Positions 1 through 64,000 of a stretch of 64,000 nucleotides of DNA are shown here, in pieces. This stretch comes from an uncultured Candidatus Saccharibacteria bacterium. Lineage in GTDB: Bacteria > Patescibacteriota > Minisyncoccia > Phycocordibacterales > SIBU01. The DNA is taken from the NCBI GenBank assembly GCA_964355335.1, contig CAYHDB010000002.1, positions 3,192 through 67,191 of the forward strand. Direction: 5' to 3'. The notes under the pieces are model-generated. The model made no database searches and was not told the DNA's origin. It was given only the letters and a program-made list of their open reading frames with translations. Position numbers and translations under genes: made by a program. How positions within the stretch are numbered: the first letter of the stretch is position 1; each line of letters begins with the position of its first letter.

Positions 1-8
1 ACGGGAGG

Positions 9-230
9 ATGGTCGTGGCAGTAGAAATCTCGGGCAAATACCCGACGGCAAAAGTGGAGTACTTTATAAATGGAAGTTTTGCGGGTTCCACGAACTCTTA
101 CCCCTGGAACTTCAGCTTCCTTCCATCTTCGATTCAAGACATCGCTCCGACAAACCAGCTTGATGTTGTAGCCTACGACACGGCAGGAAACAGAGGTGAA
201 GCTCACAGCGCTTTCAACATCACCTTCTAG
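9..230 (+). CDS. C-terminal fragment of a larger secreted/Ig-like protein. The 5' end lies outside the window.
   Basis: ORF is open to the window start. Ser/Thr/Asn-rich beta-rich composition. No start context visible. Confidence 0.3.
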   Translation: MVVAVEISGKYPTAKVEYFINGSFAGSTNSYPWNFSFLPSSIQDIAPTNQLDVVAYDTAGNRGEAHSAFNITF

Positions 231-393
231 TGATTTAAAACCTATGCACCTTCCTAAAATTCTCCTTTTTTAAAGGGAGGGAACCGCTTGCGGTGAGGGA
301 TTTGTTACAAAGCAAAAATCCTCCGGCTTCGTAGACTCAGCCACCTCCTTTAGTAAAGGAGGAATAAAAAATCGATAATCGGAAGCACTTTGG

Positions 394-651
394 TTATCTT
401 ATTTTCCTCTCACCTTGAGAGCTTAAAAGCTTGGAAAGCTCGGTAAGTATTTTTTCTTTCTTTAAAAACAACTCACTTTTAAGTGTGGGGTGGGCACGGA
501 CAAAAAACGTTCCGTCCTTAAATGAAACTGATTCGGCCGGCAATTTGGTTTTTATCACGCTACCGACAACGTTTATAAATATCGAAACCGAAAGGTTCTT
601 GTCTAAGCCGAGTTTTTTAAATCGTTCGAGAAAGAAGGAGATTTGCTGCAT
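394..651 (-). CDS. DUF721/DciA-like small protein (possible helicase loader), next to dnaN
   Basis: 85 aa with pattern ..VVGSVIKTKLPAESVSFKDGTFFVRAHPTLKSELFLKKEKILTEL.., matching the DUF721 layout (vG..i..t.p..l.dG.L.V....w..eL). Position downstream of dnaN is typical. Confidence 0.4.
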   Translation of the reverse strand: MQQISFFLERFKKLGLDKNLSVSIFINVVGSVIKTKLPAESVSFKDGTFFVRAHPTLKSELFLKKEKILTELSKLLSSQGERKIR

Positions 652-671
652 GAATAATAAGAATTATTTTT

Positions 672-783
672 TATACGAACTTACGAAAGGGTGCAGATAT
701 ACGAACAGATACGAAAACTTTTGTGGTACCACTATGATTTTCGTATTATTTCGTATATTTTCCTAATTCGTATTTTCGTATGT
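672..783. repeat. TACGAA-heptad palindromic element, copy 1 (left arm tacgaac/ttacgaaa/atacgaac/gatacgaaaa, core, right arm ttttcgtat x4)
   Basis: Read directly: tandem (A)TACGAA units, then a ~25 nt core, then tandem TTCGTAT units. Located between the DUF721 start and the dnaN stop. Confidence 0.8.
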
Positions 784-787
784 TTAC

Positions 788-1885
788 CTAGCGGTTCATC
801 GGCATTACCAAATACGTAAAGTTCCTATCCCCTACCCCTCTTATCACCACAGGTCTTCCTTGTCCGGCAAAAGACAGGGATACACTGTCTGTGGTGATAG
901 ATTGCAGACAGTCAGCGATATAGCGGTAATTGAAATTAGCTTCCACACTTTCGCCGGTAAGAGCGGCATCTAGCAATGAGCTGTTTTCTCCAAGGTTGTT
1001 GTTTTTAGTAGTCAGCTCAAACTTTTTTTCTTTAGGGTTGATTGCAATACCAACCTGGTTAAACGTATCAGAAAAAATATTGGCTACTTTGAGCGAACGC
1101 ACCAAATCTTCCTTCAAAACAACCGCTTCGGTCTTGAACTCCTTAGGAATAATTTGTCTGTAGTCTGGGAAAGTGCCGTCCACCACTCTGGAGGTGAGGT
1201 ATGTACCGCCGGAGACAAACGCTATCTGATTTTTGTTAAGTCTCACTTCTACCAAACCCGAAACCCCCTCGAGTATTCGAATAATCTCCGGAACATTTTT
1301 GAACGGAATAAGAACTTTATCAAAATCCAAGGTTTTCATTTTGACTTTCTGCTCGGCTAGACGAAAAGAATCTGTCGCCGCAAACACCGCATAACCATCC
1401 TCTGGATACACATAAACGCTCGCTAGCTCCGCTTTTATACTTGAAACGGAGGAACTGTACCAGACCGCTTTTAAACCTCTCACAAAGTCTTCTGCGTTAA
1501 TCTCAAAGTGCTTTTCCTTGGATATCTCCGGGATAGTTGGAAAATCTTCTACAGGCAAACACTTAATTGAAGTTTTACTCCTTGTGGTGGTTACTGAAAG
1601 CAAATTCTCACTTCCACTCAACTTCACACTCTTCTCTCCTGTAAGGCTTGAAATAAAAGATGAAAGGGTGCCTGCGGGGACAGCAAGAACACCCTCCTCC
1701 TCGACTTTCGCCGGCATAAAACTTTCAAATCCCAAGTCGAGGTTTGTGGCTCGGATAGTGACGCCATTTTTCTTAACATCTAAAAGCACACAAGACAGTA
1801 CAGGTAAGTTTAGATTCCTCCCAGCAATTTTCTCAGCCTGTGAAAGAATCTTTTGTAATTTGTCTTGTACACATTCTGTTTTCAT
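788..1885 (-). CDS. dnaN: DNA polymerase III beta sliding clamp
   Basis: 365 aa, typical DnaN length and N-terminal MK..LxxxLxxV.. pattern. Directly downstream of dnaA. Confidence 0.9.
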   Translation of the reverse strand: MKTECVQDKLQKILSQAEKIAGRNLNLPVLSCVLLDVKKNGVTIRATNLDLGFESFMPAKVEEEGVLAVPAGTLSSFISSLTGEKSVKLSGSENLLSVTTTRSKTSIKCLPVEDFPTIPEISKEKHFEINAEDFVRGLKAVWYSSSVSSIKAELASVYVYPEDGYAVFAATDSFRLAEQKVKMKTLDFDKVLIPFKNVPEIIRILEGVSGLVEVRLNKNQIAFVSGGTYLTSRVVDGTFPDYRQIIPKEFKTEAVVLKEDLVRSLKVANIFSDTFNQVGIAINPKEKKFELTTKNNNLGENSSLLDAALTGESVEANFNYRYIADCLQSITTDSVSLSFAGQGRPVVIRGVGDRNFTYLVMPMNR

Positions 1886-2090
1886 ATACTTTATATAAAT
1901 ATATTACTACTATTAACTATGGGGATAACCTGTTTAGCTTATTTATTTATAAATACCAACGTATTTTAAAGAGAAGAATTGCTCGAAGGTCGGACAGTTT
2001 GTGGGGTAATTGTGTGGATAAGAATTTGGTCTGTATTTATCCCCAGTACGAACAGAGGTTTTCCACACAAAATGCACAGGTTGTTAAAAA
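1886..2090. promoter_or_regulatory. oriC: Probable oriC: AT-rich dnaA-dnaN intergenic region with four DnaA-box-like 9-mers
   Basis: tatggggataacc (~1921-1933, TTATCCCCA rc), tgtggataa (~2015-2023, perfect TTATCCACA rc), ttatcccca (~2036-2044), ttttccaca (~2062-2070). AT-rich spacers. Classic position between dnaA and dnaN. Confidence 0.6.
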
Positions 2091-3434
2091 TCAGAGAGTA
2101 GCTCGTATCTGATCCAGTTCTTGCTCGAGGCTAGGATTTGTCTTCAGCTCCTCTTTTATCTTCTCACAAGAGTGAATCACGGTAGTGTGGTCTCTCCCCC
2201 CAAGTTTCTGCCCTATCAAAGGATAAGAAACACCAAAGTCTTGTCTGAGTAGATACATTACGAGTTGTCTGGGTCGCACCACTTCCTTTCTCCTTGTCTT
2301 CTCGTAAATGTCAGCCTCCTCTATGTTGAAGAAATTGGAGACGGCCTTTGTGATTTCTTTTACAGAGACCGCCTTTTTAGGTTTGGCACTGTTTCTGATA
2401 AGATTTTTCACTTCAGTAATACCAAGCTCCTTCCCTTTTAGTTGAGACTGGCAGATTAAAACATTGAGCATCCCTTCTAGTTCACGAATGTTCCCCTCTA
2501 TTGTAGAAGCCAAGTGCTCCAAAACATCGGGAGCGAACGAAATAAGGCTTTGTTTGGCCTTTGTTTTAAGGATAGCAAGCCTCGATTCCCTATCAGGTGT
2601 AGGAATATCGATAATCATCCCAGCAGAAAAGCGGGATTTCAAACGGTCCTCCAATCCAGGGATAAAATTCGGGTGTTTGTCCGATGAAAAAACAATTTGT
2701 TTGTTTTCCTCGTGGAGACAATTGAAGAGATGGAACAATTCTTCCTGAGTCTTCTCTTTGTTTGAAAGGAATTGAATATCGTCCATTATCAAAATATCGT
2801 ATTTGCGATATTTATCTTTAAAGGCGTTCACTTTGTTTGCCTGAACCGAGTTCACATAATCTATCGCAAACTTTTCGGAGGTAACGTAATAAACTTTTTT
2901 ACCAACACCTTGATTTTTTATATGATTGCCGACGGCCTGTATCAGGTGAGTCTTTCCGTGGCCGGTGTTTCCGTATATAAAAAGAGGATTGTAGGCTTGG
3001 CCGGGTTTTTTCACCACCGCTTGGGCTGCCGCGTGCGCCAATTCGTTGAAAGGACCTACGACGAATGACTCAAAGGTGTATTTGGGGTTTAAATTGTTCT
3101 CCTTGTCTATGTAGAAGTCAGCAAGAGGCAACTCCGCCGTCGGCCCTGTATGGCTTTTTTGTACGTCTCCCTCTTTTCTTTTCCCATCATCTTTTGAGAT
3201 TTGGTACTCTACTGACCTTATGTTTTCTGACAGGTTTCTCAGTGATTTGAGAATAGACTTGTGGTATTTATTGAAAAGCCAATCCTTCGCAAAAGCATTT
3301 GGAACCGATACGAAGACAACCCCATCCTCTTGTTTTAGGATGCGAGTATCTTTAAACCAGGTGTTGAAGTTGGCTCTCGATACTGCGAGTTCTATTTCCA
3401 CCAGCACGTTGCTCCAGAGTTGTTCGTTTTCCAT
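2091..3434 (-). CDS. dnaA: Chromosomal replication initiator DnaA
   Basis: 447 aa. AAA+ Walker A GNTGHGKTHL, C-terminal DnaA-box-binding helix-turn-helix (..LIGQKLGGRDHTTVIHSCEKI..). Confidence 0.95.
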   Translation of the reverse strand: MENEQLWSNVLVEIELAVSRANFNTWFKDTRILKQEDGVVFVSVPNAFAKDWLFNKYHKSILKSLRNLSENIRSVEYQISKDDGKRKEGDVQKSHTGPTAELPLADFYIDKENNLNPKYTFESFVVGPFNELAHAAAQAVVKKPGQAYNPLFIYGNTGHGKTHLIQAVGNHIKNQGVGKKVYYVTSEKFAIDYVNSVQANKVNAFKDKYRKYDILIMDDIQFLSNKEKTQEELFHLFNCLHEENKQIVFSSDKHPNFIPGLEDRLKSRFSAGMIIDIPTPDRESRLAILKTKAKQSLISFAPDVLEHLASTIEGNIRELEGMLNVLICQSQLKGKELGITEVKNLIRNSAKPKKAVSVKEITKAVSNFFNIEEADIYEKTRRKEVVRPRQLVMYLLRQDFGVSYPLIGQKLGGRDHTTVIHSCEKIKEELKTNPSLEQELDQIRATL

Positions 3435-3514
3435 AAATATTTTAAGTGTATCCCATTATATACTCCTTTGATTACCTGTGAGCTTGCGGAGAACGGTTAA
3501 ATATGTTTATAATG

Positions 3515-3523
3515 TGTGGATAG
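3515..3523. promoter_or_regulatory. DnaA-box-like 9-mer (tgtggatag) upstream of dnaA
   Basis: 8/9 match to TTATCCACA (rc), ~80 nt upstream of the dnaA start. Likely autoregulatory or a second origin lobe. Confidence 0.35.
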
Positions 3524-3530
3524 AGTGTGA

Positions 3531-3620
3531 ACAACTGAATTACACATTACCTGTAACTGAATAACTGAATGACAAGGCCAGGTTTTGTCCCAAAAGTTAT
3601 TCTGTCATTCAGTTGTTTGT
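3531..3620. repeat. ACTGAAT-heptad palindromic element (same architecture as the TACGAA elements, different heptad)
   Basis: Left arm aactgaat/aactgaat/aactgaatga, core ggccaggttttgtcccaaaag, right arm tcattcagttg. A second copy is at 30890-31033. Confidence 0.7.
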
Positions 3621-3641
3621 TATAAGTCATAAGTTTCTTAC

Positions 3642-3776
3642 ATGTCATTCACATACAAACCTAAAAAGAAGAAAAGAGCTAGAACCCACGGTTTTTTGGC
3701 TAGACAAAGAAAACATGGAGGACGAAAGGTCCTTGTTGCCAGGCGCCGTAAAGGACGCAAGAAGTTGGCCGTCTAA
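3642..3776 (+). CDS. rpmH: 50S ribosomal protein L34 (44 aa). Not in the supplied ORF track; found by manual translation.
   Basis: atg tca ttc aca tac aaa cct .. translates to [44 protein letters not shown]. Canonical L34 core (RTHGF..R..GR.VL.RRR.KGR..L) and canonical position before rnpA. Confidence 0.85.
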
Positions 3777-3782
3777 TCTCGC

Positions 3783-3887
3783 TATACGAACATACGAAAG
3801 GGTACAGATATACGAACATATACGAAAAACTTCTTGATCCCTGTTCGTATAATTTCGTATATTTCAGTGACCTTAATTTTCGTATTA
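3783..3887. repeat. TACGAA-heptad palindromic element, copy 2, between rpmH and rnpA. The right arm ends 2 nt before the rnpA ATG.
   Basis: atacgaacatacgaaagggtacagatatacgaacatatacgaaaaa | core cttcttgatccctg | ttcgtataatttcgtatatttc..ttttcgtatt. Confidence 0.85.
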
Positions 3888-3889
3888 CT

Positions 3890-4231
3890 ATGATTCCCTC
3901 CTCTCGAAAGGTAGACAAAACTCTCTTTAAAACCCTGGTCTCTAAGGGTAAATGGGTAAACTCCGACCATTTTAATGGTCGTGTTTTGCTGTTAGGTGGT
4001 AATTATAAATCCAAAATATCAGTAGTCGTGCCAAAGAAGCTCGAAAAGAGCGCTGTAAAACGTAATGTATTAAAACGCCGTTTGTATTCAGTGGTCAGAA
4101 ATTGTCTTGGTCAGATGGTGACAGGCTCGGTTTGTGCGCTATTTGTAAAGAAGGGTTTCAGCACCAAGGAGCTTACCCTCTTAAAAAAGGAGGTCTCGGA
4201 TTTTATGGTAAAAGCGAAGCTGGTTTCCTAG
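3890..4231 (+). CDS. rnpA: Ribonuclease P protein component
   Basis: 113 aa, basic. Motif ..KSAVKRNVLKRRLYSVVRN.. follows the RnpA RNR-like motif. Classic rpmH-rnpA-yidC order. Confidence 0.8.
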   Translation: MIPSSRKVDKTLFKTLVSKGKWVNSDHFNGRVLLLGGNYKSKISVVVPKKLEKSAVKRNVLKRRLYSVVRNCLGQMVTGSVCALFVKKGFSTKELTLLKKEVSDFMVKAKLVS

Positions 4232-4288
4232 GCAATTACCGCACATTTTCTTGTTGAACGACACGCAAAAGTAAGCTATAGTGTCGTC

Positions 4289-5002
4289 ATGATTAGTTCA
4301 GCATTTAACGCTGTCATTTATAACCCTCTCTATAACGGGCTTATTTTTTTGATGGATATCGTGCCGTGGGCGGACGCAGGTGTGTCTGTGATAATCTTCA
4401 CTTTTTTGGTTAAATTGCTCTTGTTCCCTCTTTCCCAGAAGGCTGTACGAACACAATTACGAATGAAGGCGCACGAGGCTGATATGGCGGAGATAAAGGA
4501 ACGTCACAAGAACGATAAGGAGGCCCACGCCAGAGCAATGATGGCATTTTATAAGGAGAAAAATATCAATCCTTTTTCAAGTATTTTTTTGGCGTTCATT
4601 CAGATTCCTATTATTTTAGCCCTATATTATATTTTCTATAGCGGTGGTTTGCCTGTCATAGAAACTAAAATTCTGTATTCTTTTGTCGGTACACCGGAAG
4701 TCTCAATGTTGTTTCTTGGGTTGATCGATATAACGAAAGGAAGCTTGATTTTTGCCATACTCGTAGCCGTCAGTCAGTATTTTCAAGTGAAACTCTCCAT
4801 GCCGGAGATGAAGCCTGCTGTCGCAGGGGGCACATTCAAGGACGATTTTGCCAGAACCCTAAATCTCCAGATGAGATATTTTCTTCCTGTACTTGTTGGT
4901 GTTATTGCGTACAATATTGCCGGAGCAGTTTCCCTTTACTGGATTACGAGTAACCTCTTTGCCATCGGCCAGGAGATTTATGTCCGCAAGACATTTATGT
5001 AA
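4289..5002 (+). CDS. yidC: Membrane protein insertase YidC (short Oxa1-type)
   Basis: 237 aa, five predicted TM segments, conserved YidC core. Follows rnpA. Confidence 0.85.
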   Translation: MISSAFNAVIYNPLYNGLIFLMDIVPWADAGVSVIIFTFLVKLLLFPLSQKAVRTQLRMKAHEADMAEIKERHKNDKEAHARAMMAFYKEKNINPFSSIFLAFIQIPIILALYYIFYSGGLPVIETKILYSFVGTPEVSMLFLGLIDITKGSLIFAILVAVSQYFQVKLSMPEMKPAVAGGTFKDDFARTLNLQMRYFLPVLVGVIAYNIAGAVSLYWITSNLFAIGQEIYVRKTFM

Positions 5003-5011
5003 TTAATATTT

Positions 5012-5482
5012 ATGACCCTAGACCACAATAAAACAAAAGATGTGATCCAAGAGATGCTCAAAAGTATGGGTATTGGTTTTGATACTGTAGAGATAATAAG
5101 TAACCCAGATTCACAGCACACCCGTTTTGCGATAAGAACACCTGAGCCTTCCCTGCTTATTGGGACCAAAGGAGAAAATCTTGGCGCTCTTAATTATCTT
5201 ATTAAAAAAATTGTTACTAAGGCCCTCGCACCCGATACGGAAGTTAAGTTCTTCATCGATGTGAACGACTACCATGAGAGAGCCTTGGAGTCCGTTAAGG
5301 CGAAAGCAAAGGTTATGAGCGAAAGGGCCCGTTCCTTTAAGGTGGATATCGAGATGGAACCTATGACATCTTACGAGAGAATGCTTGTGCATTCGTGCCT
5401 CGAAGGGGTCTCTGACGTCAAAACAGAATCTGTCGGCGAGGGGCCTCTTAGACGTGTTGTTATTAAGTACCTTGCCTCATAA
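5012..5482 (+). CDS. jag: Jag/KhpB-type RNA-binding protein (KH + R3H)
   Basis: 156 aa. C-terminal R3H-like ..YERMLVHSCLEG.. Position after yidC. Confidence 0.75.
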   Translation: MTLDHNKTKDVIQEMLKSMGIGFDTVEIISNPDSQHTRFAIRTPEPSLLIGTKGENLGALNYLIKKIVTKALAPDTEVKFFIDVNDYHERALESVKAKAKVMSERARSFKVDIEMEPMTSYERMLVHSCLEGVSDVKTESVGEGPLRRVVIKYLAS

Positions 5483-5587
5483 ATACGAAAATACGAAAGG
5501 TACAGATATACGAACATATACGAAAAAGCTTCTTGATTCCTGTTCGTATTATTTCGTATATTTCAGCGACCCCTTTTTCGTATTAAG
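5483..5587. repeat. TACGAA-heptad palindromic element, copy 3. It overlaps the stop codons of the two convergent genes jag and the 5583..6830 ORF.
   Basis: aaatacgaaaatacgaaaggtacagatatacgaacatatacgaaaaa | gcttcttgattcctg | ttcgtattatttcgtatatttc..ttttcgtatta. Core nearly identical to copy 2. Confidence 0.85.
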
Positions 5588-6830
5588 GCTGTAGCCGTAG
5601 GCTCCAAATGTGCGAGTCGTTTTTGTCTGTGAAGAATAGATAGCCTTCATCGGGACTGAGCATAAGGTTCGTGCCGTCAATACTTTTGCCCGACATCTCT
5701 TTAAGTTGTCCGATTATTTTCCCGGTACCGTCGCCTGCGTATATTTTCCAGATATCGTCGGAGAATGACACAACTCCTTGGTACCAGGCGTCAGGGTAAA
5801 TCTCTGTTTGCAAATATGTGGGGACACTACAATAAATCACCTGAGAGTCTTTTGTGCTCCAGACACATTTTTCGGGAAGAGTACCAAGCGAAGTGTCTAG
5901 GGCCTCACCTGTTTTTAGAGAATATATTTTAAGAGACATTCCACCTTGTAAACTTTCTGAATAAAGAACCGACGTGCCGTTTGGTCCTACAAGTGTAGTC
6001 AGGCCCTTAATACCTGATATTGCTCGAGAGAGAGCACCGTTTTTTGTGTTCAGGATAAACATAAATCCAGGCTCGTTTGCTGAGGCTCTAGTGGTCAGGG
6101 ATATCGTCTGGGATGTTGGCCATTGCGGAATCCATTCTCGCAGAGGAGAGTCGAATACACCAGTCTTTTTGCTACCGTCATAATCTGAAATGACACCGGA
6201 GCTTCCGTCAGAGTAATTCAAAAGATAGAATATTTTACTTCTATCCGGGTCGGTCGTCATAGATTTTATGTTCCCCGATAGGAATGAACCTTTGAGCTCC
6301 CCTCCTCCCAACCCATCGGTCGCAGGTGTGAGTTCCGCATAGTATGTTTCGATTCCCGTTGTGCTGTCAGATTTTTCATAACGTGCTACAAGTTTTGTAC
6401 CAGTCTTATTCCAGTAGGCTTCTTGTACCTTCGGAAGTGTAGTGTTCGACAGTCGATTTTCTCCGGAAATGTCAGGACTCACTTCATAAACATTCCCAGT
6501 CCCCTTCTCAAGGAAACGGACAAGCACACTTTGATTTGAAGATGTGGCAAAGGCGACAGAGCCAGCCGAAGGTCTGGTGGACAACTCCTTTAAGAGATAG
6601 GCGTTTTGCGCCGTAGGTTTGTTCTCATTATTTTGTGGAGGTGTCGTGGTTTCGGGAGGTACTGTCGTCGGTGTCGTCCCTGTGTCGCTGTCCGGGAAAA
6701 TGTTTGTACCGCCTGTTGGGGTTGTTCCTCCCGTCTGACCACCGTTGTAGTAGAAATAAAATGCTAAAACACCCGCGATGGCGAGGATTATTACTATGGA
6801 TATTATGATTGTTGCGGTTTTTTTGGACAT
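5583..6830 (-). CDS. Membrane-anchored protein with Thr/Pro-rich linker and beta-propeller-like (TolB/WD40-like) domain
   Basis: N-terminal TM (IIISIVIILAIAGVLAFYFYY), then a TTPTGG low-complexity linker, then a repetitive beta-rich C-terminal region. Confidence 0.5.
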   Translation of the reverse strand: MSKKTATIIISIVIILAIAGVLAFYFYYNGGQTGGTTPTGGTNIFPDSDTGTTPTTVPPETTTPPQNNENKPTAQNAYLLKELSTRPSAGSVAFATSSNQSVLVRFLEKGTGNVYEVSPDISGENRLSNTTLPKVQEAYWNKTGTKLVARYEKSDSTTGIETYYAELTPATDGLGGGELKGSFLSGNIKSMTTDPDRSKIFYLLNYSDGSSGVISDYDGSKKTGVFDSPLREWIPQWPTSQTISLTTRASANEPGFMFILNTKNGALSRAISGIKGLTTLVGPNGTSVLYSESLQGGMSLKIYSLKTGEALDTSLGTLPEKCVWSTKDSQVIYCSVPTYLQTEIYPDAWYQGVVSFSDDIWKIYAGDGTGKIIGQLKEMSGKSIDGTNLMLSPDEGYLFFTDKNDSHIWSLRLQP

Positions 6831-7991
6831 TTATTTGTTTGCTGGATTTGTCGCGGGGTCGTAATTTCTGCAGGTTAAAAGTGTAGGGGCTTCAGCACAC
6901 TGCTTTTGTATTGAGGTGATTATTTCAGTTGCCTTTCTTATCGCGGTCGATGTTTTTGTAGCATCACCTTGAGCCGCTCTAATGGCAGCCTGTTGCTCCT
7001 TGTAGGCCATATCCATAATACCTCTTGCAACATTTGTATTTTTTTTGTCTATATCCGCTTGAACAATGTCGGCTCTCGCTTTCGCCAGTTCAGCTTTTAT
7101 TTTCTCCGCCTGGTCAGGCAGTCCCAAAGCGTTCATTTCCGCAATGTCTTTATTTGAAGTCATATTCAAATGCTCCACTACCGCCAAAACATCCCTCGTG
7201 GAGCCAAGATTTTTTATTGCGTTGGTTTTATCTAGATTTATTCTCGCTTTTGCAGCCACGACGTCCGCCTCAGCAGCTTTTACAAGAAGAGTTTGTTTGG
7301 CTGTGTTTATCGCATCCCTCTCCGCAGTCAGGGTTATTGCTTCTGGACTTGCAGGATCCAGAGTTTTCAATTGATCATTAATCTCCCTAACTTGCACCGC
7401 AGCATCTAACGCCTTACCCTTTGCAATTTTCGCATCAATTACCTCCGGTCTAGCATTTTCAGCATTTAGATCGGCAAGCAGGTCGTCCAACTGCTTTGAG
7501 TAAGTCACATCGTCCGGCTTTTCCAAACGATTCATTTTGGCCTGGTCAGCCGGTTTTCCAAAATATATATCTAGCTCTACAAGTTTTGGATTTATCGTGT
7601 TTAGGATAATGTAAGACACAAGTGCCAGGATTAATCCCCCCAACGCTCTTTCCACGTAGTGTTTTCCCTCTTCCTTGCCGGTGATTGAGTCGGTAGAAAG
7701 GTAGGTGAAACCGCCCCAGACTATGGTGATGAAAGCTAGTACTCCGGCAGCAGCCACACCAAACTTAAATATCCCAGTCATGTAGGTGGAAAGAGTGGCT
7801 TTGCCGGTGGCGGGGTCCACCGTTCCTGGGATTGTGGCAAGGGGTACATATGTAGTGGGAGCCTGTTCAACCAAACCACTTAATGGGGTGGCCGATTGAA
7901 CATTTATTGGCGGAGAGAAAACCAAGAGGAACAACGCAATAATGCTCAGAATAAACGGCAAAGCAAAAATTTTTTTGTATATTGATTTCAT
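6831..7991 (-). CDS. Pilin-like membrane protein (signal peptide, two hydrophobic helices, long coiled-coil tail). Possibly TrbC/VirB2-like.
   Basis: Signal/TM at the N-terminus. Helix-loop-helix IFKFGVAAAGVLAFITIVWGGF / GGLILALVSYIILNTINP as in TrbC/VirB2 pilins. Ala/Lys-rich coiled-coil C-terminus. Cluster context. Confidence 0.35.
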   Translation of the reverse strand: MKSIYKKIFALPFILSIIALFLLVFSPPINVQSATPLSGLVEQAPTTYVPLATIPGTVDPATGKATLSTYMTGIFKFGVAAAGVLAFITIVWGGFTYLSTDSITGKEEGKHYVERALGGLILALVSYIILNTINPKLVELDIYFGKPADQAKMNRLEKPDDVTYSKQLDDLLADLNAENARPEVIDAKIAKGKALDAAVQVREINDQLKTLDPASPEAITLTAERDAINTAKQTLLVKAAEADVVAAKARINLDKTNAIKNLGSTRDVLAVVEHLNMTSNKDIAEMNALGLPDQAEKIKAELAKARADIVQADIDKKNTNVARGIMDMAYKEQQAAIRAAQGDATKTSTAIRKATEIITSIQKQCAEAPTLLTCRNYDPATNPANK

Positions 7992-7993
7992 AT

Positions 7994-9016
7994 TTAAAAC
8001 CCGGTTGCGGTGTTATTACCGAAAGAAAGATTCATATTCGCTTCGGCATACTGGAATATTTTTGCAGGATTGGAGATTTGTATCGAAACATTTGCAGATC
8101 CAGTAGCACCTTTTTCCTGGCGGAATGACAGAGAGTTCTTTCCCTCACCCGCAGGTACCGCTTTTCCGTCTAGCCTCCAGGTGTATTTTACACCGGTGGC
8201 CTCCTGACCTACTGTACCTATGAAGTAAGGTACCGCGACAAGCTTAATCTCCTCGTCTTGGAGAGTTATGCTCCTCGATAGCGCCCTGCTGTAGAGAGTC
8301 CCCATAAGTGGTGTGTCCTCATAAAGGACTATTCCTGGTTGGGTGGGTGTCAAAGTAATTCTCCCCTCAGCCGAATATATCTGGTCCATTGATGTGACCT
8401 CCACGGATACAACCGCGGGTTTCAGCGGAATACCCCCATTAAACAAAATATAACTTTTACCATAGCCCGAGGCGTTTGTAGCCGGGTTGTTATCCACTCT
8501 CCAGTTGTATATCAAAGTTTTTGGATTTATTGTCCCTCCGTTTTCTGTCACGAAATTCGGCAGAGCGACCACTTTGACAGTTCCCTGGTAAGAATATAGC
8601 GCCTTTCCTTTATAAAAAGGAGGAGTATAGGATTGCGCCTCGGCAACGAGGTCCACAGTAGCCGGCCTGATATTTAAAGTTTTCTGGACGGGTGGTTTGC
8701 CTTCTATTTGTATGAGTACAAGAATGTTCGATAGAGAGCCTGGTGAACCGGTTTTAAATGTGAAAGTTTTTTTTCCGACAGCTTCTTGCGCCAGCTTGCC
8801 GTTTGAATACCAAGATATTGTCGCCCTGTCCAAGTCCATAGCAAAACTTTCGATTGTAGCCGTCACAAACTGGTTCGGTCCCGGCACAGAAGGTTTTGTG
8901 GTGACGTTTACCTCAGCAGAATCATCCCCGAGCATTTGTAGTGACTGGGCAGAGGAAAAAAAGGGCAAAGAAAGTGTTGCAAAAAACAGAAGAGTGGTTA
9001 GTGAAAACCTTTTCAT
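7994..9016 (-). CDS. Secreted protein with repeated Ig-like/beta-sandwich domains
   Basis: Signal peptide MKRFSLTTLLFFATLSLPFFSSAQS, then repetitive beta-rich sequence. Confidence 0.5.
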   Translation of the reverse strand: MKRFSLTTLLFFATLSLPFFSSAQSLQMLGDDSAEVNVTTKPSVPGPNQFVTATIESFAMDLDRATISWYSNGKLAQEAVGKKTFTFKTGSPGSLSNILVLIQIEGKPPVQKTLNIRPATVDLVAEAQSYTPPFYKGKALYSYQGTVKVVALPNFVTENGGTINPKTLIYNWRVDNNPATNASGYGKSYILFNGGIPLKPAVVSVEVTSMDQIYSAEGRITLTPTQPGIVLYEDTPLMGTLYSRALSRSITLQDEEIKLVAVPYFIGTVGQEATGVKYTWRLDGKAVPAGEGKNSLSFRQEKGATGSANVSIQISNPAKIFQYAEANMNLSFGNNTATGF

Positions 9017-9019
9017 GTT

Positions 9020-9137
9020 AGATATATTTTAACACAAATAGTATCGATACCAATATACTAATTGTACTAATGATACGAATGGGACCCCGGCTTTGATTAG
9101 TATAATTAGTATTCATTTGTATATTAGCATCGATACC
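9020..9137. repeat. TACTAAT/ATTAGTA-heptad palindromic element (third heptad family, same architecture)
   Basis: agtatcgatacc..atactaattgtactaatgatacgaat | gggaccccggctttg | attagtataattagtattcatttgtatattagcatcgatacc. Outer ends tatcgatacc / catcgatacc are also inverted. Confidence 0.7.
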
Positions 9138-10103
9138 TTATTCTGCGTGACTTGATTCTTCGTTTCCCTTCTTTTTCCGGGCCTCGTATGAGTTGCTAAG
9201 GTCAAGAAGGTTGCTATGCCAACTTAGCCGCTCATCTTCCTCGGCTTCTTCTGGGGATTGATTACGATTGCCCCCTCTGGACTCTGGTGAATTGCCTCCT
9301 CCCCTTTTGCGACCGCCACCTCCGAACAAACTTCCACCACCCTGCCCTCCGCGATTTCCTGGTTTTTTCTCCCCGCCCTTTTTTTTGTCCTTATCATCTC
9401 CTCCCTCCTTCCCTTCACCTTCTTCTTTGGTTTCTTCCGAGTTGTCGTTTTCTGATCCCCCTTCTTTATTCTCTTCCTCTTCATCCTCCTCAGAATCGTC
9501 TCCCCCTTCTTCTTGCTCGCCCTCACCTTGCTTGTTGCTTTCCTCTTCCTGACCACTCTCATTTGATGTTCCTTCCTCCCCTCCTGTTGCCTCAGCTCCT
9601 GCCTCGGCTCCCTCGGCCGCACCTGCACCAGCCTCTGCCGCTTCGGCTCCCGCGATTGCACCCTCGGCCGCTTCGCCTGCCGCAAGTGAGGCGCCACCTG
9701 TTTCAGGCGCCGCAGCCACAGCGGCCGCCGCGATTGCCGCCTCCTCGGCCTTTTTTAGAAGTTTTTCTGCCTTAATAAGTAGAAATACGACAATACCGTC
9801 GAGGAACCATAAAGGTAGAGCATTTAATATTGGGATTGTTTCAAAAATGAAAGTAGCGATGATGCTTCCCCCCATTTTCATACTCTTCATGTTCACCCCG
9901 CGAAGATATAGGTAGGTAGGCCAGGCCATTCCGACAAGAATATCTATAAAGGTGTTGGCGATTATCCCAATCCCTATAAAATCCAGCCCTATTTGTGCAA
10001 GGTCCACCATGAACAATGCACTGATGGCCATCCCCCATTCAGTGTTGGATATTTTTTCTCCTTCGTGGCCCTTCTTTTTTTTCTTTTTTTCTTCGTCCTC
10101 GGC
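9138..10103 (-). CDS. Membrane protein with Ala-rich helix and highly acidic Gly/Glu/Lys-rich low-complexity tail
   Basis: Start assigned to MAEDEEKKKKKKGHEGEK so the gene does not overlap the DUF559 gene. 3-4 TM segments. Long E/G/K-rich tail. An A8-G-A8 homopolymer tract lies in the coding sequence near 10070-10090. Confidence 0.5.
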   Translation of the reverse strand, partial: AEDEEKKKKKKGHEGEKISNTEWGMAISALFMVDLAQIGLDFIGIGIIANTFIDILVGMAWPTYLYLRGVNMKSMKMGGSIIATFIFETIPILNALPLWFLDGIVVFLLIKAEKLLKKAEEAAIAAAAVAAAPETGGASLAAGEAAEGAIAGAEAAEAGAGAAEGAEAGAEATGGEEGTSNESGQEEESNKQGEGEQEEGGDDSEEDEEEENKEGGSENDNSEETKEEGEGKEGGDDKDKKKGGEKKPGNRGGQGGGSLFGGGGRKRGGGNSPESRGGNRNQSPEEAEEDERLSWHSNLLDLSNSYEARKKKGNEESSHAE

Positions 10104-10113
10104 CATAAATTGT

Positions 10114-10461
10114 TTATACCTTAATGAAATCGCGTATTTCTCGCAGTACGCTATCAAGATTATACCTCACATCACTATCGACAAACCTTAGAAACTTAAT
10201 CCCCAGTGATTCTAATGTTCGCTGTCGGTCAGTATCATCATCTATCTTGCTGTCATGACTTATCCCATCTACTTCAATAGCCAAGTTTAATGTCGAGCAA
10301 TAAAAATCAACGACATAATTCCCTATCGGACGTTGACGAAGGAATTGATAGCCAAGTTTCTTTGCTCGCAACTCTTTCCACAGCAAAACTTCTGCCAGAT
10401 TTTCTGCTTTGCGTAGGTTTCGAGCAATCCGCGCCAGTTTTTGATTGTAATGCAACTTCAT
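10114..10461 (-). CDS. DUF559 domain protein (Vsr/very-short-patch-repair-like endonuclease fold), selfish-element-like
   Basis: C-terminal 115 aa of the listed ORF: MKLHYNQKLARIARNLRKAENLAEVLLWKELR..VDFYC..LAIEVDGISH.. (DUF559 signature). AAAGGAGGAAC Shine-Dalgarno 6 nt upstream inside a CCTCCTTTATTAAAGG hairpin. Confidence 0.7.
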   Translation of the reverse strand: MKLHYNQKLARIARNLRKAENLAEVLLWKELRAKKLGYQFLRQRPIGNYVVDFYCSTLNLAIEVDGISHDSKIDDDTDRQRTLESLGIKFLRFVDSDVRYNLDSVLREIRDFIKV

Positions 10462-10589
10462 AAGTTCCTCCTTTATTAAAGGTCGGAGTCCTCGGAGATA
10501 CGTCGGCGAAGGTGGCACATTCCGATGTGACGGAGGATTTAAATCCCTCCCCCTCGCAGACTCAGGTACTCCCTTTAGGAAAGGGAGAA

Positions 10590-12437
10590 TTAAGACGGGG
10601 TTTGTGCAGTAGGTTGAGTCTCTTTTTCTCCCTGTTCTTCCAATTCCTGTTTGGCTTGTTTTATCGCCAGAAGTTGTGATGGGTCTGATGTGATAATCTG
10701 GTCTTCGGTATATGAAGCGATGACTTTTATGGCAACGTGCTTCATTCCAACGAAGAATATTCCTTCTCCCACATCGCACTCAAGAAGTAGATATTTTTCT
10801 TCGTCGGTGAGATTGAAAGTTTTTTGGACACGTTCAATAGACGATGGGGATTGTTTCAGAAGCATCTGTATCGAGGAATTTGTAATAATCGGTAAACCGT
10901 ATGGAGATTTAAGAAAGTCGTCCACGTCCTGAGTGATTGTCGCGAGGCCGAGATAGTATTTGCGACCTCTCTTTGCTAGCCCAAGCAGGAAAGAAGCCGT
11001 ATCCTCGGATTTCATCATCCACCATGCTTCATCGATGACCAGTAGGCGCTTGCGAAGATTCTTCCTGATAGCGTTCCAGATATAGTGAGTGACGATGTAC
11101 ATTGCCACAGGTTTCAACTCGTCCTCCATATCTCGGAGTGAGAACACGATAAACTTTGCTTCAATATCGATGTTTGAAGGTTTATTTATAAATCCCGCCC
11201 ACGTACCTCTGGTGTATTTGGAAAGCCTTTGAACAAGTGAGTCCCCTCCCTCCATCCCCGCAAGCACCAATTCAAAGTCTGAAAGTAGTGGTGGTTCGAC
11301 ATTTCTAAAGTCCGAATCCGGAGTAATGTCTTTAAGTGCGTATGTTTCGCTGATGGCGCGGTCAATAATCGCATCCTCTTCTGGCGTTAAGCCACCAAGC
11401 ATAATTCTGAACAAACCCACAAGATTTATGATGTTTGAGCGCAGAACATCCGAAGAAGCCTCGTCTTCTCTGGGTATAGGAAGGTCGAAAGGATTTATGT
11501 GGTGAGTCGAGTTTAGCGAGATTGTGAAATATTTTCCGCCGGTCGCTTCTGCCATATATTCATATTCCCTTTCCGGGTCGATGACGATAACTTCGGTGTC
11601 AAACATCAGCGTTCGTAGGATTTCAAGTTTTGTATTGTAGGATTTTCCTGAGCCGGATTTCGCAAAAGTTATTGAGTTGTAGTTTTCCAAAGAAAATCTG
11701 TCGAAGAGGACCAAGGAAGAATTGTGGCGGTTTATACCGTAGAGTATTCCCTTGTCTGATGTAAGGTCGAATGAAGTAAACGGGAACAAAGAAGAAAGGG
11801 GTGAAGAATTGAGCTTTGAATGAACCATAAGCTCATCTTGAGCAATAGGCATTACACTTCTGAAGCCTTGTTCTTGCTGGAAAAGGGCGGGTTTTAGATA
11901 AATCAGCTTTGATTCTAGAATGGATTTGATTTCCGATTCTATCTTGTCCAGCTCCTCGTCACTCTTGCCGTATATTGAGATATATAGACCGACATCAAAC
12001 AGTTTCTCCTGCGCCTGCATCAGATTGTCTCGCAGTCTTTCAAGGTCTTGATAAGCTGTATCAAGCATAGGGTCTCGGACCATTCCCTTTTTCGCACGCT
12101 CGTTTATTTGGCTTTGGACCTCTGCCACTTTTTTCTGAAATTGACGTAAAACAATAGCCGTATCGATAGGATGAATGAATATTGAAATATCAAATACCTT
12201 GTCTAGGTTGATAATTGGTGAAAACCACCCTTCCGCAAGGAAGCGAGGGTAAGAGATGACAAAGAATGTTCTTACGATGGAGTCACCAAGGTTAAGAGCC
12301 CGAGGAGTCACCTTGAGTGCTGAAGGGGCGATGATATCTTTCAACTCCAAAACCCCGGATTCGTAAATCTCTTGGGGTAGGATGCTCGCAATGTCAGGAG
12401 CTTTGTCTTTTCTTTTTAAAAAATCAAATATTCCCAT
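10590..12437 (-). CDS. VirB4/TrbE/PrgJ-family conjugative-transfer ATPase, C-terminal two-thirds (ATPase domain)
   Basis: Walker A FAKSGSGKSY. Walker B LLVIDEAWWMM (DEAW is typical of VirB4). True start taken as MGIFDFLKRK; the residues upstream in the listed ORF are translated from the repeat element. Confidence 0.7.
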   Translation of the reverse strand: MGIFDFLKRKDKAPDIASILPQEIYESGVLELKDIIAPSALKVTPRALNLGDSIVRTFFVISYPRFLAEGWFSPIINLDKVFDISIFIHPIDTAIVLRQFQKKVAEVQSQINERAKKGMVRDPMLDTAYQDLERLRDNLMQAQEKLFDVGLYISIYGKSDEELDKIESEIKSILESKLIYLKPALFQQEQGFRSVMPIAQDELMVHSKLNSSPLSSLFPFTSFDLTSDKGILYGINRHNSSLVLFDRFSLENYNSITFAKSGSGKSYNTKLEILRTLMFDTEVIVIDPEREYEYMAEATGGKYFTISLNSTHHINPFDLPIPREDEASSDVLRSNIINLVGLFRIMLGGLTPEEDAIIDRAISETYALKDITPDSDFRNVEPPLLSDFELVLAGMEGGDSLVQRLSKYTRGTWAGFINKPSNIDIEAKFIVFSLRDMEDELKPVAMYIVTHYIWNAIRKNLRKRLLVIDEAWWMMKSEDTASFLLGLAKRGRKYYLGLATITQDVDDFLKSPYGLPIITNSSIQMLLKQSPSSIERVQKTFNLTDEEKYLLLECDVGEGIFFVGMKHVAIKVIASYTEDQIITSDPSQLLAIKQAKQELEEQGEKETQPTAQTPS

Positions 12438-12440
12438 AGT

Positions 12441-12554
12441 TATTAAAATATACGAACATACGAATTGGTGCGGATATACGAAATAATACGAAAACCGCAG
12501 TGTATTTCGCAAATTTTTCGTATATGTTCGTGTTTTTGTACCATTATTTTCGTA
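12441..12554. repeat. TACGAA-heptad palindromic element, copy 4, lying between the two VirB4 ORFs
   Basis: atatacgaacatacgaattggtgcggatatacgaaataatacgaaaa | ccgcagtgtatttcgcaaa | tttttcgtatatgttcgtgtttttgtaccattattttcgtattag. Confidence 0.85.
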
Positions 12555-13202
12555 TTAGTTGATTTGGACAGGTTTATCCATCTCCCCTGGATTGAATATC
12601 TTATAAAGTAACTCAACCACTTCTTCCGTACCAAGCTGGGCAGCGCGGATGCCACACCGTACCAATCCCTGCTCTACCACAGACAGACGTTGCAGAAGTT
12701 GGCTTCGGTTTTCCTCGAAAACATCCTGCTTCGTTTCCCTTTTCTGTTCCGCCTCTTCTCTGGTCAAAAACCTTCCTGCCCTATCCACCAGCCCCCCTTT
12801 GCCTTGAAGTGGCGCGGGCGCGTATGGGACGACAACAAAAAATGTTTTTGTCATTATGTTTGCGCTCTCGGTAAAACTTTTTATGAAGCCGATGTACTCC
12901 CTTGTCTGGACTTTCATCAAATCGGTCGATTGTTCTTTGTAACGTTCTTCCAGTAGAGCTATATATGGTCGGATATCGAGTTTTCTCGATTCTATAAAAA
13001 GTTGAACTGAAAAATCCAGTGAGTTTAGAAAGTTTTGGAATTGAGAAATGATCGCGTTTTGGTTTTCCTGAGATTTCAAAGCAAAGTTCAGCGATGATGT
13101 CATAAGAAGCGCACGGAAAGAGCCGTCCTTGAGGACGATGATACCATCGCGTACCTCTTTGATGGGTACAAACTCTTGGGTGGCCCTGGGTGTTGTTGCC
13201 AT
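12555..13202 (-). CDS. VirB4-family N-terminal domain, encoded as a separate ORF
   Basis: ..IKEVRDGIIVLKDGSFRALLMTSSLNFALKSQENQNAIISQFQNFLNSLDFSVQLFIESRKLD.. matches the TrbE/VirB4 N-terminus (..KDGSF....f.g.d..s....E.......lNn.l..L..gw.i.ve.qR). The combined 215+~613 aa is roughly VirB4 length (~800 aa). Confidence 0.6.
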   Translation of the reverse strand: MATTPRATQEFVPIKEVRDGIIVLKDGSFRALLMTSSLNFALKSQENQNAIISQFQNFLNSLDFSVQLFIESRKLDIRPYIALLEERYKEQSTDLMKVQTREYIGFIKSFTESANIMTKTFFVVVPYAPAPLQGKGGLVDRAGRFLTREEAEQKRETKQDVFEENRSQLLQRLSVVEQGLVRCGIRAAQLGTEEVVELLYKIFNPGEMDKPVQIN

Positions 13203-13300
13203 ACTAATTATACGAACATACGAATTAACGAAAATACGAAATTATACGAAAACCATAGTGGTGCCACAAAAGTTTTCGTATTTGTTCGTGTTTTGCTTCA
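13203..13300. repeat. TACGAA-heptad palindromic element, copy 5
   Basis: attatacgaacatacgaattaacgaaaatacgaaattatacgaaaa | ccatagtggtgccacaaaag | ttttcgtatttgttcgtgtttt. Confidence 0.85.
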
Positions 13301-13660
13301 TTATATCTTTTTTACATTATCAATGCGAACAATACGAATTGGTTTGATAATTTTTTCTCTAAAATTAACCAGATACCCTAAACGCATCTGGGTTTCCTGT
13401 AAGTAATGTTGGACTTGGCGGTAGTCTTCAGGAGTCAGTGCACGTTTCGCTTTCAATTCAAGGATAATTTTCTCTTCAATCAAAAAATCAAGTATATTTC
13501 CACTATTAGATATTGCCAATTCTCTTTTGTATGCAATTTTTCTATTTTTTAGCTTTTCTTCAATTATGTCCGCGTATTGCTTCTCTCTTCCGTACAATCC
13601 CAGTTCTTTATGAGCCTCAAGGAAAATTCCCACTAAATCGTAAGACAAGTTAGGGTATAT
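13301..13660 (-). CDS. GxxExxY-family protein (PD-(D/E)XK-like), small cassette-like gene inside the T4SS-like operon
   Basis: ..LVGIFLEAHKELGLYGREKQYADIIEEKL..GNILDFLIEEKIILELKAKRALTPEDYRQVQHYLQETQMRLGYLVNF.. follows the GxxExxY family pattern (lG.G..E..Y...L...L.....D....iilElK.......h..Q...YL.....gLLiNF). Start uncertain: an ATG inside the repeat, or an internal TTG/GTG. Confidence 0.6.
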   Translation of the reverse strand: MYPNLSYDLVGIFLEAHKELGLYGREKQYADIIEEKLKNRKIAYKRELAISNSGNILDFLIEEKIILELKAKRALTPEDYRQVQHYLQETQMRLGYLVNFREKIIKPIRIVRIDNVKKI

Positions 13661-13669
13661 TACTTTCGA

Positions 13670-13722
13670 GGACACACTTTTCGTATTTGTTCGTATATCC
13701 GCATCCATTCGTATTTTCGTAT
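13670..13722. repeat. TACGAA-heptad element, short copy 6 (ttttcgtatttgttcgtatatccgcatccattcgtattttcgtatc)
   Basis: TTCGTAT units flanking a short core. Lies between the GxxExxY gene and the prgI-like gene. Confidence 0.6.
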
Positions 13723-14166
13723 CTACCTCTTCCCTCCCATCGTCTCGCTCGCTCCAGGACTAATGTTTTCATTGATATCAAGTGACCACGTCAGATCTTT
13801 CAGCTTGCTATCGGAAAGCCTCGGCACGTAGAGAAGTGGGGCGACAATATCTTCGGCTTTTTTCGGAACGATTTTTTTGTCCTGTTTTTTCCAGATGTAG
13901 AGTTTGCTTGAAATCATAAACTTAAAGGCTGATTCAAGCACTCCTATGAATGGCCTGTTGTTCACCTTGTAGAATGCCAACGAAAGACCGAAGGCAACCA
14001 CGGGAAGGATGAGTAGTATGGCCAGGATAAAGGAGATCGGCCCCACATAGGTATAGATGATGAAGGATAGACCTCCAGCACCGGCGACATAGACAAATTG
14101 CTTGATCGTGAGTGATCCGAAAATCTTGTCTTCTACCTCGATAAATTGTGGGACTTGAAATTGCAT
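13723..14166 (-). CDS. PrgI-family protein (VirB3-like small membrane component of Gram-positive-type T4SS)
   Basis: MQFQVPQFIEVEDKIFGSLTIKQFVYVAGAGGLSFIIY.. matches the PrgI N-terminal consensus (..vP.di..edkifg.Lt.rQl.yl..g) followed by a TM hairpin. Lies in the same operon as the VirB4 ATPase, on its upstream side. Confidence 0.65.
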   Translation of the reverse strand: MQFQVPQFIEVEDKIFGSLTIKQFVYVAGAGGLSFIIYTYVGPISFILAILLILPVVAFGLSLAFYKVNNRPFIGVLESAFKFMISSKLYIWKKQDKKIVPKKAEDIVAPLLYVPRLSDSKLKDLTWSLDINENISPGASETMGGKR

Positions 14167-14290
14167 AAATATACGAAAATACGAATTTTACGAAACTACG
14201 AAATAATACGAACACCGCGCTGGTGACACAAAAGTTTTCGTATATGTTCGTATGTCTGTTTCATTTCGTATGTTCGTATGGTTAGTGTAG
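14167..14290. repeat. TACGAA-heptad palindromic element, copy 7
   Basis: aaatatacgaaaatacgaattttacgaaactacgaaataatacgaaca | ccgcgctggtgacacaaaag | ttttcgtatatgttcgtatgtctgtttcatttcgtatgttcgtatgg. Confidence 0.85.
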
Positions 14291-14297
14291 TGCGTGG

Positions 14298-16060
14298 CTA
14301 CATAGGCTCTCGGTATGGATCACTATTCTGTCCTACCCCAGGCTTGTTCGAAGTCACAACACTGGAAAGTTTCTGGTCTAGAATGTTTTTAGCTGATACT
14401 CCTTGCACAGGTATGGCGGTGCTGATTGGTTTTTGAATAGCTGGTTGAGCGACAGGAGGCGTTGTGATTTTGGGAGACATAATTGGAGCGGAAGGCAAAG
14501 GCTTTTCCGACATCACAGGAGGTGGTACTGAGCGGAGAGAATCAAGTTTTTGTCCAAGAGCTCCTCTTTGGATGACAGGTTCAGGTGGTTTAGGCAATGT
14601 TCCAGGTTGCCACGGAGTGTCCTGTGCTTGTACTCCTGGCTTTACGGCATCTGAGGAGGAAGGTTCTGAGGATGAAGAGGTTGTCGTCTGAAATTCTCCC
14701 TTGTTAAAGGTCGAAGTCCTCGAAGAAACGTCATCGAGAGTACCGCTTTCGGAAGCGGGGAGGGATTTAAATCCTCCGTCCTCGCCGACTTGGACACCTC
14801 CTTTAGTAAAGGTCGGAGTCCTCGGAGATACGTCGGCGAAGGAATCTGAAACAGGGATTCCCGTTTTTGGTTTCATTGGAACAGGAAGAGACGGACCTTG
14901 TGCCGGAGTGGTCTGGGCACTAGCTGGGGTAGCCTTGTTGTCTCGAAACCAGAGTGGTTTTGGATTTTCTATGTCACGGAGAATTGTAGCTCGGTCCGGC
15001 ACTTCCCCGCTGTCAGTACCGCCAAGGTTTGGGGCTGGTTTTGTAGAAGCCACTTGCGCAACCGGTTTTATAGGTATCGGCGATGAAGGTGTGGGAGGCA
15101 CGGTCTCTTCATGAATTTGCTTCAAGGCCTCTCTGATTTTTAGAAAAACTTCTGTGTTTATCTCTTGTGCAACCAACTTTACTTTCTCTTCAGAAAGACC
15201 GAGACGTCTGGAAAGATGAGGCAGGAATTGTCCCGGATGTGTAAAGCCAAGTATCACCATTCCTGTCTCCGCACCAAGCTCCCCTATCTTGTCCACATGA
15301 AGAGCGTATTTCCTGCCGATGTCCACCACCTTTTTGGCGGAGTCCACAGAACGTAGGGCCTCTTTTAGTTTTAGTGGCAGTTTTTCATACTGTTGGACCA
15401 TTTCTTTTTCAGAAACTCTACCATCAAGCATACGCAGAAGAGACTCAATCGGTTTCTCTGACATTTGTGTGTGGCTGGTCTCCATTATCGGTGGTTTCAT
15501 TCCCCCAAATCTTGAGTCAGTCTCTCCTGTCGGCAGGTTGCTTGGAGGTGGAGCGTATGTAGATGAAAATGTTGCACCTCGTACTACGGGTGGAGGAACA
15601 GTCGTTTGACCCCACGACGAAGATGGTGGCGGAGGAGCCATTCTTTTCGGAGGCAGTCTTGATGGCAAAGGCTGTGACAAGACAGAATCAACAACTTCAA
15701 GCCCTTCCACTTTCGGTGGAGCGGTCTGTACGGAAAGTTCTATCGGGATTTTGATTCCAAGTGCCGGAAGAAGTTTGGAAAAAATCTTCTCACTGATTAA
15801 GGAAACAATCTGAGGTATTTTTTCTCTGTTGTCTTCGTCAATCTTTTCGGTTAACCCCGCTTCAAAATCCTTCGGTTGACGTTCCTTCGTAATTATCTGC
15901 CGTACCAACTCGCACACCTCACCGATCTCCCGCATGGTCAATCCGACAACGTCCGCAATTCCCTCTATGGTGAATACCAGATTGTCATTCTCAACAACGG
16001 ATATTGCAGATGGAGGCAGTTTGCTGGTAGCAACAGTTAACTTATCGAATTGTTCGGTGT
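14298..16060 (-). CDS. Pro-rich hypothetical protein with internal peptide repeats (SPRTPTFTKG / SRTSTFNKG)
   Basis: Likely start MSYTEQFDKLTV. Structured N-terminal domain followed by a Pro/Ser/Thr-rich region. DNA 14700-14850 shares a repeat with the DUF559 flank (10470-10590). Confidence 0.5.
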
Positions 16061-16105
16061 ACGACATAATAATTATTACAAAGTAGTGTTTGCACAATGA
16101 ATAAC

Positions 16106-19100
16106 TTAAACAATATCACTTCTGTATTTAATATTCTTTGCATTTGCAGGATCGTAGTCTCCTGCTGCCTCAAGTTCTCTGTATATTGCCTGGAGTTTAG
16201 CAGGTAATCTTTCAATCGGTCTAACCAAGGCTTTACTGTTTTTGTCTGTGAATAAGTATCTAATAAGGTCTCTGTTTTGTTTGCTGACAATACCATTTCC
16301 ATCCTTTTCGGCCTGGTAATCACCCAAAACATCCTCTAGGAGTAATCTAACATCTTCACTGTCCTTGTCCTTAAAGTTTTGAGCAATACCAGCGTCAATT
16401 AGTCTGTGTACAGCTTTGCTGTTTCTGTTTCTGCTTCTTGCCCCGGCAATTTCATTTGGAGCCCTTCCGTCTGCCCAATCGACTGCTACACCGGTTCTTA
16501 TGGAGTCGCGGGCCGTATTTTCCGCGTAAGTTTTCCTAAAGATTTCGTTAAGTTGTTTTACATCGTTGTTACCTGCAGCGCGGGCCGAGTCGACTGCGAG
16601 TTTTGCAGCTTGGAATGCTGCAGATCTTTCTGCTAAGGTATTCTCCTGTATATAATTAGGATTACTCTTGCTTGCAACAATATCTAAAGCGCTATCCTTC
16701 AAAAAAGTCATTCCATCCCTTGTTTCTGAGGCAAAGTTCTCATCGGTGCGGAAGTCCTTATTGGTAAGGCCCCACCTCATTGTGTGAACAAGTTCGGGTA
16801 TTTCGAACATTTTAGGCATAATAGATGCGGCCAGTTGGTACTCTTCTTTAGTCATTTTGTTCCTTGCCCAACCCTTAAGATCTGGCTCTTTGGGGAGGGA
16901 GGGTTTTTCTTTAGGAGCTTCCCACATTTGACCTGAAGAACTTCTCGCGTAGCGTTTTCCATCAGCACCGATAGTTATTTGGTGTGCAGCAACATTTCCA
17001 TCTGGTCCGACTGCTAATTTTCCATCAACTATCGCTTTTCGAAGCTCAGCCATTTTTTTATCATATTCATCAACTTCTTTTTGGTACTCTTTAAAAGCCT
17101 CAACCTCCTCTTTCCAGCGTTCCCCTAGCATTTCTTGTTTCTCTGGAACCGTCCAATCCTTTGACGCCATTACAGCTTTAAGTTGTTTTAGGTTTGCAAA
17201 CTTTGCCATTTTGGCAATCAGATGTTCGTCCATGTCAGCAAAATCCTCAGGAGTAATAAGGTTAAGATTACGAGACATCTCCCCTTGAGCTTTTTTCCTT
17301 GCACTTTCTTGCGCAGCCTTTTCCTTTTCTCGTGCATCCGTCATACCCCGGGCAACCGTTAGGTCAGAACCCGTTAGTCTGTTTGAGACCCCAGTGTGGT
17401 CAGTGAAGGTCTCACCGGGTTTTTCAAAGTAAGCATTTGAATAGCTAGCTATTGCGTTTAGAAATGCCTGTTCTCCTGGCTGTCCGGCCGCGTAATCACT
17501 TCTTTTTGGAGTATCTGTAACTAAACTGTTATGAAAATTTTGGGCATCTATAAAGTCGGCATCAGTAGCATAATTTTCTCTTTTTGGTGCAAACTTCCTC
17601 ATGAATTTTTCCATAGCAGCCAAAAAACCAGCTATGTCTATGTTGCCGTTCTTATCCGTGAATTTCTTTATATCCGGTTTGGAGCCGTCCTCTAGTGCTG
17701 CGTCAGCCACTTCCATTGCATGCAGTCCTTTTTCCGCATCTTCCTTGCGTTCTATGGCGTATCTCCTGCTTCTTAGTTTTTCACTCTCTTCATAAGATTC
17801 ATGCAAAGATTTTTCGCCTCCAAACTTGGCATGCACAGCCCTCCCAGTTGTTTGTTCGCGGATGAAACTTCCAAGTTCTGTTGCCCCAAAACCACTCTTG
17901 CCCAATTTTTTATCAAGTTCGGCGACATCAGCATATTTTTGCCATCTTTCTGATTTTTCTTCAATTCCTTTTCCAAATTGTTTAATACCACTAGTTAACT
18001 TTTCAGGAGCCTTGCTTATAAGTTTGTCGCCCATGACAGCAGTTTTTTCCCCAAATTGTTTAATACCACTAAGTTTGTTTAAACCAGGAATTTTGTTTAG
18101 TAGCTGGCCCGTTCCTTTTATTGCACCTCCAACACCCTGAGTGGGTATTCTCAATACGTTAGAGGCACCCCTTAGGCCATAATTTGCAATGGTCCCTGCT
18201 GTGCTGATGAACCTTCCACTTGCCACCCATCTGGCCCCGGCCGAGCCGACATTTTGAGCGAACTCTAGTCCGTGAACCTCGAGTTTTTTGGCGATTAGAA
18301 TACATCCAAGCATCAATCCGATTACAAGTAGGAAGTTAACAACCATTGCTATTCCTCCACCGGAGCCAGTGGTGAAGGCAGAAGCCAAGCTTGGATTTCC
18401 TACACTAACGGATACGACACCCTTAAATGCATCAGACTGAATGGTTTTGACCACTACAAATGAAAGTGCCATGAAAGCGGGAGCGAAGATAACTTGTTTA
18501 ATTAGCGCTTCTTTCCAAGATTCGGCGTATTTTTCCCCACCCGGAAGTGCGTAGGCCAGGAACGCTAATGGTGAAAGCATCATTACGAACATAAGCGCTA
18601 TGGCCCGGAAGAGCATGAGTACGGCTCCCACAAGAAATACGTACGCAGCAATAAGCATCAATGCGCTTCCGAATATTCCAATTAAAATTATTTTCCCCCA
18701 GTTGATTGCATTTCCACCAAAAAGTGCCGCTCCTCCTGCGACAACTCCAGCTACAGGTCCGGCAGTCGCTGCCCCAACCACTGTTGCGGATCCTACGTCC
18801 CAGGCGCGTTTAAGCGCCGACATTACTATTCCACGTTTTTCTCCTCCCGCCTCCCCTATCGCCGAACCATCATAAATGGTTTGGATTTTCAAGCCTTGCA
18901 TAAATGCCCCAGAGAAACTCGCTGTCGAGCCTTCACTTGGGACAACTATGAGATTGTAAAAATGCATGGCAATGATGTTTGAACCATCAATTACCGTTTT
19001 AGTGATGAAAAGTGAAAAGTTTATGAGAAGCGCGACAATCACGAGATGTGTGACAAGCTCCTTCGTTTCTCCGGAGTTAAGCCCGAGAATTGTGCTGATG

Positions 19101-19693
19101 GAAATCCAAAGTAGAATAAAGATGAAGAAAATGTTTGAAAGGTCTCGGAAGATTTTCCAGCCGATATCCACCACTGGCACACGAGTCATCAGGTCCGAAA
19201 TGTTTAAGGTGAATTGCATACTGAGGTCGAAAATATAGCCTGAGAGATAAAGGAAAAATGAAACAACCCACATTAACAGGTTAACAGCCCAGGCTACACA
19301 GCCATCAAGGTTGAAAAGACCGCACCCTTTGATTTCCGGTTGCTTTGGTGGGGTTTTGTCGGCTGCAGTTGCTCCTTGGCTACCAGAGTTTTGCTCAACG
19401 GTCTCTCCTGTGCTGGTATCAACCGTTCCTCCTCCTGGAAGATTGTTTCCCTCAATCAAGCCGGTTTCCGGGTTTGGGGCAAAGAACAGATTTCTTGGCT
19501 GGGTTTGAGCTTGAGGTTGAGCAGGGTTTGAGCCATTTAGAAAATCATTTCCAGCAGGCTGTCGATTGTCCAGAGGGAGTAGTGCTTGGGAGTAAGTTTG
19601 GTGGGTAGGTATAAGTAACGCAAAACTTCCGATAATCGCAAATATCGCGATTGCTAGGTAAGGCAGTGTTAATTTTTTACAGAAAGATATCAT
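16106..19693 (-). CDS. Large polytopic membrane protein, VirB6/TrbL-like N-terminal TM region with ~650-aa coiled-coil/charged C-terminal extension
   Basis: 1195 aa. At least 8 TM helices in residues ~130-520. C-terminal half hydrophilic, Lys/Glu/Ala-rich. Overlaps the next gene by 4 nt (operon). Confidence 0.4.
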   Translation of the reverse strand: MISFCKKLTLPYLAIAIFAIIGSFALLIPTHQTYSQALLPLDNRQPAGNDFLNGSNPAQPQAQTQPRNLFFAPNPETGLIEGNNLPGGGTVDTSTGETVEQNSGSQGATAADKTPPKQPEIKGCGLFNLDGCVAWAVNLLMWVVSFFLYLSGYIFDLSMQFTLNISDLMTRVPVVDIGWKIFRDLSNIFFIFILLWISISTILGLNSGETKELVTHLVIVALLINFSLFITKTVIDGSNIIAMHFYNLIVVPSEGSTASFSGAFMQGLKIQTIYDGSAIGEAGGEKRGIVMSALKRAWDVGSATVVGAATAGPVAGVVAGGAALFGGNAINWGKIILIGIFGSALMLIAAYVFLVGAVLMLFRAIALMFVMMLSPLAFLAYALPGGEKYAESWKEALIKQVIFAPAFMALSFVVVKTIQSDAFKGVVSVSVGNPSLASAFTTGSGGGIAMVVNFLLVIGLMLGCILIAKKLEVHGLEFAQNVGSAGARWVASGRFISTAGTIANYGLRGASNVLRIPTQGVGGAIKGTGQLLNKIPGLNKLSGIKQFGEKTAVMGDKLISKAPEKLTSGIKQFGKGIEEKSERWQKYADVAELDKKLGKSGFGATELGSFIREQTTGRAVHAKFGGEKSLHESYEESEKLRSRRYAIERKEDAEKGLHAMEVADAALEDGSKPDIKKFTDKNGNIDIAGFLAAMEKFMRKFAPKRENYATDADFIDAQNFHNSLVTDTPKRSDYAAGQPGEQAFLNAIASYSNAYFEKPGETFTDHTGVSNRLTGSDLTVARGMTDAREKEKAAQESARKKAQGEMSRNLNLITPEDFADMDEHLIAKMAKFANLKQLKAVMASKDWTVPEKQEMLGERWKEEVEAFKEYQKEVDEYDKKMAELRKAIVDGKLAVGPDGNVAAHQITIGADGKRYARSSSGQMWEAPKEKPSLPKEPDLKGWARNKMTKEEYQLAASIMPKMFEIPELVHTMRWGLTNKDFRTDENFASETRDGMTFLKDSALDIVASKSNPNYIQENTLAERSAAFQAAKLAVDSARAAGNNDVKQLNEIFRKTYAENTARDSIRTGVAVDWADGRAPNEIAGARSRNRNSKAVHRLIDAGIAQNFKDKDSEDVRLLLEDVLGDYQAEKDGNGIVSKQNRDLIRYLFTDKNSKALVRPIERLPAKLQAIYRELEAAGDYDPANAKNIKYRSDIV

Positions 19694-22206
19694 TGAAGTT
19701 TGAATTTGATTGTTTGTGTCGCGATGACTTTTCCTGATGAATCGACAATCTCAATTATAAGCTGATGGTCACTCGGCGTGGTTATTGCCATTGAAAAAAT
19801 AGTACCGTCTATGTCTATTGTTGCGGGATGATTTGCCGTAAAGCTCATACCATCAATAACAGTAACTGTTTTGGCTGTGTTGGTAAGTTCGGGATTGATA
19901 TTTGTACCCACTACTGTTTCTACGTCATAAATAACACTCTGTCTTTCCTGTTTAGACACGACTATGTTGAGACGACTGAAAACGCTCTCAATTGATATGG
20001 GCATCGTACTGTCTCCCCTCAATAATTTTACACGCACTTTGAGTTTTTCGTTGCTCGTCGTTCCGTTAAGTGTGCCTGAGATTTTGTTTCCATTGGACTG
20101 GTTGGGGAAATTTGCTCCTTGGTTGTAGTATCGATTGGTGCCATCTGCATTTTTGGTTTCGTCTATTGTCTCCGGTGTGATTGTCAGAGTCTTTGTCGCC
20201 GAGGTACCGCTACCAGGATTACTTTCCTCTTTGCCCGCTGCGGACAAGTCTTCGGTTCCCATGACTTCAACTTCAGCCAACTCTATTCTTTGTGCGGTGG
20301 ATTCATTTCTTTGTATGCGAATAATTTTGCCGATTGCGTTTATCGATGCAATTTCCAAAGGAACAGTGCTACCAGAAGTCGTGGTTACCTGCTTCTCGTA
20401 CACCTTACCCCGGTCCTCTCTAAGCACAAAAAGCGTGAAGTCACCAAGGGCCTCCTGGTAACCACGATCACTTGTTTTGTATATTCGCACACTGCTGATG
20501 TAGCTGGTTTTAGCAAGACTGACTTCCCAGAATGGCTTTACCACATTTTCAGTAACTGAGGCACATTGACTGGCGTTGCAACCGCCAATTACAGTCTCCT
20601 TTACTCTGTTGACTGCTTTGTTTGCTCCAAACCGGTCATCAAAATATGTCCCCGATTGGCTGGCGGGCTGATCCGGTGCAAGATTCTTAAATATATAGGT
20701 TTTGTTTTGAATTGTAGGTGGAGGATTAAGTCTCTTGTTCTCCTCATCCACCGTTCCCGTAAAGGCATCCGTAGCGGATTTTACGGTGGAGGTAAGCGTG
20801 TAATTTTTACAATATTTCACCACAGAATTGTAGTCTTCGAGCGTCCAGGGCGGGAAGGTCACTGTACCGTTAACAACTATGCTTTTCACGGATAGTGCTT
20901 TGTTCCCGTAAGTAATTTTTCCATCTACACCTCTTGTCCCCACTTGTCCCCAAACTGTATTATCAGCTTTGTTAACAAAATAGAGATTATTTTGAAAAGC
21001 GGTGCAAAATCTGTCAGTAGTCATAAAGCTTTTTGTGGTTTCATCGTAAGGCAGGACACCTTCAGGTAGGTTTTGTGCTTCGGCATTTTCCGCCACGGTG
21101 GCTCCTGGGTTTTGGGCCAATATTCTTTGTACAGGAGTTTGACCCGGTCTCATCCCCGCACCTCCAGAGGATCCAGATGATCTTGTTGCTCCCAGAAGTC
21201 CGCCCGGTCCCATAACCTGGTTTATGAGTTGATTCACAAGGGCACCAAGAATTGCGTCGAGGTCCTTCGCGAGACCTACTCGACTAACATCAACCCCGAG
21301 TGTTTCTGTAAGGTTGCTTTCGATGAGCGATCCTGGAGTAGTAATTTCTCCCGTTTCACCATTAAATGCCGATAGGAACCCTTTACCCCAATCCAGTTCT
21401 TTTAAGCTGATGGTTTGTCGTCCGACAATCGCCACGTCAAGAGCATTGACACCTTTTATGTAGGCTCCGTAAGGGTTATTTTGTGGGTAGGCTGTAAGGT
21501 CTAGCCAGTTGTCCCAGCCGTTTTGGCCAAAATTGCCACCAGTGAAGGCTCGTTGAACGTTTTGTTGTATATCTGTGAGTCGACAGCCTATTTCCTGCCG
21601 ATAGCCATCATTCCCGAATTGAAGATTTAGAGATAGACGAAGTTGGAAATCAAACGGACTGCACAATATCTCTCCTATTGGCCCCAGTCCTTCGATGAAT
21701 TGTCCGACTGTTTGGTCTGCAATATCGGTAAGAAAGCCTTGAGGATTGGTCACGAAAAGAGGACTGCCCTTGAAACCTCCGTTTATCCACGCGATTGTCT
21801 GTGCGGTGAAGGTGTTTAGAAGAGAGCGGGCAAGTCCGATTACCATCGGTTCGACGATACAGCGTTGGACGGTGAAGCCTTGTGTTTGTCCCGAGGTGTT
21901 TGAAGCAGTTTTTTGATTGGCTTTTTCGTATGCCTTGACCGCGGCGTCATAGGTCGGTACAGACATCATTTCACCGGATATACCCTCACCCTCTGCTTGA
22001 GCTTGGTCTGCTTTCCCTTTGAAAAGTCCGGCAAGTACACCGGCCAGACAGCTTCCAGTATCAGCATTTGCTTTTGTGGCAAAGCCGAAAAACGTCGGTC
22101 CCGTCACAAAAGAAACGACGAGCGCTAAAACAATAAAACTTCTTGAACCTTTTTTCATCAGGTTTGCGTATATTATATCTTGAATCTTGTTATTCTGCGA
22201 TAGCAA
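19690..22206 (-). CDS. Large secreted protein with a discoidin/F5-8-type-C-like carbohydrate-binding module. Possible surface/pilus-tip adhesin.
   Basis: Signal-anchor SFIVLALVVSFVTGPTFFGFA. Segment ..SYISSVRIYKTSDRGYQEALGDFTLFVLREDRGK..RIELAEVEVMG resembles discoidin-domain strands. 838 aa. Confidence 0.4.
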   Translation of the reverse strand: MLSQNNKIQDIIYANLMKKGSRSFIVLALVVSFVTGPTFFGFATKANADTGSCLAGVLAGLFKGKADQAQAEGEGISGEMMSVPTYDAAVKAYEKANQKTASNTSGQTQGFTVQRCIVEPMVIGLARSLLNTFTAQTIAWINGGFKGSPLFVTNPQGFLTDIADQTVGQFIEGLGPIGEILCSPFDFQLRLSLNLQFGNDGYRQEIGCRLTDIQQNVQRAFTGGNFGQNGWDNWLDLTAYPQNNPYGAYIKGVNALDVAIVGRQTISLKELDWGKGFLSAFNGETGEITTPGSLIESNLTETLGVDVSRVGLAKDLDAILGALVNQLINQVMGPGGLLGATRSSGSSGGAGMRPGQTPVQRILAQNPGATVAENAEAQNLPEGVLPYDETTKSFMTTDRFCTAFQNNLYFVNKADNTVWGQVGTRGVDGKITYGNKALSVKSIVVNGTVTFPPWTLEDYNSVVKYCKNYTLTSTVKSATDAFTGTVDEENKRLNPPPTIQNKTYIFKNLAPDQPASQSGTYFDDRFGANKAVNRVKETVIGGCNASQCASVTENVVKPFWEVSLAKTSYISSVRIYKTSDRGYQEALGDFTLFVLREDRGKVYEKQVTTTSGSTVPLEIASINAIGKIIRIQRNESTAQRIELAEVEVMGTEDLSAAGKEESNPGSGTSATKTLTITPETIDETKNADGTNRYYNQGANFPNQSNGNKISGTLNGTTSNEKLKVRVKLLRGDSTMPISIESVFSRLNIVVSKQERQSVIYDVETVVGTNINPELTNTAKTVTVIDGMSFTANHPATIDIDGTIFSMAITTPSDHQLIIEIVDSSGKVIATQTIKFKLQ

Positions 22207-22273
22207 ATTTGTGAATTATGAAGTAGTTCAAAAGATTTTTCCTTTTTTGCCCCTTCCCCACTTTTTCTGTAGC

Positions 22274-23260
22274 CTAGATTTTATCGAAAAAGCCGTAACC
22301 GCGATCCTCCGGAGTAAACTCTATGTTTTCTGATTTGAAATAAACATTGAAACGTCTGACTGACGTCAAGAACTCCTGCACATTGTCTGCGTAGGCGGAA
22401 ATACCCGGTAAGGCCTTGATTTGATCAGTGAGAAAATATTTAAAACCGTCAATACTCCATGCCAGTCTTGTTACCGCGTTTACAAGCGCCAGGTGGGTCG
22501 CTGATGCACTTTTTGGCACTGTCATAGCTAGGAGTTCGCTCTCGATTCTCTTGTATTCGTCATATAACGGGTCAAGTTTTTCCAATTCAGCCGGGTCATT
22601 TTTGGTTTGCGCTCTATCCACGATTACCAGCTCGTGCTCCAAAGGTTTTTTTGGTTTTTTTGTGAGAGTTTCAGCAAGCATATTGCCATAAGCCCTTATT
22701 TTTTCAGGGTTTTCGGCAGAGGTGATTGTGATATCCCCTTCTGTGAATTCCTTCAGTGTCTGTGCTTCTATCTCTTGCTTGATGCTCGTATTTAGATAAT
22801 CAGTCAGATCTGCCTCAGTCGGAGGAGTGTTGGCCTTTTTCGCAGCGATTATTTTCAGAAATAAATCTCTGGAAAATTTGTCAGTCGAGGTGAGGTCGCC
22901 TTCTGTTTCCGTATTTACTTTTGTCGAGACGGTTTCCAGGTCTAGCTTGTCATTTGGTCCGGCCAACAAAGGATCCCTTCCTTGTTTTATCTCTTGTCCG
23001 TCCGTTGTTCCGTCACCGTCTGTGTCGGGAATATTCATATCGGTCTTCCAGAGTTGCTCCTCCCAATCTTTCAGGCCGTCGTTGTCGGCATCTTTGACCA
23101 GTATCGGAGATTCTTGAGATTTTTCTGCTGAAAGAGGTGCGGAATAGGTTCGCACATCAGACTTGTAAACAAAAAAATATACGAGCCCGGCCACAATAAA
23201 AATAAGCAATACGTAGGAAGTTAGTTTTTTACTAGGTAGTTTCATAGGCAAGAAAAACAA
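22274..23260 (-). CDS. Membrane-anchored protein with thrombospondin-type-3-like Ca-binding Asp repeats (DADNDGLKD, DTDGDGTTDGQE)
   Basis: N-terminal TM LTSYVLLIFIVAGLVYFFVY, then DxDxDG motifs. First gene of the minus-strand cluster. Confidence 0.45.
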   Translation of the reverse strand: MFFLPMKLPSKKLTSYVLLIFIVAGLVYFFVYKSDVRTYSAPLSAEKSQESPILVKDADNDGLKDWEEQLWKTDMNIPDTDGDGTTDGQEIKQGRDPLLAGPNDKLDLETVSTKVNTETEGDLTSTDKFSRDLFLKIIAAKKANTPPTEADLTDYLNTSIKQEIEAQTLKEFTEGDITITSAENPEKIRAYGNMLAETLTKKPKKPLEHELVIVDRAQTKNDPAELEKLDPLYDEYKRIESELLAMTVPKSASATHLALVNAVTRLAWSIDGFKYFLTDQIKALPGISAYADNVQEFLTSVRRFNVYFKSENIEFTPEDRGYGFFDKI

Positions 23261-23347
23261 ACAGATATTTGCGCGTTTGTTGATGAATATTATAGCAGAT
23301 GAAACGTCAAAATGTGTCTGTAAAATCGATGTGGTATACTGATTTGT

Positions 23348-24409
23348 ATGAAGTCGGACTCCTTAATATTTTTTTTGGGATTAATTGCAGGTTTTGTGCT
23401 GACTGTCTCGGTTTTTTCCTCAGCAGTTTTCGCCGATTCACCTGTATTTCACAGACAGCTTGGTCTTGGTTCGCGTGGAGTAGATGTTTTGAATTTGCAA
23501 AAGATGCTAAATAGCGACCCTGACACGCAAATTGCCTTTTCTGGTCCAGGGTCGCCCGGTCATGAAACAAGTACCTATGGTTCTCTTACTCGTCAGGCCG
23601 TTATAAAGTTTCAAAAGAAATACTCATCCGATATTCTGGCACTCGGACAAGCCCCCACAGGTTCGGTCGGTCCGAAGACATTAAACAAGATTAATTCCTT
23701 TTCAAGAAATAACGCCAATTTTTCTGTAGCGCCATCAGCACCAGTTGCCCCAAGCGCTCCGACGAAGAGTACAGAAGATGTTTACACAGGAAGATCTCAA
23801 GCTTCTCCGACCTCGAGCTCTGAAACCACACCGGATACCACAAAAATTAATCCAAACCTTGTTAATCTGGATAGATTTATAAATGATGTACAGACTGTTG
23901 GGAAAAAGAAGGGTTTTTCTAGTGATCAGTTGGCAGAGGTTGTCGGCGGTATTAAAACAACTGTTGCTACGACTACGGATTTTCGTAAGGAGTTTGCTAA
24001 AGTTAGGGCACAGGCCAAACGTGTAACGAAGCTTTCTGATAGCTCTGTGTACTCCTTGTCGCCGAGCAATCTTTTCAAGGATATTCTGGTTTCCTTGGGT
24101 GTATTTCCAAAAATTGCTGAGGCGCAAATAGGAGGAGATCCGTTTGGCGGTGCGATTTATTTTATATTCTACTGCGTCTGCACAGGCAATTGGCTTGTGG
24201 GGTTGCAACCTTTGCCTCCGTATTATCCGGTGCTACTTACATATTATATGGGGACTCAGGAATATGCCAATTACAATACTCCCTTTACTTTTGAGCTATT
24301 GGGTTTTTACAGAAGTGGATCCGGGCAGTGTGAGGAATATGCCGGTACATCCTGCGTCAGTGTGCCAAATGAAGGAGAAATTACAGGCACGCTAGGCTCT
24401 TCTATCTAA
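23348..24409 (+). CDS. Secreted protein with peptidoglycan-binding (PG_binding_1-like) domain and Cys-rich C-terminus
   Basis: Signal peptide. ..LGLGSRGVDVLNLQKMLN..YGSLTRQAVIKFQKKY.. matches the PG-binding-1 pattern. Confidence 0.5.
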   Translation: MKSDSLIFFLGLIAGFVLTVSVFSSAVFADSPVFHRQLGLGSRGVDVLNLQKMLNSDPDTQIAFSGPGSPGHETSTYGSLTRQAVIKFQKKYSSDILALGQAPTGSVGPKTLNKINSFSRNNANFSVAPSAPVAPSAPTKSTEDVYTGRSQASPTSSSETTPDTTKINPNLVNLDRFINDVQTVGKKKGFSSDQLAEVVGGIKTTVATTTDFRKEFAKVRAQAKRVTKLSDSSVYSLSPSNLFKDILVSLGVFPKIAEAQIGGDPFGGAIYFIFYCVCTGNWLVGLQPLPPYYPVLLTYYMGTQEYANYNTPFTFELLGFYRSGSGQCEEYAGTSCVSVPNEGEITGTLGSSI

Positions 24410-25172
24410 GAGTTGCGAGAGTTTTCCACTCCTCGAGGGACAAGTTCTCTGCACGTGTATTTTTTTCAATACCGGATTTTCCCATTATTTTTTCGATTTC
24501 CGGAAGTATTTCCTTCAGGTTTGCGGAAAGTTTTTTTCGTTTGTGAGCGAAACCTGTTTTAACAATTGTGAAAAAAACTTCCTCGGTAAACCCATCAAAG
24601 AAGGACTTCGAAATATTTTCGATAGCAAGAATTGCCGAGTCGACTTTTGGAGGTGGCGCAAAACTGCCGGCTTTCACTATGCCGATTATTTTCGGAGAGC
24701 CGTATGCTTTTACAGAAATGGAGAGAATACTTTCTTTCTTGTCGCGGGCAATTATTCTTTCAGCTACCTCCTTCTGAACAAGGATTACCATTCTTGATGG
24801 CTGTTGCTCCGCTTCTAAAAACTTTCTGATAAAAGCACCCGTAATATAATACGGTATGTTCGCTATTACTTTATACTTTGAAAATTGAAAATTGGAAATT
24901 GAAAATTCCAAAATATCATTTTCAATTAAAGCTAATTGTCCGGAGGCAATCTCTCTTGAAAATCTGTTATGCAGATGCGGTATAAGTCGCCGGTCCTTTT
25001 CAATCGCAATTACTTTTGCACCAGCTTTTAATAGAGCCTCCGTAAGCACTCCTTCTCCAGGCCCTGCCTCAAGTACCGTTTCTCCAGGATGGATATCTCC
25101 CGCTTTTACTATGTCAGATATGGCTTTTCCGGAACGGAGAAAGTTTTGCCCGAGTGATCTTTTTTGTATCAT
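24402..25172 (-). CDS. rsmA: 16S rRNA (adenine1518/1519-N6)-dimethyltransferase
   Basis: SLGQNFL motif. SAM-binding VLEAGPGEGVLT. 256 aa. Confidence 0.9.
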   Translation of the reverse strand: MIQKRSLGQNFLRSGKAISDIVKAGDIHPGETVLEAGPGEGVLTEALLKAGAKVIAIEKDRRLIPHLHNRFSREIASGQLALIENDILEFSISNFQFSKYKVIANIPYYITGAFIRKFLEAEQQPSRMVILVQKEVAERIIARDKKESILSISVKAYGSPKIIGIVKAGSFAPPPKVDSAILAIENISKSFFDGFTEEVFFTIVKTGFAHKRKKLSANLKEILPEIEKIMGKSGIEKNTRAENLSLEEWKTLATLR

Positions 25173-25174
25173 AC

Positions 25175-25290
25175 GAAAATTTTATACGAATATACGAAAG
25201 TATACGAAATTAAGAAAATAGTCAGATGGCAGTTTTCGTATTTGTTCGTATATTCGCACAAATTCGTATTTTCGTATACTAATCAAGGTA
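25175..25290. repeat. TACGAA-heptad palindromic element, copy 8, between pcrA and rsmA. Abuts the rsmA start codon.
   Basis: catacgaaaattttatacgaatatacgaaagtatacgaaatt | aagaaaatagtcagatggcag | ttttcgtatttgttcgtatattcgcacaaattcgtattttcgtatac. Confidence 0.85.
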
Positions 25291-27261
25291 GATTATCTTC
25301 CCCCCTCCCGCAAATGGCTCCTCTTTTTCCACCAACTCTTCATCGACGTCGAAGATGAATTCAGAAGGAACGTTCACTTGCTTCGAGCCGTAGATTGTCC
25401 GGACAGAGGCGTAGGAAAGATAAAGTTTCTTTTTAGCGCGTGTCATAGCTACGTAGAAAAGTCTGCGCTCCTCCTCATCGTCACGATTATTATTTTTCGA
25501 CGTTTCGTGTTTTTGGTGAGGGAATAAATCTGCTTCAAGACCGGTGATGAAGACATAACCAAACTCGAGACCCTTCGCTGAGTGAACTGTCATCAGTTTT
25601 ACCGCTTCCTTATTTTTCATCAATTCGTCTTGGTCGCTAGCCAGAGCCGCATCTTCAAGGAACTTCTCGATACCCTCTTCAGGTTTTGCGAACATGTCAT
25701 ATTTGGTGGCATAGGTTACAAGCTCGCGAATATTTTCAAGGCGTTCTTCCTCTTCTGCCCCACCGTTTTTAAAAGATTCTTCCATCCCCGAGCTACGTAA
25801 AATATATTTTACGGTTTGCGACGGTTTTTCTTTGAGAGCCACTTCTTTGATGTTGACCAGAAGTTTTCGGAACTCCAACACTTTTTGTTTTGTCGCTGGA
25901 GGTAGTGTCGACTCTTGGCCAGCGAAGATTTTTAAAATCGTGACTTTTCCCAAACCTCGAGGAGGAACATTTACGATACGCTTCATGTCGGAAAAACTTT
26001 CGGTGTTTAGTGATGCTTTTAGGTATGACATTACATCTTTAATCTCTTTTCTCTCAAAAAACCGAGTACCCAATACTTGGTAAGGGATATTCTCCCGAAG
26101 CATTGCTTCTTCTAATGCTCTTCCTTGGAAATTGGCTCGATATAGGACCGCAATTTCGGAAGGAGAAATCCTCTTGCTTTCTATAAGTTCTTTTGATTTT
26201 AGGGCCACAAAACGGGCTTCGTCGTTTTCATCGTAGGCTTCCATCAGACCGATTTGCTCACCTTCCCCGTTCTTAGTAAAGAGGTTTTTTTCCTTCCGGA
26301 ACTTATTTTTGGTAATTACACGATTAGCCGCGGTCAAAATGGTCTGGGTCGAGCGATAATTTTCCTCCAGAAGTATTATTTTAGCGTCGGGGTAGTCTTT
26401 TTCGAACCCCATGATATTTTTCATGCTCGCTCCTCTCCAGCTATAGATGAGTTGATCGGGATCCCCCACGACACAAATGTTCTTTTCTTTCTCCGCCAGA
26501 TATTTTGCTATCAGGTACTGAACCTTGTTTGTATCTTGATATTCGTCAATGTGAATGTGTGACCAGATGTTTTGATAATGAGTTCGTACTTCCGTGTTGT
26601 CTCGAAGCAGTAATGCTGTTTTCAGAAGAAGGTCATCAAAGTCCAGTGATTTTTCTTTCACAAGCGCATTTTCGTAGTGTTTCCAAACCGAAGCAACCAT
26701 TTTTGGGATATATTCCATATCTGCCTTTGCTTCAAACTCTTCACAGGTCACCGCGTTTCCCTTTTCACGGCTAATCAAGTTTTGTATAAGTCCTGGGTCG
26801 AAGTTCTTTCTGTCGATGCCCTCCATATCCATTGCTTCTTTGATGAATTTCATTGAATCACTCTTGTCCAGGATGGAAAAATGCCTCGGTATGCCGAGTA
26901 ATTGAGAGTTTTCCTTCAGTATATGCACCCCAAGAGCGTGAAAGGTGGAGATGAATGGTGAACCTGTAACAAATGACCGATAACCCATAACTGAATTACT
27001 GAAGGCGGAGACGGGGAAATTAAGAGTTTTATCCTCAGACAATAGCTTCTCCACCCTGTCCCTCATTTCCTTTGCCGCCTTGTTCGTAAAGGTAATGGCT
27101 AGGATTTTTTGTGGAGGAATACCCTCTTTTATCAAATGCAGAATGCGGTGCGTAACGGTCTTAGTCTTTCCCGCTCCGGCACCCGCAATTATCAAAACGG
27201 GCCCCTCTTTTTGGAGCACAGCTTTCTTTTGTTCCTCATTTAAACCGTTTAAGTGGTCCAT
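25279..27261 (-). CDS. pcrA: ATP-dependent DNA helicase PcrA/UvrD family
   Basis: Walker A AGAGAGKT. UvrD motifs (..ILAITFTNKAAKEM.., ..IDEYQDTN..). 660 aa. Confidence 0.9.
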   Translation of the reverse strand: MDHLNGLNEEQKKAVLQKEGPVLIIAGAGAGKTKTVTHRILHLIKEGIPPQKILAITFTNKAAKEMRDRVEKLLSEDKTLNFPVSAFSNSVMGYRSFVTGSPFISTFHALGVHILKENSQLLGIPRHFSILDKSDSMKFIKEAMDMEGIDRKNFDPGLIQNLISREKGNAVTCEEFEAKADMEYIPKMVASVWKHYENALVKEKSLDFDDLLLKTALLLRDNTEVRTHYQNIWSHIHIDEYQDTNKVQYLIAKYLAEKEKNICVVGDPDQLIYSWRGASMKNIMGFEKDYPDAKIILLEENYRSTQTILTAANRVITKNKFRKEKNLFTKNGEGEQIGLMEAYDENDEARFVALKSKELIESKRISPSEIAVLYRANFQGRALEEAMLRENIPYQVLGTRFFERKEIKDVMSYLKASLNTESFSDMKRIVNVPPRGLGKVTILKIFAGQESTLPPATKQKVLEFRKLLVNIKEVALKEKPSQTVKYILRSSGMEESFKNGGAEEEERLENIRELVTYATKYDMFAKPEEGIEKFLEDAALASDQDELMKNKEAVKLMTVHSAKGLEFGYVFITGLEADLFPHQKHETSKNNNRDDEEERRLFYVAMTRAKKKLYLSYASVRTIYGSKQVNVPSEFIFDVDEELVEKEEPFAGGGKIIYLD

Positions 27262-27402
27262 CGCGCAACAACTATATCACGCATATGGAAATTAATAGTT
27301 GTGAATTGAAAATTGATCTTAAAAGCGTAGTTTTTTCTAATCCAATAGGAAAATAATTTTTAACTTTTGTCCAAAATCGTTGTCCACAGCAGGGTGTTGC
27401 GT

Positions 27403-27435
27403 CGATTGACTTTCGACCCCAAAAAGCCTATAGTA
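27403..27435 (+). promoter_or_regulatory. Sigma-70-like promoter (TTGACT-17 nt-TATAGT) for the LysM-M23 gene
   Basis: ttgactttcgaccccaaaaagcctatagtatt. Implies a ~150 nt leader and a real start at 27593. Confidence 0.4.
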
Positions 27436-27592
27436 TTTGGTATATACCGATGACGGTAGTTATTCTGTTTTGGCTCAACAGAGCCATATATTGGCAGACA
27501 GGCGGAATTCGTTAATCAAAATAAGGCTTATTTCGAAAGACTCCATCATACCTTGCGAGCTTAGTTCTAAGAAACGGCTCAACAAGGCCATA

Positions 27593-28606
27593 ATGTCGGT
27601 AATTAAGACCCTTTTGTATACACGGGTCGTTATTGCCTTGATAGTTGTCGGAATGCCGTCTTATGCTAGCGCCGGCATTTTTTCTTTTGTGGCGGATATG
27701 TTTTCAAGTAAATCCGAGACTCAGATGGCTTCTGTCGTTACATCTCAAAATATTACTCTACTCCAGGCTGCGCTTAGCCCCGATCCAAACCCCGCGAAAG
27801 GAGGAGGTGATATCACCGTAGTCGGGGGCGTCGCTCTTTTGCCTGAAAGTGGACCATCTGGCACCATGGTGGATATCGAGGAAGGACATTCGGATATGAT
27901 TAGTATTTATGTCGTACGCCCGGGCGATACCCTGTCCCAAATCGCCAAGATGTTCGGTGTTTCTGTAAATACTATTATGTGGGCGAACAACGTCACTCCT
28001 AAGACTCTTCAACCAGGGAGCCAATTGGTCATCTTGCCGATTTCAGGTATTCAGCATGTTGTAAAATCAGGAGATACTTTGAAGAGCATTGCCACGAAGT
28101 ATAAAGCGGATGCAAAGGAAATTGCTCAGTTTAACAATATTCTTGCAAGCGAGTCTCTCACTGTTGGAACGAACATTATTATCCCGGATGGAGAAGGAGT
28201 GGCAATTGCTCCTACTTCTTCCGCTACTTCCCGATTGCGTGGCTCCGGTGGTCCTGATTTGGATTATTATTATGCCAGTCCGATTGCGCATTACAAAAGG
28301 ACTCAAGGATTGCACGGCTACAACGGAGTTGATCTTGCTGCCTCTGTCGGCACTCCTGTTATGGCCGCTGCTTCCGGTACTGTCATTGTGAGTAAGAATT
28401 ATGGATGGAATGGAGGTTATGGTGAATACATTGTAATTGCTCATAGCAATGGTACTCAAACTTTGTATAGTCACTTAAACGACAACATTACCTACACAGG
28501 TATGCAGGTCTTCCAAGGACAAGTCATTGGTTATGTCGGTTCTACCGGCAAGTCTACCGGTCCGCATCTTCACTTTGAAGTTCGAGGAGCGAAGAATCCT
28601 TTTTAG
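27593..28606 (+). CDS. Secreted M23-family metallopeptidase with two LysM domains
   Basis: Start MSVIKTLLYTRVVIALIVVG (signal). LysM: ..YVVRPGDTLSQIAKMFGVSVNTIMWAN.. and ..HVVKSGDTLKSIATKYKADAKEIAQFN... M23: HxGxD-like ..HGYNGVDLAA.. and ..HLHFEV.. Confidence 0.85.
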   Translation: MSVIKTLLYTRVVIALIVVGMPSYASAGIFSFVADMFSSKSETQMASVVTSQNITLLQAALSPDPNPAKGGGDITVVGGVALLPESGPSGTMVDIEEGHSDMISIYVVRPGDTLSQIAKMFGVSVNTIMWANNVTPKTLQPGSQLVILPISGIQHVVKSGDTLKSIATKYKADAKEIAQFNNILASESLTVGTNIIIPDGEGVAIAPTSSATSRLRGSGGPDLDYYYASPIAHYKRTQGLHGYNGVDLAASVGTPVMAAASGTVIVSKNYGWNGGYGEYIVIAHSNGTQTLYSHLNDNITYTGMQVFQGQVIGYVGSTGKSTGPHLHFEVRGAKNPF

Positions 28607-28674
28607 GAGCATTTGACACCCGCCCGTACCGAACTGTCAGCACGTTCGGGCGGGATTAACCTTTGACCGTTGAC

Positions 28675-28707
28675 ACAAAAAACCGAGCGAAGAGCTCGGT
28701 TTTTTGT
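28675..28707 (+). terminator. Rho-independent terminator after the M23 gene, preceded by a GC-rich hairpin at 28617-28655
   Basis: aaaaaaccgagcgaagagctcggtttttt. The upstream hairpin is cccgcccg(taccgaactgtcagcacgt)tcgggcggg. Confidence 0.7.
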
Positions 28708-28795
28708 TTAACCTTGACTCATTACTAGATTTCACTATAGTTCAAACAGAAATTGGTTTTTAAACAGTCTGTGCTTGAAAGGGGTTGAAAATATT

Positions 28796-29275
28796 GTGAA
28801 TACTAAACGTGTGTGTGGTGAATGCACAATGTGTTGTAAGACGCACGGTGTAATTGAGCTTCAGAAGCCAGCAGGTCAATGGTGTGGTAATTGTAAAATC
28901 GGTAAAGGCTGTAACATCTATGAAGAGCGTCCAGGGTCTTGTCATGATTTTGTATGCGCATGGTTGATGGGATTTGGACTTTCTGAACATTCCCCAAACA
29001 TAACCAAAATTGTCGTAGACTTGAGGGAAATGACCGGTCTAGGTCTAATGTTCTGGTTCTGGGAGGCGAGCGAGGGTACACTGGGCACTCCATTTGTGAG
29101 ACAACAAACACGCCTCAATCTTCAATGCGGCAAAGCTGTCATGCACATCCCAGCTCTTGGCCGTCCCAGACTCTATCTGCCAACAGGAAAGAGCAGTGAA
29201 GATTTTGCTTTCAAGTTTGGCGAGATCGACGAGAAAGATGTAGAGGTAATATCGTTTTCGGAAGAGATGTTTTAA
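28796..29275 (+). CDS. YkgJ-family (CxxCxxCC) putative zinc/iron-chelating protein
   Basis: ..CGECTMCCKTHG..WCGNCKIGKGCNIY.. Cys pattern of UPF0153/YkgJ. GTG start preceded by aaagggg. A TTG start at 28775 is the alternative. Confidence 0.55.
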   Translation: MNTKRVCGECTMCCKTHGVIELQKPAGQWCGNCKIGKGCNIYEERPGSCHDFVCAWLMGFGLSEHSPNITKIVVDLREMTGLGLMFWFWEASEGTLGTPFVRQQTRLNLQCGKAVMHIPALGRPRLYLPTGKSSEDFAFKFGEIDEKDVEVISFSEEMF

Positions 29276-29338
29276 ATCCGCTTAGTAGCTAAATGCGAAC
29301 AGCGGTTTTTTTGTTGGAAAGAAAATGGCCGTGAGTAT

Positions 29339-30892
29339 TTATTGTTCCTGTAAAGTTTTCGGTCTGTACTGAATCGCTTCCGCGATATGGTGTTCGTTTA
29401 TATCTTCCATCCCGTATAAGTCAGCAATGGTCCGCGCGAGTTTGATGACCCTGTGATATGCCCGACCTGATAACCCCAGATGCTCGGCCGAAGCGTTCAA
29501 GACTTTGGTGACCTTGTCATCAAGTTTTACAAGTTTTTCAATGTCGCGGGCATTCATATGACTGTTGCAATCAATATTTCTTTTGGCCTTTTTGAAACGG
29601 TTTATTTGCACATCTCTTGCCCTGATCACCCTCTCTCTAATTTTGTCCGTAGTCTCTGCGCTTCCGGCATCGGAAAGTTTCTTATGCGATATTCTGGGTA
29701 CCTCAATCCAAATATCAATACGGTCGATAATCGGACCGGATATTTTATCTCGATAACGTTTCAATGCTATCGGTGCGCAGATGCATTCCTTTTCTTTCGA
29801 GCCTAGGTTTCCGCACGGACAAGGATTCATTGCAGCTATAAGTGTAAATCCAGCAGGAAACTCTGCTGTACCTTTTGCTCGTGATACAGAGACAGTCCTT
29901 TCTTCCAGGGGTTGCCTAAGTGCGTCAATGGCTCGACGGTCAAACTCTGCAAATTCATCCAGGAAAAGTACACCGTGATGGGCCAATGTTACTTCTCCGG
30001 GTTTTGGTGTGGCACCTCCCCCGACAAGTGAAACATATGATGCTGTGTGGTGAGGAGATCGTATTGGCGGTTCCGATACCATCGCTCCTTTTAGAATACC
30101 CGCCACAGAATGGATGGCAGTAATATCAAGTATTTTTTCAAAAGTTAATGGAGGGAGTATGTGGCAGAATGCTCGGGCTAGCATTGTCTTCCCTGTGCCC
30201 GGCGGTCCAAACATCGCGATGTTGTGACCTCCTGCGGCGGCAATTTCTAGGCCACGCTTAGCTGTTTCTTGTCCCTTGATGTCGGAAAAATCAACATCAT
30301 ATTCCCCCATTAATTTTTCAATGGGTGTTTTTTCTGTAATCGATAACCTAGATTCGATAAGTTCCGAGTTATTTAATGATTCAAGGTGGTCAATTGTTTG
30401 TTTCAAACTTTTCACCCCGTATACCTCTATGCCGTCGATAAGTGACGCCTCCGGCGCGTTTTCTTCCGGCACATAGATTTGGGTGAAGCCTTTATCCTTT
30501 GCGATTCTTGCAAGTGGTAATACCCCGTTTATCTTGCGAAGTTTGCCATCAAGCGAAAGTTCACCAAGAAAAATTTTGTGCTCTGCATCAAAGTCTGTTT
30601 CTTCCGAGGCTTTCAGATACGCAAGAGCGATGGCCAAATCGAAAATCGGACCTTCTTTTTTTACATCAGCCGGAGCAAGTGAAATGGTTATCTTTTGGTT
30701 TTTCTGTTTTGGCGATTTGAAACCGGAGTTTTTTATTGCCGCCGCTACCCTGTCGCGGGATTCCTCTACCCCCTTGTCTGGTAGACCTACTATCGAAAAA
30801 GCATGAAGACCTTTTGAGAGGTCCACTTCAACTGTGATAGGTTGTGCCGAAAGAAGAGTTGTTTGAGCGCTATAGACTTTGGCGAAGCTCAT
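29339..30892 (-). CDS. comM: YifB/ComM-family Mg-chelatase-like AAA+ ATPase
   Basis: Lon-like N-domain. Walker A GPPGTGKT. Sensor motifs. 517 aa, typical of ComM. Confidence 0.85.
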   Translation of the reverse strand: MSFAKVYSAQTTLLSAQPITVEVDLSKGLHAFSIVGLPDKGVEESRDRVAAAIKNSGFKSPKQKNQKITISLAPADVKKEGPIFDLAIALAYLKASEETDFDAEHKIFLGELSLDGKLRKINGVLPLARIAKDKGFTQIYVPEENAPEASLIDGIEVYGVKSLKQTIDHLESLNNSELIESRLSITEKTPIEKLMGEYDVDFSDIKGQETAKRGLEIAAAGGHNIAMFGPPGTGKTMLARAFCHILPPLTFEKILDITAIHSVAGILKGAMVSEPPIRSPHHTASYVSLVGGGATPKPGEVTLAHHGVLFLDEFAEFDRRAIDALRQPLEERTVSVSRAKGTAEFPAGFTLIAAMNPCPCGNLGSKEKECICAPIALKRYRDKISGPIIDRIDIWIEVPRISHKKLSDAGSAETTDKIRERVIRARDVQINRFKKAKRNIDCNSHMNARDIEKLVKLDDKVTKVLNASAEHLGLSGRAYHRVIKLARTIADLYGMEDINEHHIAEAIQYRPKTLQEQ

Positions 30893-31033
30893 GACTAAAT
30901 AACTAATAACTTATAACTGAATGACTGAATAACAAAGAAAATAACAGAAAGACTGACGCAATAACCGTGATTGACTAAATTTGTCGTTTCCTGTGTCATT
31001 CAGTAATGAGTAATTCAGTTATTAGTTATTCTG
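30890..31033. repeat. ACTGAAT-heptad palindromic element, copy 2
   Basis: aactaataacttataactgaatgactgaataacaaag | core aaataacagaaagactgacgcaataaccgtgattgactaaatttgtcgtttcctgt | gtcattcagtaatgagtaattcagttattagttattctgttag. Confidence 0.75.
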
Positions 31034-31396
31034 TTAGTCCATGTGCTTAATACACGTAGTCGCCGCAGGGTTCGCTTCGAGTCGTTCATCTTCGATGCGC
31101 TCGCCTCCGGTCTCGCAGATGCCGTATGTCCCCTTCTCGACTCTCTCCAGAGCTTTTTTTATTTCATTAAATCTGATTTCCAGTTGCTTAAGGATGCCTG
31201 TATTTTCTTCGTAGGATTCAATACTGTCCGCCACTTCGTTTGAATCCGAGGCCATTGTATCCATTTTATCGGGCTTCGCCTCCCAGTCTGCCGGGTTTGA
31301 AGGGTTTCTCTGGCCGATGCCTTTCAATTCTTTTTCCACCGTTATTAGTTCCGCTCGGAGTTTTTCTTCAAATTTCTTTGTGTTTATTGTGGTCAT
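31034..31396 (-). CDS. DksA/TraR-family C4 zinc-finger protein
   Basis: Coiled-coil N-terminus and C-terminal CxxG..(17)..CxxH finger (..YGICETGGERIEDERLEANPAATTCIKH..). Confidence 0.65.
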   Translation of the reverse strand: MTTINTKKFEEKLRAELITVEKELKGIGQRNPSNPADWEAKPDKMDTMASDSNEVADSIESYEENTGILKQLEIRFNEIKKALERVEKGTYGICETGGERIEDERLEANPAATTCIKHMD

Positions 31397-31404
31397 GGAT
31401 TTAT

Positions 31405-31530
31405 TCTATCAATAAATATACGAAAATACGAATGGGTACGGATATACGAACATATACGAAAACCCTACTGCCCCATTTCTTTTTTCGTATTATTTCGTAT
31501 ATTCGTGGAGCAATTTTCGTATTATTGAAC
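31405..31530. repeat. TACGAA-heptad palindromic element, copy 9
   Basis: aaatatacgaaaatacgaatgggtacggatatacgaacatatacgaaaa | ccctactgccccatttc | ttttttcgtattatttcgtatattcgtggagcaattttcgtattattg. Confidence 0.85.
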
Positions 31531-32436
31531 TAGTCTTTCTGCGAAAAGCCTGTCGGTAATTTTTTGTAAAGTGTCCGCATTTGTTGTGATGACAATCGTA
31601 TTTTTGTCCGGGAAGGAATATAGAAACACAATTTGCCCCTCAGAGTTTTTCAGTGCTCGCGTGTCTCGATTCTTGACCAGTATGTCTACAAAGGAGTTAT
31701 TTCTGTCCAATATCTGGTCGGTGGTTGAGGCGTATTCCGTTGGCGATGGAGGTATAAAGATTGCTCCCAAATCATCCTCCAAAGTGCTCTCCCACGCAAG
31801 CATTCCAGCAAAAGCATTTTGATAATAACCGGTTTTTAATATGAGAAATGGTTCATTTACATTTTGCGCATGAATGCCGAAAAGGAAACTGTCCGACAGC
31901 GAGCGTACAAGTTCGTTTGGAGCACTCGCGTTTATCCTATCAAGAAATACTTTTGTAGTTATTGGTTTTGCTGTTTCCCCTGCTCCGTCTACCAATCTTA
32001 GCGAAAGTATGGATGACAGTGTTACATTTTCTTCACTTACAGATTTTTTAAGGATTGAAACCATTTGATCTCTCCCAAAGCCGGCAACATTTAAATTCTT
32101 TTCCTTATCAGTGGCGATAATTTGCGGTTCAGGCTCTATCAACGGTACTGGTTTTTGTTCTGCGGTACGGAAGAAATATAAGAAACCGAGTGCAATCAGG
32201 CCAACAGTGATTAGCCCAACACTTAATTCGACAATAAAACGTGTTCGTTCCGGCTTTTCCGGCTCATCGAGCGTGAAACCGTTCTTAATACGTCTATCGT
32301 TTTCAGCGATAGCAATTTTGGAGAGTGATCCCCCACCTTCTTTTATCGCATCTTCCACGTCGCTTTGAAATGTGCGAATGTTGTGAACGGACGAGGGACT
32401 TTGAGAAGGTGTTTGAGGATTTTCTTCGGGAGGCAT
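31522..32436 (-). CDS. Hypothetical single-pass membrane protein
   Basis: 304 aa. One TM helix (FIVELSVGLITVGLIALGFLYFF). No recognisable motif. Confidence 0.45.
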   Translation of the reverse strand: MPPEENPQTPSQSPSSVHNIRTFQSDVEDAIKEGGGSLSKIAIAENDRRIKNGFTLDEPEKPERTRFIVELSVGLITVGLIALGFLYFFRTAEQKPVPLIEPEPQIIATDKEKNLNVAGFGRDQMVSILKKSVSEENVTLSSILSLRLVDGAGETAKPITTKVFLDRINASAPNELVRSLSDSFLFGIHAQNVNEPFLILKTGYYQNAFAGMLAWESTLEDDLGAIFIPPSPTEYASTTDQILDRNNSFVDILVKNRDTRALKNSEGQIVFLYSFPDKNTIVITTNADTLQKITDRLFAERLVQ

Positions 32437-32439
32437 CTG

Positions 32440-32706
32440 AATATTGTCGCAGAATTAATGCATAACGGCAAATGAAAACCGTCCCGATATTCATCGGGAC
32501 GGTTTCAAGATCTATTATCCGTGCAAAATACCCCGAAGCTCGATTCGGGGATGAATGCGGGATAATTGGGAAGGGGGTCGGGGAAACGGGAGTTCCCCCG
32601 TAGAGGAGAGCAACGAGTCTGCGAGAGTTGAGAACCGAGAGGTTCTCAAAAAACTCTGCTCGCCTAATACCCCATCAGCTTTGCTGCGGGGGTAGGACGA
32701 GCGAGT
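32440..32706 (-). ncRNA. Candidate structured RNA or leader (GC-rich, multi-hairpin) between pnp and the downstream gene, ending in a terminator-like hairpin
   Basis: About 55-60% GC in a 40% GC genome. Nested hairpins (ccccgaagctcgattcgggg; gagttgagaaccgagaggttctcaaaaaactc). Minus-strand terminator gaaaccgtcccgatgaatatcgggacggttttcattt 25 nt before the next ATG. No family identified. Confidence 0.3.
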
Positions 32707-34845
32707 TTATTTCTGTGGAGCCTGTGGCGGGGCCGGTCGCTTAATGAAGTTCGGATCCGCATCTTTGATTGAGAGTTTGATACGTCCTCTTTCCGCATCA
32801 ATTTCTTTTACAATTACGGGAACTTTGTCACCAATTTTGAGCACGGTTTCAATACGGTCAATTCTAAATGGTGCCACTTCCGAGATGTGTACGAGTCCGT
32901 CGGTGCTTCCACCGATTGAAACGAAGGCACCAAACTCAGCAAGTTTGACCACGGTACCGGTGAAACGCTCTCCCGGCTTGTATTCATGAGTCATGCTTTC
33001 AATGATTTTCTTGGCCGCTTCCGCTGTGCCATTTTTCCCTGTGATGAACACTGTACCATCATCCTCAATGTCGATACCGTCCACACCTGTATTGTCTCGG
33101 ATTTCATTGATTGTCTTTCCTCCCGTTCCGATTATCAATCCTATCTGGTCCGGTTTGATCTTGATGACCAAAATCTTCGGGGCCTTCGGTGAAATGTCAG
33201 CGCGCGGAGCACCTATCTCAGTTTCAATCACTTCAAGGATTTGCAGACGAGCTTGTTTAGCTTTTTCAAATGCTTCTTCCAAAACATGGAGAGGAATGCC
33301 GTCAACTTTCACGTCCATTTGTACTGCAGTGACTCCTTTCTTTGTACCAGCGACTTTGAAGTCCATATCACCATGGTGGTCCTCAGGTCCCTGAATGTCT
33401 GTCAGTACTTTATATTCCTTTGCAGTTTTCATCATCAATCCTGATGCAATACCCGCAACCGGAGAAGTGATGGGAACTCCCGCATCCATAAGAGCCAGTG
33501 ATGAACCGCACACACTGCCCATCGAAGTCGAGCCGTTGGAAGCGAGTGCTTCGGAAACAATTCGGATGGTATAAGGAAAACTTTCTTTCGGAGGCAAGAT
33601 TGGCAACAAGGCTTTTTCAGCCAACGCTCCGTGGCCGATCATTCTGCGATTTGTGGAACCAATACGTCCTGTTTCTCCTGAAGAAAATGGAGGAAAGTTG
33701 TAGTGGTGCATAAAACGCTTTTTTGTTTGCAATTCCATACCATCAATCACCTGCGAATCTCCCGGACCTCCGAGAGTAAGTGCAGAGAGGATGTGTGTCC
33801 CACCGCGGTAGAAGATTCCTGAACCGTGAAGAATTGGTGATATTCCGCCAGCCTTGGCGAAAAGAGGACGAAGCTCGTCCATTTTTCGATTGTCAGCACG
33901 CTTTCCTTTTTCTATCGCCTCAGAATGGAGGATTTCATTCACTTTGTCTTCGAAGACCGAGTCGGCAAGAGACGGCTTCACTTCAGGAAGTTTTTCTTTG
34001 AAAAGAAGCATCCACTCTTCCTTGAGCTTATAGATTGCCTCATGTCCGGGTTTTCCTGACATTACGTGTTCGTGCATTTTCTTCTCAATGTTTCCGGCAA
34101 ACAATTCAGACAACTCTTTCGGGATTTCTGGAGCTGGAATAGCTTTTTTCTCCTTTCCAATTTCCTTTATTATCTTTTCCTGCCAGGTTTGCAGTTTCTC
34201 GATTTCCTCACTTCCCTTTTTGAGAGCATTCATCAAGATTTCTTCAGGGATTTCCTTTCCACCGATTTCTATCATATTTATATTGCCGTCTTTTCCGCAC
34301 GCTAGAACATCCGCGTCGCAGTTTTCCGCGTCTCGAAGTTTATAGATTGGGTTTACAATCATCTCATCCTTGCCTTTCTCGATTCCTACTCGAACCGCGG
34401 AGACGGGTCCCTTCCAAGGGATATTTGATGTTGCGAGTGCGAGTGAAGCTCCGATTACACCCAAGACATCCGGGTCATCCTCTTCAATAGAGAGAACCGT
34501 GATTACTACTTGTACTTCGTGACGGATGTATTGTTCGAAAAGCGGTCGGATCGTACGGTCGACAATTCTTCCCGAAAGGATAGCTTCGTCTGTCGGACGT
34601 CCTTCTCTGCGGACAAAACGGCTACCAAGGATTTTGCCTCCCGCATAAAAGCGCTCTTCGTAGTCGACAGTCAATGGAAACCAATCCCCTCCTTCCTTCG
34701 CGCCTTTTGACATTACTGCCGTCGCGAGGATGACGGTATTGCCATAACGAATCATTACCGAGCCGTTGGCCTGTTCGGCTAGGTCGTTAAACTCGGCTGT
34801 CAACGTCTTCCCGCCCAATTCTATTGAATATTCTTTTTTCTTCAT
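32707..34845 (-). CDS. pnp: Polyribonucleotide nucleotidyltransferase (PNPase)
   Basis: 712 aa. Two RNase PH domains, KH and S1 C-terminal domains (..GERFTGTVVKLAEFGAFVSIGGSTDGLVHISE..). Confidence 0.95.
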   Translation of the reverse strand: MKKKEYSIELGGKTLTAEFNDLAEQANGSVMIRYGNTVILATAVMSKGAKEGGDWFPLTVDYEERFYAGGKILGSRFVRREGRPTDEAILSGRIVDRTIRPLFEQYIRHEVQVVITVLSIEEDDPDVLGVIGASLALATSNIPWKGPVSAVRVGIEKGKDEMIVNPIYKLRDAENCDADVLACGKDGNINMIEIGGKEIPEEILMNALKKGSEEIEKLQTWQEKIIKEIGKEKKAIPAPEIPKELSELFAGNIEKKMHEHVMSGKPGHEAIYKLKEEWMLLFKEKLPEVKPSLADSVFEDKVNEILHSEAIEKGKRADNRKMDELRPLFAKAGGISPILHGSGIFYRGGTHILSALTLGGPGDSQVIDGMELQTKKRFMHHYNFPPFSSGETGRIGSTNRRMIGHGALAEKALLPILPPKESFPYTIRIVSEALASNGSTSMGSVCGSSLALMDAGVPITSPVAGIASGLMMKTAKEYKVLTDIQGPEDHHGDMDFKVAGTKKGVTAVQMDVKVDGIPLHVLEEAFEKAKQARLQILEVIETEIGAPRADISPKAPKILVIKIKPDQIGLIIGTGGKTINEIRDNTGVDGIDIEDDGTVFITGKNGTAEAAKKIIESMTHEYKPGERFTGTVVKLAEFGAFVSIGGSTDGLVHISEVAPFRIDRIETVLKIGDKVPVIVKEIDAERGRIKLSIKDADPNFIKRPAPPQAPQK

Positions 34846-34954
34846 TGTCTAATAGGCCTTCAGATTTTAGGTTTCGAATGTAATTCGAAAACTACCTATC
34901 CAAAGGCCAGTTATAATAATAAGGACACTTTAGCAGAATTATGTTCCTTTGACT

Positions 34955-35012
34955 ATATACAAAACAACCCCGCCCCGACTAAGGTCGGGGCGGGGTTGTT
35001 TTGATTTAACCT
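34955..35012. terminator. Bidirectional rho-independent terminator
   Basis: aaaacaaccccgccccgactaaggtcggggcggggttgttttg. Confidence 0.75.
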
Positions 35013-35588
35013 CTATTCATTCGCCACAGTTCTTTGAACGGGACGTTCTCTCCTCGGTCCCACAGATCCCATAAGGTATTTGCGAGGATTTTGGTCTAGG
35101 TCGATAAACTCATCTGCGGCTTCCTTGAGTTTCCCGGATGCTGATTTCCCGAAGGTGACCACTTCTACCTGACATCCTTCGTGTACCTGAAGATATTCTA
35201 CGAGCGGTACGAAGTCCCCGTCTCCCGATACTAGGATGACAGCGTCCAATTTTGGTGCGAGTTTGATTGCATCTACCGCAAGTCCTACATCCCAATCTGC
35301 TTTCTTGGCTCCACCGGCAAAAATCTGCAAATCTTTGGTCTTCGCCTCAATACCCACTTTTTGGAGTGCCTCAAAAAAGTTTTTTTCGTCCCCTGATTCG
35401 GTAGTGATGACGTAGGCAACCGCGCGAATAAGCGCACGTCCCGCTAAGGCATCCTTTACTACTTGTCCGAAGTTCACTCGCGCGTTATATAGATTACGCG
35501 CTGTGTGATAGAGGTTTTGTGTGTCGATAAAAATCCCGACACGCTGTTCTTTATGTTTTATAACACCCATAAAAATAGTTTCCACCAC
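35013..35588 (-). CDS. NYN/LabA-like domain protein (PIN-like)
   Basis: ..VGIFIDTQNLYH.. and ..VILVSGDGDFVPLVEYL.., the LabA/NYN pattern. Confidence 0.6.
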   Translation of the reverse strand: MVETIFMGVIKHKEQRVGIFIDTQNLYHTARNLYNARVNFGQVVKDALAGRALIRAVAYVITTESGDEKNFFEALQKVGIEAKTKDLQIFAGGAKKADWDVGLAVDAIKLAPKLDAVILVSGDGDFVPLVEYLQVHEGCQVEVVTFGKSASGKLKEAADEFIDLDQNPRKYLMGSVGPRRERPVQRTVANE

Positions 35589-35659
35589 CTTTTAAGTGGT
35601 TTCAAAATTAACTTATTAAAATCTAAATAAAGTATATCACGCGAGTGCGTGGTATACGG

Positions 35660-35929
35660 TTATGCTTTCTTGATTTCGAGCTTTCTCAAAACAGAGTTGT
35701 AACGCTTGGTGTCCTTCTTTTCTAGGTATTTCATATGGGTTTGTCGGTCGGCAACCATAGAAAGAAGACCTCGGCGTGAGTGCTTGTCTTTGTCGTTTTT
35801 CTTCAAATGAGAAGCTAAAGCCTCGATTTTTTTGGTAAGTAGGGCAATTTGCACTTCTGAAGAACCGGTATCCTTGTCGTGAACGGCAACTTCTTTGATA
35901 ACACGTAATTTTTTGGTCTTTGTTAACAT
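35660..35929 (-). CDS. rpsO: 30S ribosomal protein S15
   Basis: MLTKTKKLRVIKEVAVHDKDTGSSEVQIALLTKKIEALASHLKKNDKDKHSRRGLLSMV..; S15 signature DTGS.EVQ.A.LT..I..L..H.....D.HSRRGLL. Canonical rpsO-pnp neighbourhood. Confidence 0.85.
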   Translation of the reverse strand: MLTKTKKLRVIKEVAVHDKDTGSSEVQIALLTKKIEALASHLKKNDKDKHSRRGLLSMVADRQTHMKYLEKKDTKRYNSVLRKLEIKKA

Positions 35930-36031
35930 GGCGGAAATGATAGCACGAAAGCTTATGAAATGCAAGCACTAAAATAATGCAAAATTACAGCCATATTTAG
36001 GCCAAAATGGTGATATAATATTGTGCGACAT

Positions 36032-36976
36032 ATGACCTCTGAATTAGAAAAGCTAAAAAGGCAGTTTCTCGAATATATCGAGATAGAAAAGGGCCGTTCA
36101 GTGAAAACTGTTGAAAATTATGACCATTATCTATCTCGGTTTTTCGGTTTTTTGAAAAGCGGTGATCTGAAAGACATCACCGAAGACTCTGTTCGGGAAT
36201 TCCGGTTGTTTTTGAACCGGCAGATGACTGGCCACGGCAAAAAAAGGCCGGAAGACATTTTGCCACTCAAGAAAAAAACTCAAAATTATTATCTAATTGC
36301 CCTTCGGGTGTTTTTGAAATTCTTGACAAGGCGTGGCATTTCCGCGATTTCGGCCGAATGCATTGAGTTGGCTAAGGTCGGAGAGAGGCCTCTTGATTTG
36401 ATCTCCGATGAGGAACTCAGACGACTTTTGGACGCACCGGACGTGGCGACTCTTCAGGGGCTTCGCGATCGCTCCATTCTCGAAACACTTTTTTCCACCG
36501 GTCTGCGCGTGTCCGAATTGTGTTCTCTGCCGCGCGAAATAGACCTTTCCAAAGACGAATTTTCGGTGCGCGGCAAAGGCGAGAAAGTCCGGGTGGTCTT
36601 TTTTTCTCCCGAGGCCAAAAGTGCCATTCGCGCCTATCTTGCCAAGCGAAAGGATTTCGATGACGCTCTTTTTGTTCAAGTACCCGGCGATTTCCGCAAG
36701 AAGGGGGGCGTAGAGCCGGACTCATTGCGCCTTACTGTCCGTTCGGTGGAACGGGCGGTGCGTCGCGCCGCCATCATGGCTGGAATTTCAAAAAAAGTCA
36801 CTCCCCATGTCATTCGCCATTGTTTCGCCACCGACTTGCTTAGTAATGGTGCCGATTTACGTAGCGTTCAGGCTCTTTTGGGTCACGCAAACATTGGTAC
36901 GACCCAGATATATACGCACGTGACTGACAAGCACCTGCGTGAGATACACAAAAATTTTCACAACAAGCATAAATAA
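36032..36976 (+). CDS. xerC: Tyrosine recombinase XerC/XerD
   Basis: N-terminal SAM-like domain. C-terminal R..HxxR..Y catalytic residues (..VTPHVIRHCFATDLL.., ..LLGHANIGTTQIYTHV..). Bidirectional terminator aaaagtcccgcatatgcgggactttttatt follows. Confidence 0.85.
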   Translation: MTSELEKLKRQFLEYIEIEKGRSVKTVENYDHYLSRFFGFLKSGDLKDITEDSVREFRLFLNRQMTGHGKKRPEDILPLKKKTQNYYLIALRVFLKFLTRRGISAISAECIELAKVGERPLDLISDEELRRLLDAPDVATLQGLRDRSILETLFSTGLRVSELCSLPREIDLSKDEFSVRGKGEKVRVVFFSPEAKSAIRAYLAKRKDFDDALFVQVPGDFRKKGGVEPDSLRLTVRSVERAVRRAAIMAGISKKVTPHVIRHCFATDLLSNGADLRSVQALLGHANIGTTQIYTHVTDKHLREIHKNFHNKHK

Positions 36977-37004
36977 AAAGTCCCGCATATGCGGGACTTT
37001 TTAT

Positions 37005-37373
37005 TTACTTAGCGAGAGTTAGAGAATAGTCTTCCCCACCACTCTTAAGTTCGTATTGGAATACACTAGGGTCAAGCGGTCGGCTCCTGATATAACCTTC
37101 AGACTCTAGAGTATCGATAAGAGCTTCACCTCCGGAAACATCCGGATAACTGTCATGGTCCATATAATAGATTTCCATAACGGTGGCGAGCTGATGCACG
37201 TTGGCTCCATTCACCGAGGCCTTGGCCTGATCGATAATATCATCAGTTTTAAGCATTACGCCATTCACGAGAAGCACTGAACCGAGAACAGAGGCAATAA
37301 TGGTTGAAAGTAATTGTGTCATATAGTTTTGAGTTGGATTTAGTCGTCTAACTCGACCAGTATATATTAGCAC
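37005..37373 (-). CDS. Small secreted/membrane-anchored hypothetical protein (possibly pseudopilin-like)
   Basis: Hydrophobic N-terminal helix LLSTIIASVLGSVLLVNGV, ~100 aa soluble domain. Confidence 0.35.
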   Translation of the reverse strand: MLIYTGRVRRLNPTQNYMTQLLSTIIASVLGSVLLVNGVMLKTDDIIDQAKASVNGANVHQLATVMEIYYMDHDSYPDVSGGEALIDTLESEGYIRSRPLDPSVFQYELKSGGEDYSLTLAK

Positions 37374-37430
37374 ATTTGTACCTGTCTGTCAATGATTAGA
37401 AAACCTTTAGTTTCTGGTAATATTTTAGGT

Positions 37431-38255
37431 ATGAAAATCATCTCTTGGAACGTTAATGGTATTAGGGCGGTGGCAAAAAAGAGCTTATTTATGCCGTTTA
37501 TTGAGAAATACCAGCCGGATATTTTGTGCTTACAGGAGACAAAGGCTCAAGAGCTCGAATCTCCCATTGATTTACCGGATTATGAGGAGTATTGGAACTC
37601 GGCTGTTAAGAAAGGTTATTCCGGTACGGCGATTTTTACTAAAACGAAACCTCTATCGGTGGTGAACGGTTTACCTGAAAAAATTATCAAAAAATTCGGC
37701 CCGCTTGCTGACAAGTACGGTGACCCCGCGACTGAAGGACGTGTAATTACTGCGGAGTACAAGGATTTTTATATTGTCACTGTTTACACTCCGAACGCTA
37801 AAGATGATTTGAGCCGTATTTCCCTTCGTCACAAGCATTGGGACCCAGCGTTTCTCGCGTATTGCAAAGAGCTTGAAAGAAATGGTTCGACCGGCTCACC
37901 ACAAGGCAAGCCGGTGATTTTCTGCGGAGATTTAAACGTTGCTCACACACCAGATGATCTTGCTCGTCCGAAAGAAAATGTCGGTTTGAAAGGATTCACC
38001 ACGGAAGAACGCGCGGGTTTCCAAGCTTTCATCGACGCGGGTTTCATCGACACTTTCCGTCTTTTTCACAAAGGCAACGGTCACTATAGCTGGTGGTCCC
38101 ATTTTGCGAACGCTCGCGAGAGAAATGTGGGGTGGCGTATAGACTATATTCTTGTTTCTGAGTCCCTAAAAAACAAAGTAAAAAAGGCCGATATTCTGCC
38201 TGAAGTTTTCGGCTCTGACCATTGTCCGGTTTCATTAAACTTCGACTTAAAGTAG
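37431..38255 (+). CDS. xth: Exodeoxyribonuclease III (AP endonuclease)
   Basis: MKIISWNVNGIRA..; ..LCLQETK..; ..GDLNVAH..; ..SDHCPV... Canonical EEP/Xth motifs. Confidence 0.9.
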   Translation: MKIISWNVNGIRAVAKKSLFMPFIEKYQPDILCLQETKAQELESPIDLPDYEEYWNSAVKKGYSGTAIFTKTKPLSVVNGLPEKIIKKFGPLADKYGDPATEGRVITAEYKDFYIVTVYTPNAKDDLSRISLRHKHWDPAFLAYCKELERNGSTGSPQGKPVIFCGDLNVAHTPDDLARPKENVGLKGFTTEERAGFQAFIDAGFIDTFRLFHKGNGHYSWWSHFANARERNVGWRIDYILVSESLKNKVKKADILPEVFGSDHCPVSLNFDLK

Positions 38256-38335
38256 GAGGATTGGTTTGAACACTTCGACCTTTTGCGTGAAAGGCGAACA
38301 CTCTATCTGACTATGATACCCTTTATGCTCTCTCA

Positions 38336-40576
38336 CTATCCGTGCGAGAGAGTTGTCATTGCGACACCATCGGATAAGTTTCTTTTTGCTTCTGGTCCAA
38401 ACGGTATATTTATAAAACTGAAACGACCATCCGGTTTTTCTTCCCGAAACAGTTTTGTATACAACTCACCTGCGTTGTTTACTGCGCTATTGCACATCGT
38501 TGGCGTAAGCATGACAAGTATTTTATTTTTGGCTGTACATAACGGATTTTTCACTCTGGTATTGAGATATGCGAACGGGTATTTGGCGTTACAACCAAAA
38601 AGTTCTGCGGCGATTTGCGTGACCTCCACGATACAGAATTTTCCTCCAGTTTTTGATTTGAAGGTGTTGAAAGTACACGTTTTTGTCTCTTGATTTTCGA
38701 GAACGTGGATTGCGAGATCAATCTTTCCTTCGGTGGCCGTGTATTCTATAAGACCCTTGAAGTAATCTTTGTTTTTATCTATGAAGTTTTTGAAGTTTGC
38801 TCGTGTGGTTGTTTCTCGGAAGTAGTATTCGTTTTTTTTGTATGCGAGTACGTCGTTGTGTGACAAACCCTTTTGTTTCAGTAAAACACTATATTGGCAG
38901 GGTAAATTTTCTGCTCCTTTGAATAGTGAAAGCAATTCTTGGCGGTATGTGTCCGCAGTTTTCACTTCTGTGTTTGATGGTGAGTTGCGCAACTCATTAA
39001 TACCTGTTGTGTCGTTTGCGACAATCATGAGTTTCGCCTTAATCCCCTCTTGTTTAAGATTTTTTACGATGTCGGTTGCCACATCAAGTGTGAACAAGGG
39101 AAAGTCGGTCATGCCGAACTCTTCAAGGAGCGGAGCGAGACGTTCTGGTAGAACTCCCCGGATGCTTGGGTAAAATTTATTTTCTAGTGCGTCGGGAATA
39201 CCGAGAAAGTGTCCGCCCATTACAACCACTTCCGTTTCGGTTTTATCTGCAATTTCTTTTCTGATACGTGAAAGAATTTTTTCCGTGTTGTTTACGAAGT
39301 TTGTTTCAGTCGTGTACATGCGTTTTTTATAGTACTCCATATGTTGGTGCTGTGTTGTGTCACTTTGTATGGCGATAAATGCCAGTATCTCTTTGAGGAG
39401 TAGATCAACGTCTTCCTCGGTGTTATATACACCAAGACTTACTCGGATAGTTTCGGTACCCAATGCTTCTGCAAGAGGAAAAGCGCAATGCGAACCGTAT
39501 CGCACGCATATTTTTCTTTTTGTCAGGTGTTTTGTGAGATTTTTGTTTTTTCCGTTAAGGAGAGCGAACGACACTACACCTATTTTTTTATTTGTTTCTG
39601 TGGAACCATAGATTGTGACGCCGCCACACTTTTTGAGTCCGTCCAGAAGTCGTTTCGTTAAGGTTGTTTCATGCTCCCGTATCGCATGCATGCCTCCGAT
39701 TGAATAAATAAACCCAATGGCCTTTGATAGGCCGACTGCGTTCGCTGTGTTCGGCGTTCCTCCTTCAAGTGTAGACAGAGTTGTTTTGTAATCCGGTGAA
39801 AGACCTTTGTTTTGAGTGCTCGAAGTAAGTGTAATGTTTTCTACACTTCCCCCACCTGCTCTCACCGGAGCAAGTAGGCGATGCATGTTCTTATTAACAT
39901 AGAGTACTCCTATACCATCAGGCCCATACATTTTGTGTCCGGAAAATGCATAAAAGTCAGCTTGAATTTTTTTAACATCAACTGGGATGTGTGCGACCGC
40001 TTGAGCTCCGTCTACGATAAAAATGATGTTAGCGTTGAACTTTTTGAGCATTTCGCTGATCTCTTCAATATCGTTGATTGATCCCAGTACGTTTGAACAA
40101 TGATTAAGTGCAACGATTTTTGTTTTTGGTGTGAGGTGTGTTTTTACATGAAAAGCTGTTACCATGCCATTTTTCTGAAGCGAAATTAGCTTTATTTTTG
40201 CGCCCCGTGCCAATCCTTTTGTAAGAGGTAAAAGATTCGAGTGGTGCTCAGTAACAGATGTAAGAATTTCATCTCCCTCCCGAATGCTTCCAAGTATTGA
40301 ATCCATGGCGATGTGGAGGGAGTCTGTAGTGTTTCTGGTGAAAACAATTTCTTCCGATTCGGCATTGATAAAGCGTGCAACTGAACCTTTGGCGTTTTGA
40401 AGAAGTTTTTCTGATCGTGTGGCAAGTGCGTGACCGCTTCGGCCAGGATTTCCACGATATTCAAGGCTTTGATTTACACCTTGAATAACTGTGGCCGGCA
40501 CCTGTGTCGTTGCTGCGGAATCAAAATAGATGTAGTTGTTGTTCCTGAAGAAGGGAAATTTTTCTCTGGTTTGCAT
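38336..40576 (-). CDS. Cysteine desulfurase (class V aminotransferase, NifS/SufS-like) fused to a ~340-aa C-terminal domain of unknown function
   Basis: The N-terminal ~400 aa has the class-V fold pattern (..FDSAATTQVP.., ..SGHKMYGPDGIGVLY..). The C-terminal half (..VVVMGGHFLGIPDALE..) shows no recognised motif. Confidence 0.6.
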   Translation of the reverse strand: MQTREKFPFFRNNNYIYFDSAATTQVPATVIQGVNQSLEYRGNPGRSGHALATRSEKLLQNAKGSVARFINAESEEIVFTRNTTDSLHIAMDSILGSIREGDEILTSVTEHHSNLLPLTKGLARGAKIKLISLQKNGMVTAFHVKTHLTPKTKIVALNHCSNVLGSINDIEEISEMLKKFNANIIFIVDGAQAVAHIPVDVKKIQADFYAFSGHKMYGPDGIGVLYVNKNMHRLLAPVRAGGGSVENITLTSSTQNKGLSPDYKTTLSTLEGGTPNTANAVGLSKAIGFIYSIGGMHAIREHETTLTKRLLDGLKKCGGVTIYGSTETNKKIGVVSFALLNGKNKNLTKHLTKRKICVRYGSHCAFPLAEALGTETIRVSLGVYNTEEDVDLLLKEILAFIAIQSDTTQHQHMEYYKKRMYTTETNFVNNTEKILSRIRKEIADKTETEVVVMGGHFLGIPDALENKFYPSIRGVLPERLAPLLEEFGMTDFPLFTLDVATDIVKNLKQEGIKAKLMIVANDTTGINELRNSPSNTEVKTADTYRQELLSLFKGAENLPCQYSVLLKQKGLSHNDVLAYKKNEYYFRETTTRANFKNFIDKNKDYFKGLIEYTATEGKIDLAIHVLENQETKTCTFNTFKSKTGGKFCIVEVTQIAAELFGCNAKYPFAYLNTRVKNPLCTAKNKILVMLTPTMCNSAVNNAGELYTKLFREEKPDGRFSFINIPFGPEAKRNLSDGVAMTTLSHG

Positions 40577-40746
40577 AGTCGATAGACAAAGCTATCAGGC
40601 AACAATATACATCACATGTCAATTATTGTGTGAAGAATATATCAGTATCATAATAATATATGGCTAAAAATAAGCATAAATATGAATAGTGATATATTTT
40701 GTTCGTTCAGTTTGACAAAAATAACTGGTATTGCTATTCTTCGTGG

Positions 40747-41550
40747 ATGCAATTTAAGAATCCAGACCTGCTCCAAAAGCTCGAAAAATCCGGCTTTACT
40801 ATCAAAGAGTCGAAAGTGTACCTCGCCGTGCTGGAACTTGGCGGCGCTTTCCCCTCTCGGATCGCCGAATATGCTGGAATTAACCGGAGTACTACTTACG
40901 CAACACTTCTGAATCTTTCTGTGCGTGGATTGGTGAATGAAATCCAGAAACGTAACAAAATTTTCTATCAAGTAGAAAAACCGGCGAAGCTTATCGCTCA
41001 TGCGAAGGCCCAAGTGTCGCTTGCAGAGAACCGTCTTGAGAAGGCGCAGACGCTTGTCCCCGACATTGAAGGGTTGTATGCCGCTTTGACGAATCAACCG
41101 AGGGTCCGCTATTTCGAAGGAACGGATGGAATGATAGAAATTTACAAAGACATGCTGGAAGTGGAGAAAAAATATGAGATGATCGCGTTCTCGAACTCCG
41201 CACAACTTGAGAAGGTTTTTCCCGAGAAGTTTTTTGAACTTTTTAGGCGCACGAAAGAAAAAATTGGTATCACTACGCGTGGCATTATCCCCGATACGGA
41301 TGCTGATCGATCCTACAATAAAAAATTTTTCTCCGGATACAAACCGGAAATCGTCCCGAAGTTTCGCTATATACCGGCGAACGAGTTTCCGTTTAAAGGA
41401 GAAATTACTATCTATGCCGAAAACAAAGTCGCGATTGTGAATTTAAACAAAGAAAATCTCACCGGTATTATTATCGAAGACGAAACCATTCACAGAATGA
41501 TGCGCCTTATTTTCGAGCTTTCTTGGGATTCAAACCACGTTAAGGTTTAA
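40747..41550 (+). CDS. TrmB-family transcriptional regulator (paralog 1 of 4)
   Basis: wHTH ..TIKESKVYLAVLELGGAFPSRIAEYAGINRSTTYATLLNLSVRGLV.. plus TrmB C-terminal domain. Confidence 0.7.
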   Translation: MQFKNPDLLQKLEKSGFTIKESKVYLAVLELGGAFPSRIAEYAGINRSTTYATLLNLSVRGLVNEIQKRNKIFYQVEKPAKLIAHAKAQVSLAENRLEKAQTLVPDIEGLYAALTNQPRVRYFEGTDGMIEIYKDMLEVEKKYEMIAFSNSAQLEKVFPEKFFELFRRTKEKIGITTRGIIPDTDADRSYNKKFFSGYKPEIVPKFRYIPANEFPFKGEITIYAENKVAIVNLNKENLTGIIIEDETIHRMMRLIFELSWDSNHVKV

Positions 41551-41827
41551 CCTTATTGACGCTCTGGATTATAGAAAAACCATGAAGTAGTGCTAGACCC
41601 TCACCGGCTCCGGCAGGGTGTGCCAAATTAGGTTAAACATGGCACCTTGGATATCGGCAACTTCATTGCTTTTGACTGTCAGTGCGATTTGGAGCGATGT
41701 TGATGAAGCGGTTTTTGATAACAAAAAACTCGGAAAAGCCGTTCTATTGTCTAGAACAGTTCGGCGTGTGCATAGTGGTGTATGACGCTTTTGACAATCA
41801 ACCGCAGAACTCAGAAATACTAAAGGT

Positions 41828-42592
41828 ATGAATAACGAGAAAATGTTAAACGAACTCCGAACATTACTTGGCCGAAGTGTTCCGTTTGAAATCTGGAATC
41901 AAAGTACGAACGAAGTCATTGTTCCGGTCAACTATCCAATTACGGAAGAAATGCTCCCCAAGATGGCCGAGCAAGTTGAATTACTGGCATACAGCGGTAT
42001 CGATGGTGTCGTGACGCCAATGATTGCGAGATATGCGCTTCCAAGCACGAAAATTCTTCTTGGAAACCTAAAGCGTGATCCGAATATGATGAGAAATTGG
42101 ATCATCAACCGATATCGATCGGCCGGCGATATACCAACAGATCTTGGTAATGAGGAGTGGGAAATCAAATGGTGGCATGAAGAAGCGTCTAAGTTGTGCC
42201 TGATCGATCCGTTGGAAGTAATACTTGTTTCTCGAGAGGAAATGAAATACTGTCACAACATGCCTTTGGACGCTCTAGCGCTTTGTTTCTTTCTCAAGAA
42301 CCCTCACCTCATACCGAAGTATTGGGAAGATACACGCATAGTTTTATTTGACGGTACGATATTCTCTGCAGGTTGTAGCAGGAAGCGTAAGTTAAGAGAG
42401 CTCATGGAAGCCCTTGCGCCTAAGGACATGCACGAAAGTATTGCACACGTTGCCGGCATCGAGGATACCGAAAAACCAACCCTTTTCACGCTGGCACTGA
42501 TGTTTAAGGCGAAACAGTGGTACTGGTGTTGCTTTGATCCGTATCACTACGAGTTGAAACAGTTTAAAGTGGCAACGTTGAAAATCACCTGA
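41828..42592 (+). CDS. Hypothetical protein (254 aa, Trp/Cys-rich)
   Basis: No recognisable motifs. GTGCCA-N14-TGGCAC palindrome at 41625-41655 upstream. Confidence 0.4.
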   Translation: MNNEKMLNELRTLLGRSVPFEIWNQSTNEVIVPVNYPITEEMLPKMAEQVELLAYSGIDGVVTPMIARYALPSTKILLGNLKRDPNMMRNWIINRYRSAGDIPTDLGNEEWEIKWWHEEASKLCLIDPLEVILVSREEMKYCHNMPLDALALCFFLKNPHLIPKYWEDTRIVLFDGTIFSAGCSRKRKLRELMEALAPKDMHESIAHVAGIEDTEKPTLFTLALMFKAKQWYWCCFDPYHYELKQFKVATLKIT

Positions 42593-42690
42593 TTCGAGAG
42601 GGCTATGGGGAATCCCGTATACAAAAGGGGTCTAGCATACTCCCCTTTTTGAAGTTCTAGAGCTAAATCATTGATAGAAAATACTTCAAT

Positions 42691-42987
42691 ATGAACACTA
42701 GGATGTTTCAGGGAACATACGTGAAGGTTCGTGGCGGACAATTTGTTGTCGCTCGACCATCGGAGAAGCCAGGTTTTTGGGTTTTGGAAATGAAAAGAAA
42801 ACGCAGAGGCCAAGCAGAACGCGTTGTGTCTGTTGTGGAACTTTCGGAGCAAGAAATTCTCACTTTGCGTGCAGAAGAATGCGCTGACGAAGCGATTCGC
42901 GAGTTTGCAACAAGAGAGTCGCCCCAGAAAGATCGAGCACGGCTAAAGTATCTCTTAGTTCGAACAGAATCAAAAGAAGAGGATTAA
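42691..42987 (+). CDS. Small basic hypothetical protein
   Basis: 98 aa. Followed by terminator taaataccggcaatcaaaacgattgccggttttctttttt (42986-43025). Confidence 0.4.
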   Translation: MNTRMFQGTYVKVRGGQFVVARPSEKPGFWVLEMKRKRRGQAERVVSVVELSEQEILTLRAEECADEAIREFATRESPQKDRARLKYLLVRTESKEED

Positions 42988-43513
42988 ATACCGGCAATCA
43001 AAACGATTGCCGGTTTTCTTTTTTCAAGTTTCGTTTATCGACTACCCCAGCACCAATTTTGCTTTTTCAAGATAATTTCTTTACTGAGTGTGTTATTCGT
43101 TTTAAATAGTAGGTCAATGCGCTTCGCCGACTAGGTAAGTGCTATTCGCACACGCACATTAGGCCTTAAACTATAAGCAAAATTGATGCGGGGTCCGCGA
43201 AAATCACAGTCGTGTCCTTTAGGCACTCCTTGATTTTCGGGAGTTATCCACAGTTTGTCTTTTACTTGTCCTTTACAGGTGATATACTGTTTGCAGGTCA
43301 GTAGCGGATGTGCCGCTCTGACAAATAGGTCTTTGATAGTCAAAACTCTTGACTCTGAGATTCTAGAAAGTTTCTACTTTCGTTAAAAAATATTTTCTCA
43401 CACATCTTTAAAATTCGGAAAATATATTTTTTTAACCCGAGAAAGCGACAAGACAGAATCTCCTATTTAAACCGCCACAAGCAAAAGTATTGCATTAGAG
43501 CATGTCCCAGTGT

Positions 43514-43522
43514 TTATCCACC
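43514..43522. promoter_or_regulatory. Perfect DnaA-box-like TTATCCACC in the loop of a 10-bp hairpin (tagagcatgt..acatgctcta) in a 680-nt noncoding region
   Basis: Read directly at 43496-43545. Terminator ccgcctgtaggcggtttctctt follows at 43553-43578. Confidence 0.3.
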
Positions 43523-43718
43523 GATGAACCTTGAAACATGCTCTAAACATTACAACCGCCTGTAGGCGGTTTCTCTTATAATCGAAAATTTCGGCACATT
43601 TCTTTGTTGCTTCGCCCATTTGCTCCCGCGGAGTACTGTTCGTACACCTTGGTCGCAAGCCGAGCTCGCGCCTCGAACTGTGCACGTAATTTTCAATTAT
43701 AAGCCCCGTATTTGCTAG

Positions 43719-45329
43719 TTATTCCACGTGATACTTCCCTCTTATCTCTTTTATATTTTCCTCCTCAAGCTTGTCTTTTTTGTCTTTACCCTTATCTGCC
43801 AACGTTTTAAGCTCTTTTTCAGATAATTGTGAAAGTTCCGTTGCACGTTTCACCAGAAACATCTCCTCATTAAGCTCAGGTTTTTCAAGTACTTCTTCCA
43901 TCAAAGCATTTAAAATATGGCCAACCTTCGGTCCCGGTGTTACATGTGTAACCTCCATTATCTTATTTCCATCAATCTTGAGCATTCCGACAGACACCGG
44001 ATCTCTCATGACTTCCTCAAGCATTGCCTTATACTTTCTGAGTCTATAAGGGTTTTCCTTCGGTCTCCCGGTACCGATACGGTCACAAATACGAAGATTC
44101 ATCAGATCCCATACGTTGTCGTGGCCCACCTTAGCCAGTAAACGCCTGACGGCTGAAGGGGTAATTTGTTCGGTATCTGAGAAAAACATATGCCAACGTA
44201 CCATTTTCGATACTTTTTCTATTGTTTTCACGGGAAACCTCATCCTTTCTAGGATTTTCTTGGTTACCCGAGATCCTACAACCTCGTGGCCGTAAAATGT
44301 ATATTGTTTTGTTTCAGGTGAAACTCTCCGTGTTTCTGGCTTGGAAACATCATGAAAAAGAGCAGAAAGCCTTATTTCTAGAGACCATTTCTTGTCAGCG
44401 GCGTGTTGGAGCGACCTTAGGAGGTGTTCCCATACCTCAAAGGCATGAGCTTGATTTTGTTTTATACCTATTCCGGCCTCTAGCTCTGGCGCGATGTATT
44501 TCAAGATACCCAACTTTTGGCTAAGAATAATGCCAATCATAGGGTTGTCGGACATAAGAATCCTTATGAACTCGTCGCGAATTCTCTCCTGAGCAATACC
44601 CTTAAGTAAATCAGCGTATTTCTGTATTGCAACAGCAGTTTCGGATTCTATGGTGAAACTCAGCTCAGTGGAAATTCTAACGGCACGGAGCATTCTAAGG
44701 GCATCCTCGGCGAATCTATCATGAGGATCACCGACAGTGCGGAGTACTTTCTTGGAAATATCCTCTTGTCCTTTATAGAGGTCGGTCAGCTGTCCTTTAT
44801 AATATAACGCGCCGGTTTGGCGCATTTCTTTGTTGCTTCCTCCTCCCTCTCCCGCGCTGTAGGATACTACCGCTTGGTCGCGTTGCTCGGTCGCGCCTCG
44901 AACTGCATCCAAACCGACGTGTTCTATATCCAAAGCAATCGCATTCACAGTAAAATCCCGTCTTTGCAAGTCGTCCTCGAGTTTCTTGCTCCAAGATACA
45001 CTATCCGGCCTCCTTTTGTCGGAATAGTCCGATTCAAGCCGATAAGGAGTCACCTCCACAATCTTCAATGTCTCATCCGACGCTGTTTCGTTGACTACCC
45101 CCACTGTACCGTACTTGTTTTCGTAAAAAGTCTTTGGAAATAAGCCTATAATCTCCTCGGGAGTAGCATTCGTGGTGAAATCCCAGTCTTTCGGCTTTCT
45201 TTTTAGGAGTATGTCGCGGACACAGCCACCTATCAAATAAGCCTCAAATCCAGCCTTTTTTAAGGTTTCTGAGACTTTGGTGACTTCATCAGGTAAGTCA
45301 AAAGTAGTTTTGCCCTTTGTGATTGCCAT
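43719..45329 (-). CDS. cca: CCA-adding tRNA nucleotidyltransferase with C-terminal HD domain, carrying an in-frame ~30-aa GC-rich insertion
   Basis: Pol-beta NT motif ..LIGGCVRDILL... ..RRDFTVNAIA... HD ..ALFHDVSKP... Insert ..GATEQRDQAVVSYSAGEGGGSNKEMRQTGALYYKG.. interrupts the conserved ..D..G(G).DL....ir.vg.p.. block. Confidence 0.8.
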   Translation of the reverse strand: MAITKGKTTFDLPDEVTKVSETLKKAGFEAYLIGGCVRDILLKRKPKDWDFTTNATPEEIIGLFPKTFYENKYGTVGVVNETASDETLKIVEVTPYRLESDYSDKRRPDSVSWSKKLEDDLQRRDFTVNAIALDIEHVGLDAVRGATEQRDQAVVSYSAGEGGGSNKEMRQTGALYYKGQLTDLYKGQEDISKKVLRTVGDPHDRFAEDALRMLRAVRISTELSFTIESETAVAIQKYADLLKGIAQERIRDEFIRILMSDNPMIGIILSQKLGILKYIAPELEAGIGIKQNQAHAFEVWEHLLRSLQHAADKKWSLEIRLSALFHDVSKPETRRVSPETKQYTFYGHEVVGSRVTKKILERMRFPVKTIEKVSKMVRWHMFFSDTEQITPSAVRRLLAKVGHDNVWDLMNLRICDRIGTGRPKENPYRLRKYKAMLEEVMRDPVSVGMLKIDGNKIMEVTHVTPGPKVGHILNALMEEVLEKPELNEEMFLVKRATELSQLSEKELKTLADKGKDKKDKLEEENIKEIRGKYHVE

Positions 45330-45388
45330 TTCAAATATTTTATTACAACTTTCAGTTTTTCCCTAATTAGCGTATCATTGTGACAATT

Positions 45389-45460
45389 GCGCCCATGGTG
45401 AAACGGATATCATAAATGCCTTCGAAGCATTCGTTGTAGGTTCGAGTCCTACTGGGCGCA
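45389..45460 (+). tRNA. tRNA-Arg (anticodon TCG)
   Basis: Acceptor GCGCCCA/TGGGCGC. Anticodon arm AATGC-CTTCGAA-GCATT. T-arm GTAGG-TTCGAGT-CCTAC. Bidirectional terminator aaaaaacctccactgctggaggtttttt follows. Confidence 0.75.
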
Positions 45461-45565
45461 CACATAGCAAAAAACCTCCACTGCTGGAGGTTTTTTGCTA
45501 TGTGTGCGAGCCGGAGGTGTGGTCAATTTTTCCAAAACCGAACCCGTGTGATATACTTCTATGAC

Positions 45566-46249
45566 ATGCGAAAAGATAAGGAAAAAGCTCAAGTTTTGCG
45601 AAAGATCGGTAAAAGTTATAATGAAATAAAAGAGGAACTTGGTGTTCCGAAAGCTACTCTTTCCGATTGGTTCAGAGGACAAGCTTGGTCGAAAGAACTT
45701 TCAATAAAGCTCGTTGAGAAAGCAAGTGGCGCACACACAGTTCGAATTCAGGAACTGAATAGAATTCGCGGTGAAAACCTAAAAAAACTATACCTGGAGG
45801 CAGAAAATGAGGCGGTAGCAGAGTTTGAATTGCTTAAATATCACCCCCTGTTTATAGCCGGCTTAATGATTTACTGGGGCGAGGGCAACAAAGTATCGAA
45901 AAATCGTTGCTCGATTGCTAATACGGAACCTTTAATGATAAAGTTGTTCTTGTTATTTCTGAAAAATATTTGCAGGTTCAAGGGTTCCAAAATCAAGGCT
46001 TGGATTCTGATTTATCCGGATCTCGATGAAAAATTGTGTAAAAGTTTTTGGGTGGGAAAAACAGGTTTATCATATGAAAATTTTACAAAAAGTATGCTTA
46101 TTCAGGGTAAGCATAAAACAAACCGATTGTCATTCGGTGTTTGCAGTGTTGGGGTTTCTAGTGCATACTTAAAGCGAAAGATTTTGAAATGGATTGAATT
46201 ACTTGCTTTGGATTTGGTTAAAGAAAATTACATTGCGGGCATGGTTTAG
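45566..46249 (+). CDS. Hypothetical protein with N-terminal helix-turn-helix and a weak LAGLIDADG-like segment (..LFIAGLMIYWGEGNK..), between two tRNA genes
   Basis: Start MRKDKEKAQVLRKIGKSYNEIKEELGVPKATLSDWF (helix-turn-helix). The 3' end overlaps tRNA-Gly by ~15 nt. Confidence 0.4.
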   Translation: MRKDKEKAQVLRKIGKSYNEIKEELGVPKATLSDWFRGQAWSKELSIKLVEKASGAHTVRIQELNRIRGENLKKLYLEAENEAVAEFELLKYHPLFIAGLMIYWGEGNKVSKNRCSIANTEPLMIKLFLLFLKNICRFKGSKIKAWILIYPDLDEKLCKSFWVGKTGLSYENFTKSMLIQGKHKTNRLSFGVCSVGVSSAYLKRKILKWIELLALDLVKENYIAGMV

Positions 46250-46307
46250 CGGTATAACGTTACCTTGCCAAGGTAAAAATCCGGGTTCGACTCCCGGTGC
46301 CCGCACC
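46235..46307 (+). tRNA. tRNA-Gly (anticodon GCC)
   Basis: Acceptor GCGGGCA/TGCCCGC. D-arm GTT-TAGCGGTAT-AAC. Anticodon arm TTACC-TTGCCAA-GGTAA. T-arm CCGGG-TTCGACT-CCCGG. Confidence 0.8.
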
Positions 46308-46441
46308 GAAGTGAATACGAGGAAGGAGCAAGCCCCGATGGTTATCGGGGCGCCCGGGAGACGAAGCCCGATTGAGCCGAGCGTCTGAGCGAGCCAATCG
46401 GGGTACTGAAGCTGTAAGCTTCGATTCCCGGTGCCCGCACA
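46308..46441 (+). repeat. tRNA-linked structured repeat, copy 1: GC-rich hairpins, conserved module ccaatcggggtactgaagctgtaag, then a duplicate of the tRNA-Gly(GCC) T-loop/3' end (cttcgattcccggtgcccgcaca)
   Basis: Duplicate at 46419-46441 versus tRNA 3' gggttcgactcccggtgcccgcacc. Stem CCGATTG/CAATCGG. Confidence 0.7.
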
Positions 46442-46718
46442 GCGAGAAATATACAGGTCTAGCTTACCTAATTTGAAAAAAAGGAGATTCAGTTGACGAA
46501 GATATATCGAAAAGACATTTATCCTCTGTCAAATCAGGTCTCAGACAGACCCTTATTACTAGGCGTTTTGATCAAAACTGGGGATAACTATGTGGATGTG
46601 TGTATAAAAGACAGGACCAATTTGTCCGTTTATTTGTCTCTGTTTGTGTGAAAACGGCTCTAAATAAGCATTTTTTGTAAAAGACGGGCAAATATCGCTA
46701 ACACGAGATGGGTTTCAC

Positions 46719-47150
46719 GTGAAAGCACCATATATGTTTCCCAAGAAACAAAAGAGAACGAAAAAACAAGTTGTGGGATTATTAGGTGAGGATATTTCGG
46801 CTAGATTCCTTGAAGAAAAGGGATATTCCGTTGTTTGTAGGAACTATAGGAAGAAGTACGGAGAAATAGATATTATCGCGAGAAGAAAGGACAAAATATA
46901 TTTTATCGAGGTGAAGACAGTATCTAGAGATAACCTTGCGGACAAAGTGTCCGATTCTGCGGATTTGGCAAGACCTGAGGATAATGTCCACCCAGACAAG
47001 CTGAAACGTCTGTCTCGGACAATCCAGGCTTATTTGGCTGAGAATTCGATGGGGGAAGAGGATGAGTGGCAATTTGACGTTATCACTGTTCTGCTCGACG
47101 TGAAGAATAAAATTGCGAGAGTTAAAAGATTGGAGGATATAATTTTGTGA
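46719..47150 (+). CDS. yraN: YraN-family (UPF0102) endonuclease-like protein
   Basis: ..GEDISARFLEEKGYSVVCRNYRKKYGEIDIIARRKDKIYFIEVKT.. Signature GE(I/L)D(I/L)IA. Confidence 0.75.
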   Translation: MKAPYMFPKKQKRTKKQVVGLLGEDISARFLEEKGYSVVCRNYRKKYGEIDIIARRKDKIYFIEVKTVSRDNLADKVSDSADLARPEDNVHPDKLKRLSRTIQAYLAENSMGEEDEWQFDVITVLLDVKNKIARVKRLEDIIL

Positions 47151-47191
47151 TTTTTGGCTGTTTCAAATATCTGTGATAAGCTTTGTTTTCT

Positions 47192-47260
47192 GAAGTAAAT
47201 CGGGGCGTAGTATAGTGGTAGTATATACGCTTTGGGAGCGTACGGTCCGAGTTCGATTCT
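47192..47260 (+). tRNA. tRNA-Pro (anticodon TGG)
   Basis: Acceptor GGGGCGT/GCGCCCC. D-arm TATA-GTGGTAG-TATA. Anticodon arm TACGC-TTTGGGA-GCGTA. T-arm CCGAG-TTCGATT-CTCGG. Confidence 0.75.
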
Positions 47261-47545
47261 CGGCGCCCCGACAATAGCGAGCGAAGCGGCGATTGTCGGG
47301 GCGAGGAAGCGCTGGGGCGCTTCCGTCCGAGAATCGAAGCCTCGTTGAGCATACTTTTGAGCTTCTGAGCGACAAAAGTATCCAACGAGGGTACTGAAAC
47401 TGTAAGTTTCGATTCTCGGCGCAGTTTTTTGTGACGACATAAGTATATTCGCGGGCGATTCTTGGCCAGAAAAACCAATCGGGGTACCTGCCTACCGGCA
47501 GGCAGGCTGCTCCTGTAAGGAGAGATTCTCGTCGTCCCTACACGC
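47261..47545 (+). repeat. tRNA-linked structured repeat, copy 2 (two modules). The long hairpin ccgagaatcgaa-gcctcgttg-[ATACTTTTG..CAAAAGTAT]-caacgagg-gtactgaaactgtaag-tttcgattctcggcgc duplicates the tRNA-Pro T-loop/3' end. A second ccaatcggggtac..ctcctgtaaggagagattctc module follows.
   Basis: Duplicate at 47407-47422. Module at 47382-47406. The listed minus-strand ORFs 47030..47440 and 47122..47595 cover this region and are considered spurious. Confidence 0.7.
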
Positions 47546-47584
47546 AGGAAGCACTTGATATGTAAAAAGATAAAATCTTTTCGA

Positions 47585-48331
47585 TTAGACGGCAAGCGTG
47601 TTCCAAATAATATCGAATTCTTCTTTCTGCATCTGCACGATACTTTTGTTCTCGATCATGACCGTTATAATCGGCGCAATGATTTGCGTAATAATGACTC
47701 GGTACGGTGTAATGACAAGATTCGCCGTAAGTTTTGTTTGTTCAGGCAAGAATTTGATAGTCTGATTCGTGTTCAGTTCTATTTTCTTGTAATATCGTGC
47801 ACTGTCTGAATGCTGAAGAATGGTGCGGACGTTCAAGTTGTATTTTACGCGTCGTTCTATGAACTTAGCGAAGTATTCACGGTCTATATTCAAGAATTGC
47901 TCCATATCGGAGAGAATCATGTAGTCATCCCCGGGCTTCAGGTCGTCGAGAATTGTGTCGTAAACGGATTTCACACCGGCGACACCCTCGTAATATTTTA
48001 TAAAACTTCCACCAGGCTGCACGTTTTGCAAACTTTTGAGCTCGGGCAAGACATTATTAAATTTTTCACGTTTCAATTCCAAAATCTTCTCAAGCTTATC
48101 GGGACTTTCTGCAGAGTAGAATTGTTTGAGTCTTTTGATTTCTGTTACCATCAAACCTTTTGCTTTCAAACTCTCAAGTAGGGAATAAACAGTTGTTCGT
48201 TTTATCTGCGACTCTCGAGCGATTTTCAGCACGGTCGTTGAGCCCAAGGATAGGGTGGCAAGATACACTCGTGCTTCATTTTCGGTCAAGCCGATATCTT
48301 TCAGTATTTCAATAAAATCTAACTTTTGCAT
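47585..48331 (-). CDS. TrmB-family transcriptional regulator (paralog 2)
   Basis: ..LGLTENEARVYLATLSLGSTTVLKIARESQIKRTTVYSLLESLKAKGLM.. Confidence 0.75.
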   Translation of the reverse strand: MQKLDFIEILKDIGLTENEARVYLATLSLGSTTVLKIARESQIKRTTVYSLLESLKAKGLMVTEIKRLKQFYSAESPDKLEKILELKREKFNNVLPELKSLQNVQPGGSFIKYYEGVAGVKSVYDTILDDLKPGDDYMILSDMEQFLNIDREYFAKFIERRVKYNLNVRTILQHSDSARYYKKIELNTNQTIKFLPEQTKLTANLVITPYRVIITQIIAPIITVMIENKSIVQMQKEEFDIIWNTLAV

Positions 48332-48480
48332 AAAATGTCGATATATTTGACAACAAATTATCTATATAATTAAAGATACTTTACTGTATTCTACAATAGT
48401 TGTCGACATATTTGACATATTGTGAAATAAAATGCTAATATAGTCAATAGAAACGAGCGGAAGTTCCTTAACACAAATCT

Positions 48481-48508
48481 GGCTTTATTCAGGTGTGCCA
48501 TTGAACAC
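48481..48508 (+). promoter_or_regulatory. Conserved leader/operator motif GGCTTTAnnCAGGTGTGCCAnTGAACAC, copy 1 (16 nt before the ATG at 48525)
   Basis: Same motif at 51369-51397 (17 nt before the ATG at 51415) and, reverse-complemented, at 55773-55801 (13 nt before the minus-strand ATG at 55759). Contains GGTGT-N9-ACACC inverted repeat. Confidence 0.55.
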
Positions 48509-48524
48509 TAGAAGAAGGGTAAAT

Positions 48525-48884
48525 ATGAGACATAATAATTCCGGATTACAGTTGTCTGACGGTGAAGAGTGGTGTTCTCGAAGAGATGATGAGATCTTAA
48601 GTTGGACGGAGGCTACCGAAAAAGTTGCTCAAGATCCAACCTTACGTTTTCCTCATTATGACGATTTGATCAATGCGGAAGAGGAGGCTAAAAAAAATCC
48701 GGCACTACGGATAAAATTCAATGATCTGAGGTCCGGGGAGTATTGGAGTGTATCCTCTGAAAGGAATGACCCAAATTCGTCATTTGCATGTGTCGTTACC
48801 AAGGACCACCGACACTACGAGTCTCATCACGAAAAAAAACGTAAATATTGGGTAAGGTTTATTCGAAGAGTGGTTCAAACGTAA
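48525..48884 (+). CDS. Hypothetical protein (119 aa, His/Arg-rich)
   Basis: Start MRHNNSG set by the conserved upstream motif. No recognisable domain. Confidence 0.4.
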   Translation: MRHNNSGLQLSDGEEWCSRRDDEILSWTEATEKVAQDPTLRFPHYDDLINAEEEAKKNPALRIKFNDLRSGEYWSVSSERNDPNSSFACVVTKDHRHYESHHEKKRKYWVRFIRRVVQT

Positions 48885-48951
48885 AAATCATCAAACCGCA
48901 TCATTGTGATGCGGTTTTCCTTTTTTAAGTTGGTGTAGTACTCTACTAATA

Positions 48952-49254
48952 ATGTCCAAACAATTTATCAGAACAATTGAGGATTTCACGTGCGAACATT
49001 GTGGTGTCGATGTGAAAGGTAACGGCTACACCAATCACTGCCCGAAATGTTTGTGGAGTAAGCACGTGGATATAAATCCGGGGGATAGAGCAGAAAGGTG
49101 TGGGGGATTGATGGAACCCATCGGAGGAGCCAAGGTTAGTAAGGGATACATGCTTACGCACCGGTGCGTAAAATGTGGTTTTGAAAAAAGAAATTCGTTA
49201 AAACCCGAGGATGATTTCGATGTATTTCTAACTCTTGCCGGAAAGCTTTCGTAG
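48952..49254 (+). CDS. RNHCP-domain zinc-ribbon protein
   Basis: ..FTCEHCGVDVKGNGYTNHCPKCLWSKHVD.. and ..HRCVKCGFE.. Cys pairs and (R/T)NHCP motif. Confidence 0.5.
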   Translation: MSKQFIRTIEDFTCEHCGVDVKGNGYTNHCPKCLWSKHVDINPGDRAERCGGLMEPIGGAKVSKGYMLTHRCVKCGFEKRNSLKPEDDFDVFLTLAGKLS

Positions 49255-49327
49255 GCGCTCGGTTCCTCTCAACCTTTTCAAAGGGGGAGATTGAGAGGGG
49301 GTGAGTAGAACATTTTATAACCACCTC

Positions 49328-50146
49328 TCATTCCTCTTTTTGGAAAGTAGGGGAGGTAGAGACATCTGATTTTAGCGAAGCGTCGAGCCGTTTCGCCTCT
49401 GCCCACGCCAGCTCGTAGATTTTTTTCATAGCGTCCGCGATTTCCGCGCTTTCGATGATGACTCCTAGCTTCTCGCGCCACGAGGCAATCATGATTTTGT
49501 TGTCGTAGATGTTTATTTCTGGGGAAAAATAATATTTGTCCGGCGGGACAAACGCTATCTCGCGTTTTTCTTCCGCGTCGAGCGCCCTACGCTCTTCACC
49601 CATTGGCGTTTTTGGAGCGATGGCGCGAATAGCAATATTTTTCTCCGCTCGGCGTTTGTAATACGAGGGAAAATAATTTGGCAGGCCCTTGTGCATGTCG
49701 TCTACTGTTGCATATGCTCGAATCGACTCGGTCGAGGTGAGCGTATCTTCATACACATGCCGTAATCCTTCCGTGCCCTCGTAAAATTTTATTTTCGGTC
49801 GGTTCTGTTTGGCATGAAGCAAGTTTAATTCCGGAATCAAAGCTTCGGCTTTTTTGATATGCTCGGATGTCTGCTCCGCCACTTTTTTCAAGAATGCAAT
49901 GATCGCCTCCGGCGGTTCGGCGGCAAATTCCGATTTTGGTTCCTTGCCGGAAATGGTAACGAGTCCTTTGTTTGCTAGGGAACTCAAAATGTCGTAGCCG
50001 GTCGTTCTATTGATGCCAGCCTTTCGGCTGATTTGAGTGACCGTGCCTTTGCCGAGTTCCAGCAATGCAACGTAAACAGTCGTCTCCTTTTCGCCGAAAC
50101 CAAAACTCCGCAAAGTCATTTTCAATTGTTCGTTCGGGTCTTTCAT
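49328..50146 (-). CDS. TrmB-family transcriptional regulator (paralog 3)
   Basis: ..FGFGEKETTVYVALLELGKGTVTQISRKAGINRTTGYDILSSLANKGLV.. Confidence 0.75.
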   Translation of the reverse strand: MKDPNEQLKMTLRSFGFGEKETTVYVALLELGKGTVTQISRKAGINRTTGYDILSSLANKGLVTISGKEPKSEFAAEPPEAIIAFLKKVAEQTSEHIKKAEALIPELNLLHAKQNRPKIKFYEGTEGLRHVYEDTLTSTESIRAYATVDDMHKGLPNYFPSYYKRRAEKNIAIRAIAPKTPMGEERRALDAEEKREIAFVPPDKYYFSPEINIYDNKIMIASWREKLGVIIESAEIADAMKKIYELAWAEAKRLDASLKSDVSTSPTFQKEE

Positions 50147-50620
50147 GTTTTGTTTTTCCTCCCCTTCTTGCGAAGGAGGGGAAAGAGGGGTGGTTACGAC
50201 CCATCCTCAATCCTCCCCTTCGAAAGGGGAGGAGAATTAAGGTGAAGTATACTCCCAATCCATTTTGTGTCAATCTTTTTCGACAAAAATATGCTCATAT
50301 TCTTAAATATATTGATAAATATGGCGTTATTAAACATATTATTGACGATATTTATTGACAATAGGGTCTAGAAATGTTACGATTATGTCAGAAAGATACG
50401 AATCGTCTCGACAGGCTCGAGATAAACAAGTTCTTTGAAACCTGCTTGCTGAAGTCATAGGTTTAGTCATCTTCGACAGATGAATAGTGCGCGGGTTCGA
50501 AACCGCCCACTTATCATCTGTCGAGTGAGGCATGTGTCATCCTGAATCGGCTTGAAAACCCGAGCAGAATTGAAAAGTGTAAATCCGCATTTTTCTTCAC
50601 GAAACGGATGAACCAAATTT

Positions 50621-51232
50621 ATGACAACAACCAAAACCGCCGTCGCGTCCCAAACTCCGATCGACTTTCCGGTGTGGAAGACGATTAAGGTAGGTACATT
50701 TAAGAGTATGGACGACGCGGAGAATGCTCTCCGAGCAGCCAAAGTCCTCTTCGAGGAATTTGGTTCAGTACGCCCACTCCTCCGTCATCCGATGTTCAAA
50801 CTTGAGATGGTCGAGAGGGAAATCGATCTCATCAAGGTTACCGGAGAAGAGCTTGGGGTGGAGTCGGAGGTATTCTACTCTCGAGATCTACATACGAAGA
50901 TTGGTGGTGCACTGAGATTTTGTCCTGACGAAACAGCTTTTCAGCTTCGTCTGCAATATCTTGATCAACCCGAGAGTGAGAAGTTGGTTATTTACTCGCA
51001 ACCTTTTCCTCTCGATGACACTGATTCACTTCGAGGCGATTGGACTTGCGGCGGGTTATTTAGTGTCAACAATTATCGCCCACTACCAATATCAAGTGGC
51101 CGCCTTGTCCAAGATGAATCTGGACAAGTATTGAAACTCCCATACACCCTGAATTTAGGGCACGAGTCGACTGGTCAGTACAAAAATATGACACTAGTCC
51201 TTGTGAAGCCTCGTAGGGAGAAATGGCAGTAG
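50621..51232 (+). CDS. Hypothetical protein (203 aa), moderately GC-rich. N-terminus paralogous to the next gene.
   Basis: MTTTKTAVASQTP.. versus MNTTKTAATQPKV.. for the 51415 ORF. Confidence 0.4.
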   Translation: MTTTKTAVASQTPIDFPVWKTIKVGTFKSMDDAENALRAAKVLFEEFGSVRPLLRHPMFKLEMVEREIDLIKVTGEELGVESEVFYSRDLHTKIGGALRFCPDETAFQLRLQYLDQPESEKLVIYSQPFPLDDTDSLRGDWTCGGLFSVNNYRPLPISSGRLVQDESGQVLKLPYTLNLGHESTGQYKNMTLVLVKPRREKWQ

Positions 51233-51414
51233 GTCTGCCACGCGCATAAGAGAAGGCGCATCACAAGCTTCTCACTTCCCATCGCACATCAAAACTGCGA
51301 TGGGAAATCTATCAAGCTCGCAACAGTGAAGTTGTTGGCTTGAAGATTTAGTTCTTTACAACCAAATAGGCTTTAAGCAGGTGTGCCATTGAACACCAGT
51401 TCAGAAAGGTAACT

Positions 51415-52236
51415 ATGAATACGACCAAAACTGCCGCTACTCAACCCAAAGTTAAACTCTGGGGACCAATAATCGCAGACCTCGCTCTTCAGCGGTTTGA
51501 AGATATTTTGGAGGAGGGGAATTCTGAACATATCATGAATATTCTGGAAAACCCAGACCGGTATTCCTCTTCCGGCCCATATTTTGCGGCGAATTGTTTT
51601 CTTCGGTTGCCATCCAGACTACAACAGGGCAACAAACACATTACTGACGAAATGCTCGAGGCTTCCATTGTCGGGTTCATTGAGTCATTCAATGAAATCT
51701 ATTGGGAGGAATGGCTTGAATGGACATCGCTCGTTATCGGCAGTGGTGCGGGGTGGAGGCACAGTCTATATCCCGAGGACCAAACGCGAGACACGATTCT
51801 GAAAAAATATCTCAAAACACTTTATTGCAAAGTTTTTGAGACGGTACTCAAGCATCTGGATAGCCCTTGGTTGAAAAGCAAGAATCACCAAGGAATGTTG
51901 GGAGTCTACGTCGGTTCCTTCATGAAATATAGCCAATGGGATGAGTGCCCCGCTGATTATGGCATTACCAAAGAGGTGCTGCCACTCTGTAATTACATAT
52001 ACGCGACTTACCTTCCTCGATTGGAAATTGGAAGGTTCTCTTCTCGAGTTGCCTATCTCGAATGGAAACTCAAAGGGTACGAACTCCGATTCAAGGAGGA
52101 AGGAAAGGTCACTATATGGAATGGTGAGGACTTGAATGGGACGACTCTCGATGAAGTCGTCGAAAGGCTTCAGAAGGAGTGGGAGGCTTGCAAGTCTGAA
52201 TTGGAAGAAGCTCGCAAGCAGGAAAATCGGCAGTAG
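51415..52236 (+). CDS. Hypothetical protein (273 aa, Trp-rich) preceded by the conserved leader motif
   Basis: Motif ggctttaagcaggtgtgccattgaacacc 17 nt upstream. Confidence 0.4.
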   Translation: MNTTKTAATQPKVKLWGPIIADLALQRFEDILEEGNSEHIMNILENPDRYSSSGPYFAANCFLRLPSRLQQGNKHITDEMLEASIVGFIESFNEIYWEEWLEWTSLVIGSGAGWRHSLYPEDQTRDTILKKYLKTLYCKVFETVLKHLDSPWLKSKNHQGMLGVYVGSFMKYSQWDECPADYGITKEVLPLCNYIYATYLPRLEIGRFSSRVAYLEWKLKGYELRFKEEGKVTIWNGEDLNGTTLDEVVERLQKEWEACKSELEEARKQENRQ

Positions 52237-52413
52237 GCCAGAACACTTACCTTCGGAAAAGTAAGTAATGGGTAAATCTGCCGAGGGCTTCGGAGAAATG
52301 CCTATCACAAACTCCAATCCTACACAGAAATGTGTGGGATTTTATTTTGAAAAAAATACGGAAACAGCAAGGTTCGACCTTTTCCCGATTTAAGGTTGAG
52401 CCTTCGAAAACTT

Positions 52414-53625
52414 TTATTTATTTTTAGAATCCAGTTCGTCGGTTAAGAGTTTTGTGAGAGTTGGCAAGGTTTGCTCGTCGAAGTTTTTTGAGAATACCGA
52501 AAGATCGGTGGCAAAGAGGGAATTGAGTGTAAGGCCTGTTTCTTCGGACAGGATACGGTTGATATGAGGAATAGAAATGGCATCGAGTTCGCGGTCGGAT
52601 GTCATCTTTGCGTCGGTCGAGGTGACGATGATGCCGAGAAGTTTTCCATTACCGCTGATAGCTCCACCACCTGATGAGCCGTGCTGGGCGACGGGACTTC
52701 CTCCGAGACCAAATGCGTCCAATTCCTGGACACCTTCTTTAAATGTGTAGAGTTTGCCAATATTAACCACGCTAGATACGGCATAAAGCTCTCGCTGGAT
52801 TGCGATTCCGCCCAAAAACCCAGCTGGGTAACCGGCAAGAATCACCTGGTTTCCCGAATCTATGTCCATCTCTGTGCTGTCGGGTGATATAGATGGGTAA
52901 CTTATCGGTAAATTGATGTCGGAGTTTGTGCTCCCTGTGATTTGAAGAAGGGCAAAATCATTCTCTCCTGTCCCTGTCGGTTTTTGACTAGTAATTTGCT
53001 GATAATTTTTCTCCATCCACTTTTTCGAGATATAAAATACTTTCAATGTGTAAGAGGGGACTGCGGGGCTTCCCGTACGGGCAATGCAGTTTAGAAAGTT
53101 TTTTTGTCGATAATTTTGGATAAGAAGATATTGGGCGACGTGGGCGTTTGTAAGGATAATTCCTCGTGGGTCAATGATGACTCCCGAGCCGGACAAGGGT
53201 TCGAATAGGCCACCTGTCGTTGAGGTACAGAGAATGTTTACAATTGCCTTGCGGGCCATTGTGTTTATTTCAGAAAAATTTGGAGGTGGGGGTGCAATGA
53301 TCGGTGTAGGCGTTGAAACTAGGGGAGTACTCGTCGGGGTATTTCGAACTTCACTTTTAATGTCGGTATTTATTTCAACCTTAGGTTTCGGACTGATCGG
53401 TAAAGTTTTTTTCGGTTTTATTTCAGTCGAAGTAGTCGTCGCAGTCTTTTCCTCTGATTGTGTTTGTTTTTCCTTAGCGGTAGTGGTAGCTATCGTGTCA
53501 GTAATCACAGTTTTGATCGGTCCCGTGTTCTCAATGTTTGATACAGAAACGGAAGGGGATGTCGCTGAGATAGTTGCGATGCCAATCAACACTAAAATTA
53601 TTCCGATAAGCTTTGCAAGCATCAT
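52414..53625 (-). CDS. Secreted trypsin-like (S1/DegP-like) serine protease without PDZ domain
   Basis: Signal-anchor. Thr/Pro-rich linker. Catalytic His ..ILTNAHVAQY.., Ser ..AQHGSSGGGAI.. Confidence 0.65.
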   Translation of the reverse strand: MMLAKLIGIILVLIGIATISATSPSVSVSNIENTGPIKTVITDTIATTTAKEKQTQSEEKTATTTSTEIKPKKTLPISPKPKVEINTDIKSEVRNTPTSTPLVSTPTPIIAPPPPNFSEINTMARKAIVNILCTSTTGGLFEPLSGSGVIIDPRGIILTNAHVAQYLLIQNYRQKNFLNCIARTGSPAVPSYTLKVFYISKKWMEKNYQQITSQKPTGTGENDFALLQITGSTNSDINLPISYPSISPDSTEMDIDSGNQVILAGYPAGFLGGIAIQRELYAVSSVVNIGKLYTFKEGVQELDAFGLGGSPVAQHGSSGGGAISGNGKLLGIIVTSTDAKMTSDRELDAISIPHINRILSEETGLTLNSLFATDLSVFSKNFDEQTLPTLTKLLTDELDSKNK

Positions 53626-53772
53626 ATAATTCTATCACGATGAATTGTTGCTACACCTGTATTTTTCTGTTAGGATTTTGAAGTTATCGCCTTCGCGGCT
53701 AGCGGGCTTCGCCCGCCGTAGCTCGCTTCGGCGAGCGAAGGCCCCACTTCACATAAAGTTTCGCGGGGCAAA

Positions 53773-53846
53773 GCGGGATTAGTTTAATGGTAAAATAACA
53801 GTTTTCCAAACTGTGGTTGGGAGTTCGATTCTCCCATCCCGCACAT
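53773..53846 (+). tRNA. tRNA-Gly (anticodon TCC)
   Basis: Acceptor GCGGGAT/ATCCCGC. Anticodon arm ACAGT-TTTCCAA-ACTGT. T-arm GGGAG-TTCGATT-CTCCC. Terminator ccgctcctgctcggagcgtttttt at 53851-53885. Confidence 0.8.
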
Positions 53847-53886
53847 CGTAGAAAAAACCGCTCCTGCTCGGAGCGTTTTTTCTTGA

Positions 53887-54150
53887 TGTGCGGGATAGAA
53901 GACGCGGGGGCGTCTTCGTGGGAGAATCGAAGCCCGATTGAGTCGAGCTTCGGCGCGAGCCAATCGGGGTACTGCTCCTGTAAGGAGAGATTCTCATTCT
54001 GTGACGACAAGAGTTTAGTCGCGGGCGATTCTCATTTTTCTGGCGTGGGAGAATCGAAGCCTCGTTGAGCTTATTTTGCGAGCCTTTCGAGGCAAAATAA
54101 CCAACGAGGGTACTGAAACTGTAAGTTTCGATTCTCCCATCCCGCACAAC
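53887..54150 (+). repeat. tRNA-linked structured repeat, copy 3 (two modules). It starts with an inverted copy of the tRNA 3' end (tgtgcgggat) and ends with gggagaatcgaa-gcctcgttg-[TTATTTTGC..GCAAAATAA]-caacgagg-gtactgaaactgtaag-tttcgattctcccatcccgcaca.
   Basis: Duplicate of the tRNA-Gly(TCC) T-loop/3' end at 54126-54148. 22-mer gagaatcgaagcctcgttgagc identical to copy 2. The listed ORFs over this region are considered spurious. Confidence 0.7.
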
Positions 54151-54212
54151 TTCACAAATAAAAAACGCACACAACAATTACGTTGTGTGCGGTTCGCGGA
54201 CATGCCGCCTTT

Positions 54213-54953
54213 TCAGAAGATGAGCGAAAAGCCCGTTGATACCATTACGTCGCTTGTACGACGGACGAAGTAGTTGGCGGAAACGATATTCATCGTCAGC
54301 CGTTTCGAGATGTTCCAGTTCAGTCCCGCGTTTCCGCGGAAAAAGAAACCAGTGTCGCTCCCGAGTGTTCCGGTATCGTATACGCCGGCGAGGGAAGTGC
54401 TGACGCTCAGCCGGTCTTTCCAGAAGGTTATGCTCTTGCTGGCCGTGAGGCTGAAGAGATTGCCACCCTGGAATCCGCTCTCGGGCATAGTGACATAGTT
54501 CTCGTACCCGAGAGTGAGCGAAAGATGTTTGAAGTCTTTGCCTAGCCGAATGTGTGAGTAGATGATGTCTCCCACGCCGAGTGTGAACGCTTTCGGTTCG
54601 TCGAAGTAGGTGACGCCGACGTGAGCCGTGAGACCTTTTATCGTGCCGTTCCATCCTATTCCATAATCGACTTCATTCCCTAAGCTTCCGTCATCCCACT
54701 TTCCCTTGAAACTTCGTGAGTTCCAAAGGTCAAGGTAGATTCCACTTTTATGAGAGAGGAATAGATCAGTTTGTGCGACAGGAGCTTCGCTCAGTACACT
54801 TCCTATGCTATTCAGGTATTTGTTCGCGATGACAGTCGAAACTGTGACGCTGAAGGGTTGTTGTTGGCCTGCCTCGGCAGGTAAATTTTCCTCTGCCTCG
54901 GTCCGGTTAAGGGCGAGCAAAGCCGTTAGTAGGTTGACAATGAGCTTTTTCAT
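54213..54953 (-). CDS. Signal-peptide protein with beta-barrel-like alternating pattern and C-terminal Phe (outer-membrane-protein-like). GC-rich, probably horizontally acquired.
   Basis: MKKLIVNLLTALLALN.. signal. Ends ..STGFSLIF. Local GC about 52% versus ~40% background. Confidence 0.4.
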   Translation of the reverse strand: MKKLIVNLLTALLALNRTEAEENLPAEAGQQQPFSVTVSTVIANKYLNSIGSVLSEAPVAQTDLFLSHKSGIYLDLWNSRSFKGKWDDGSLGNEVDYGIGWNGTIKGLTAHVGVTYFDEPKAFTLGVGDIIYSHIRLGKDFKHLSLTLGYENYVTMPESGFQGGNLFSLTASKSITFWKDRLSVSTSLAGVYDTGTLGSDTGFFFRGNAGLNWNISKRLTMNIVSANYFVRRTSDVMVSTGFSLIF

Positions 54954-55093
54954 ACAGGTATCAGTCTTTTTCGGTTGTGCAGTTTGACTTCTATGGACCC
55001 ACGATACACGTCATGAGTCCAATAAAGTGGAGAATTTAAGGTTAATTCTCCGGAACCGAGAGTTTTACGATAACCCCCGAACCGAGCAAAGCA

Positions 55094-55759
55094 CTATTCC
55101 TGAACGAGGTATTTGAGAAGCGCAGCCCAGTTCTTGGCCCTGACCGTGTCAGATCGCTTGCTGTACTCTTCGTACGCTAGCGTCTTCGAGAGGTCCTTTG
55201 GATCGAATCGCCCGACCCAGTTCCTCGAATTGGAGAGGAGGACCTTGCTGCCCTCAACCGTGAACGGCGTGGGGATGCTCTCGTGCCTGTTGAAGACGTC
55301 GAAGCAGGCGGAGGCGGGGTGCGAGTGGTGGTCACTGTCGGTGAAGACGGCGACATACTTCGCGCACGTCTTGACTGCGGCCAGTAGTCCGATGAAGATA
55401 CCGACTGGCATCTCCTTGCCGACGAGCGACGCTCCACCTGGACCCTGTTCCTGCCGTGAGGTGGGCACAAGAAGGTCGGTCAGAACGACATCGAAGTTGG
55501 GGTAGGTCGTCGCTTGCTCGTTCGCCACCTTCTCAGCCGCGAAGTAGTCTGCCTTCTTCGCCTCGTCGTCTGAACGATAAGGGTTGAAGTTGCCGAACTG
55601 GCTCTTGAGAGCGGACGAAGCCCCCTCGTGGTCGAACTGTGGCGTGAGCAGCTCCTGCGCCTCGTCGTAGGTGCCGACAACTGTGAGGTCGTGGCCTTTT
55701 AACTGCGCAATGGCGGCGCTTCGATTAATATCGCTATCGTCGAATACAAGGATTTTCAT
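55094..55759 (-). CDS. Hypothetical protein with receiver-like N-terminus (MKILVFDDSD..). Strongly GC-rich (about 57%), probably horizontally acquired, yet preceded by the local conserved leader motif.
   Basis: Composition read directly. Many overlapping alternative-frame ORFs, typical of high GC. Confidence 0.4.
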   Translation of the reverse strand: MKILVFDDSDINRSAAIAQLKGHDLTVVGTYDEAQELLTPQFDHEGASSALKSQFGNFNPYRSDDEAKKADYFAAEKVANEQATTYPNFDVVLTDLLVPTSRQEQGPGGASLVGKEMPVGIFIGLLAAVKTCAKYVAVFTDSDHHSHPASACFDVFNRHESIPTPFTVEGSKVLLSNSRNWVGRFDPKDLSKTLAYEEYSKRSDTVRAKNWAALLKYLVQE

Positions 55760-55986
55760 AGTTTTCTGTACTGGTGTTCAGTGGCACACCTGCGTAAAGC
55801 CGTACGGTTTGGTTGACAGGGTACTGTCTTTTATCTGCAATAATTTTCCCACCCATTTGCAATTATGTCGAATAAATGTTGAAATAAGTATAACAATATT
55901 CAATAATACGGCTCTAATACGTTGTAATTGAGTTAAAAAATGTCAATTTTATTGACATTTGCGATAATTCTGGCTACACTAGGAAC

Positions 55987-56736
55987 ATGATAGATACCTT
56001 AAAGCTGTTTGGGATTAAGGAAAAGCCCGCGCAGGTATACAATGCATTATTAATTTTAGGTTCGTCTTCGGTCATGGATGTCGCTAAGAGAGCAGGTCTT
56101 AAACGTCCGATGGTGTATATCTATCTCGAAGAACTTTTGGGTGATGGATTTGTGCAGAAAATTACCATTGGTAAAAAAGAATACTATCAAGCGGTTTCGC
56201 CAAAATTTCTAGAGACAAAACTCGAACAAAATCTTTCACAATTAAAAAAGGAAATGCCGGAGTTGGAGTTGCTCCACGAGCAAGGTCAAGGTAGGCCTAA
56301 AGTTTCAGTTTTTGAGGGAGAGGAGGGGGTCAACCTAGTTTATGAAGAAATAAGAAAAACTAAAGAGTTGATGTTTTGGTCCGATCTTTTCGCGGTCGAA
56401 AAACTTTTTCCCGACACGTATCGTAAGATTAATCAGGCGACAATTGAAAACAGTATTTATACTCGAGAGATTATTGCCGATACGGCGGATGCACGGGCGA
56501 GCGCACGACGATGGGTGGTGACAGCGGGGGAACATTATGACTCGCGACTGGCCACGGGACCAATTTATAATGACAGCGTTATTTACGACAATGTCGTGGC
56601 ATTTTTCCGTCTTCAACAGCAAAACTTATTCGTTGTCCGCATTGAGGACCCGACTATTGCTATAACAATGAAAACTATTTACGAGATGGCTTGGCAGGTG
56701 GCAAAGCCATACAGAATTACGGGAACAAAGAAATAA
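55987..56736 (+). CDS. TrmB-family transcriptional regulator (paralog 4)
   Basis: ..GIKEKPAQVYNALLILGSSSVMDVAKRAGLKRPMVYIYLEELLGDGFV.. Terminator aaaacccaccgaatggtgggttttgtg follows. Confidence 0.7.
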   Translation: MIDTLKLFGIKEKPAQVYNALLILGSSSVMDVAKRAGLKRPMVYIYLEELLGDGFVQKITIGKKEYYQAVSPKFLETKLEQNLSQLKKEMPELELLHEQGQGRPKVSVFEGEEGVNLVYEEIRKTKELMFWSDLFAVEKLFPDTYRKINQATIENSIYTREIIADTADARASARRWVVTAGEHYDSRLATGPIYNDSVIYDNVVAFFRLQQQNLFVVRIEDPTIAITMKTIYEMAWQVAKPYRITGTKK

Positions 56737-56957
56737 ACACAAAACCCACCGAATGGTGGGTTTTGTGTTTATCTTGCCTGCGCAGACAAGTAAGAGGGTG
56801 TTTGGGAAGTAATTTGGATGCAGTTCGAGGCGCGAGTGAGGCCGTCTACAGGCGCCTATCACTAGTCGATAGGCCTTGCGACCAAGCTGTAGTATGAGCT
56901 ACTGCGCGGGAGCAAACGAGTGAAGCAACGAAGAAATGTGCCAAATTACAAACCAAA

Positions 56958-57230
56958 CTATCGAACTGCATCCTTGAGAGCCTTTGCTGCGCGGAACTTT
57001 GGCACTTTCATGGCAGGGACCTGAAGAGTCTCACCTGTGCGTGGGTTGCGAGCTTGTCTGGCGGCGCGAGCCTTGACCGAGAAGATTCCTAGTCCCGCAA
57101 TAGATACTTCGCCACCTGCTTTTAGTGTATTGACGATAGAATCAACAACCTTGTCTACTGCCTGTTCGGCTTGGACCTTAGTTCCTCCCAAAACGACTTG
57201 CACAGCTTCTGCAATTCCTTGTTTATTCAT
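56958..57230 (-). CDS. hup: HU-family nucleoid DNA-binding protein
   Basis: MNKQGIAEAV..GEVSIAGLGIFSVKARAARQARNPRTGETLQVPAMKVPKFRAAKALKDAV. Canonical HU arm R.GRNP.TGE. Confidence 0.9.
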   Translation of the reverse strand: MNKQGIAEAVQVVLGGTKVQAEQAVDKVVDSIVNTLKAGGEVSIAGLGIFSVKARAARQARNPRTGETLQVPAMKVPKFRAAKALKDAVR

Positions 57231-57521
57231 AAAATATAAATTAAGAATCGGTACGAATATACAAATGGATACCGTACGGATTGATTATGATAAAAATTAA
57301 TTATTTCGACCAAATAAAATTAATAACAACTTACAAACTGACTATAACCATTATATAATAAGCCGTTTTTTCCGCAACACGAGGTTTTTCACGATTTCTT
57401 TAGAATATTTTATAATGGTTTTGTCAAAAATCTATAAAACCAACCCCGTTTCGCGAAGCGAAACGGGGTTGGTAGATTTTGTTTTTATTCTTGAATCGTA
57501 ATTCCTGATTCTTAATTCTTC

Positions 57522-59051
57522 CTAACGGGCGTATTCGATAGTTCGCAATTCGCGAATGACTGTCACCTTGATTTCTCCAGGGTATTTCAATTCTTTTTCC
57601 ACTCTTTGAGCTATCTCTTGAGCCATTTTCTTGGCATCAAGGTCGGAGATTTCTGTCGGTGTGACAAATACTCGGATTTCACGGCCTGCCTGTAGGGCGT
57701 AGGACTTTTCGACTCCTGGGAATGACTTTGCTATCGCTTCCAGATCACCAAGTCGCTTGAGGTAGTTTTCTACACTGTCGCGTCTCGCTCCAGGGCGGCT
57801 TCCTGAGATGGCATCTGCCGTCTGGACGATGATTGATTCTACGGTTTCATATGGATACTCACCATGATGAGCCTGCATCGCCTTGATGATTGCCTCATCA
57901 GCACCGAATTTTTGCAATATACGTCGTCCGATTTCTACGTGCGTACCTTGGACCTCATGGTCGACAGCCTTTCCGATGTCATGAAGTAGGGCACCGGCTT
58001 TGGTAATTGCAACGTTGGCCTTGAGTTCCTCCGCAATCATTCCTGCGATATGTGTCATCTCTATTGAGTGCTGAAGAACATTTTGGCCGTAGCTTGTGCG
58101 GAAATGAAGTCGTCCAAGGATAGCTATAATTCTCGGGTCGAGGTTCATCACACCGGTTTCATAGGCGGCTTGCTGACCCTTCTCTTTGATTATCTTGTTG
58201 ATATCCTCCTGAGCCTTTTCAACCATTTGTTCAATTTTCGCTGGTTGAATTCTGCCGTCGAGAATAAGATTTTCAAGAGCTACACGTGCAACTTGTCTTC
58301 GTACCGGGTCAAATGAGGATATTGTGATGGCTCCAGGAGTATCATCAACAATAACTTCAACTCCGGTAGCACGCTCAAACGCCTTGATATTACGGCCTTC
58401 CTTGCCGATAATCTTACCTTTTATCTCGTCGTTTGGAATAACCACACTTGTTGTGAGGACATCTGCGGAAACAGAGTTACCCAATCGCTGGATTGAAGCG
58501 GCAAGAATACCCTGAGCTTTCCTCTCTAGCTGCTCCTCGCCGAAGTTTTCCAGCTTCTGCATTCTGACGAGCAAATCTTCCTCGTATCTTTTCTCTACAG
58601 ACTTCAAAAGCTCGCTTTTAGCTTCGGCTTCCGTAAGACGAGCAAGTTTTTCAAGCTCGGCTTGTTTGCCGGCTTCCAGTGCATCTACCTTCTCCTTCAC
58701 TTTTCTGACCTCCGCAATTTTCGCCTTGATATTCTCGACTTCCTTGTCGATATCATGTTGACGCGCATCAAGAGTGTCTTCCTTTTTGATGACACGCTCC
58801 TCGGCTTTCTTGATTTTCTCTTCTTTTTCCTTCATTTCCGATCGAGCCGCTGTGATGGCATCAATCGCTTTTACTTGTGCTTCCTCGGTTATTTTTTTCC
58901 CTTCTTCTTTTGCCTTGAGCATCATCTCTTTGATCTCGAGCTCCATGGAGCCTTTCTTGCCCAATGAAATGATCAGTCGGAGATAATAGCCGACAGCAAT
59001 TCCCAAGACGCCTGCGACGCTTGCAAGAAGAGCGACTATTTTTAATGACAT
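57522..59051 (-). CDS. rny: Ribonuclease Y
   Basis: N-terminal TM, coiled-coil, KH (..GKIIGKEGRNIKAFE..) and HD (..ALLHDIGKA..) domains. 509 aa. Confidence 0.9.
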   Translation of the reverse strand: MSLKIVALLASVAGVLGIAVGYYLRLIISLGKKGSMELEIKEMMLKAKEEGKKITEEAQVKAIDAITAARSEMKEKEEKIKKAEERVIKKEDTLDARQHDIDKEVENIKAKIAEVRKVKEKVDALEAGKQAELEKLARLTEAEAKSELLKSVEKRYEEDLLVRMQKLENFGEEQLERKAQGILAASIQRLGNSVSADVLTTSVVIPNDEIKGKIIGKEGRNIKAFERATGVEVIVDDTPGAITISSFDPVRRQVARVALENLILDGRIQPAKIEQMVEKAQEDINKIIKEKGQQAAYETGVMNLDPRIIAILGRLHFRTSYGQNVLQHSIEMTHIAGMIAEELKANVAITKAGALLHDIGKAVDHEVQGTHVEIGRRILQKFGADEAIIKAMQAHHGEYPYETVESIIVQTADAISGSRPGARRDSVENYLKRLGDLEAIAKSFPGVEKSYALQAGREIRVFVTPTEISDLDAKKMAQEIAQRVEKELKYPGEIKVTVIRELRTIEYAR

Positions 59052-59231
59052 GTTCTGGAAGACCCTGTCTTAGGCTTTTATCTTGTGAGGACTAACGATT
59101 TCTAGTTTTTGTCGCTGAATAATAAGAAGTTCATTTAGAATTTCTAGAAAGACAATACTCGCTGTAAAAGTGAAAAACAGAATCATAATTAACTATTGTT
59201 AATAAATGCATATTATAAGAAAGTGGGCTTT

Positions 59232-59400
59232 TTGTAAAGCCTTATACGAAAATACGAAAGGGGAGAATATACGAACAAATACGAAAACAGCCCATGGCCG
59301 GAACGGCCACGGGCTGTAGGACCGCAAGGTCCCATTTTCGTAAACTTTCGTATATCTTCTCGATTCGTATTTTCGTATTATTTCAGTATTTCGTCTATCA
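59232..59400. repeat. TACGAA-heptad palindromic element, copy 11, with a ~55-nt GC-rich double-hairpin insertion in its core. The right arm overlaps the clpP stop.
   Basis: ccttatacgaaaatacgaaaggggagaatatacgaacaaatacgaaaa | cagcccatggccggaacggccacgggctg taggaccgcaaggtccca | ttttcgtaaactttcgtatatcttctcgattcgtattttcgtattatttcagtatttcg. Confidence 0.8.
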
Positions 59401-59950
59401 CCCCGTATTTCTTGGCTTCTTCGGCATCCATATAGAAGTCTCTTTCTACGTCTTTTTCTATCTGAGAGAGGGGTTTTCCCGTGTTTTTGGCCAACATTTT
59501 GTTCAGGTTCTCTCTTGTTTTAAGGATTTGCTTGGCGGTAATGGCGATATCCGAGGCTTGACCCTCTACACCTCCAAGGGGTTGATGAATCATCACTTCG
59601 GCATTTGGAAGAGCGTAACGCTTGCCTTTTTTGCCTGAAGACAAGACGATGGCACCCCCAGACGCGGCGATGCCGATACAGACGGTCGAAACGTCGTTCT
59701 TGATGTGGTTCATGGTGTCGACAATGGCGAGTGTGGCTGTGACCGAGCCCCCGGGGGAGTTTACATAAAGCGAAATATCTTTTTTCGGGTCTTCGGATTG
59801 CAGAAATAGAAGTTGAGCTATGACAATGTTCGCGACATGGTCGTCGATGGCTCCGCCAAGAAAAATAATATTTTCACGGAGTAAACGCGAGTAAATATCA
59901 TAGGCACGCTCGCCAAACTGGGATTTTTCTATGACGGTTGGAATTAACAT
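59378..59950 (-). CDS. clpP: ATP-dependent Clp protease proteolytic subunit
   Basis: ..[18 protein letters not shown]..; ..[13 protein letters not shown]..; ..MIHQPLGG... 190 aa. Confidence 0.95.
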
Positions 59951-60003
59951 ATGTAATACGAATTACGAATAGGTACGAATATACGAATAATACGGAGAGT
60001 ATA
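59951..60003. repeat. Half-element: four tandem TACGAAT heptads ending at the clpP start codon, with no opposing arm
   Basis: atgtaatacgaattacgaataggtacgaatatacgaataatacgg. A perfect palindrome TAGACTTG-A-CAAGTCTA lies at 60015-60031. Confidence 0.7.
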
Positions 60004-60183
60004 ACAAGAGTAGATAGACTTGACAAGTCTAGGTTTTACTGTAATGTATTTTCATCGCCATTGTCTAAAGCTTGGCGGGTCGTTAGTAGGTTCTTCTCGA
60101 ACCTACCTCGTGATGCTTCCGAACTTTATCGGTTGTGACGGGCCAATATCTGGTAGCGGGAAATCTTCTGAAAGGAGATAAAA

Positions 60184-60609
60184 ATGAGAAATGAGTACAT
60201 TACAAACTTTGTGGAACAAATGGTCGGTCAAGGACTGATGAAGGGGATTTCTGCCCAAGCATACACCTTTCAATCGGCATGGGACCTGCGTAAACTTCTG
60301 GAGCCTGTCATCAGACCAAAACTGGAGCCAATGACTGCCGAAACTCTTGGCAGGATTATTGAGTACAGTGATGTTGTTCACCGGCAGAGTAGGTGGGAAG
60401 CGTATGGACTCATTGGCAAGGAGCATTTGATCAACAGAGAAAACCTTACCGCTCAAACGGAAGTGGGGGTTTACGCCACATACGGTGGCAAGCAACTTCT
60501 TGTGCATCTTGCCATGTTGACTGTTCTCGCGGTGGTGTTTGATGTCATTAACCAAAGAGACTATCAAGAAATTCAGGGGTTTGATAGGGAGGATCCGGCT
60601 TTTTGGTAA
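60184..60609 (+). CDS. Hypothetical protein (141 aa)
   Basis: No recognisable motif. Terminator gcccgtcacttcggtgtcgggctttt follows. Confidence 0.4.
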   Translation: MRNEYITNFVEQMVGQGLMKGISAQAYTFQSAWDLRKLLEPVIRPKLEPMTAETLGRIIEYSDVVHRQSRWEAYGLIGKEHLINRENLTAQTEVGVYATYGGKQLLVHLAMLTVLAVVFDVINQRDYQEIQGFDREDPAFW

Positions 60610-60721
60610 TTTACTTTGTCACAGCCCGTCACTTCGGTGTCGGGCTTTTCTTTTTGTGGTTTTCCACTACAATTGATAAATCATTCTTACCTCTCCTCCT
60701 TTCGAAGGAGGAGAAAGAGAG

Positions 60722-61105
60722 GTGGTAACTGTGTTTGTAAACAATATCCAAAAGCAGAAGCTCAAGCGAAAACTTTTGCGGAACAACGCGACACCACAGG
60801 AAGTCGTATTGTGGTCGCGACTGCGCGACAGTCAGCTAGGGTTTAAGTTCAGGAGACAAGCTAGTATCGGTAATTTCATTGCGGATTTTTATTGTCCGAC
60901 AAGGAAGCTTGTTGTGGAGGTTGATGGTTCACAACACATAGATAGTGAATCGGATAAAGAACGAACAAAATTTCTAAATACGGCGGGTGTATACGTTTTA
61001 CGATTTTGGAATAATGAGGTTGATGGGAATTTGGATGGAGTGATTACGAAAATTATTACCACCCTCAATCCCTCCTTTGAAAGGAGGGAAGGGGAAAAGA
61101 CATGA
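60722..61105 (+). CDS. DUF559 domain protein (Vsr-like endonuclease fold), hairpin-bounded mini-element
   Basis: ..LRNNATPQEVVLWSRLR..FKFRRQASIGNFIADFYCPTRKLVVEVDGSQH... GTG start after a GAAGGAGGAG Shine-Dalgarno in the hairpin cctctcctcctttcgaaggaggagaaagagagg. The 3' end encodes ..TLNPSFERREGEK across the hairpin ccctcctttgaaaggaggg. Confidence 0.7.
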   Translation: MVTVFVNNIQKQKLKRKLLRNNATPQEVVLWSRLRDSQLGFKFRRQASIGNFIADFYCPTRKLVVEVDGSQHIDSESDKERTKFLNTAGVYVLRFWNNEVDGNLDGVITKIITTLNPSFERREGEKT

Positions 61106-61797
61106 GACTGCATAACTTCTTCATAGAACAGAAAATCGGGGACCAAAGTCACATCGAGGTAGCTGATTCTGATTTGGTGCATCAGTGGCGACACGTGTTT
61201 CGACTCAATACCGGGTCCATCGTCGTCTTGCTGGATAATTCCGGTTTTGAATATACGGCACAATTTACGACACTTAATTATCTTAAAGCTGAGCTTGTAA
61301 TTTTGGAAAAGAGAAAAAATAAGTTTGTTCCCAAAAAAGAAATTTTCCTTTTTCAGGCGCTCATTAAGACTGACAAGTTCGAATGGATATTGGAGAAGGG
61401 GACTGAACTTGGCGTTTCGCATTTTCGGCCCGTCATTACTCATCGTACTGTGGCGAAGAAGCTCAATCTCGTTCGTGCTAGAAAAATCGTGAAGGAGTCT
61501 GCGGAGCAGTCAGGTAGGGGAATAATGCCATCACTATATGAGCCGATGAAGCTCGATGAACTTCTCTCCACGTACGATTTTCCCTACATCGCATTTGACC
61601 CGTCCGGAAAACCCTGGACACACAAAGACTTTGAAACGACAGAAGCGTTAGGCATTCTTATCGGTCCCGAAGGTGGTTGGAGTGAACAAGAACTTGCTCT
61701 CATTAAAGAAAAAAATATTCCAATCGTGTCCCTTGGTACTCAAATACTTCGCGCCGAAACCGCCGCGATTGCCGTCTCGTCCCTCCTTCTTTTGTAG
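61102..61797 (+). CDS. rsmE: 16S rRNA (uracil1498-N3)-methyltransferase
   Basis: PUA-like N-terminus and SPOUT C-terminus (..LGILIGPEGGWSEQEL..). 231 aa. Confidence 0.8.
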   Translation: MRLHNFFIEQKIGDQSHIEVADSDLVHQWRHVFRLNTGSIVVLLDNSGFEYTAQFTTLNYLKAELVILEKRKNKFVPKKEIFLFQALIKTDKFEWILEKGTELGVSHFRPVITHRTVAKKLNLVRARKIVKESAEQSGRGIMPSLYEPMKLDELLSTYDFPYIAFDPSGKPWTHKDFETTEALGILIGPEGGWSEQELALIKEKNIPIVSLGTQILRAETAAIAVSSLLLL

Positions 61798-61913
61798 AGC
61801 CTGTCTGGTGGATGTATTTAACTTGAACCGCTACTCTTTACCCAAGTAAAGAGTAGCGGTTTAGTGAATGTAAAAAAACCGACAGGAAGTTGCCGGTCGG
61901 TTCGAAGGGTGAT

Positions 61914-62201
61914 TCAGTCGCCTAGCAAAGCTTTGCCGGCGGGGGTCCAAGGGTCAACGTGACCCACTCCATAAACATGGACCATCCTGGAAGCGCTTTC
62001 GTGGTGCCGCTGAAACACGTCCATCATGGCCTTCACGTCCCCGCCGAAAGCATCTGCGCAAGGTGGGCACATTACTCCTGCCTGGATGAAGGGGTGACCG
62101 CAGGTTTTGCATGATCTCTTGCGCGCGGATAGGTCCAGCTTCTTATCGCCGAAGGGGCCGTTGATATAAAGAGCGTAATGTCTGACAGGTTCATCTGGCA
62201 T
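61914..62201 (-). CDS. Small Cys/His-rich hypothetical protein, GC-rich (about 57%), probably horizontally acquired
   Basis: Composition read directly. CKTCGHPF..CPPCADAF Cys pairs. Flanked by two hairpin terminators (61825-61905). Confidence 0.4.
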   Translation of the reverse strand: MPDEPVRHYALYINGPFGDKKLDLSARKRSCKTCGHPFIQAGVMCPPCADAFGGDVKAMMDVFQRHHESASRMVHVYGVGHVDPWTPAGKALLGD

Positions 62202-62287
62202 AATTTTTCTCCAGTTATAGGTTTGTTGTCTGCGACTGATATTATCTTTTTTAATTCAAAAAAGCCACTAAGTTTTAGTGGCTTTTA

Positions 62288-62352
62288 ATGATGAAGGTTG
62301 AAAAGATTTTAACCACCCTCAATCCCTCCTTCGAAAGGAGGGAAGGGGAAAA
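62288..62352 (+). pseudogene. Remnant of a DUF559 element 3' end (encodes ..ILTTLNPSFERREGEK over the hairpin ccctccttcgaaaggaggg)
   Basis: aaccaccctcaatccctccttcgaaaggagggaaggggaaaagatt matches 61055-61100 at 44/46 positions. No endonuclease body. Confidence 0.6.
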
Positions 62353-62354
62353 GA

Positions 62355-63383
62355 TTATTTTTGAGATTCCAGAAAGTCGAATACTTTTTCGTTGGTCATC
62401 ATCATTGCGACATAGGCGCGAGTACGAGCTGGGTCTGCTTCCTTGTAGTGTTCGAGCATGTGTTTCACTTCTTCTTCAATCGCCTCGGCGCTGGCGGAAA
62501 TTTTTTCTTGTTTTGCTATGGCGTTCCACACCAGCTGTAGTTTCCCTCGTTTCTCCGCGTCCGGTCTCCACTCCTTGCGCATATCTTCTTCCGTCTTTTT
62601 TATGTGTTTCAGATAGTCTTCGATTTTCATTCCCATTCTTGCGATGTCGTCATTGAAACGTGCGAACATCTTTGCCATTTCACTTTCAATTAAAGCCTTC
62701 GGCACAACGGTATCTGTTTTCTTTAGAATTGCTTCGGCAAGTGTCAGTCTTTTTTTATCTTTGGCTTTTTGTTCTTTTTCTTGGGTAAGATTTTCTTTTA
62801 CTTTATTTTTGAAATCAGTGACATCTTTGAAGTCACCAAGCTTTTTTACAAATGTGTCATCGAGTGTTGGCAATTCTTTCACTTCACCTCCTTTCTCCGC
62901 GCTTTGAGCAAAACCTTTTCTAACATTTTCTATGAAGTCAGCAACTTCTTTTTCTGAGACGACTACCTCCTCGGGTTTTTTTGAGTTTTCCGATATAGCG
63001 ATTTTTTTGTAGTCAGGAAGTTTCACTTCAGGCAGTACACTCACAGTGATAGTAAAAGTCAGAGGGTTTCCCGGAGCGAGCTTGGTGATTGTGACGTGAG
63101 GGTCTCCGACAAATGAAACTTTTTTCTCTTTGATAATTTCCGGTAGGATTTCCTCAACGGCTTCATAGCCCGCTTCCTCTAGGATCGCAAGCTCTCCGAC
63201 TTTTTGGATTAGAATATTTTCCGGTACATGGCCAGGTCTAAAGCCCGGAATGTTCGCATGTTCGGACATTTCCTTTATGGCTTTTGACCTATGTTTTGCA
63301 AGTGTTTCATAGGAAATCTCCGCCTCGATTTGAAGCTCGGACTCCGGTAAATTTTTCTCTCCCAATAGTGTGTATGGTTTCAT
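62355..63383 (-). CDS. tig: Trigger factor, short form (342 aa, apparently lacking the PPIase domain)
   Basis: N-terminal ribosome-binding signature ..IPGFRPGHVPENILIQKVG... The tig-clpP neighbourhood is conserved. Confidence 0.7.
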   Translation of the reverse strand: MKPYTLLGEKNLPESELQIEAEISYETLAKHRSKAIKEMSEHANIPGFRPGHVPENILIQKVGELAILEEAGYEAVEEILPEIIKEKKVSFVGDPHVTITKLAPGNPLTFTITVSVLPEVKLPDYKKIAISENSKKPEEVVVSEKEVADFIENVRKGFAQSAEKGGEVKELPTLDDTFVKKLGDFKDVTDFKNKVKENLTQEKEQKAKDKKRLTLAEAILKKTDTVVPKALIESEMAKMFARFNDDIARMGMKIEDYLKHIKKTEEDMRKEWRPDAEKRGKLQLVWNAIAKQEKISASAEAIEEEVKHMLEHYKEADPARTRAYVAMMMTNEKVFDFLESQK

Positions 63384-63384
63384 A

Positions 63385-63425
63385 ATGAATACAAATTACG
63401 AATCTGTACGAATATACGAATAAAA
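63385..63425. repeat. Half-element: three tandem TACGAAT heptads ending at the tig start codon
   Basis: atgaatacaaattacgaatctgtacgaatatacgaataaaaa. Confidence 0.65.
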
Positions 63426-63561
63426 ATAAAGAATTCGATTTTGGCAGTTTATCTGACTGTCGATAGTTTCGCAAGTTTTTTAAAAGTCGCCTCATCGGCG
63501 ACTTGCCGACGAGGCAAGAAAAAAGTTACCCGTGACAGGTAACTTTGTAAAATCGACAGAG

Positions 63562-64000
63562 CTATTTTTTGAAGGCAACAGTGACGCCGTCACCGACAGG
63601 AAGAATCATTGCGTCAACGCGAGAGTCTTCGGCGACAGTTCGGTTGAACCGATCCATCGCTTTGTCATCCTCGCGGTGCGGGTGGATGATCCGACCTTCG
63701 CGGAGAGTGTCATCGGCGACGATGATGCCACCATGACGAATTTTCGGCACCACGAGTTCCCAGTATGTCGGGTAGCTTTCCTTGTCGGCATCGATGAAGG
63801 CTAGATCGAAGCCTCCATCAAGGTGGTCGAGAATTTTCTTCGCATCACCTTCGATGGAAATAATATTCGCCAGCACTCCCGCTTGGGTCCACGCCGTCAT
63901 CGCCATTTCTTTTTGCTCGACGTCGATGGTAGTGATGGTGCCATCAATCGGTATTTCTTCCGCCATAGCGAGAGCGCTCGCACCTGTGAAGGTGCCGAGC
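63562..64000 (-). CDS. Class I SAM-dependent O-methyltransferase (family-3/caffeoyl-CoA-OMT-like), 5' part outside the window. GC-rich (about 55%).
   Basis: ..GTFTGASALAMAEE.. (SAM motif I region, at the window edge) and ..FDLAFIDADKESYPTYWE.. (motif post-II). Confidence 0.6.
   Translation of the reverse strand, partial: LGTFTGASALAMAEEIPIDGTITTIDVEQKEMAMTAWTQAGVLANIISIEGDAKKILDHLDGGFDLAFIDADKESYPTYWELVVPKIRHGGIIVADDTLREGRIIHPHREDDKAMDRFNRTVAEDSRVDAMILPVGDGVTVAFKK

Follow-up and report, generated by a model that had tools for sequence, protein, structure and literature searches.

A predicted DUF559 nuclease gene between inverted BoxC/TM-type hairpins: a candidate selfish cassette and its gene-less relatives

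Repeats known as BoxC, PIT or TM (TMECO in E. coli) have been in the E. coli literature since the 1990s, and numerous further bacteria have them too (Holder et al. 2015, PMC4666352, where previous studies by Bergler, Bachellier and the Maher laboratory are cited). TM sites are rearrangement hotspots and show more rearrangement when E. coli strains are compared (PMC4666352). According to Holder et al., no mobility function or enzyme gene was ever found near TM repeats, and neither ycjD nor any endonuclease is mentioned in their paper (PMC4666352). PIT elements, according to the same paper, had neither promoter nor terminator activity in E. coli.

The nuclease family considered here, DUF559, comprises about 23,700 clusters at 50% identity. 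The homing endonuclease I-Bth0305I is a Vsr-like EDxHD enzyme, and VSR, DUF559 and DUF2726 form a clade of the PD-(D/E)xK enzymes (PMC3424549). A DUF559 protein of Caulobacter, VsrA, causes DNA damage in vivo (PMC12907096), and DUF559 coding sequences are overrepresented among genes hit by inverted-repeat pairs (PMC9881135). Neither hairpin-bounded DUF559 units nor a connection of DUF559 with BoxC/TM repeats was described in the literature searched, in which the link appears unreported.

The nuclease genes and repeats of the window

The window, the whole 64-kb stretch of DNA analysed here, holds two intact DUF559 genes, as a reading made from the sequence alone had claimed (the sequence-only reading).

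60722..61105, + strand: nuclease gene A, DUF559/YcjD-like PD-(D/E)xK, 127 aa (Pfam, NCBIfam YcjD, PDB 3HRL)
10114..10461, - strand: nuclease gene B, DUF559, 115 aa, between a VirB4-like gene and the next gene of the T4SS cluster (Pfam; missing at this site in relatives)

In a profile search both matched PF04480, gene A with E=2e-34 and gene B with E=9e-30; the two window proteins scored 103 and 118 bits (gathering cut-off 20.6) and shared only 45% identity. The residues D55, E66, D68, H72, D78, R81, R94 and F95 of the catalytic core (D...E-x-D...H and the R-F-W region) were invariant in 26 sequences, both window copies included. Gene A matched PDB 3HRL (E=9e-22), to which the alignment is full length, and the NCBIfam YcjD model at E=2e-24; with the YcjD equivalog NF007294 the window proteins reached 69 and 86 bits, below its cut-off of 218, in alignments that were full length and diverged. 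The DUF559 profile also matched I-Bth0305I (3R3P) weakly (E=0.002), and the PADLOC 'HEase' model matched at E=0.0012. A defence system was rejected, as PADLOC gave weak matches to generic nuclease models only. Membership of the Vsr repair endonucleases was rejected as well: TIGR00632 gave 19 bits against a cut-off of 97.85, and no Dcm-type cytosine methyltransferase was found among the neighbours of genes A and B (a VirB4-like gene, a T4SS-cluster gene, a hypothetical protein gene and rsmE).

Around the genes and elsewhere in the window lie the following repeats, grouped as families A and B.

60688..60728, + strand: left end of element A, three-block TM-type motif (hairpin and third block), conserved in relatives L113-L116
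61058..61100, - strand: right end of element A, same three-block motif, hairpin 61069-61089 and tail to 61100, conserved in L113-L115
10462..10589, - strand: leader of gene B, family-B doublet of hairpins Ha and Hb, inner stem GAGGGATTT/AAATCCTCC
255..368, + strand: gene-less family-B doublet homologous to the gene B leader, filling a convergent intergenic spacer (fold z = -2.9)
50148..50240, unstranded: gene-less family-A doublet of two inverted TM-type motifs, hairpins 50160-50182 and 50211-50233
49262..49357, unstranded: more diverged gene-less family-A doublet, matching the joined element A ends at 71 of 91 positions
62297..62354, + strand: solo right end that keeps the final ~8 DUF559 codons (tblastn E=7e-7), 9 triads on the - strand

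Perfect hairpins of a pyrimidine arm and a purine arm were located at 344-362, 10569-10587, 50211-50233, 60692-60714, 61069-61089 and 62323-62343, with stem sequences such as TCTCCTCCTT, TCCCTCCTT and TCCTCCCCTT. The pattern CCTCCTT-N2-8-AAGGAGG occurred four times in the window, with 0.00 expected, and strict hairpins numbered five. A search of Rfam, at the gathering threshold and at E<=5, returned only 4 tRNAs and weak terminator-like matches, and no family that covers a hairpin region. A G-quadruplex reading of the purine blocks was set aside, the purine runs of the window being too poor in G-tracts.

At the left end of element A, a pyrimidine arm (60692-60701), the loop TCG and a purine arm holding the Shine-Dalgarno (SD) motif GGAGG (60705-60714) are followed by a third, purine block, AGAGGTGG (60718-60725), which contains the GTG start of gene A at 60722; the GGAGG sits 9 nt upstream of this start, and the motif allows 10 purine-motif triads on the + strand. 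The right end likewise allows 10 triads, on the - strand, with the complement of its third block, ACCACCCTC, at 61058-61066. The left end and the reverse complement of the right end form terminal inverted repeats with 36 identical positions over ~47. The final 15 codons of gene A lie in the right end, whose hairpin codes for the C-terminus ..LNPSFERREGEKT, as had been noticed before; the stop codon overlaps the ATG of rsmE (ACATGA), and the right-end purine arm is 12-20 nt upstream of that ATG. Gene B is arranged differently. Hairpin Ha of its leader (10569-10587) begins 1 nt past the VirB4 stop, and Hb (10468-10490), whose purine arm is the SD, is degenerate (CCGACCTTT-AAT-AAAGGAGG, 5 contiguous pairs); the stop of gene B is separated by 7 nt from the ATG of the next gene. 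The earlier statement that a hairpin with a perfect SD precedes each gene therefore holds for gene A, the hairpin before gene B being degenerate, and the description of the genes as hairpin-bounded does not extend to gene B, which has no 3' hairpin. That most genes of the window lack an SD agrees with our crude census, which counted a strong SD in 4 of 55 genes; three of these four SDs are supplied by hairpin elements.

Judged by sequence, a hairpin with its adjacent purine block is the published BoxC/PIT/TM intrastrand-triplex architecture, an identity that the sequence-only reading missed. The TM rule asks for pyrimidine-purine-purine blocks with purine-motif triads (G·G:C, A·A:T, T·A:T), a stem of at least 6-8 and short loops. 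Family A follows it, with 8-10 triads at 50160, 50211, 60692, 61069 and 62323; family B does not, with only 4-5 triads at 344 and 10569 and no third block. The stems of the window do not fit the TMECO consensus, CCCTCNCCC-N3-6-GGGNGAGGG-N3-GGGNGAGGG, which many proteobacterial DUF559 flanks and the copy beside E. coli ycjD do fit. As described for TM repeats, the motifs are intergenic, dispersed and often in inverted pairs, namely the doublets at 50148-50240 and 49262-49357 and others at further loci.

The 50148-50240 doublet matches the joined element A ends at 73 of 87 positions and folds as one long hairpin (-50.6 kcal/mol, z = -4.66); it begins 1 nt from the ATG of a TrmB-like gene (49328-50146, minus strand) and supplies the SD of that gene. 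With its final 9 codons and its stop, the same gene runs into the 49262-49357 doublet, again one long hairpin (-45.3 kcal/mol, z = -4.15). Both had been taken for remnants of a 3' end; each is instead a complete doublet without a gene and aligns with the two ends of element A. The remnant of the 3' hairpin and coding tail proposed near 62288-62352 was borne out, since 62303-62354 matches 61049-61100 at 48 of 52 positions; this solo end reaches precisely to the stop codon of the trigger factor gene (62355-63383, minus strand). The gene-less homologue of the gene B leader proposed at 230-370 was found too (column identity 70%). Of the several decayed copies once suggested, tblastn over the window (E<=50, word size 2) found no DUF559 coding copy beyond the 62297-62353 fragment. 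The gene-less copies look like non-autonomous palindromic doublets of the MITE/REPIN kind rather than products of decay.

The insertion sites in relatives

At the clpP-rsmE site (rny-clpP-...-rsmE-tig), none of 12 syntenic relatives (RsmE 45-89% identical) has a DUF559 gene before rsmE. The empty spacers go down to 95-181 nt in length; three of them keep the same promoter-like sequence 'ttccactacaatt' just before the rsmE ATG. One relative, L113 (RsmE 82%), does have the element there, its ends being nearly the same as in the window. At the VirB4 site, DUF559 is missing from all four relatives with VirB4 91-98% identical, and the spacer there is 62-98 nt. The sequence-only reading, which had placed the insertions beside a T4SS-like cluster and rsmE (gene B follows the VirB4-like gene and gene A abuts rsmE), held that conserved orthologous positions would speak against mobility; the elements do not sit at such positions, being missing in the 12 and 4 relatives at these sites. 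Judging from these comparisons, both DUF559 genes are recent insertions.

DUF559 genes 64-86% identical occur in three other contexts, those beside MNT/HEPN and HigB toxin-antitoxin genes being 64-72% identical, and there the left and right ends are kept and the outer flanks differ; with the window, the terminal inverted repeats are conserved across four contexts, as for an insertion sequence or MITE. In L113-L116 the left end of element A is retained next to an upstream flank that has diverged. Among the end sequences of relatives, one T:A·A to C:G·G change is present in all three blocks, a single three-way covariation.

Neither a hairpin nor a shared junction motif was found at the empty sites L089, L095 and L105-L109, and these sites show no recognisable split target of the kind expected of an empty homing allele. 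The whole unit therefore arrived at hairpin-free spacers, and classical homing into a pre-existing doublet is not what occurred at either site. Of the small homing-endonuclease-like selfish element first proposed, the mobile unit with moving ends and gene-less copies is supported, and homing is not. Related Paceibacteria DNA (87.5 kb and 38.1 kb) yielded neither DUF559 nor a TM-type hairpin; the scan let through one other Py-Pu hairpin, G+C-rich, at one site. Nothing convincing as a target-site duplication was seen at the flanks of four elements; the nearest empty sites, either ~80% diverged or, like the contig of the 98% identical VirB4, represented by no DNA record, defined neither an exact end nor such a duplication. 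The same-strain contigs L001-L003 all carry the element and therefore provide no empty site. At L065, two copies share 711 nt, including 90 nt of an upstream host gene, and look like a segmental duplication or co-conversion rather than precise transposition.

Two vehicles were considered and rejected. Relatives of the gene occur in 3 of 50,697 phage records and 41 of 72,556 plasmid records, mostly megaplasmids, too few for phage or plasmid cargo as the main vehicle; an analogy with integron cassettes and their attC-like hairpins fails for want of an integrase, and also because the hairpins are short and each cassette has inverted ends in place of a single site.

We consider it probable that the 60722 copy is a selfish cassette of ~410 nt, a YcjD-type predicted nuclease gene between inverted TM-type ends, with the gene-less doublets as its non-autonomous forms and the 10114 copy as a second cassette. 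Each end of the 60722 cassette runs from a pyrimidine arm through a loop and a purine arm to a short loop and a second purine block facing the gene, and the doublets would be MITE/REPIN-like versions in which two inverted motifs fold as one long hairpin. The 10114 copy would be a diverged cassette with a two-hairpin leader of another repeat family, its right end having been lost or never present. Cassettes would land at gene boundaries, inside very short intergenic spacers. The purine arm (AAGGAGG) probably acts as the SD of the nuclease gene, paired with its anti-SD-like partner arm, and the purine arm of the opposite end would serve as an SD for the downstream host gene; polar damage would therefore be limited in a genome that otherwise hardly uses SDs. 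As to how the cassette moves, we infer that the nuclease recognises its own ends and the doublets when these are folded as a hairpin, cruciform or triplex and nicks or cuts them, and that repair or recombination at the breaks would copy the unit or the doublets and cause local rearrangement.

DUF559 loci in other bacteria and competing readings

The generality of the arrangement was surveyed at 80 loci from many phyla, with 83 genes scored for hairpins and 82 loci for flanking repeats. A Py-Pu hairpin was found upstream of 60 of the 83 genes, downstream of 56 and on both sides of 43; about a quarter of the DUF559 loci had no hairpin under the criteria used. The density of hairpins was 2.6/kb near DUF559 and 0.14/kb elsewhere in the same loci, a 19-fold enrichment, and the mirror-image control, Pu-Py hairpins, gave 3 and 9 against 156 and 99. 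This enrichment and control were used in place of a formal covariation count, which would be circular as the hairpins were selected for pairing. Flanking repeats scoring at least 40 were direct in 28 and inverted in 30 of the 82 loci, with none in shuffled flanks. A third block with at least 8 triads accompanied 60% of hairpins, compared with 4.6% with shuffled flanks, and it faced the gene on both sides, (+,-), at 14 loci versus (-,+) at 2. In E. coli K-12, TMECO no. 9 of Holder et al. lies 168 nt downstream of ycjD, itself a DUF559 gene; a degenerate hairpin also spans the C-terminus of ycjD, of which a C-terminal remnant is present as a duplicate.

These data bear on the alternative that TM/BoxC repeats are independent, fragile repeats of the host, at which DUF559 and toxin-antitoxin genes merely accumulate because such spots are unstable. 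The rearrangement of TM sites between E. coli strains (PMC4666352) would fit, as would the RelE/ParE-like and HicAB modules in the clpP-rsmE spacer of other relatives, the toxin-antitoxin genes that adjoin close DUF559 homologs and the distance of most E. coli TM copies from ycjD. However, toxin-antitoxin modules sit at the same hotspot without hairpins, and TM-type hairpins are wholly missing from the empty sites and from 125 kb of related DNA. The same ends accompany DUF559 in four different contexts, the third blocks consistently face the gene, and the ORF begins and finishes within the repeats, so we regard this alternative as unlikely.

A slightly poorer account takes the hairpins purely for expression signals of a toxic nuclease, the 5' one sequestering SD and start and the 3' one acting as stabiliser or terminator, and the gene-less copies for scars of deleted genes. 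The SD in the 3' arm does pair with an anti-SD-like arm, with the start codon in or next to the structure; in E. coli, too, the GTG start of ycjD lies inside the 3' arm of a 15-bp hairpin, CACCTCATTCTGACA/TGTCAGAATGAGGTG, and coding sequence is retained at 62297-62354. Yet the gene-less doublets have both ends, form complete palindromes and retain no trace of coding sequence, other genomes have them both as tandem arrays and dispersed, and across many phyla 50-140 nt separate the upstream hairpins from the aligned start. The mirror-symmetric third block has no role in an SD-sequestering stem, and the inactivity of PIT elements as promoters or terminators in E. coli, reported in PMC4666352, also speaks against what we take to be a quite improbable reading.

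A further alternative is a domesticated REPIN/RAYT-like system with an immobile, vertically inherited nuclease gene that maintains TM doublets, its patchiness reflecting loss. The single ycjD of E. coli (one locus examined) beside 23 TMECO copies, five as inverted pairs, is more in keeping with a domesticated partner than with a mobile gene; the rsmE-site element shared by L113 and the window and the rarity of the gene on phages and plasmids point the same way. Against it stand the many relatives that lack the element at both window sites, among them a strain with 98% identical VirB4 and L084 (RsmE 89%), empty though closer than the carrier L113. Close homologs also occur in unrelated contexts, and the gene is present twice in the window and, at several surveyed loci, in two copies within 12 kb. 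We give this alternative little credence. An invertible switch that flips the nuclease gene relative to a host promoter is very improbable: although the gene sits between ~45-nt inverted repeats and, with an odds ratio of 14.3, the annotation 'DUF559 domain-containing protein' is enriched among coding sequences with predicted programmed inversions (PMC9881135), no invertase is nearby, L001-L003 and L113 all show one orientation, and flanking repeats at many loci are direct, not inverted.

The selfish-cassette reading leads to a wider proposal, as the analysis suggests that the nuclease could be the missing partner of BoxC/TM repeats. It is possible, if rather doubtful, that YcjD-type DUF559 proteins are the enzymatic partner of BoxC/PIT/TM repeats throughout bacteria, in a RAYT-like manner, cutting the folded motif, spreading the repeats and causing the instability of TM sites, with the window cassette as the autonomous form. 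The nuclease would then recognise the motif in its folded state, as hairpin or triplex, and perhaps also the mismatch that is often conserved in it. BoxC/PIT/TM repeats, present in hundreds of genomes, mark rearrangement hotspots; the tight, oriented DUF559-TM association across many phyla and the strain-level gain and loss of the unit offer a candidate explanation for both the repeats and the DUF559 family. The question is directly testable in E. coli K-12, where a single ycjD gene stands beside 23 repeats and five natural doublets. For its own genome, the cassette imports SD sequences where they are barely used and donates them to neighbouring host genes.

Comparison with known systems

With Vsr the window nuclease shares a related fold and catalytic core, whereas its gene is multi-copy, mobile and repeat-flanked and has no adjacent cytosine methyltransferase. 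Homing endonuclease genes, free-standing or intron-borne (I-Bth0305I, PDB 3R3P), are likewise small, selfish, intergenic nuclease genes, and the translation signals of the window nuclease are buried in a hairpin, as are those of phage homing endonuclease genes. In contrast to these, the window unit has no intron, intein, conserved host-gene target or separate DNA-binding domain.

Insertion sequences and their MITE derivatives resemble the unit in their terminal inverted repeats of ~45 nt, an ORF that runs into the repeat, internally deleted derivatives with two ends and insertion polymorphism among relatives. The window unit differs in being only ~410 nt, in having no recognised transposase fold for the complete reaction and in that no target-site duplication was identified at the window elements.

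REPIN/RAYT systems share the short palindromic repeats, paired in inverse orientation so that a doublet folds as one long hairpin, the small enzyme gene between its own repeats and the many gene-less copies per enzyme gene. Doublets and a flanked gene are present in the window as well, but the Y1 (HUH) transposase of RAYT is not, the only ORF being DUF559, a PD-(D/E)xK nuclease; the GTAG/CGTC tag is not seen in the window repeats, and the enzyme gene is gained and lost and is present in two copies.

The comparison with BoxC/PIT/TM repeats shows stems in the window that are AT-richer and SD-like (TCTCCTCCTT/AAGGAGGAGA) as opposed to the CCCTCNCCC/GGGNGAGGG of TMECO, motifs that form the ends of a gene-carrying unit, and family-B hairpins that lack the third block. 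Common to both are the three blocks, pyrimidine-purine-purine, the last mirroring the second with T allowed opposite A, and the intergenic position, frequent inverted pairs, dispersed copies and variable sites in the genome.

The DUF559 genes of the window and their hairpin ends

Both DUF559 genes claimed by the sequence-only reading were confirmed as intact by Pfam. Their proteins are 45% identical, and both preserve the family's invariant D, E-x-D, H and R-F-W residues. Across the window, the 64 kb of this genome covered here, a six-frame search added only a C-terminal fragment, at 62297-62353. Among solved structures the closest is 3HRL, a DUF559 protein of Neisseria (E=9e-22; profile E=5e-33); next comes I-Bth0305I, a homing endonuclease, through its catalytic domain (3R3P; profile E=0.002). 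Vsr, DUF559 and a group I intron homing endonuclease were previously placed in one PD-(D/E)xK clade (PMC3424549), and the Caulobacter DUF559 protein VsrA provokes a DNA-damage response in vivo (PMC12907096). In this genome of 44% G+C, which the source names of homologs point to as Patescibacteria (Paceibacteria/Taylorbacteria-like), CCTCCTT-N2-8-AAGGAGG was observed four times in the window (0 expected), and six perfect hairpins had a 5' pyrimidine (Py) arm and a 3' purine (Pu) arm.

DUF559 genes, hairpins and doublets (two inverted hairpin motifs) of the window
60692-60714, plus strand: left-end hairpin of element A (gene A with both ends), TCTCCTCCTT-TCG-AAGGAGGAGA
60718-60725, plus strand: left third block of element A, AGAGGTGG, with the GTG start of DUF559 inside it
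60722-61105, plus strand: DUF559 gene A, 127 aa (Pfam E=2e-34)
61058-61066: right-end block of element A, ACCACCCTC, 5' of the hairpin
61069-61089: right-end hairpin of element A, TCCCTCCTT-TGA-AAGGAGGGA
62303-62354: solo right end, 48/52 identical to 61049-61100
50148-50240: gene-less doublet, 73/87 identical to the joined ends of element A; fold -50.6 kcal/mol, z = -4.7
49262-49357: gene-less doublet, 71/91 identical to the joined ends of element A; fold -45.3 kcal/mol, z = -4.2
10114-10461, minus strand: DUF559 gene B, 115 aa (Pfam E=9e-30)
255-368: gene-less copy of the gene B leader, 70% identical to it

Element A is symmetric, with 36 positions common to its left end and reverse-complemented right end. 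The doublets at 50148-50240 and 49262-49357 had been taken for 3' remnants, which was wrong: both match the joined ends and each folds as a single long hairpin, and they are therefore complete gene-less doublets. The solo 3' end is genuine. The 128-nt leader of copy B (gene B with its leader) contains an inner stem and two hairpins of a different sequence family from those of element A (family B and family A, respectively). The ATG-adjacent hairpin described for this copy proved degenerate, and the 10114 locus has no right end. With two intact genes, real hairpins and gene-less copies, the description of hairpin-bounded mini-elements was largely correct.

A crude census of the window found a strong Shine-Dalgarno (SD) within 20 nt upstream of the start in 4 of 55 genes, backing the statement that most genes lack one. 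Three of the four are provided by the elements, for DUF559 itself, rsmE and a TrmB-like gene with its ATG next to the 50148 doublet, and it is the purine arms that serve as the SD for the nuclease gene and for the host gene downstream. The TrmB-family regulator gene (49328-50146, minus strand) has gene-less doublets on both sides: 50148-50240 places the SD-like AAGGGGAGG 11 nt upstream of its ATG, and 49262-49357 encodes its last 9 codons (..STSPTFQKEE) and stop. Separately, the tandem heptamer TTCGTAT-N-TTCGTAT occurred at 20 sites in the window (≤1 mismatch; 0.6 expected), for example 767-781, 5483-5497, 13708-13722, 14171-14185, 25263-25277 and 59364-59378. These pairs are intergenic, often immediately 5' of the start codons of SD-less genes, and may be a promoter or leaderless-start signal.

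Insertion at the rsmE and VirB4 sites

A metagenome scan for RsmE recovered 21 loci, 12 of which have the order rny-clpP-(variable)-rsmE-tig (ClpP 77-98%, RsmE 45-89% identical). None of these 12 syntenic relatives has DUF559 at the rsmE site, and four have clpP and rsmE 94-181 nt apart. A stretch 'gcttttctttttg..c(c/t)actacaatt' is common to the window and three relatives (L089, L092, L095) a little upstream of the rsmE ATG; in the window a ~410-nt unit lies between the 'gcttttctttttg' stretch and this ATG, which the DUF559 stop overlaps. Distribution is patchy, since the element is absent from L084 despite 89% RsmE identity. In L113 the same site holds an 86%-identical homolog whose ends are nearly unchanged; the nuclease, RsmE (82%) and the flanking host DNA have all diverged. 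Small selfish modules make the clpP-rsmE spacer, about 95 to 1955 nt overall, a hotspot: in relatives it contains RelE/ParE-like toxin-antitoxin pairs and a HicA/HicB pair (L084 1047-3000; L085, L086, L090, L091), and in the window (59951-61101) a 141-aa hypothetical gene and the DUF559 unit.

For the VirB4 site, we compared contigs of proteins 98, 93, 93 and 91% identical to the window VirB4. All four have 62-98 nt to the next T4SS-cluster gene and no DUF559; the gap in the window is 482 nt, where hairpin Ha begins 1 nt past the VirB4 stop and the copy B DUF559 stop lies 7 nt upstream of the following ATG. The check on mobility proposed from the sequence thus found no conserved orthologous position at either site (DUF559 in 0/12 rsmE and 0/4 VirB4 relatives), and both window genes are insertions. 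Neither DUF559 nor TM-type hairpins were found in 87.5 kb plus 38.1 kb of related DNA, which contained one G+C-rich hairpin of a different kind at a single site.

Two other genes were also noted. The gene downstream of copy B (9138-10106, minus strand) keeps its position after VirB4 in every relative examined; its product matches nothing in Pfam and has a long, strongly acidic low-complexity tail rich in Gly, Glu and Ala. Another small nuclease gene (13301-13708, minus strand; PF13366 PDDEXK_3, E=3e-20), located in the T4SS-like cluster between a PrgI-like and a TraC-like gene, has no flanking Py-Pu hairpins and is variously present, fragmentary, duplicated or absent in close relatives, whose clusters also contain 23S_rRNA_IVP and Y1_Tnp genes.

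Three further homologs (L114-L116, 64-72% identical) sit in unrelated contexts, adjoining MNT/HEPN or HigB genes. They share the left end of element A (Py arm and Pu arm, then the GGGGTGG block and the start codon), and likeness to the window ceases directly outside the end blocks. The right end (ACCACCCTC, Py arm, Pu arm) is also kept in L114 and L115, to which the alignment is confined; in L116 a right-end hairpin is visible. One stem position differs between the two groups in all three blocks together, T:A with a third-block A versus C:G with G. The unit is acquired and lost whole, its ends are better conserved than its surroundings, its insertion points are gene boundaries, and derivatives with two ends but no gene are present.

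Flanking hairpins across bacteria

Scanning genomes with a DUF559 alignment yielded 80 loci, spread over Patescibacteria, Alpha-, Gamma- and Deltaproteobacteria, Bacteroidota, Chloroflexota, Nitrospirota, Deinococcus, Helicobacter, Omnitrophota and other groups. Our own thresholds (at least 8 pairs with at most 1 mismatch, a loop of 3-9 and a 5' arm ≥85% pyrimidine) place Py-Pu hairpins ≤170 nt upstream of 60/83 DUF559 genes and ≤150 nt downstream of 56/83; 43/83 have them on both sides. Their density is 2.6/kb close to DUF559 against 0.14/kb elsewhere in the same loci. Mirror-image hairpins (Pu arm first) were nearly absent, with 3 close to the gene and 9 farther away compared with 156 and 99 Py-Pu hairpins, which indicates that the far Py-Pu copies, mostly doublets with 35-100 nt spacing or tandem arrays, are real dispersed elements. 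Stem sequences vary with lineage yet complementarity is kept. Flanking repeats scoring ≥40 were direct in 28/82 loci and inverted in 30/82, and shuffled flanks gave none. Some arrays beside DUF559 have periods of ~40, ~165, ~185 and ~220 nt (L031 1-900; L056 5150-6650; L078 6530-6720; L025 5490-5760), with two alternating hairpin types in L031 and L056. In published work, DUF559-containing repeats are recombination hotspots in Legionella, and DUF559 CDSs are over-represented among genes overlapped by inverted-repeat pairs (PMC9881135).

A third block with ≥8 purine-motif triads accompanied 60% of 142 DUF559-proximal hairpins against 4.6% with shuffled flanks. The family-A ends and doublets of the window have 8-10 triads, a range that no family-B hairpin reaches. 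Motifs upstream favour the coding strand (30:11), those downstream the opposite strand (33:8), with the (+,-) arrangement in 14 loci and (-,+) in 2; the third block is oriented toward the gene. Cyanobacterial plasmid examples have the same flanks. On a Synechocystis sp. B12 plasmid (L111 2292-4816), a DUF559 and TM unit has a DUF1156 fragment of 175 aa on one side and a 'hypothetical' ORF on the other, as though it had split a DUF1156 gene, and on PCC 7002 pAQ6 (L112 2929-6282) a DUF559 gene is just 5' of a DUF1156 gene, the first ~2.7 kb of which is covered.

Movement of the unit and the BoxC/PIT/TM class

Absence from syntenic relatives and ends that move with the gene support the proposed selfish mini-element. 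Its homing part stays conjectural: the empty rsmE and VirB4 sites have no hairpins, and this speaks against simple homing, at the two window sites, into doublets that were already there. In L065, two DUF559 copies 3.6 kb apart (5669-6379 and 9292-10001) have 711 nt in common at 87% identity, including ~90 nt of the 3' end of an upstream Sua5/YciO-like gene. The copied segment there is larger than the hairpin-bounded unit, which argues against clean cut-and-paste. The nuclease may act upon the folded ends or doublets, and the unit would then be copied by break repair.

A domesticated, immobile nuclease partner agrees with E. coli but disagrees with the window. Accumulation at fragile sites, in which small genes such as DUF559 would gather at unstable repeats, fails to account for ends that are conserved and oriented or for relatives that have no hairpins, and a role of the hairpins in expression only leaves the doublets, arrays and third block unaccounted for. 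Nothing but the geometry of the repeats favours an inversion switch.

Holder et al. (2015) described BoxC/PIT/'TM' elements as Py-Pu-Pu three-block motifs that form intrastrand triplexes in vitro, with 23 copies in K-12, including five inverted pairs, and occurrence in >260 genomes, tied to rearranged loci; mobility-providing functions were never found nearby, and the words 'endonuclease' and 'ycjD' are absent from that paper (PMC4666352). Downstream of the E. coli K-12 DUF559 gene ycjD we found a degenerate hairpin over the C-terminus, a duplicated C-terminal remnant and CCCTCGCCCCTCTGGGGAGAGGGTTAGGGTGAGGGG. Table 1 of Holder et al. lists the last of these as TMECO no. 9 (1,351,239-1,351,204, antisense; PMC4666352); it is on the same strand as ycjD, with 168 nt between the ycjD stop and its 3' end. 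Across 5,426 complete E. coli genomes, a query of 66 nt from this region matched a median of 16 places per genome. Within the K-12 stretch L110 11041-11828, a 15-bp hairpin, CACCTCATTCTGACA / TGTCAGAATGAGGTG, has the annotated ycjD GTG start in its 3' arm, and the remnant (..ETVLENIRQGLNRP..) lies between the degenerate hairpin and TMECO no. 9, a layout similar to the window solo end at 62297-62354. No report linking DUF559 to BoxC/PIT/TM was found in the searchable literature, a scope that excludes most subscription-journal papers. The element ends belong to the BoxC/PIT/TM class, and across bacteria motifs of this class enclose DUF559 genes.

Follow-up and report, generated by a model that had tools for sequence, protein, structure and literature searches.

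Two adjacent genes encode co-linear parts of VirB4

The window, that is, the whole 64,000-nt stretch of DNA analysed, carries on its minus strand two neighbouring open reading frames, hereafter N (12555-13202) and C (10590-12437), with a spacer between them (the N-C spacer). Upstream of N lie a small GxxExxY/PDDEXK_3 ORF contained in a TACNAA palindrome (13301-13708, minus strand; Pfam PF13366, E 2.7e-20) and the gene for the VirB3-like protein PrgI (13723-14166, minus strand; Pfam PF12666, E 4.8e-11). For the GxxExxY ORF, a GTG at 13675 may be the true start. The order PrgI-N-C is also present in L081, L083, L085 and L104 (these, together with L020 and L097, are genome loci of relatives; P0001 and P0204 are homologous proteins). 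The neighbours of this type IV secretion system (T4SS) in the window match the published set dnaA, dnaN, rnpA, ksgA and rpmH, and no relaxase was seen near it among the ORFs scanned, which make up part of those in the window.

The 215-aa product of N is a TrsD-like or 'TraC-like' protein, a stand-alone homologue of the VirB4 N-terminal domain. In the NCBIfam search it matched the N-termini of four VirB4 profiles, covering positions 2-116 of NF045971 (752 positions) and 4-171 of TIGR00929, and it also matched the TrsD/TraD family NF041427, with a score of 26 bits that lies below the curated cut-off of 200. Judged by these scores, N is related to the staphylococcal TrsD/TraD subfamily but is not a member of it. 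A local Pfam search of N returned no family even at E <= 10, and the precomputed label PF26593 ('TraC-like') is carried by all 120 homologues listed, including P0001 (96% identical). Because the NF041427 score is sub-threshold and the local Pfam search gave no match, the family assignment of N rests on the PF26593 labels of its homologues and on a published CONJScan-based survey. The PDB matches that Foldseek returned for an AF2 model of N (pLDDT 73) were exclusively TrwK/VirB4 chains (top 14, probability 0.98-1.0), and in P0204, a fused homologue of 797 aa, N corresponds to residues 1-214 (41% identity). The first-pass annotation had read this ORF as a VirB4 N-terminus, and sequence and predicted fold agree with it.

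The product of C, 615 aa long (about 613 aa had been given), is the VirB4 ATPase core and begins with the conserved start MGIFDF. It passes the curated cut-off of NF045971, a CD1110-type VirB4 profile, with 364.8 bits against 325, and spans positions 181-733 of that profile; the N-terminal ~180 positions are absent from the same polypeptide. Both ATPase motifs that had been claimed for C can be read in the ORF, as AKSGSGKS (Walker A) and LLVIDEAWW (Walker B). Pfam assigned P-loop_TraG (E 2.4e-25) and AAA_10, and the PDB matches were 4ag5, a VirB4 C-terminal domain (E 3.8e-41), and TrwK (E 3.7e-6). When C was compared by tblastn with 80 relatives, the alignment began at query residue 1 in most loci. 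Residues 27-597 of C align with residues 225-796 of P0204, so that profiles, structure search and the alignment to the fused homologue all identify N and C as co-linear parts of VirB4. To judge from P0204, the position of the break is a linker with little conservation.

The spacer element belongs to a genome-wide palindromic repeat

A palindrome of TACGAA/TTCGTA words fills the whole of the N-C spacer (12438-12554, 117 nt; nhmmer E 6e-25), as the first-pass annotation had noticed; one of its arms is degenerate. In the window 60 and 49 occurrences of the two hexamers were counted, where about 15.5 would be expected on each strand; they form 12 clusters, all non-coding. The element, present in nine full and three partial copies, is made of two inverted arms with about five TACGAA words each, spaced 8 or 10 nt. 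Over the section of the window for which it was calculated (788-34845), the coding fraction is 0.93. Copies lie mostly by housekeeping genes (dnaN, rpmH/rnpA, jag, pcrA/ksgA, the RNase Y gene, clpP and tig). One of them occupies 3777-3889, between rpmH (3642-3776) and rnpA (3890-4231), and the element is therefore not specific to the T4SS operon; another fills the 100 nt (5483-5582) between the convergent stops of the jag/R3H gene (plus strand) and a 415-aa gene (minus strand).

The first-pass annotation had placed one element at every junction in this part of the operon, which is true in part. Besides the N-C spacer, a copy lies between the GxxExxY stop and the N start (13203-13300), with a partial inner left arm, a loop and a five-word right arm that ends in TATAAT 5 nt before the ATG and matches the orthologous L104 copy with 100% identity over ~50 nt. 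A further copy lies between the stop of the Pro-rich gene and the PrgI start (14167-14297); this junction holds a solo palindrome in L104, and a 23S_rRNA_IVP ORF instead in the contig of P0001, in L081 and in L083. Between the PrgI stop and GxxExxY there is a single arm of four words (13680-13722), 91% identical to the orthologous arm of L104. The junction between the Pro-rich gene and the 1195-aa gene, an 8-nt gap, has no TACGAA element, and the repeat at the C/DUF559 junction is of a different kind.

The element shares with MITEs the terminal inverted repeats, small size, lack of coding capacity and many copies. The flanks of the copies show no consistent target-site duplication beyond a possible T or TA, and neither a transposase nor a RAYT was identified in the subset of window ORFs scanned. 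The repeat is a lineage-specific intergenic palindrome that occurs genome-wide.

Small ORFs are found within such palindromes in relatives as well. In L081, L083 and L104, too, the GxxExxY gene is flanked by a left arm of TACNAA words and a right arm of TTNGTA words. In a sample too small to establish a link between element and cargo protein, strong inverted repeats flanked 4 of 4 GxxExxY genes, 3 of 13 23S_rRNA_IVP genes (strong here being above the 99th percentile of controls) and 0 of 2 DUF559 genes. Related palindromes built of other words likewise hold small ORFs in their loop. We found no description of these elements in literature searches on CPR genomes that covered GxxExxY, 23S_rRNA_IVP and intergenic palindromic repeats.

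A possible function for the element

The element may be under selection as an intercistronic element that sets the expression of the VirB4 core relative to that of TrsD, a reading that we hold tentatively and consider less probable than its opposite. It could act as a protein-binding TACNAA array, serve the downstream cistron as 5' leader or internal promoter, or form a hairpin that governs RNA processing or stability. L104, a metagenomic relative, has copies at the same four T4SS junctions; they are 86-91% identical to those of the window and share copy-specific variants, although the 4-fold degenerate sites of the flanking genes are merely 24-34% identical between the window and L104 (the C fragment, being out of frame, is excluded from this comparison). 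The columns TAC.AA and TT.GTA are invariant at the N-C junction across the window, L081, L083 and L020, and again in the TACNAA palindrome that the window, L097, L081 and L083 share at the junction at 9017-9137. Copies hold their junctions even in relatives with saturated 4-fold sites, so the element may be functional, and the palindromes of this clade look conserved beyond neutral expectation. At N, PrgI, rnpA, clpP and tig, a right arm comes to within 5-8 nt of the start ATG and no Shine-Dalgarno sequence is present there; upstream of clpP a TTGTCA-17-TATACT match is followed by a lone arm.

This conservation could, however, have been mimicked by homogenisation of the family or by repeated site-specific insertion, since word arrays align well whatever their origin, and 63 of the 80 relatives have no element at all at the N-C junction. 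A promoter inside the element was rejected, as sigma-70-like matches were not enriched in a consensus scan (7 against 10.2 expected). The copy between convergent stops has no downstream gene that would need a signal. Intrinsic-terminator matches were not enriched either (9 against 7.1 expected); with none of the nine inside an element, and with stems that are A/T-rich and contain internal loops, a terminator was also discarded. Rfam gave no match at E <= 1. Folded as RNA, the N-C copy reaches -22.3 kcal/mol on the sense strand, which is weak (z -1.85), and -32.4 kcal/mol on the antisense strand (z -3.85). Elements fold moderately better than shuffles, with no strand preference, and at the variable middle position the bases of the two arms are complementary in just 9 of the 38 word pairs; the data thus give no support to a duplex conserved in the RNA, and a conserved hairpin was rejected. 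Finally, a uniform absolute orientation, perhaps linked to replication, had been suggested by the first nhmmer profile, but in the leave-one-out test orientations were mixed, also relative to gene direction, which marks the signal as a training artefact. GC skew gave no usable origin signal.

Age and position of the split

The two ORFs had been described as lying in different frames. They share one, because the gap of 117 nt equals 39 codons: a lone TAA (12555-12557) separates the N and C frames, the 39 codons across the element are open, and the in-frame junction reads ...PVQIN*YENNGTKTRTYTKNLRNTLRFSYYFVYPHQFVCSYILITMGIFDF, with no further stop. Read-through of this TAA would join N and C into one VirB4 chain of 870 aa, in which the element would encode a linker of 39 residues. 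We consider this very unlikely. The gaps of the element-bearing relatives L081, L104 and L020 measure 152, 131 and 122 nt, none a multiple of three, and that of L083 contains in-frame stops, so the open frame is not conserved; a gap that is open by chance is expected in a few per cent of cases. TAA is, moreover, the most efficient bacterial stop codon.

Comparison with 80 related Paceibacteria genomes dates the split. The N stop and the C start lie at the same boundary in 80 of 80, and N is directly upstream of virB4 in every one. In 63 the gap is 30 nt or less, often a TAAnATG arrangement or an ATGA overlap, and TACGAA/TTCGTA hexamers are absent from 79 of the 80 gaps, L020 being the exception. 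The 120 closest homologues of N listed are all stand-alone proteins of 209-242 aa with a shared C-terminus, YKIFNPGxxxKPxQxx followed by the stop. Among the best 150 representatives of 50%-identity clusters of N, 149 are 102-443 aa long and a single one, P0204, has 797 aa; this fused protein adjoins PrgI and is near dnaA/dnaN. Unsplit genes, which the first-pass annotation had suggested looking for among relatives, are represented among these proteins by one rare homologue, and all 80 loci are split. Outside the clade, Geobacillus and Paenibacillus plasmids carry PrgI, an N-domain protein and a DUF87 ATPase in this order, with an overlap or an 18-nt gap. A 2025 survey (PMC12102498) describes TrsD as a remote homologue of the VirB4 N-terminus that adjoins virB4 across Patescibacteria, as do 1,664 of 2,272 Patescibacteria TrsD genes, and places the T4SS of these bacteria near dnaA, dnaN, rnpA, ksgA and rpmH.

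These results refute the proposal that the element was inserted into an intact, single-chain virB4 and broke it, to which we now give practically no credence. The position of the element exactly between the two pieces and the existence of the fused P0204 could suggest such an event, but the split lies at the same residue in relatives with no repeat, an outcome that the first-pass annotation had itself named as refuting, N belongs to a very large family of stand-alone proteins with one conserved C-terminus, the same split is found on Bacillota plasmids, and the TrsD + VirB4 arrangement is published. No near-identical genome with an empty N-C spacer was seen; close relatives (83-96% identity) carry an element there as well. 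Almost certainly wrong, too, is the idea of an assembly or sequencing artefact, or of N as a decaying pseudogene fragment, which has nothing beyond the unusual appearance of the locus in its favour and is refuted by the same boundary in independent assemblies and by the selection on N: in comparisons with L081 and L083, pN is 0.06-0.09 and pS about 0.85, values that point to purifying selection on both genes, and it is strong in the case of N, with pN of 0.08-0.10 against pS of 0.76-0.86.

Discussion

Taken together, our data make it highly probable that N and C are the ordinary two-gene VirB4 of a chromosomal, origin-proximal Patescibacteria T4SS, and that the split is ancestral and the repeat a later arrival. 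The TrsD-like protein of ~215 aa would supply the first part of the VirB4 N-terminal domain, and the ~615-aa protein the remainder of that domain and the ATPase, in the order PrgI(VirB3)-TrsD-VirB4. By homology to single-chain VirB4, the two may assemble into one VirB4-like unit. The split is ancestral to this entire Paceibacteria clade and is found on some Bacillota plasmids too, and in the ancestral state the cistrons would have been translationally coupled, with gaps of -4 to ~+30 nt. In the lineage of the window, a palindromic repeat would then have settled in this short gap and in many other spacers between genes, both genes staying intact under purifying selection. The C start is now probably initiated independently, on the A/U-rich stretch without a Shine-Dalgarno sequence that follows the element.

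A broader proposal, which we regard as rather unlikely, is that the TACNAA word-palindromes of Paceibacteria operons belong to a class of intercistronic elements that is under selection and has so far gone undescribed, with sibling palindromes made of other words in other lineages. They might be read through their phased hexamer words and not as an RNA duplex, persist at orthologous junctions past synonymous saturation, serve as leaders or as regulatory or processing sites, and be carriers or landing pads for small ORFs of nuclease-like or four-helix type (GxxExxY, 23S_rRNA_IVP, GIY-YIG); at the TrsD-VirB4 junction, an element-controlled restart may have replaced translational coupling.

The two-gene TrsD + VirB4 architecture is already known and published and, being the standard one, adds nothing to what is known of how mobile elements split genes. 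The annotation is corrected in two respects, the cause of the split, which is not the element, and the frame, which is the same for N and C. What the locus does illustrate is that, in these streamlined genomes, lineage-specific word-palindromes and small selfish ORFs have settled time and again in the tight, translationally coupled junctions of operons. Should the palindromes be functional, they would offer a way into the organisation of gene expression in organisms that have yet to be cultivated on their own.

The closest known system is the TrsD + VirB4 pair of Patescibacteria (MPF_FATA-like, pGO1 subclass; PMC12102498), which shares the ~200-aa N-domain protein directly upstream of VirB4, PrgI/VirB3 upstream, and the chromosomal position by dnaA, dnaN, rpmH, rnpA and ksgA. 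At the protein level there is no difference; here, however, a 117-nt palindrome sits in a normally tiny spacer, and GxxExxY and DUF559 small ORFs are interleaved in the operon. Single-chain VirB4 proteins (TrwK of R388, PDB 7O41/8RTB; NF045971; P0204) have the same domains in the same order, and the model of N superposes on the N-terminal region of TrwK, whereas in the window the first ~215 residues form a separate polypeptide. The Bacillota plasmids (Geobacillus pGspE55-1, Paenibacillus pSC2) share the gene order and the split, and their N proteins align with >90% of N at 26-29% identity, but these proteins are longer (318-332 aa), plasmid-borne and without an intergenic repeat.

As for the element, Correia/NEMIS repeats of Neisseria, ERIC and REPIN/BIME are imperfect palindromes of ~100-130 nt, present in many copies, lineage-specific, intergenic, also within operons, and able to form hairpins. 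The TACGAA element resembles them in size, copy number, lineage restriction, intergenic placement and hairpin potential. It differs in that its arms consist of ~5 phased hexamer words and not of a unique terminal inverted repeat or REP stem, in that a target-site duplication is not definable, and in the lack of a RAYT or transposase among the ORFs scanned. Intervening sequences of 23S rRNA genes carry 23S_rRNA_IVP ORFs, and the palindromes described here likewise hold a small ORF of the 23S_rRNA_IVP/GxxExxY kind between inverted arms; these cassettes, however, lie between protein-coding genes and not in rRNA.

Two adjacent genes encode co-linear pieces of a VirB4

The N-terminal VirB4 piece, a TrsD-like protein of 215 aa (12555-13202, minus strand), is followed after a 117-nt gap by the ATPase core of 615 aa (10590-12437, minus strand). 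The core carries both Walker A (AKSGSGKS) and Walker B (LLVIDEAWW), has Pfam matches to P-loop_TraG, AAA_10 and DUF87, and among solved structures matches TrwK and the VirB4 C-terminal domain (4ag5, E 3.8e-41); it scores above the curated threshold for CD1110-type VirB4, with coverage restricted to profile positions 181-733 of 752. A search of a local Pfam copy with the N-terminal protein gave no match, and in profile searches it matched four VirB4 profiles over their first 116-171 positions, as well as the stand-alone TrsD/TraD family. When its AlphaFold model (pLDDT 73) was compared with the PDB, the top 14 matches were all TrwK/VirB4 chains of the R388 machine (probability 0.98-1.0), and those beyond such chains were noise. 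Because of these profile and structure matches the two proteins are co-linear VirB4 pieces, and the first-pass annotation, which is partly confirmed overall, was correct in this identification. Compared with L081 and L083, two relatives that also have an element at this junction, both genes show pN of 0.06-0.10 and pS of 0.74-0.86; at the sequence level, both appear to be alive.

The split is shared by relatives without the repeat

The 120 best database homologues of the N-terminal protein are all 209-242 aa long, carry Pfam PF26593 "TraC-like" and end in a common, highly conserved C-terminus, YKIFNPGxxxKPxQxx-stop; among the best 150 representatives at 50% clustering, 149 have 102-443 aa and one has 797 aa. 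In each of 80 genomes compared, which represent species of Paceibacteria, Taylorbacteria and Zambryskibacteria at 59-68% identity, the first gene stops and the second starts at the same boundary. The gap is at most 30 nt in 63 of them, typically TAA-n-ATG or an ATGA overlap, the classical arrangement for translational coupling, and TACGAA hexamers occur in just one gap (L020). It had been proposed that the element inserted into an intact virB4 and split it, a view that repeat-free relatives split at the same boundary would contradict; the 79 gaps without a hexamer are exactly that. An element-caused split is refuted by these relatives, by the stand-alone N-domain family and by Bacillota plasmids.

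An unsplit gene was found in none of the 80 loci; the database holds one rare fused homologue, P0204 (797 aa), from a Patescibacteria MAG, where PrgI adjoins and dnaA/dnaN are near. The N-terminal protein aligns to its residues 1-214 and residues 27-597 of the core to 225-796, so that the pieces are co-linear with a full-length VirB4. The break lies within a linker that is short and poorly conserved.

The two ORFs had been placed in different frames; they share one, as the 117-nt gap equals 39 codons, all open within the element (12438-12554), and a single TAA (12555-12557) stands between the genes. Read-through of this TAA would yield an 870-aa fusion. The open frame looks accidental, because in element-bearing relatives the gap is not a multiple of three or contains in-frame stops.

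TACGAA palindromes are a genome-wide intergenic repeat

The window contains 60 TACGAA and 49 TTCGTA words, against ~15.5 expected per strand, grouped in 12 clusters that are all non-coding. Nine are full palindromes (~100-135 nt), the other three single arms; an arm consists of about five words, set 8 or 10 nt apart, with a degenerate middle word. Since copies adjoin housekeeping genes (dnaN, rpmH|rnpA, jag, pcrA|ksgA, a DksA-like gene, the RNase Y gene, clpP and tig), and one fills exactly the 100 nt separating two convergent stops, the element is a genome-wide intergenic repeat rather than a T4SS signal. The claim that every junction in this part of the operon has one held only in part: GxxExxY/PrgI has a single arm, and two other operon junctions have no TACGAA element.

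The single arms at 59957-59987 and 63397-63420 lie 6 nt ahead of the start codons of clpP and tig. In gene orientation the clpP arm is itself preceded by TTGTCA-17 nt-TATACT, which suggests that this arm may be a 5' leader. A canonical Shine-Dalgarno sequence, AAGGAGG, precedes the DUF559 gene (10501-10520); none is found in genes after TACGAA elements or at the relatives' coupled junctions. Further intergenic palindromes consist of TACTAA/TACCAA words (9041-9136; the orthologous copy in relative L097 is canonical TACGAA) and AACTNA words (30891-31030), and at 60690-61092 CCTCCTTTCGAAGGAGG arms stand either side of ~360 nt.

An element profile run against 924 kb from 87 loci of relatives found it in L020 only, plus weakly in L081, L082 and L083, and a metagenome scan gave further copies, mainly from two sample sets. 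The TrsD|VirB4 spacer is expanded in 17 of the 80 relatives, by lineage-specific palindromes of quite different words (L002, L036, L069, L071, L075, L077), by a 23S_rRNA_IVP-like ORF (L001, L014, L070, L074) or by a GIY-YIG ORF (L011). The spacer is a recurrent insertion site, colonised independently in other lineages.

Is the element under selection?

A selected function would explain why, in the metagenomic relative L104, elements at the same four junctions remain 86-91% identical to those of the window while 4-fold sites of adjacent genes are only 24-34% identical. The two sets share copy-specific variants, including ~50 identical bases directly upstream of the N-terminal gene's start. At the 9017-9137 junction, where four genomes have a TACNAA palindrome, the TAC.AA / TT.GTA columns are invariant and the fourth base is free, and the TrsD|VirB4 junction behaves in the same way. 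In only 9 of 38 word pairs do the two arms carry complementary fourth bases, so the constraint, if real, is on words and not on a duplex. However, same-word arrays align well whatever their origin, and homogenisation or site-specific re-insertion could therefore mimic conservation. In addition, matches to promoter and terminator consensus sequences were not enriched, Rfam gave no match, element orientation relative to transcription is mixed, the copy between the VirB4 genes has a weak sense-strand fold, and 63 of the 80 relatives need no element there. On balance we consider a real function doubtful.

Small ORFs and repeats elsewhere in the operon

In all four genomes that were compared at this locus, the GxxExxY (PDDEXK_3) gene has a TACNAA arm on its left and a TTNGTA arm on its right (window 13203-13722; L081 7495-8003; L083 3418-3910; L104 1443-1947). 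Scored against the 99th percentile of random controls for genes in the fetched loci, flanking inverted repeats exceeded it for GxxExxY (4/4), 23S_rRNA_IVP-like (3/13) and GIY-YIG (1/1) genes and for neither of two DUF559 genes. The Pro-rich|PrgI junction (14167-14297) has a solo TACGAA palindrome in the window and L104, and a 23S_rRNA_IVP ORF in the 96%-, 86%- and 83%-identical relatives (the contig of P0001, a homologue of the N-terminal protein; L081 6644-7060; L083 2515-2985), flanked by arms of TTAGGC-type words in L081 and TGGAAA-type words in L083. The Pro-rich protein (14298-16097, 599 aa) has a ~97-aa insertion (14525-14813) relative to its 495-aa L081 orthologue; the repeat inside it recurs as the DUF559 gene's non-coding leader (10467-10584; 73-98% identity), and the insertion looks like repeat DNA inserted in frame into the coding region.

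Comparison with known systems

The window is origin-proximal, with dnaN (788-1885), dnaA (2091-3434), rpmH (3642-3776), rnpA (3890-4231) and jag/R3H within 788-5482 and ksgA at 24402-25172; a TACGAA element also sits at rpmH|rnpA, a junction that is normally tight. This matches the published chromosomal context of Patescibacteria T4SS, usually near dnaA, dnaN, rnpA, ksgA and rpmH (PMC12102498, Microb Genom 2025). In that study, 1,664 of 2,272 TrsD homologues were associated with VirB4, and TrsD appears there among the essential genes of Southlakia epibionticum. The split TrsD + VirB4 architecture is already known, and the Bacillota plasmids Geobacillus pGspE55-1 and Paenibacillus pSC2 have the same order of PrgI, N-domain protein and DUF87 ATPase, without the repeat.

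Follow-up and report, generated by a model that had tools for sequence, protein, structure and literature searches.

The 28-mer GGCTTTANNCAGGTGTGCCANTGAACAC, which is repeated in the 64-kb stretch of DNA analysed here (the window), is probably the core of a 31-nt structured element of mRNA leaders, lying in 5'UTRs or intercistronic spacers, and not a DNA operator; it would control translation through a partner acting in trans. It is most likely a new, undescribed cis-acting leader RNA.

Copies of the motif and their position before start codons

We observed exactly three occurrences of the 28-mer in the window (48481-48508 and 51369-51396 on the forward strand, 55774-55801 on the reverse strand), all sense-oriented and close upstream of ORF starts (Table 1). 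With 3 copies against 0 expected by chance, and no match in 100 dinucleotide-preserving shuffles even when up to 3 mismatches were allowed, the repeat noticed in a sequence-only reading of this DNA is real. A covariance model was also run over the whole 64 kb with the filters off; it returned the same three sites, at 51-61 bits, and nothing else, the runner-up scoring 10.8 bits. Three more nucleotides (CAG/TAG) are conserved beyond the 28-mer, which gives the 31-mer GGCUUUANNCAGGUGUGCCANUGAACACCAG, and in the alignment a weaker conservation reaches an upstream box, AGTTCYTT... The spacing to the start codon had been described as almost fixed, at 13-17 nt: the copies do lie close to the ATG, but the gap from the 28-mer is 16, 18 and 14 nt. 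Similarly, the inverted repeat GGTGT/ACACC is present with a spacer of N8, not N9. The stem of copy 1 contains one G.U pair, and no recognisable Shine-Dalgarno sequence is found between copy 3 and its ATG. Four tRNA genes (45389, 46235, 47201, 53773) are also present in the window.

Table 1. Coordinates of the features discussed in the text
Feature	Position	Strand	Remarks
TrmB-family paralogue 1 (TrmB1)	40747..41550	+	no motif beside it in the window
GTGCCA-N14-TGGCAC palindrome	41620..41645	+	checked; relation to the motif not found
TrmB-family paralogue 2 (TrmB2)	47585..48331	-	divergent from the motif-bearing ORF at 48525
TGTCGA-N5-TTGACA, two copies	48336-48352, 48401-48417		between TrmB2 and ORF 48525; candidate TrmB operators
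Upstream box, AGTTCCTTAACA	48462..48473	+	in the leader of copy 1
Motif copy 1 (31 nt, GGCUUUAUUCAGGUGUGCCAUUGAACACUAG)	48481..48511	+	13 nt from its end to the ATG at 48525; 52.9 bits
Motif-bearing ORF, 119 aa	48525..48884	+	only a weak, sub-threshold Lcl_C match
TrmB-family paralogue 3 (TrmB3)	49328..50146	-	72-91% identity across Paceibacteria; predicted fold TrmBL2-like
TGTCAA-N6-TCGACA	50268..50285		at the -35 box of the TrmB3 promoter-like site
ORF, 203 aa	50621..51232	+	first gene of the operon
Hairpin A	51278-51304		precedes the hairpin-B element of copy 2
Hairpin B + box (CAAGCUCGCAAC..GUUGUUGGCUUG-AAGAUUUAGUUCUUUACAACC)	51296..51366	+	directly 5' of copy 2; model R2, 58.6 bits; covariation
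Motif copy 2	51369..51399	+	intercistronic, after ORF 50621-51232; 15 nt from its end to the ATG (51415); 60.8 bits
Motif-bearing ORF, 273 aa	51415..52236	+	no known domain
Weaker hairpin-B copy	54970..55038	-	model R2, 30 bits, E about 1e-4
Motif-bearing ORF, 221 aa	55094..55759	-	divergent CheY-like protein; family widespread in CPR; GC 0.58
Motif copy 3	55771..55801	-	11 nt from its end to the ATG (55759); 51.5 bits
TGTCAA-N5-TTGACA	55941..55957		inside a perfect AAATGTCAAT-aaa-ATTGACATTT
TrmB-family paralogue 4 (TrmB4)	55987..56736	+	divergent from the motif-bearing ORF 55094-55759

The window is itself a metagenome contig, of a Paceibacteria-type bacterium of the ultra-small CPR/Patescibacteria. 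The 31-nt motif was found in about 42 non-redundant instances, every one from CPR genomes or metagenome contigs. When 185,579 species genomes were scanned with the core only, 17 matches were obtained, about the number estimated by chance; 6 of these 17 carry flanks that had not been searched for, namely GGCYTTANA upstream and CAG, a Shine-Dalgarno sequence and ATG downstream. Five of the six come from CPR-named records (Taylorbacteria, Wolfebacteria, Saccharibacteria, Patescibacteria), and the sixth, L003, bears no label beyond 'uncultured bacterium'. A scan of metagenomes gave 43 loci, in which the true instances scored 49-65 bits versus 16-19 bits for 4 chance pattern matches. Between Saccharibacteria-labelled and Paceibacteria-type genomes both strands of the stem are nearly invariant, as are the loop and the single-stranded GGCUUUA, an invariance that is partly by construction since the search patterns fixed most positions of the 31-mer. 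No family of Rfam 15 matched, and a slice of 111 nt gave no match even when E<=10 was allowed.

Every non-redundant instance is sense-oriented and 5' of an ORF, with the exception of L038, where another RNA element comes after the motif. Mostly 12-14 nt separate the end of the motif from the start codon (11-19 nt over all instances, first-ATG artefacts corrected), and the distance to the promoters, which are consensus predictions, varies between about 0 and over 150 nt. The position of the motif is thus fixed relative to the AUG and not to the predicted promoter, and the earlier description of a conserved leader element directly 5' of start codons was borne out. In addition, the intercistronic copies leave no room for a promoter; locus L013 has 4 copies within 2 kb, one of which begins 12 nt past the upstream stop codon.

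These data bear on the idea that the motif is itself a promoter with very short leaders, read by an alternative sigma factor or by an element-encoded RNA polymerase. Its length (about 31 bp), high conservation, fixed orientation and location directly 5' of genes recall phage-type promoters, and L013 adjoins a candidate serine recombinase and a terminase-like ORF, functions that were read from the translations. Nevertheless, we consider a promoter highly improbable. The geometry does not fit sigma-70, the upstream -35-like hexamers being at variable distance, and by direct reading the opposite-strand TGGCAC lacks the sigma-54 -12 TTGC. Good sigma-70-like promoters are predicted from consensus upstream of the motif, in the window as in other loci; stem covariation and G.U pairs would be unexpected; and a scan of 2.9 million viral contigs gave zero matches.

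Structure of the element and neighbouring RNAs

The suggestion that the motif contains a possible RNA hairpin was strengthened, as the inverted repeat covaries as a 5-bp stem. At the inner pair, whose positions were left free by the search pattern, 26 sequences have U-A, 15 have C-G and 2 are unpaired; the switch from U-A to C-G may stem from few evolutionary events. One sequence shows a G-C to U-A change in the stem, and G.U wobbles are present. Overall, 99.2% of the stem cells are paired, versus 28-55% with slid partners, and none of 500 shuffles reached the observed value. Symmetric changes in an inverted repeat would likewise be expected from a dimeric DNA-binding protein.

In the fold that we propose, GGUGU and ACACC would form the 5-bp stem, possibly with an extra C-G pair past an A.A mismatch, around the 8-nt loop GCCANUGA, whose GCC would probably pair with the invariant 5' GGC to give a small H-type pseudoknot. 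The pseudoknot pair C8-G22 is C-G in 40 sequences, U-A in 2, U.G in 1 and broken in none, and a diverged copy with an 11-nt loop retains both GGC and GCC; the informative sequences are few, three in number, and consistent with the pseudoknot. The fold would end about 12-14 nt before the AUG and would therefore abut the ribosome-binding site. A leader-specific pairing of the upstream box (or of GGCUUUA) with the Shine-Dalgarno region was not detected by a permutation test (p=0.91), so that no expression platform is defined.

The element is like the small H-type pseudoknot riboswitches (preQ1-I, SAM-II/SAM-V, guanidine-III) in being very small (about 31-45 nt), in the proposed pairing of a hairpin loop with a flanking strand, in its highly conserved unpaired nucleotides and in its site at the ribosome-binding site of the ORF that it would regulate. 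Unlike these riboswitches, with which it has no sequence or covariance-model similarity in the Rfam searches, its Shine-Dalgarno sequence is outside the fold, with no sequestering helix found, and its putative pseudoknot, as read from the three informative sequences, uses the 5' flank. Its downstream genes belong to no common pathway, and such unrelated genes with no shared function are atypical of a metabolite riboswitch. Protein-bound translational operators (the MS2/Q-beta coat-protein operator, ribosomal-protein leader mimics, the ThrRS operator) are also short hairpins with a sequence-specific loop and stem, placed inside the 30S binding site or at its edge, and a site of this type can be shared by the mRNAs of a regulon; however, the hairpin described here excludes the start codon and the Shine-Dalgarno sequence, and it spans phylum-level distances on unrelated genes. 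Finally, it shares conservation, covariation and an intergenic location in uncultivated bacteria with orphan structured RNA motifs (Rfam 'motif' families such as LOOT), but it has no entry in Rfam, is much shorter and is strictly tied to a start codon.

Directly upstream of the motif, on the same strand, one of two kinds of RNA element is often found: a type III hammerhead ribozyme, or another hairpin element, undescribed and with strong covariation. Hammerhead cores of type III in which every catalytic-core nucleotide is present are located 25-35 nt upstream of the motif in L010, L018 and L041; in the L019 group the distance is about 170 nt. Like the intergenic hammerheads of bacterial/phage operons, those of these related loci are borne by the leader, in the same orientation as the motif, which implies that the leader is processed. 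We did not find a hammerhead in the 64-kb window, and no part of the hammerhead core is present in the motif itself. The hairpin element, present upstream in other loci including copy 2 of the window, shows compensatory changes in 14 of 15 pairs; its weaker copy lies between the stop of ORF 55094-55759 and the start of ORF 54213-54953, with no 31-mer after it. In L013/L028, a LOOT RNA is found at about 2 kb from the array of motif copies.

Such an RNA context would also suit a passive element with no dedicated trans factor. The motif might stabilise the 5' end, serve the ribosome as a standby or enhancer structure, or signal RNase processing and so define a short leader; it would then be one module among the leader parts of CPR, together with the hammerhead, the hairpin-B element and the box. 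We regard this as unlikely, although several observations favour it: hammerheads, which act in RNA processing, and a second structured intercistronic element co-occur with the motif, the motif is optional and absent from homologous genes, its distance to the AUG is fixed, and in about 12 of 42 leaders it is not followed by a recognisable Shine-Dalgarno sequence, which would fit a structural role in ribosome loading. Leaders lacking a Shine-Dalgarno sequence exist without the motif as well, however, and a pure structure would be expected to drift in sequence, whereas the near-invariance of stem, loop and GGCUUUA between lineages points to sequence-specific recognition.

TrmB genes and candidate operators

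The four genes that had been assigned to the TrmB family all match Pfam PF01978 (E 1e-13 to 1e-17), and their mutual identity is 27-33%. Genes of this family are indeed enriched beside the motif: in 14 distinct loci a TrmB gene is found 5' of it, as a rule divergently oriented and at a distance of about 125-250 nt, and orthologues of TrmB1 (59-74% identity) adjoin the motif in L020, L015, L029, L035 and L057. Known operators of the family, such as the TGM and TrmB sites of Thermococcales, are inverted repeats with spacers of 3-8 bp, and the motif, a short-spacer inverted repeat adjoining TrmB-family genes, has this form. The sequence-only reading had considered a DNA operator; in this model the adjacent TrmB paralogues would bind the double-stranded GGTGT-N8-ACACC, which would act as a roadblock downstream of the promoter, and the symmetric changes in the stem are compatible with a dimeric binding site. 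Nonetheless, we judge this model improbable. In at least 10 loci the motif is preceded by more than 1.2 kb free of TrmB genes, and conversely the motif is missing from the loci of TrmB3 orthologues and from L064, where four TrmB paralogues are each paired with a divergent gene. Moreover, the same 31-mer would have to be read by three paralogues as distant as those of the window, it tracks the AUG rather than a promoter and has intercistronic copies, and the asymmetric flank GGCUUUA, which covaries with the loop, finds no place in a palindromic operator.

A different palindrome, TGTCRA-N5-6-TYGACA, occurs 4 times versus 0.06 expected, exclusively in the three TrmB intergenic regions and overlapping -35 boxes. 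The palindrome at 48401-48417 overlaps the -35 box of the promoter-like site 48412-48441 and that at 55941..55957 the -35 box of the TrmB4 promoter-like site 55952-55980, and the palindrome at 50268..50285 is conserved, with substitutions, upstream of TrmB3 orthologues. TGTCRA-N5-6-TYGACA is a better candidate TrmB operator than the 31-mer, which is not operator-like; with motif loci that lack TrmB, TrmB pairs that lack the motif and a position that follows the AUG, the claim of a module-specific TrmB operator was not upheld. The regulators themselves are predicted to be TrmBL2-like, without a sugar-binding domain.

A palindrome before 41828, GTGCCA-N14-TGGCAC, had been taken as related to the motif. 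It exists and has GGTGTGCCA in common with the motif, but the relatedness is unsupported, because this site gave no covariance-model match in the filters-off scan of the 64 kb and the four related loci that were read lack the palindrome downstream of their TrmB1 orthologues.

Downstream genes and proposed role

In a family scan of 31 downstream proteins we found 3 receiver domains, 1 MFS transporter and 1 DEAH helicase, the rest being domainless. The motif is dispensable for the motif-bearing gene 55094 as such, since close homologues of its protein (49-77% identity) do without it. ORF 50621-51232 has a highly structured 5'UTR of 230 nt without the 31-mer, and in L049 the motif precedes a partial stretch homologous to this ORF (23 aa, 70% identity). 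Among the genes said to be GC-rich, the statement holds for 55094-55759 and for 54213-54953 (0.51), compared with 0.44 for the window. The paralogous N-termini, MTTTKTA (50621) and MNTTKTA (51415), are real but short, and BLASTP finds no wider paralogy. Horizontal acquisition of the module is supported in part only; the 55094 family is widespread in CPR and is found beside HU and RNase Y in another lineage too. Presence in relatives was checked as well: at least some cargo genes are variable and are missing from a syntenic Taylorbacteria contig, in which the order is RNase Y - HU - TrmB3 - trypsin-like protease - RNHCP.

Another reading would be a recombination or mobile-element site (an attC-like cassette boundary, a serine-recombinase att site or a MITE end) that precedes ORFs by coincidence. 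The motif is indeed sporadic across CPR lineages with a near-identical sequence, it stands before unrelated genes of mostly small size, close homologues of one gene lack it, and the 4-copy array in L013 lies beside the candidate serine recombinase read from its translation. Such a site is nonetheless very hard to credit: the integron core sites (RYYYAAC / GTTRRRY) are absent on direct reading, attC sites conserve structure alone whereas here the sequence is conserved, the alignment shows no flanking target-site duplications or terminal inverted repeats, most loci stand among housekeeping genes with no recombinase near, and the strict 12-14 nt spacing to the AUG is left unexplained.

We return to a leader RNA that would act on translation. 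Conservation, orientation, spacing, stem covariation and RNA context were observed; the pseudoknot, an action on translation and a trans factor are inferred from them. Its likely role would be to set or gate translation initiation of the downstream ORF, upon recognition by a conserved partner acting in trans, which could be a small ligand or an RNA-binding protein. The element would be an optional, portable leader module, sporadic across CPR/Patescibacteria and placed on unrelated accessory genes, and its host operons may often be under the local transcriptional control of a TrmBL2-like TrmB-family regulator, which would probably act at promoters via separate palindromic operators.

Occurrence of the leader motif in the window and in other genomes

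The sequence-only reading had described a 28-mer repeated in front of three start codons, and this was confirmed: the window holds three copies, and no match was obtained in 100 dinucleotide-preserving shuffles with 3 mismatches permitted. In the alignment of the three upstream regions, conservation runs from a weaker segment, AGTTCYTT.. (the box), through the 28-mer to a CAG or TAG, where it ends; we call the resulting 31-mer the motif. The flanks of the three copies and the ORFs that follow them (48525, 51415 and 55094-55759) are mutually unrelated. The inverted repeat is present as had been proposed, its loop being of 8 nt and not 9, and the gaps between the 28-mer and the ATGs are of 16, 18 and 14 nt. 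The palindrome GTGCCA-N14-TGGCAC, previously considered to be related to the motif, exists at 41620 and GGTGTGCCA is common to both, but it is not matched by the motif model. It is also not kept downstream of the orthologues of TrmB1 (the TrmB-family gene at 40747), and we therefore did not retain it as a fourth copy.

We scanned one genome per species (185,579 species) with 18 specified core bases and obtained 17 matches, which is about the estimated chance number. Six of the 17 carry flanks that lay outside the query, namely GGCYTTANA upstream and CAG, then a Shine-Dalgarno sequence and an ATG, downstream; the other 11 are without these flanks. Five of these six are named as members of the Patescibacteria (CPR): Taylorbacteria, Wolfebacteria, two Saccharibacteria-labelled MAGs and a Patescibacteria MAG, the sixth being an 'uncultured bacterium'. 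A metagenome scan, with a query in which three stem pairs were left free, led to 43 contigs, and 42-43 instances remained once duplicates were dropped. With a covariance model, true instances scored 49-65 bits versus 16-19 bits for four chance pattern matches, and the sole diverged copy found (in L043, a related locus) reached 35.9 bits. Some loci contain arrays, with four copies in 2 kb and a small ORF after each in L013/L028, and two copies in the L019 group. A phage origin was rejected, since viral contigs (IMG/VR) gave 0 matches and PADLOC gave no defence-system matches for the cargo proteins.

Coordinates of the sequence features in the window and in related loci (L0xx, loci from other genomes or metagenome contigs)
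Feature	Positions (strand)	Remark
Motif 28-mer GGCTTTANNCAGGTGTGCCANTGAACAC	window 48481-48508 (+), 51369-51396 (+), 55774-55801 (-)	three occurrences
Diverged motif copy	L043 78-121
Palindrome TGTCRA-N5-6-TYGACA	window 48336-48352; 48401-48417; 50268-50285; 55941-55957	candidate operators
Candidate hammerhead cores (CUGAUGAG - stem II - CGAAA)	L010 ~2535-2585; L018 ~130-185; L041 ~3160-3220 (-); L073 ~2400-2465; L019 13916-13970 (-), 11648-11694 (-)
Hairpin-A/B element	window 51278-51366 (+); 54970-55038 (-)	second site ahead of gene 54213-54953
Hairpin-A/B element, elsewhere	L015 5925-5996; L060 572-642; L022 417-488; L049 610-680; L036 12468-12538; others	intercistronic spacers
LOOT RNA (Rfam RF03000)	L013 1908-2029 (-) / L028 7558-7679 (+)	78 bits
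ORF 50621 5'UTR	window 50390-50625 (+)	~230 nt
TrmB3 5'UTR	window 50147-50239 (-)
TrmB4 promoter-like site	window 55952-55987 (+)	TTGACA-17-TACACT
Row of four TrmB paralogues	L064 600-7900	Pacebacteria contig
249-aa ORF	window 45500-46249 (+)	weak HTH_3 match

Structure and placement of the motif

RNAalifold predicted a GGUGU/ACACC stem. In 43 sequences, most motif positions of which are fixed by the search patterns, 99.2% of all cells are paired versus 28-55% with slid 3' partners, and 0 of 500 shuffles reach the observed value. The innermost pair is U-A in 26 of them, C-G in 15 and unpaired in 2, a switch that may be only a few events, and the next pair shows one G-C to U-A change and one G.U, which makes two stem pairs with compensatory changes overall. 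The stem of window copy 1 also includes a G.U pair. A second helix may form between the 5' GGC and the GCC of the loop: its third pair, the sole varying one of this putative pseudoknot with three informative sequences, is C-G in 40 cases, U-A in 2 and U.G in 1, and never C.A. In the diverged copy of L043 the loop has 11 nt, and GGC and GCC are both kept. The geometry would fit an H-type pseudoknot with a 3-bp stem 1, an 8-nt loop 1, a 5-6-bp stem 2 and a 5-nt loop 3. An extension of the stem through N13/N14 and the 3' flank was discarded on inspection of the alignment, being inconsistent across sequences. The motif had no match in Rfam 15 at gathering thresholds, at E<=1 over 17 kb or at E<=10 on a 111-nt slice, and the long leader of locus L015 had no match in Rfam 15.

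The motif lies in sense orientation upstream of an ORF in all instances but L038, where another RNA element follows. After correction of first-ATG artefacts, the last base of the 31-mer is mostly 12-14 nt from the start codon (range 11-19). The distance to the predicted promoter varies: this promoter precedes window copies 1 and 3 by ~35 nt and the motif of several other loci by ~0-30 nt, and it is absent for intercistronic copies; in L013, one copy starts 12 nt past the stop codon of the ORF before it. In about 12 of 42 leaders, that of window copy 3 among them, no Shine-Dalgarno sequence can be recognised from the end of the motif to the AUG. The idea of a conserved leader is thus not only upheld but extended to an oriented element, tied to the AUG, with a covarying stem and belonging to composite structured leaders.

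Several other readings of the conserved sequence were examined and rejected. A sigma-70 or sigma-54 promoter would have two consensus elements at fixed spacing and a transcription start downstream; the scan puts sigma-70-like sites upstream of the motif and not in it, and the -35-like hexamers of the box are at variable distance. The TGGCAC on the reverse strand lacks, by inspection, TTGC at N5. For an integron attC site, the core sites RYYYAAC ... GTTRRRY are absent by inspection, conservation is in the sequence and not in the structure alone, and no tyrosine integrase adjoins the motif arrays. Finally, a mini-ORF GUG UGC CAN UGA inside the motif is not conserved (GUU in locus L023; no stop in the L043 copy at 78). 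Taken together, the results support a CPR-restricted leader RNA motif not described before, a hairpin and probably a pseudoknot, which abuts the ribosome-binding site.

A scan of 31 proteins encoded downstream of the motif identified 3 receiver domains, 1 MFS transporter and 1 DEAH helicase; the rest have no Pfam domain, and the proteins are mutually unrelated. In the window, searches of Pfam, NCBIfam and PADLOC assigned the 48525, 50621 and 51415 proteins to no family. The family of the 55094 protein extends across CPR (313 matches, some annotated CheY-like), and the structure model of this protein (pLDDT 92) gave weak matches to receiver domains (E about 0.02). The raised GC content attributed to several of these genes applies to 55094 (0.58) and 54213 (0.51). 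The proposed horizontal acquisition of the module is only partly supported: the 55094 family is CPR-wide and also adjoins HU and RNase Y in a second, Berkelbacteria-labelled lineage. Elsewhere in the window, a 249-aa ORF lies between tRNA-Arg and tRNA-Gly, its 3' end overlapping tRNA-Gly (46235); this ORF may be spurious, or it may be what is left of a mobile or homing-type gene.

TrmB-family regulators and candidate operators

The assignment of four paralogues to the TrmB family proved correct, since all match the N-terminal winged-helix domain PF01978 over 65-68 of 68 positions (E 6e-13 to 1e-16, above the gathering score); their pairwise identity is 27-33%. Beyond this HTH we found no Pfam or NCBIfam match in the four proteins, hence no C-terminal sugar-binding domain as in TrmB and TrmBL1, and no NCBIfam equivalog score comes near its cut-off. 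The AF2 model of TrmB3, encoded at 49328 (pLDDT 90), matches TrmBL2 (5BQT/5BPD) over its whole length (E 2e-13, ~260 columns), and in this model the C-terminal domain resembles a PLD-like fold and no sugar-binding domain is seen. The TrmB3 orthologues, 72-91% identical, are named Taylorbacteria, Nomurabacteria and Paceibacterota, and the neighbourhood RNase Y - HU - TrmB3 - protease - RNHCP is common to the window and a Taylorbacteria contig. An archaeal (Methanosarcina-type) origin, which the TrmB genes could evoke, is ruled out by these names and by the genes for RNase Y, HU, a PolyA_pol-type (bacterial) CCA-adding enzyme and UPF0102 in the window, which also encodes four tRNAs. The window thus probably derives from a Paceibacteria-type lineage of the CPR/Patescibacteria.

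TrmB4, at 55987, is preceded by a promoter-like site ending 7 nt before its ATG, so that its mRNA may be leaderless. In L064, four TrmB paralogues stand in a row, each with a divergent partner gene, the partners being three Peripla_BP_6 binding proteins and one metallo-beta-lactamase/anti-Pycsar-like protein; TrmB paralogue arrays thus appear to be a recurrent CPR architecture.

The motif had been read as an operator of these regulators. Indeed, a TrmB-family gene is found on its 5' side in 14 distinct loci, in 12 of them divergently (typically ~125-250 nt away) and in 2 co-directionally. Yet ten motif loci with >1.2 kb of upstream sequence have no TrmB gene there, and the housekeeping neighbours in TrmB-less loci are, as we read them from translations, presumably ribosomal proteins, GAPDH, RecA and the CCA-adding enzyme. 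Conversely, when protein-anchored loci were examined for motif variants, none carried the motif, neither those of TrmB3 orthologues, L064 with its four paralogues included, nor 13 loci from seven 55094 homologues (49-77% identity). The latter have sigma-70-type promoters with short leaders, or a hammerhead, or long leaders. Because loci exist with either one alone, the motif is neither necessary nor sufficient for a relationship with TrmB.

A separate palindrome, TGTCRA-N5-6-TYGACA, missed in the sequence-only reading, occurs 4 times in the window against 0.06 expected; all four sites are located in the three TrmB intergenic regions, where the palindrome overlaps -35 hexamers belonging to good sigma-70-like promoters. 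Similar sequences are present upstream of TrmB3 orthologues and in locus L072 (an Azambacteria TrmB intergenic region). From their placement, these palindromes are likely candidates for the TrmB operators, a role in which the motif is not borne out. Operons of this kind in CPR commonly seem to have a TrmB-like protein as their local regulator.

Composite leaders and a possible mode of action

In L010, L018 and L041, the motif is preceded at 25-35 nt by a predicted type III hammerhead in the same orientation, and in the L019/L025/L031 group at ~170 nt. Manual folds of the first three contain all core nucleotides (CUGAUGA ... GAAA, stems I-III) with GUC/GUU/UUC cleavage sites; the match to Rfam RF00008 scores 32.3 bits, below the gathering score of 48.5 (E 2e-4). 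The L010 hammerhead follows ORFs that we take, from their translations, to be ribosomal proteins L4, L23 and L2. Over all the sites in the table, which are on CPR contigs, the cores are in the leaders of genes, and 25-170 nt separate them from the start codon. In the window we found no hammerhead, the two pattern matches being chance ones inside coding sequence.

At window copy 2 and in a further dozen loci, a different element takes the hammerhead position; it consists of a variable hairpin A and then CCACUYNAYUGG - stem - CCAUAGAGUUYAGUUCUUUNCAA (hairpin-A/B element). It covaries very strongly: compensatory changes were observed in 10 of 20 pairs in 13 sequences, and in 14 of 15 pairs in 16 further matches, with 92.8% paired versus 30-44% when slid. 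The element has no match in Rfam, and its model retrieved >20 sites, many of them without a 31-mer and with a Shine-Dalgarno sequence and an AUG directly after. Its position makes it a candidate for a processing element or a ribozyme. Leaders in these genomes thus have a modular build, [hammerhead or hairpin-A/B] - box - [optional 31-mer] - ribosome-binding site. Selection at the RNA level acts on the same strand directly 5' of the motif, and this speaks indirectly for transcription of the motif.

Other structured RNAs were noted. A LOOT RNA is located ~2 kb from the four-copy array of L013/L028, beside ORFs whose translations we take for a serine recombinase, an Ltp-like lipoprotein and a terminase-like protein, possibly a prophage edge. 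The 5'UTR of ORF 50621 has an unusually stable fold (-77.6 kcal/mol, z = -4.98), with a box AGTTCTTTGAAA, a long hairpin with a T-loop-like cap GGGUUCGAAACC and a long-range helix pairing with the start codon; it gave no Rfam match and no tRNA call. The 5'UTR of the highly conserved TrmB3 gene is GC-rich and folds very stably through CCUCCCC/GGGGAGG repeats (-47.9 kcal/mol, z = -4.96).

We consider it highly probable that the motif is a functional element at the RNA level. It would act within the mRNA at translation initiation, its 3' end at about -14 corresponding to the 5' edge of the 30S footprint, beside the site of the SD/anti-SD helix. The unpaired bases are near-invariant across very distant CPR lineages, suggesting that a conserved partner may recognise this RNA, and we lean, with less assurance, towards control of translation through such a specific partner. 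An anti-SD model, with the Shine-Dalgarno region paired to the box or to GGCUUUA, was rejected: cognate pairing was no better than non-cognate pairing in a duplex-energy permutation test (p=0.91), and this search for an expression platform was negative. No terminator follows the motif. In the L019/L025/L031 group only, GGCGCACC lies ~20 nt upstream of the motif and is perfectly complementary to its GGUGCGCC, so that another helix could form at the expense of both the stem and the pseudoknot; there, a long hairpin (UUUUGGAAAGC...GCUUUCCAAAA) also separates the hammerhead from the motif.

The 31 distinct downstream proteins show no association with one pathway. Functions this varied speak against a pathway-specific metabolite and would agree with a global signal, a protein regulator or a purely structural role. 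In a bolder and rather improbable reading, a new riboswitch class of exceptionally small size would have the 31-nt pseudoknot, alone or together with the box, as its aptamer, or else the pseudoknot would be bound by a dedicated RNA-binding regulator. Either system would be restricted to CPR/Patescibacteria and sense some global signal, for example a second messenger or a metabolite from the host, and its placement on functionally unrelated accessory genes would thereby be explained. In a related and equally doubtful reading, the hairpin-A/B element, at the place that hammerheads take in other loci, could be a new self-cleaving or processing RNA.

Patescibacteria are episymbionts of ultra-small size, for the most part uncultivated, and no function is known for most of their accessory genes. 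To our knowledge, almost nothing is known of their gene regulation, and a literature search combining CPR with TrmB regulators, riboswitches, structured leader RNAs or hammerheads returned nothing relevant. TrmBL2-like proteins appear to be common local transcription factors in these genomes. The motif is one module of composite leaders that also hold hammerheads and a second RNA element not described before, which suggests that these reduced genomes rely on RNA processing and leader structure as a major level of control. Kept almost base for base from Saccharibacteria-labelled to Paceibacteria-type genomes, it flags anonymous genes with one shared post-transcriptional input and thus offers a way into a regulon of dark-matter genes. 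Should it have a ligand or a protein partner, the motif would be a native regulatory part for the genetic tools now emerging in these organisms.
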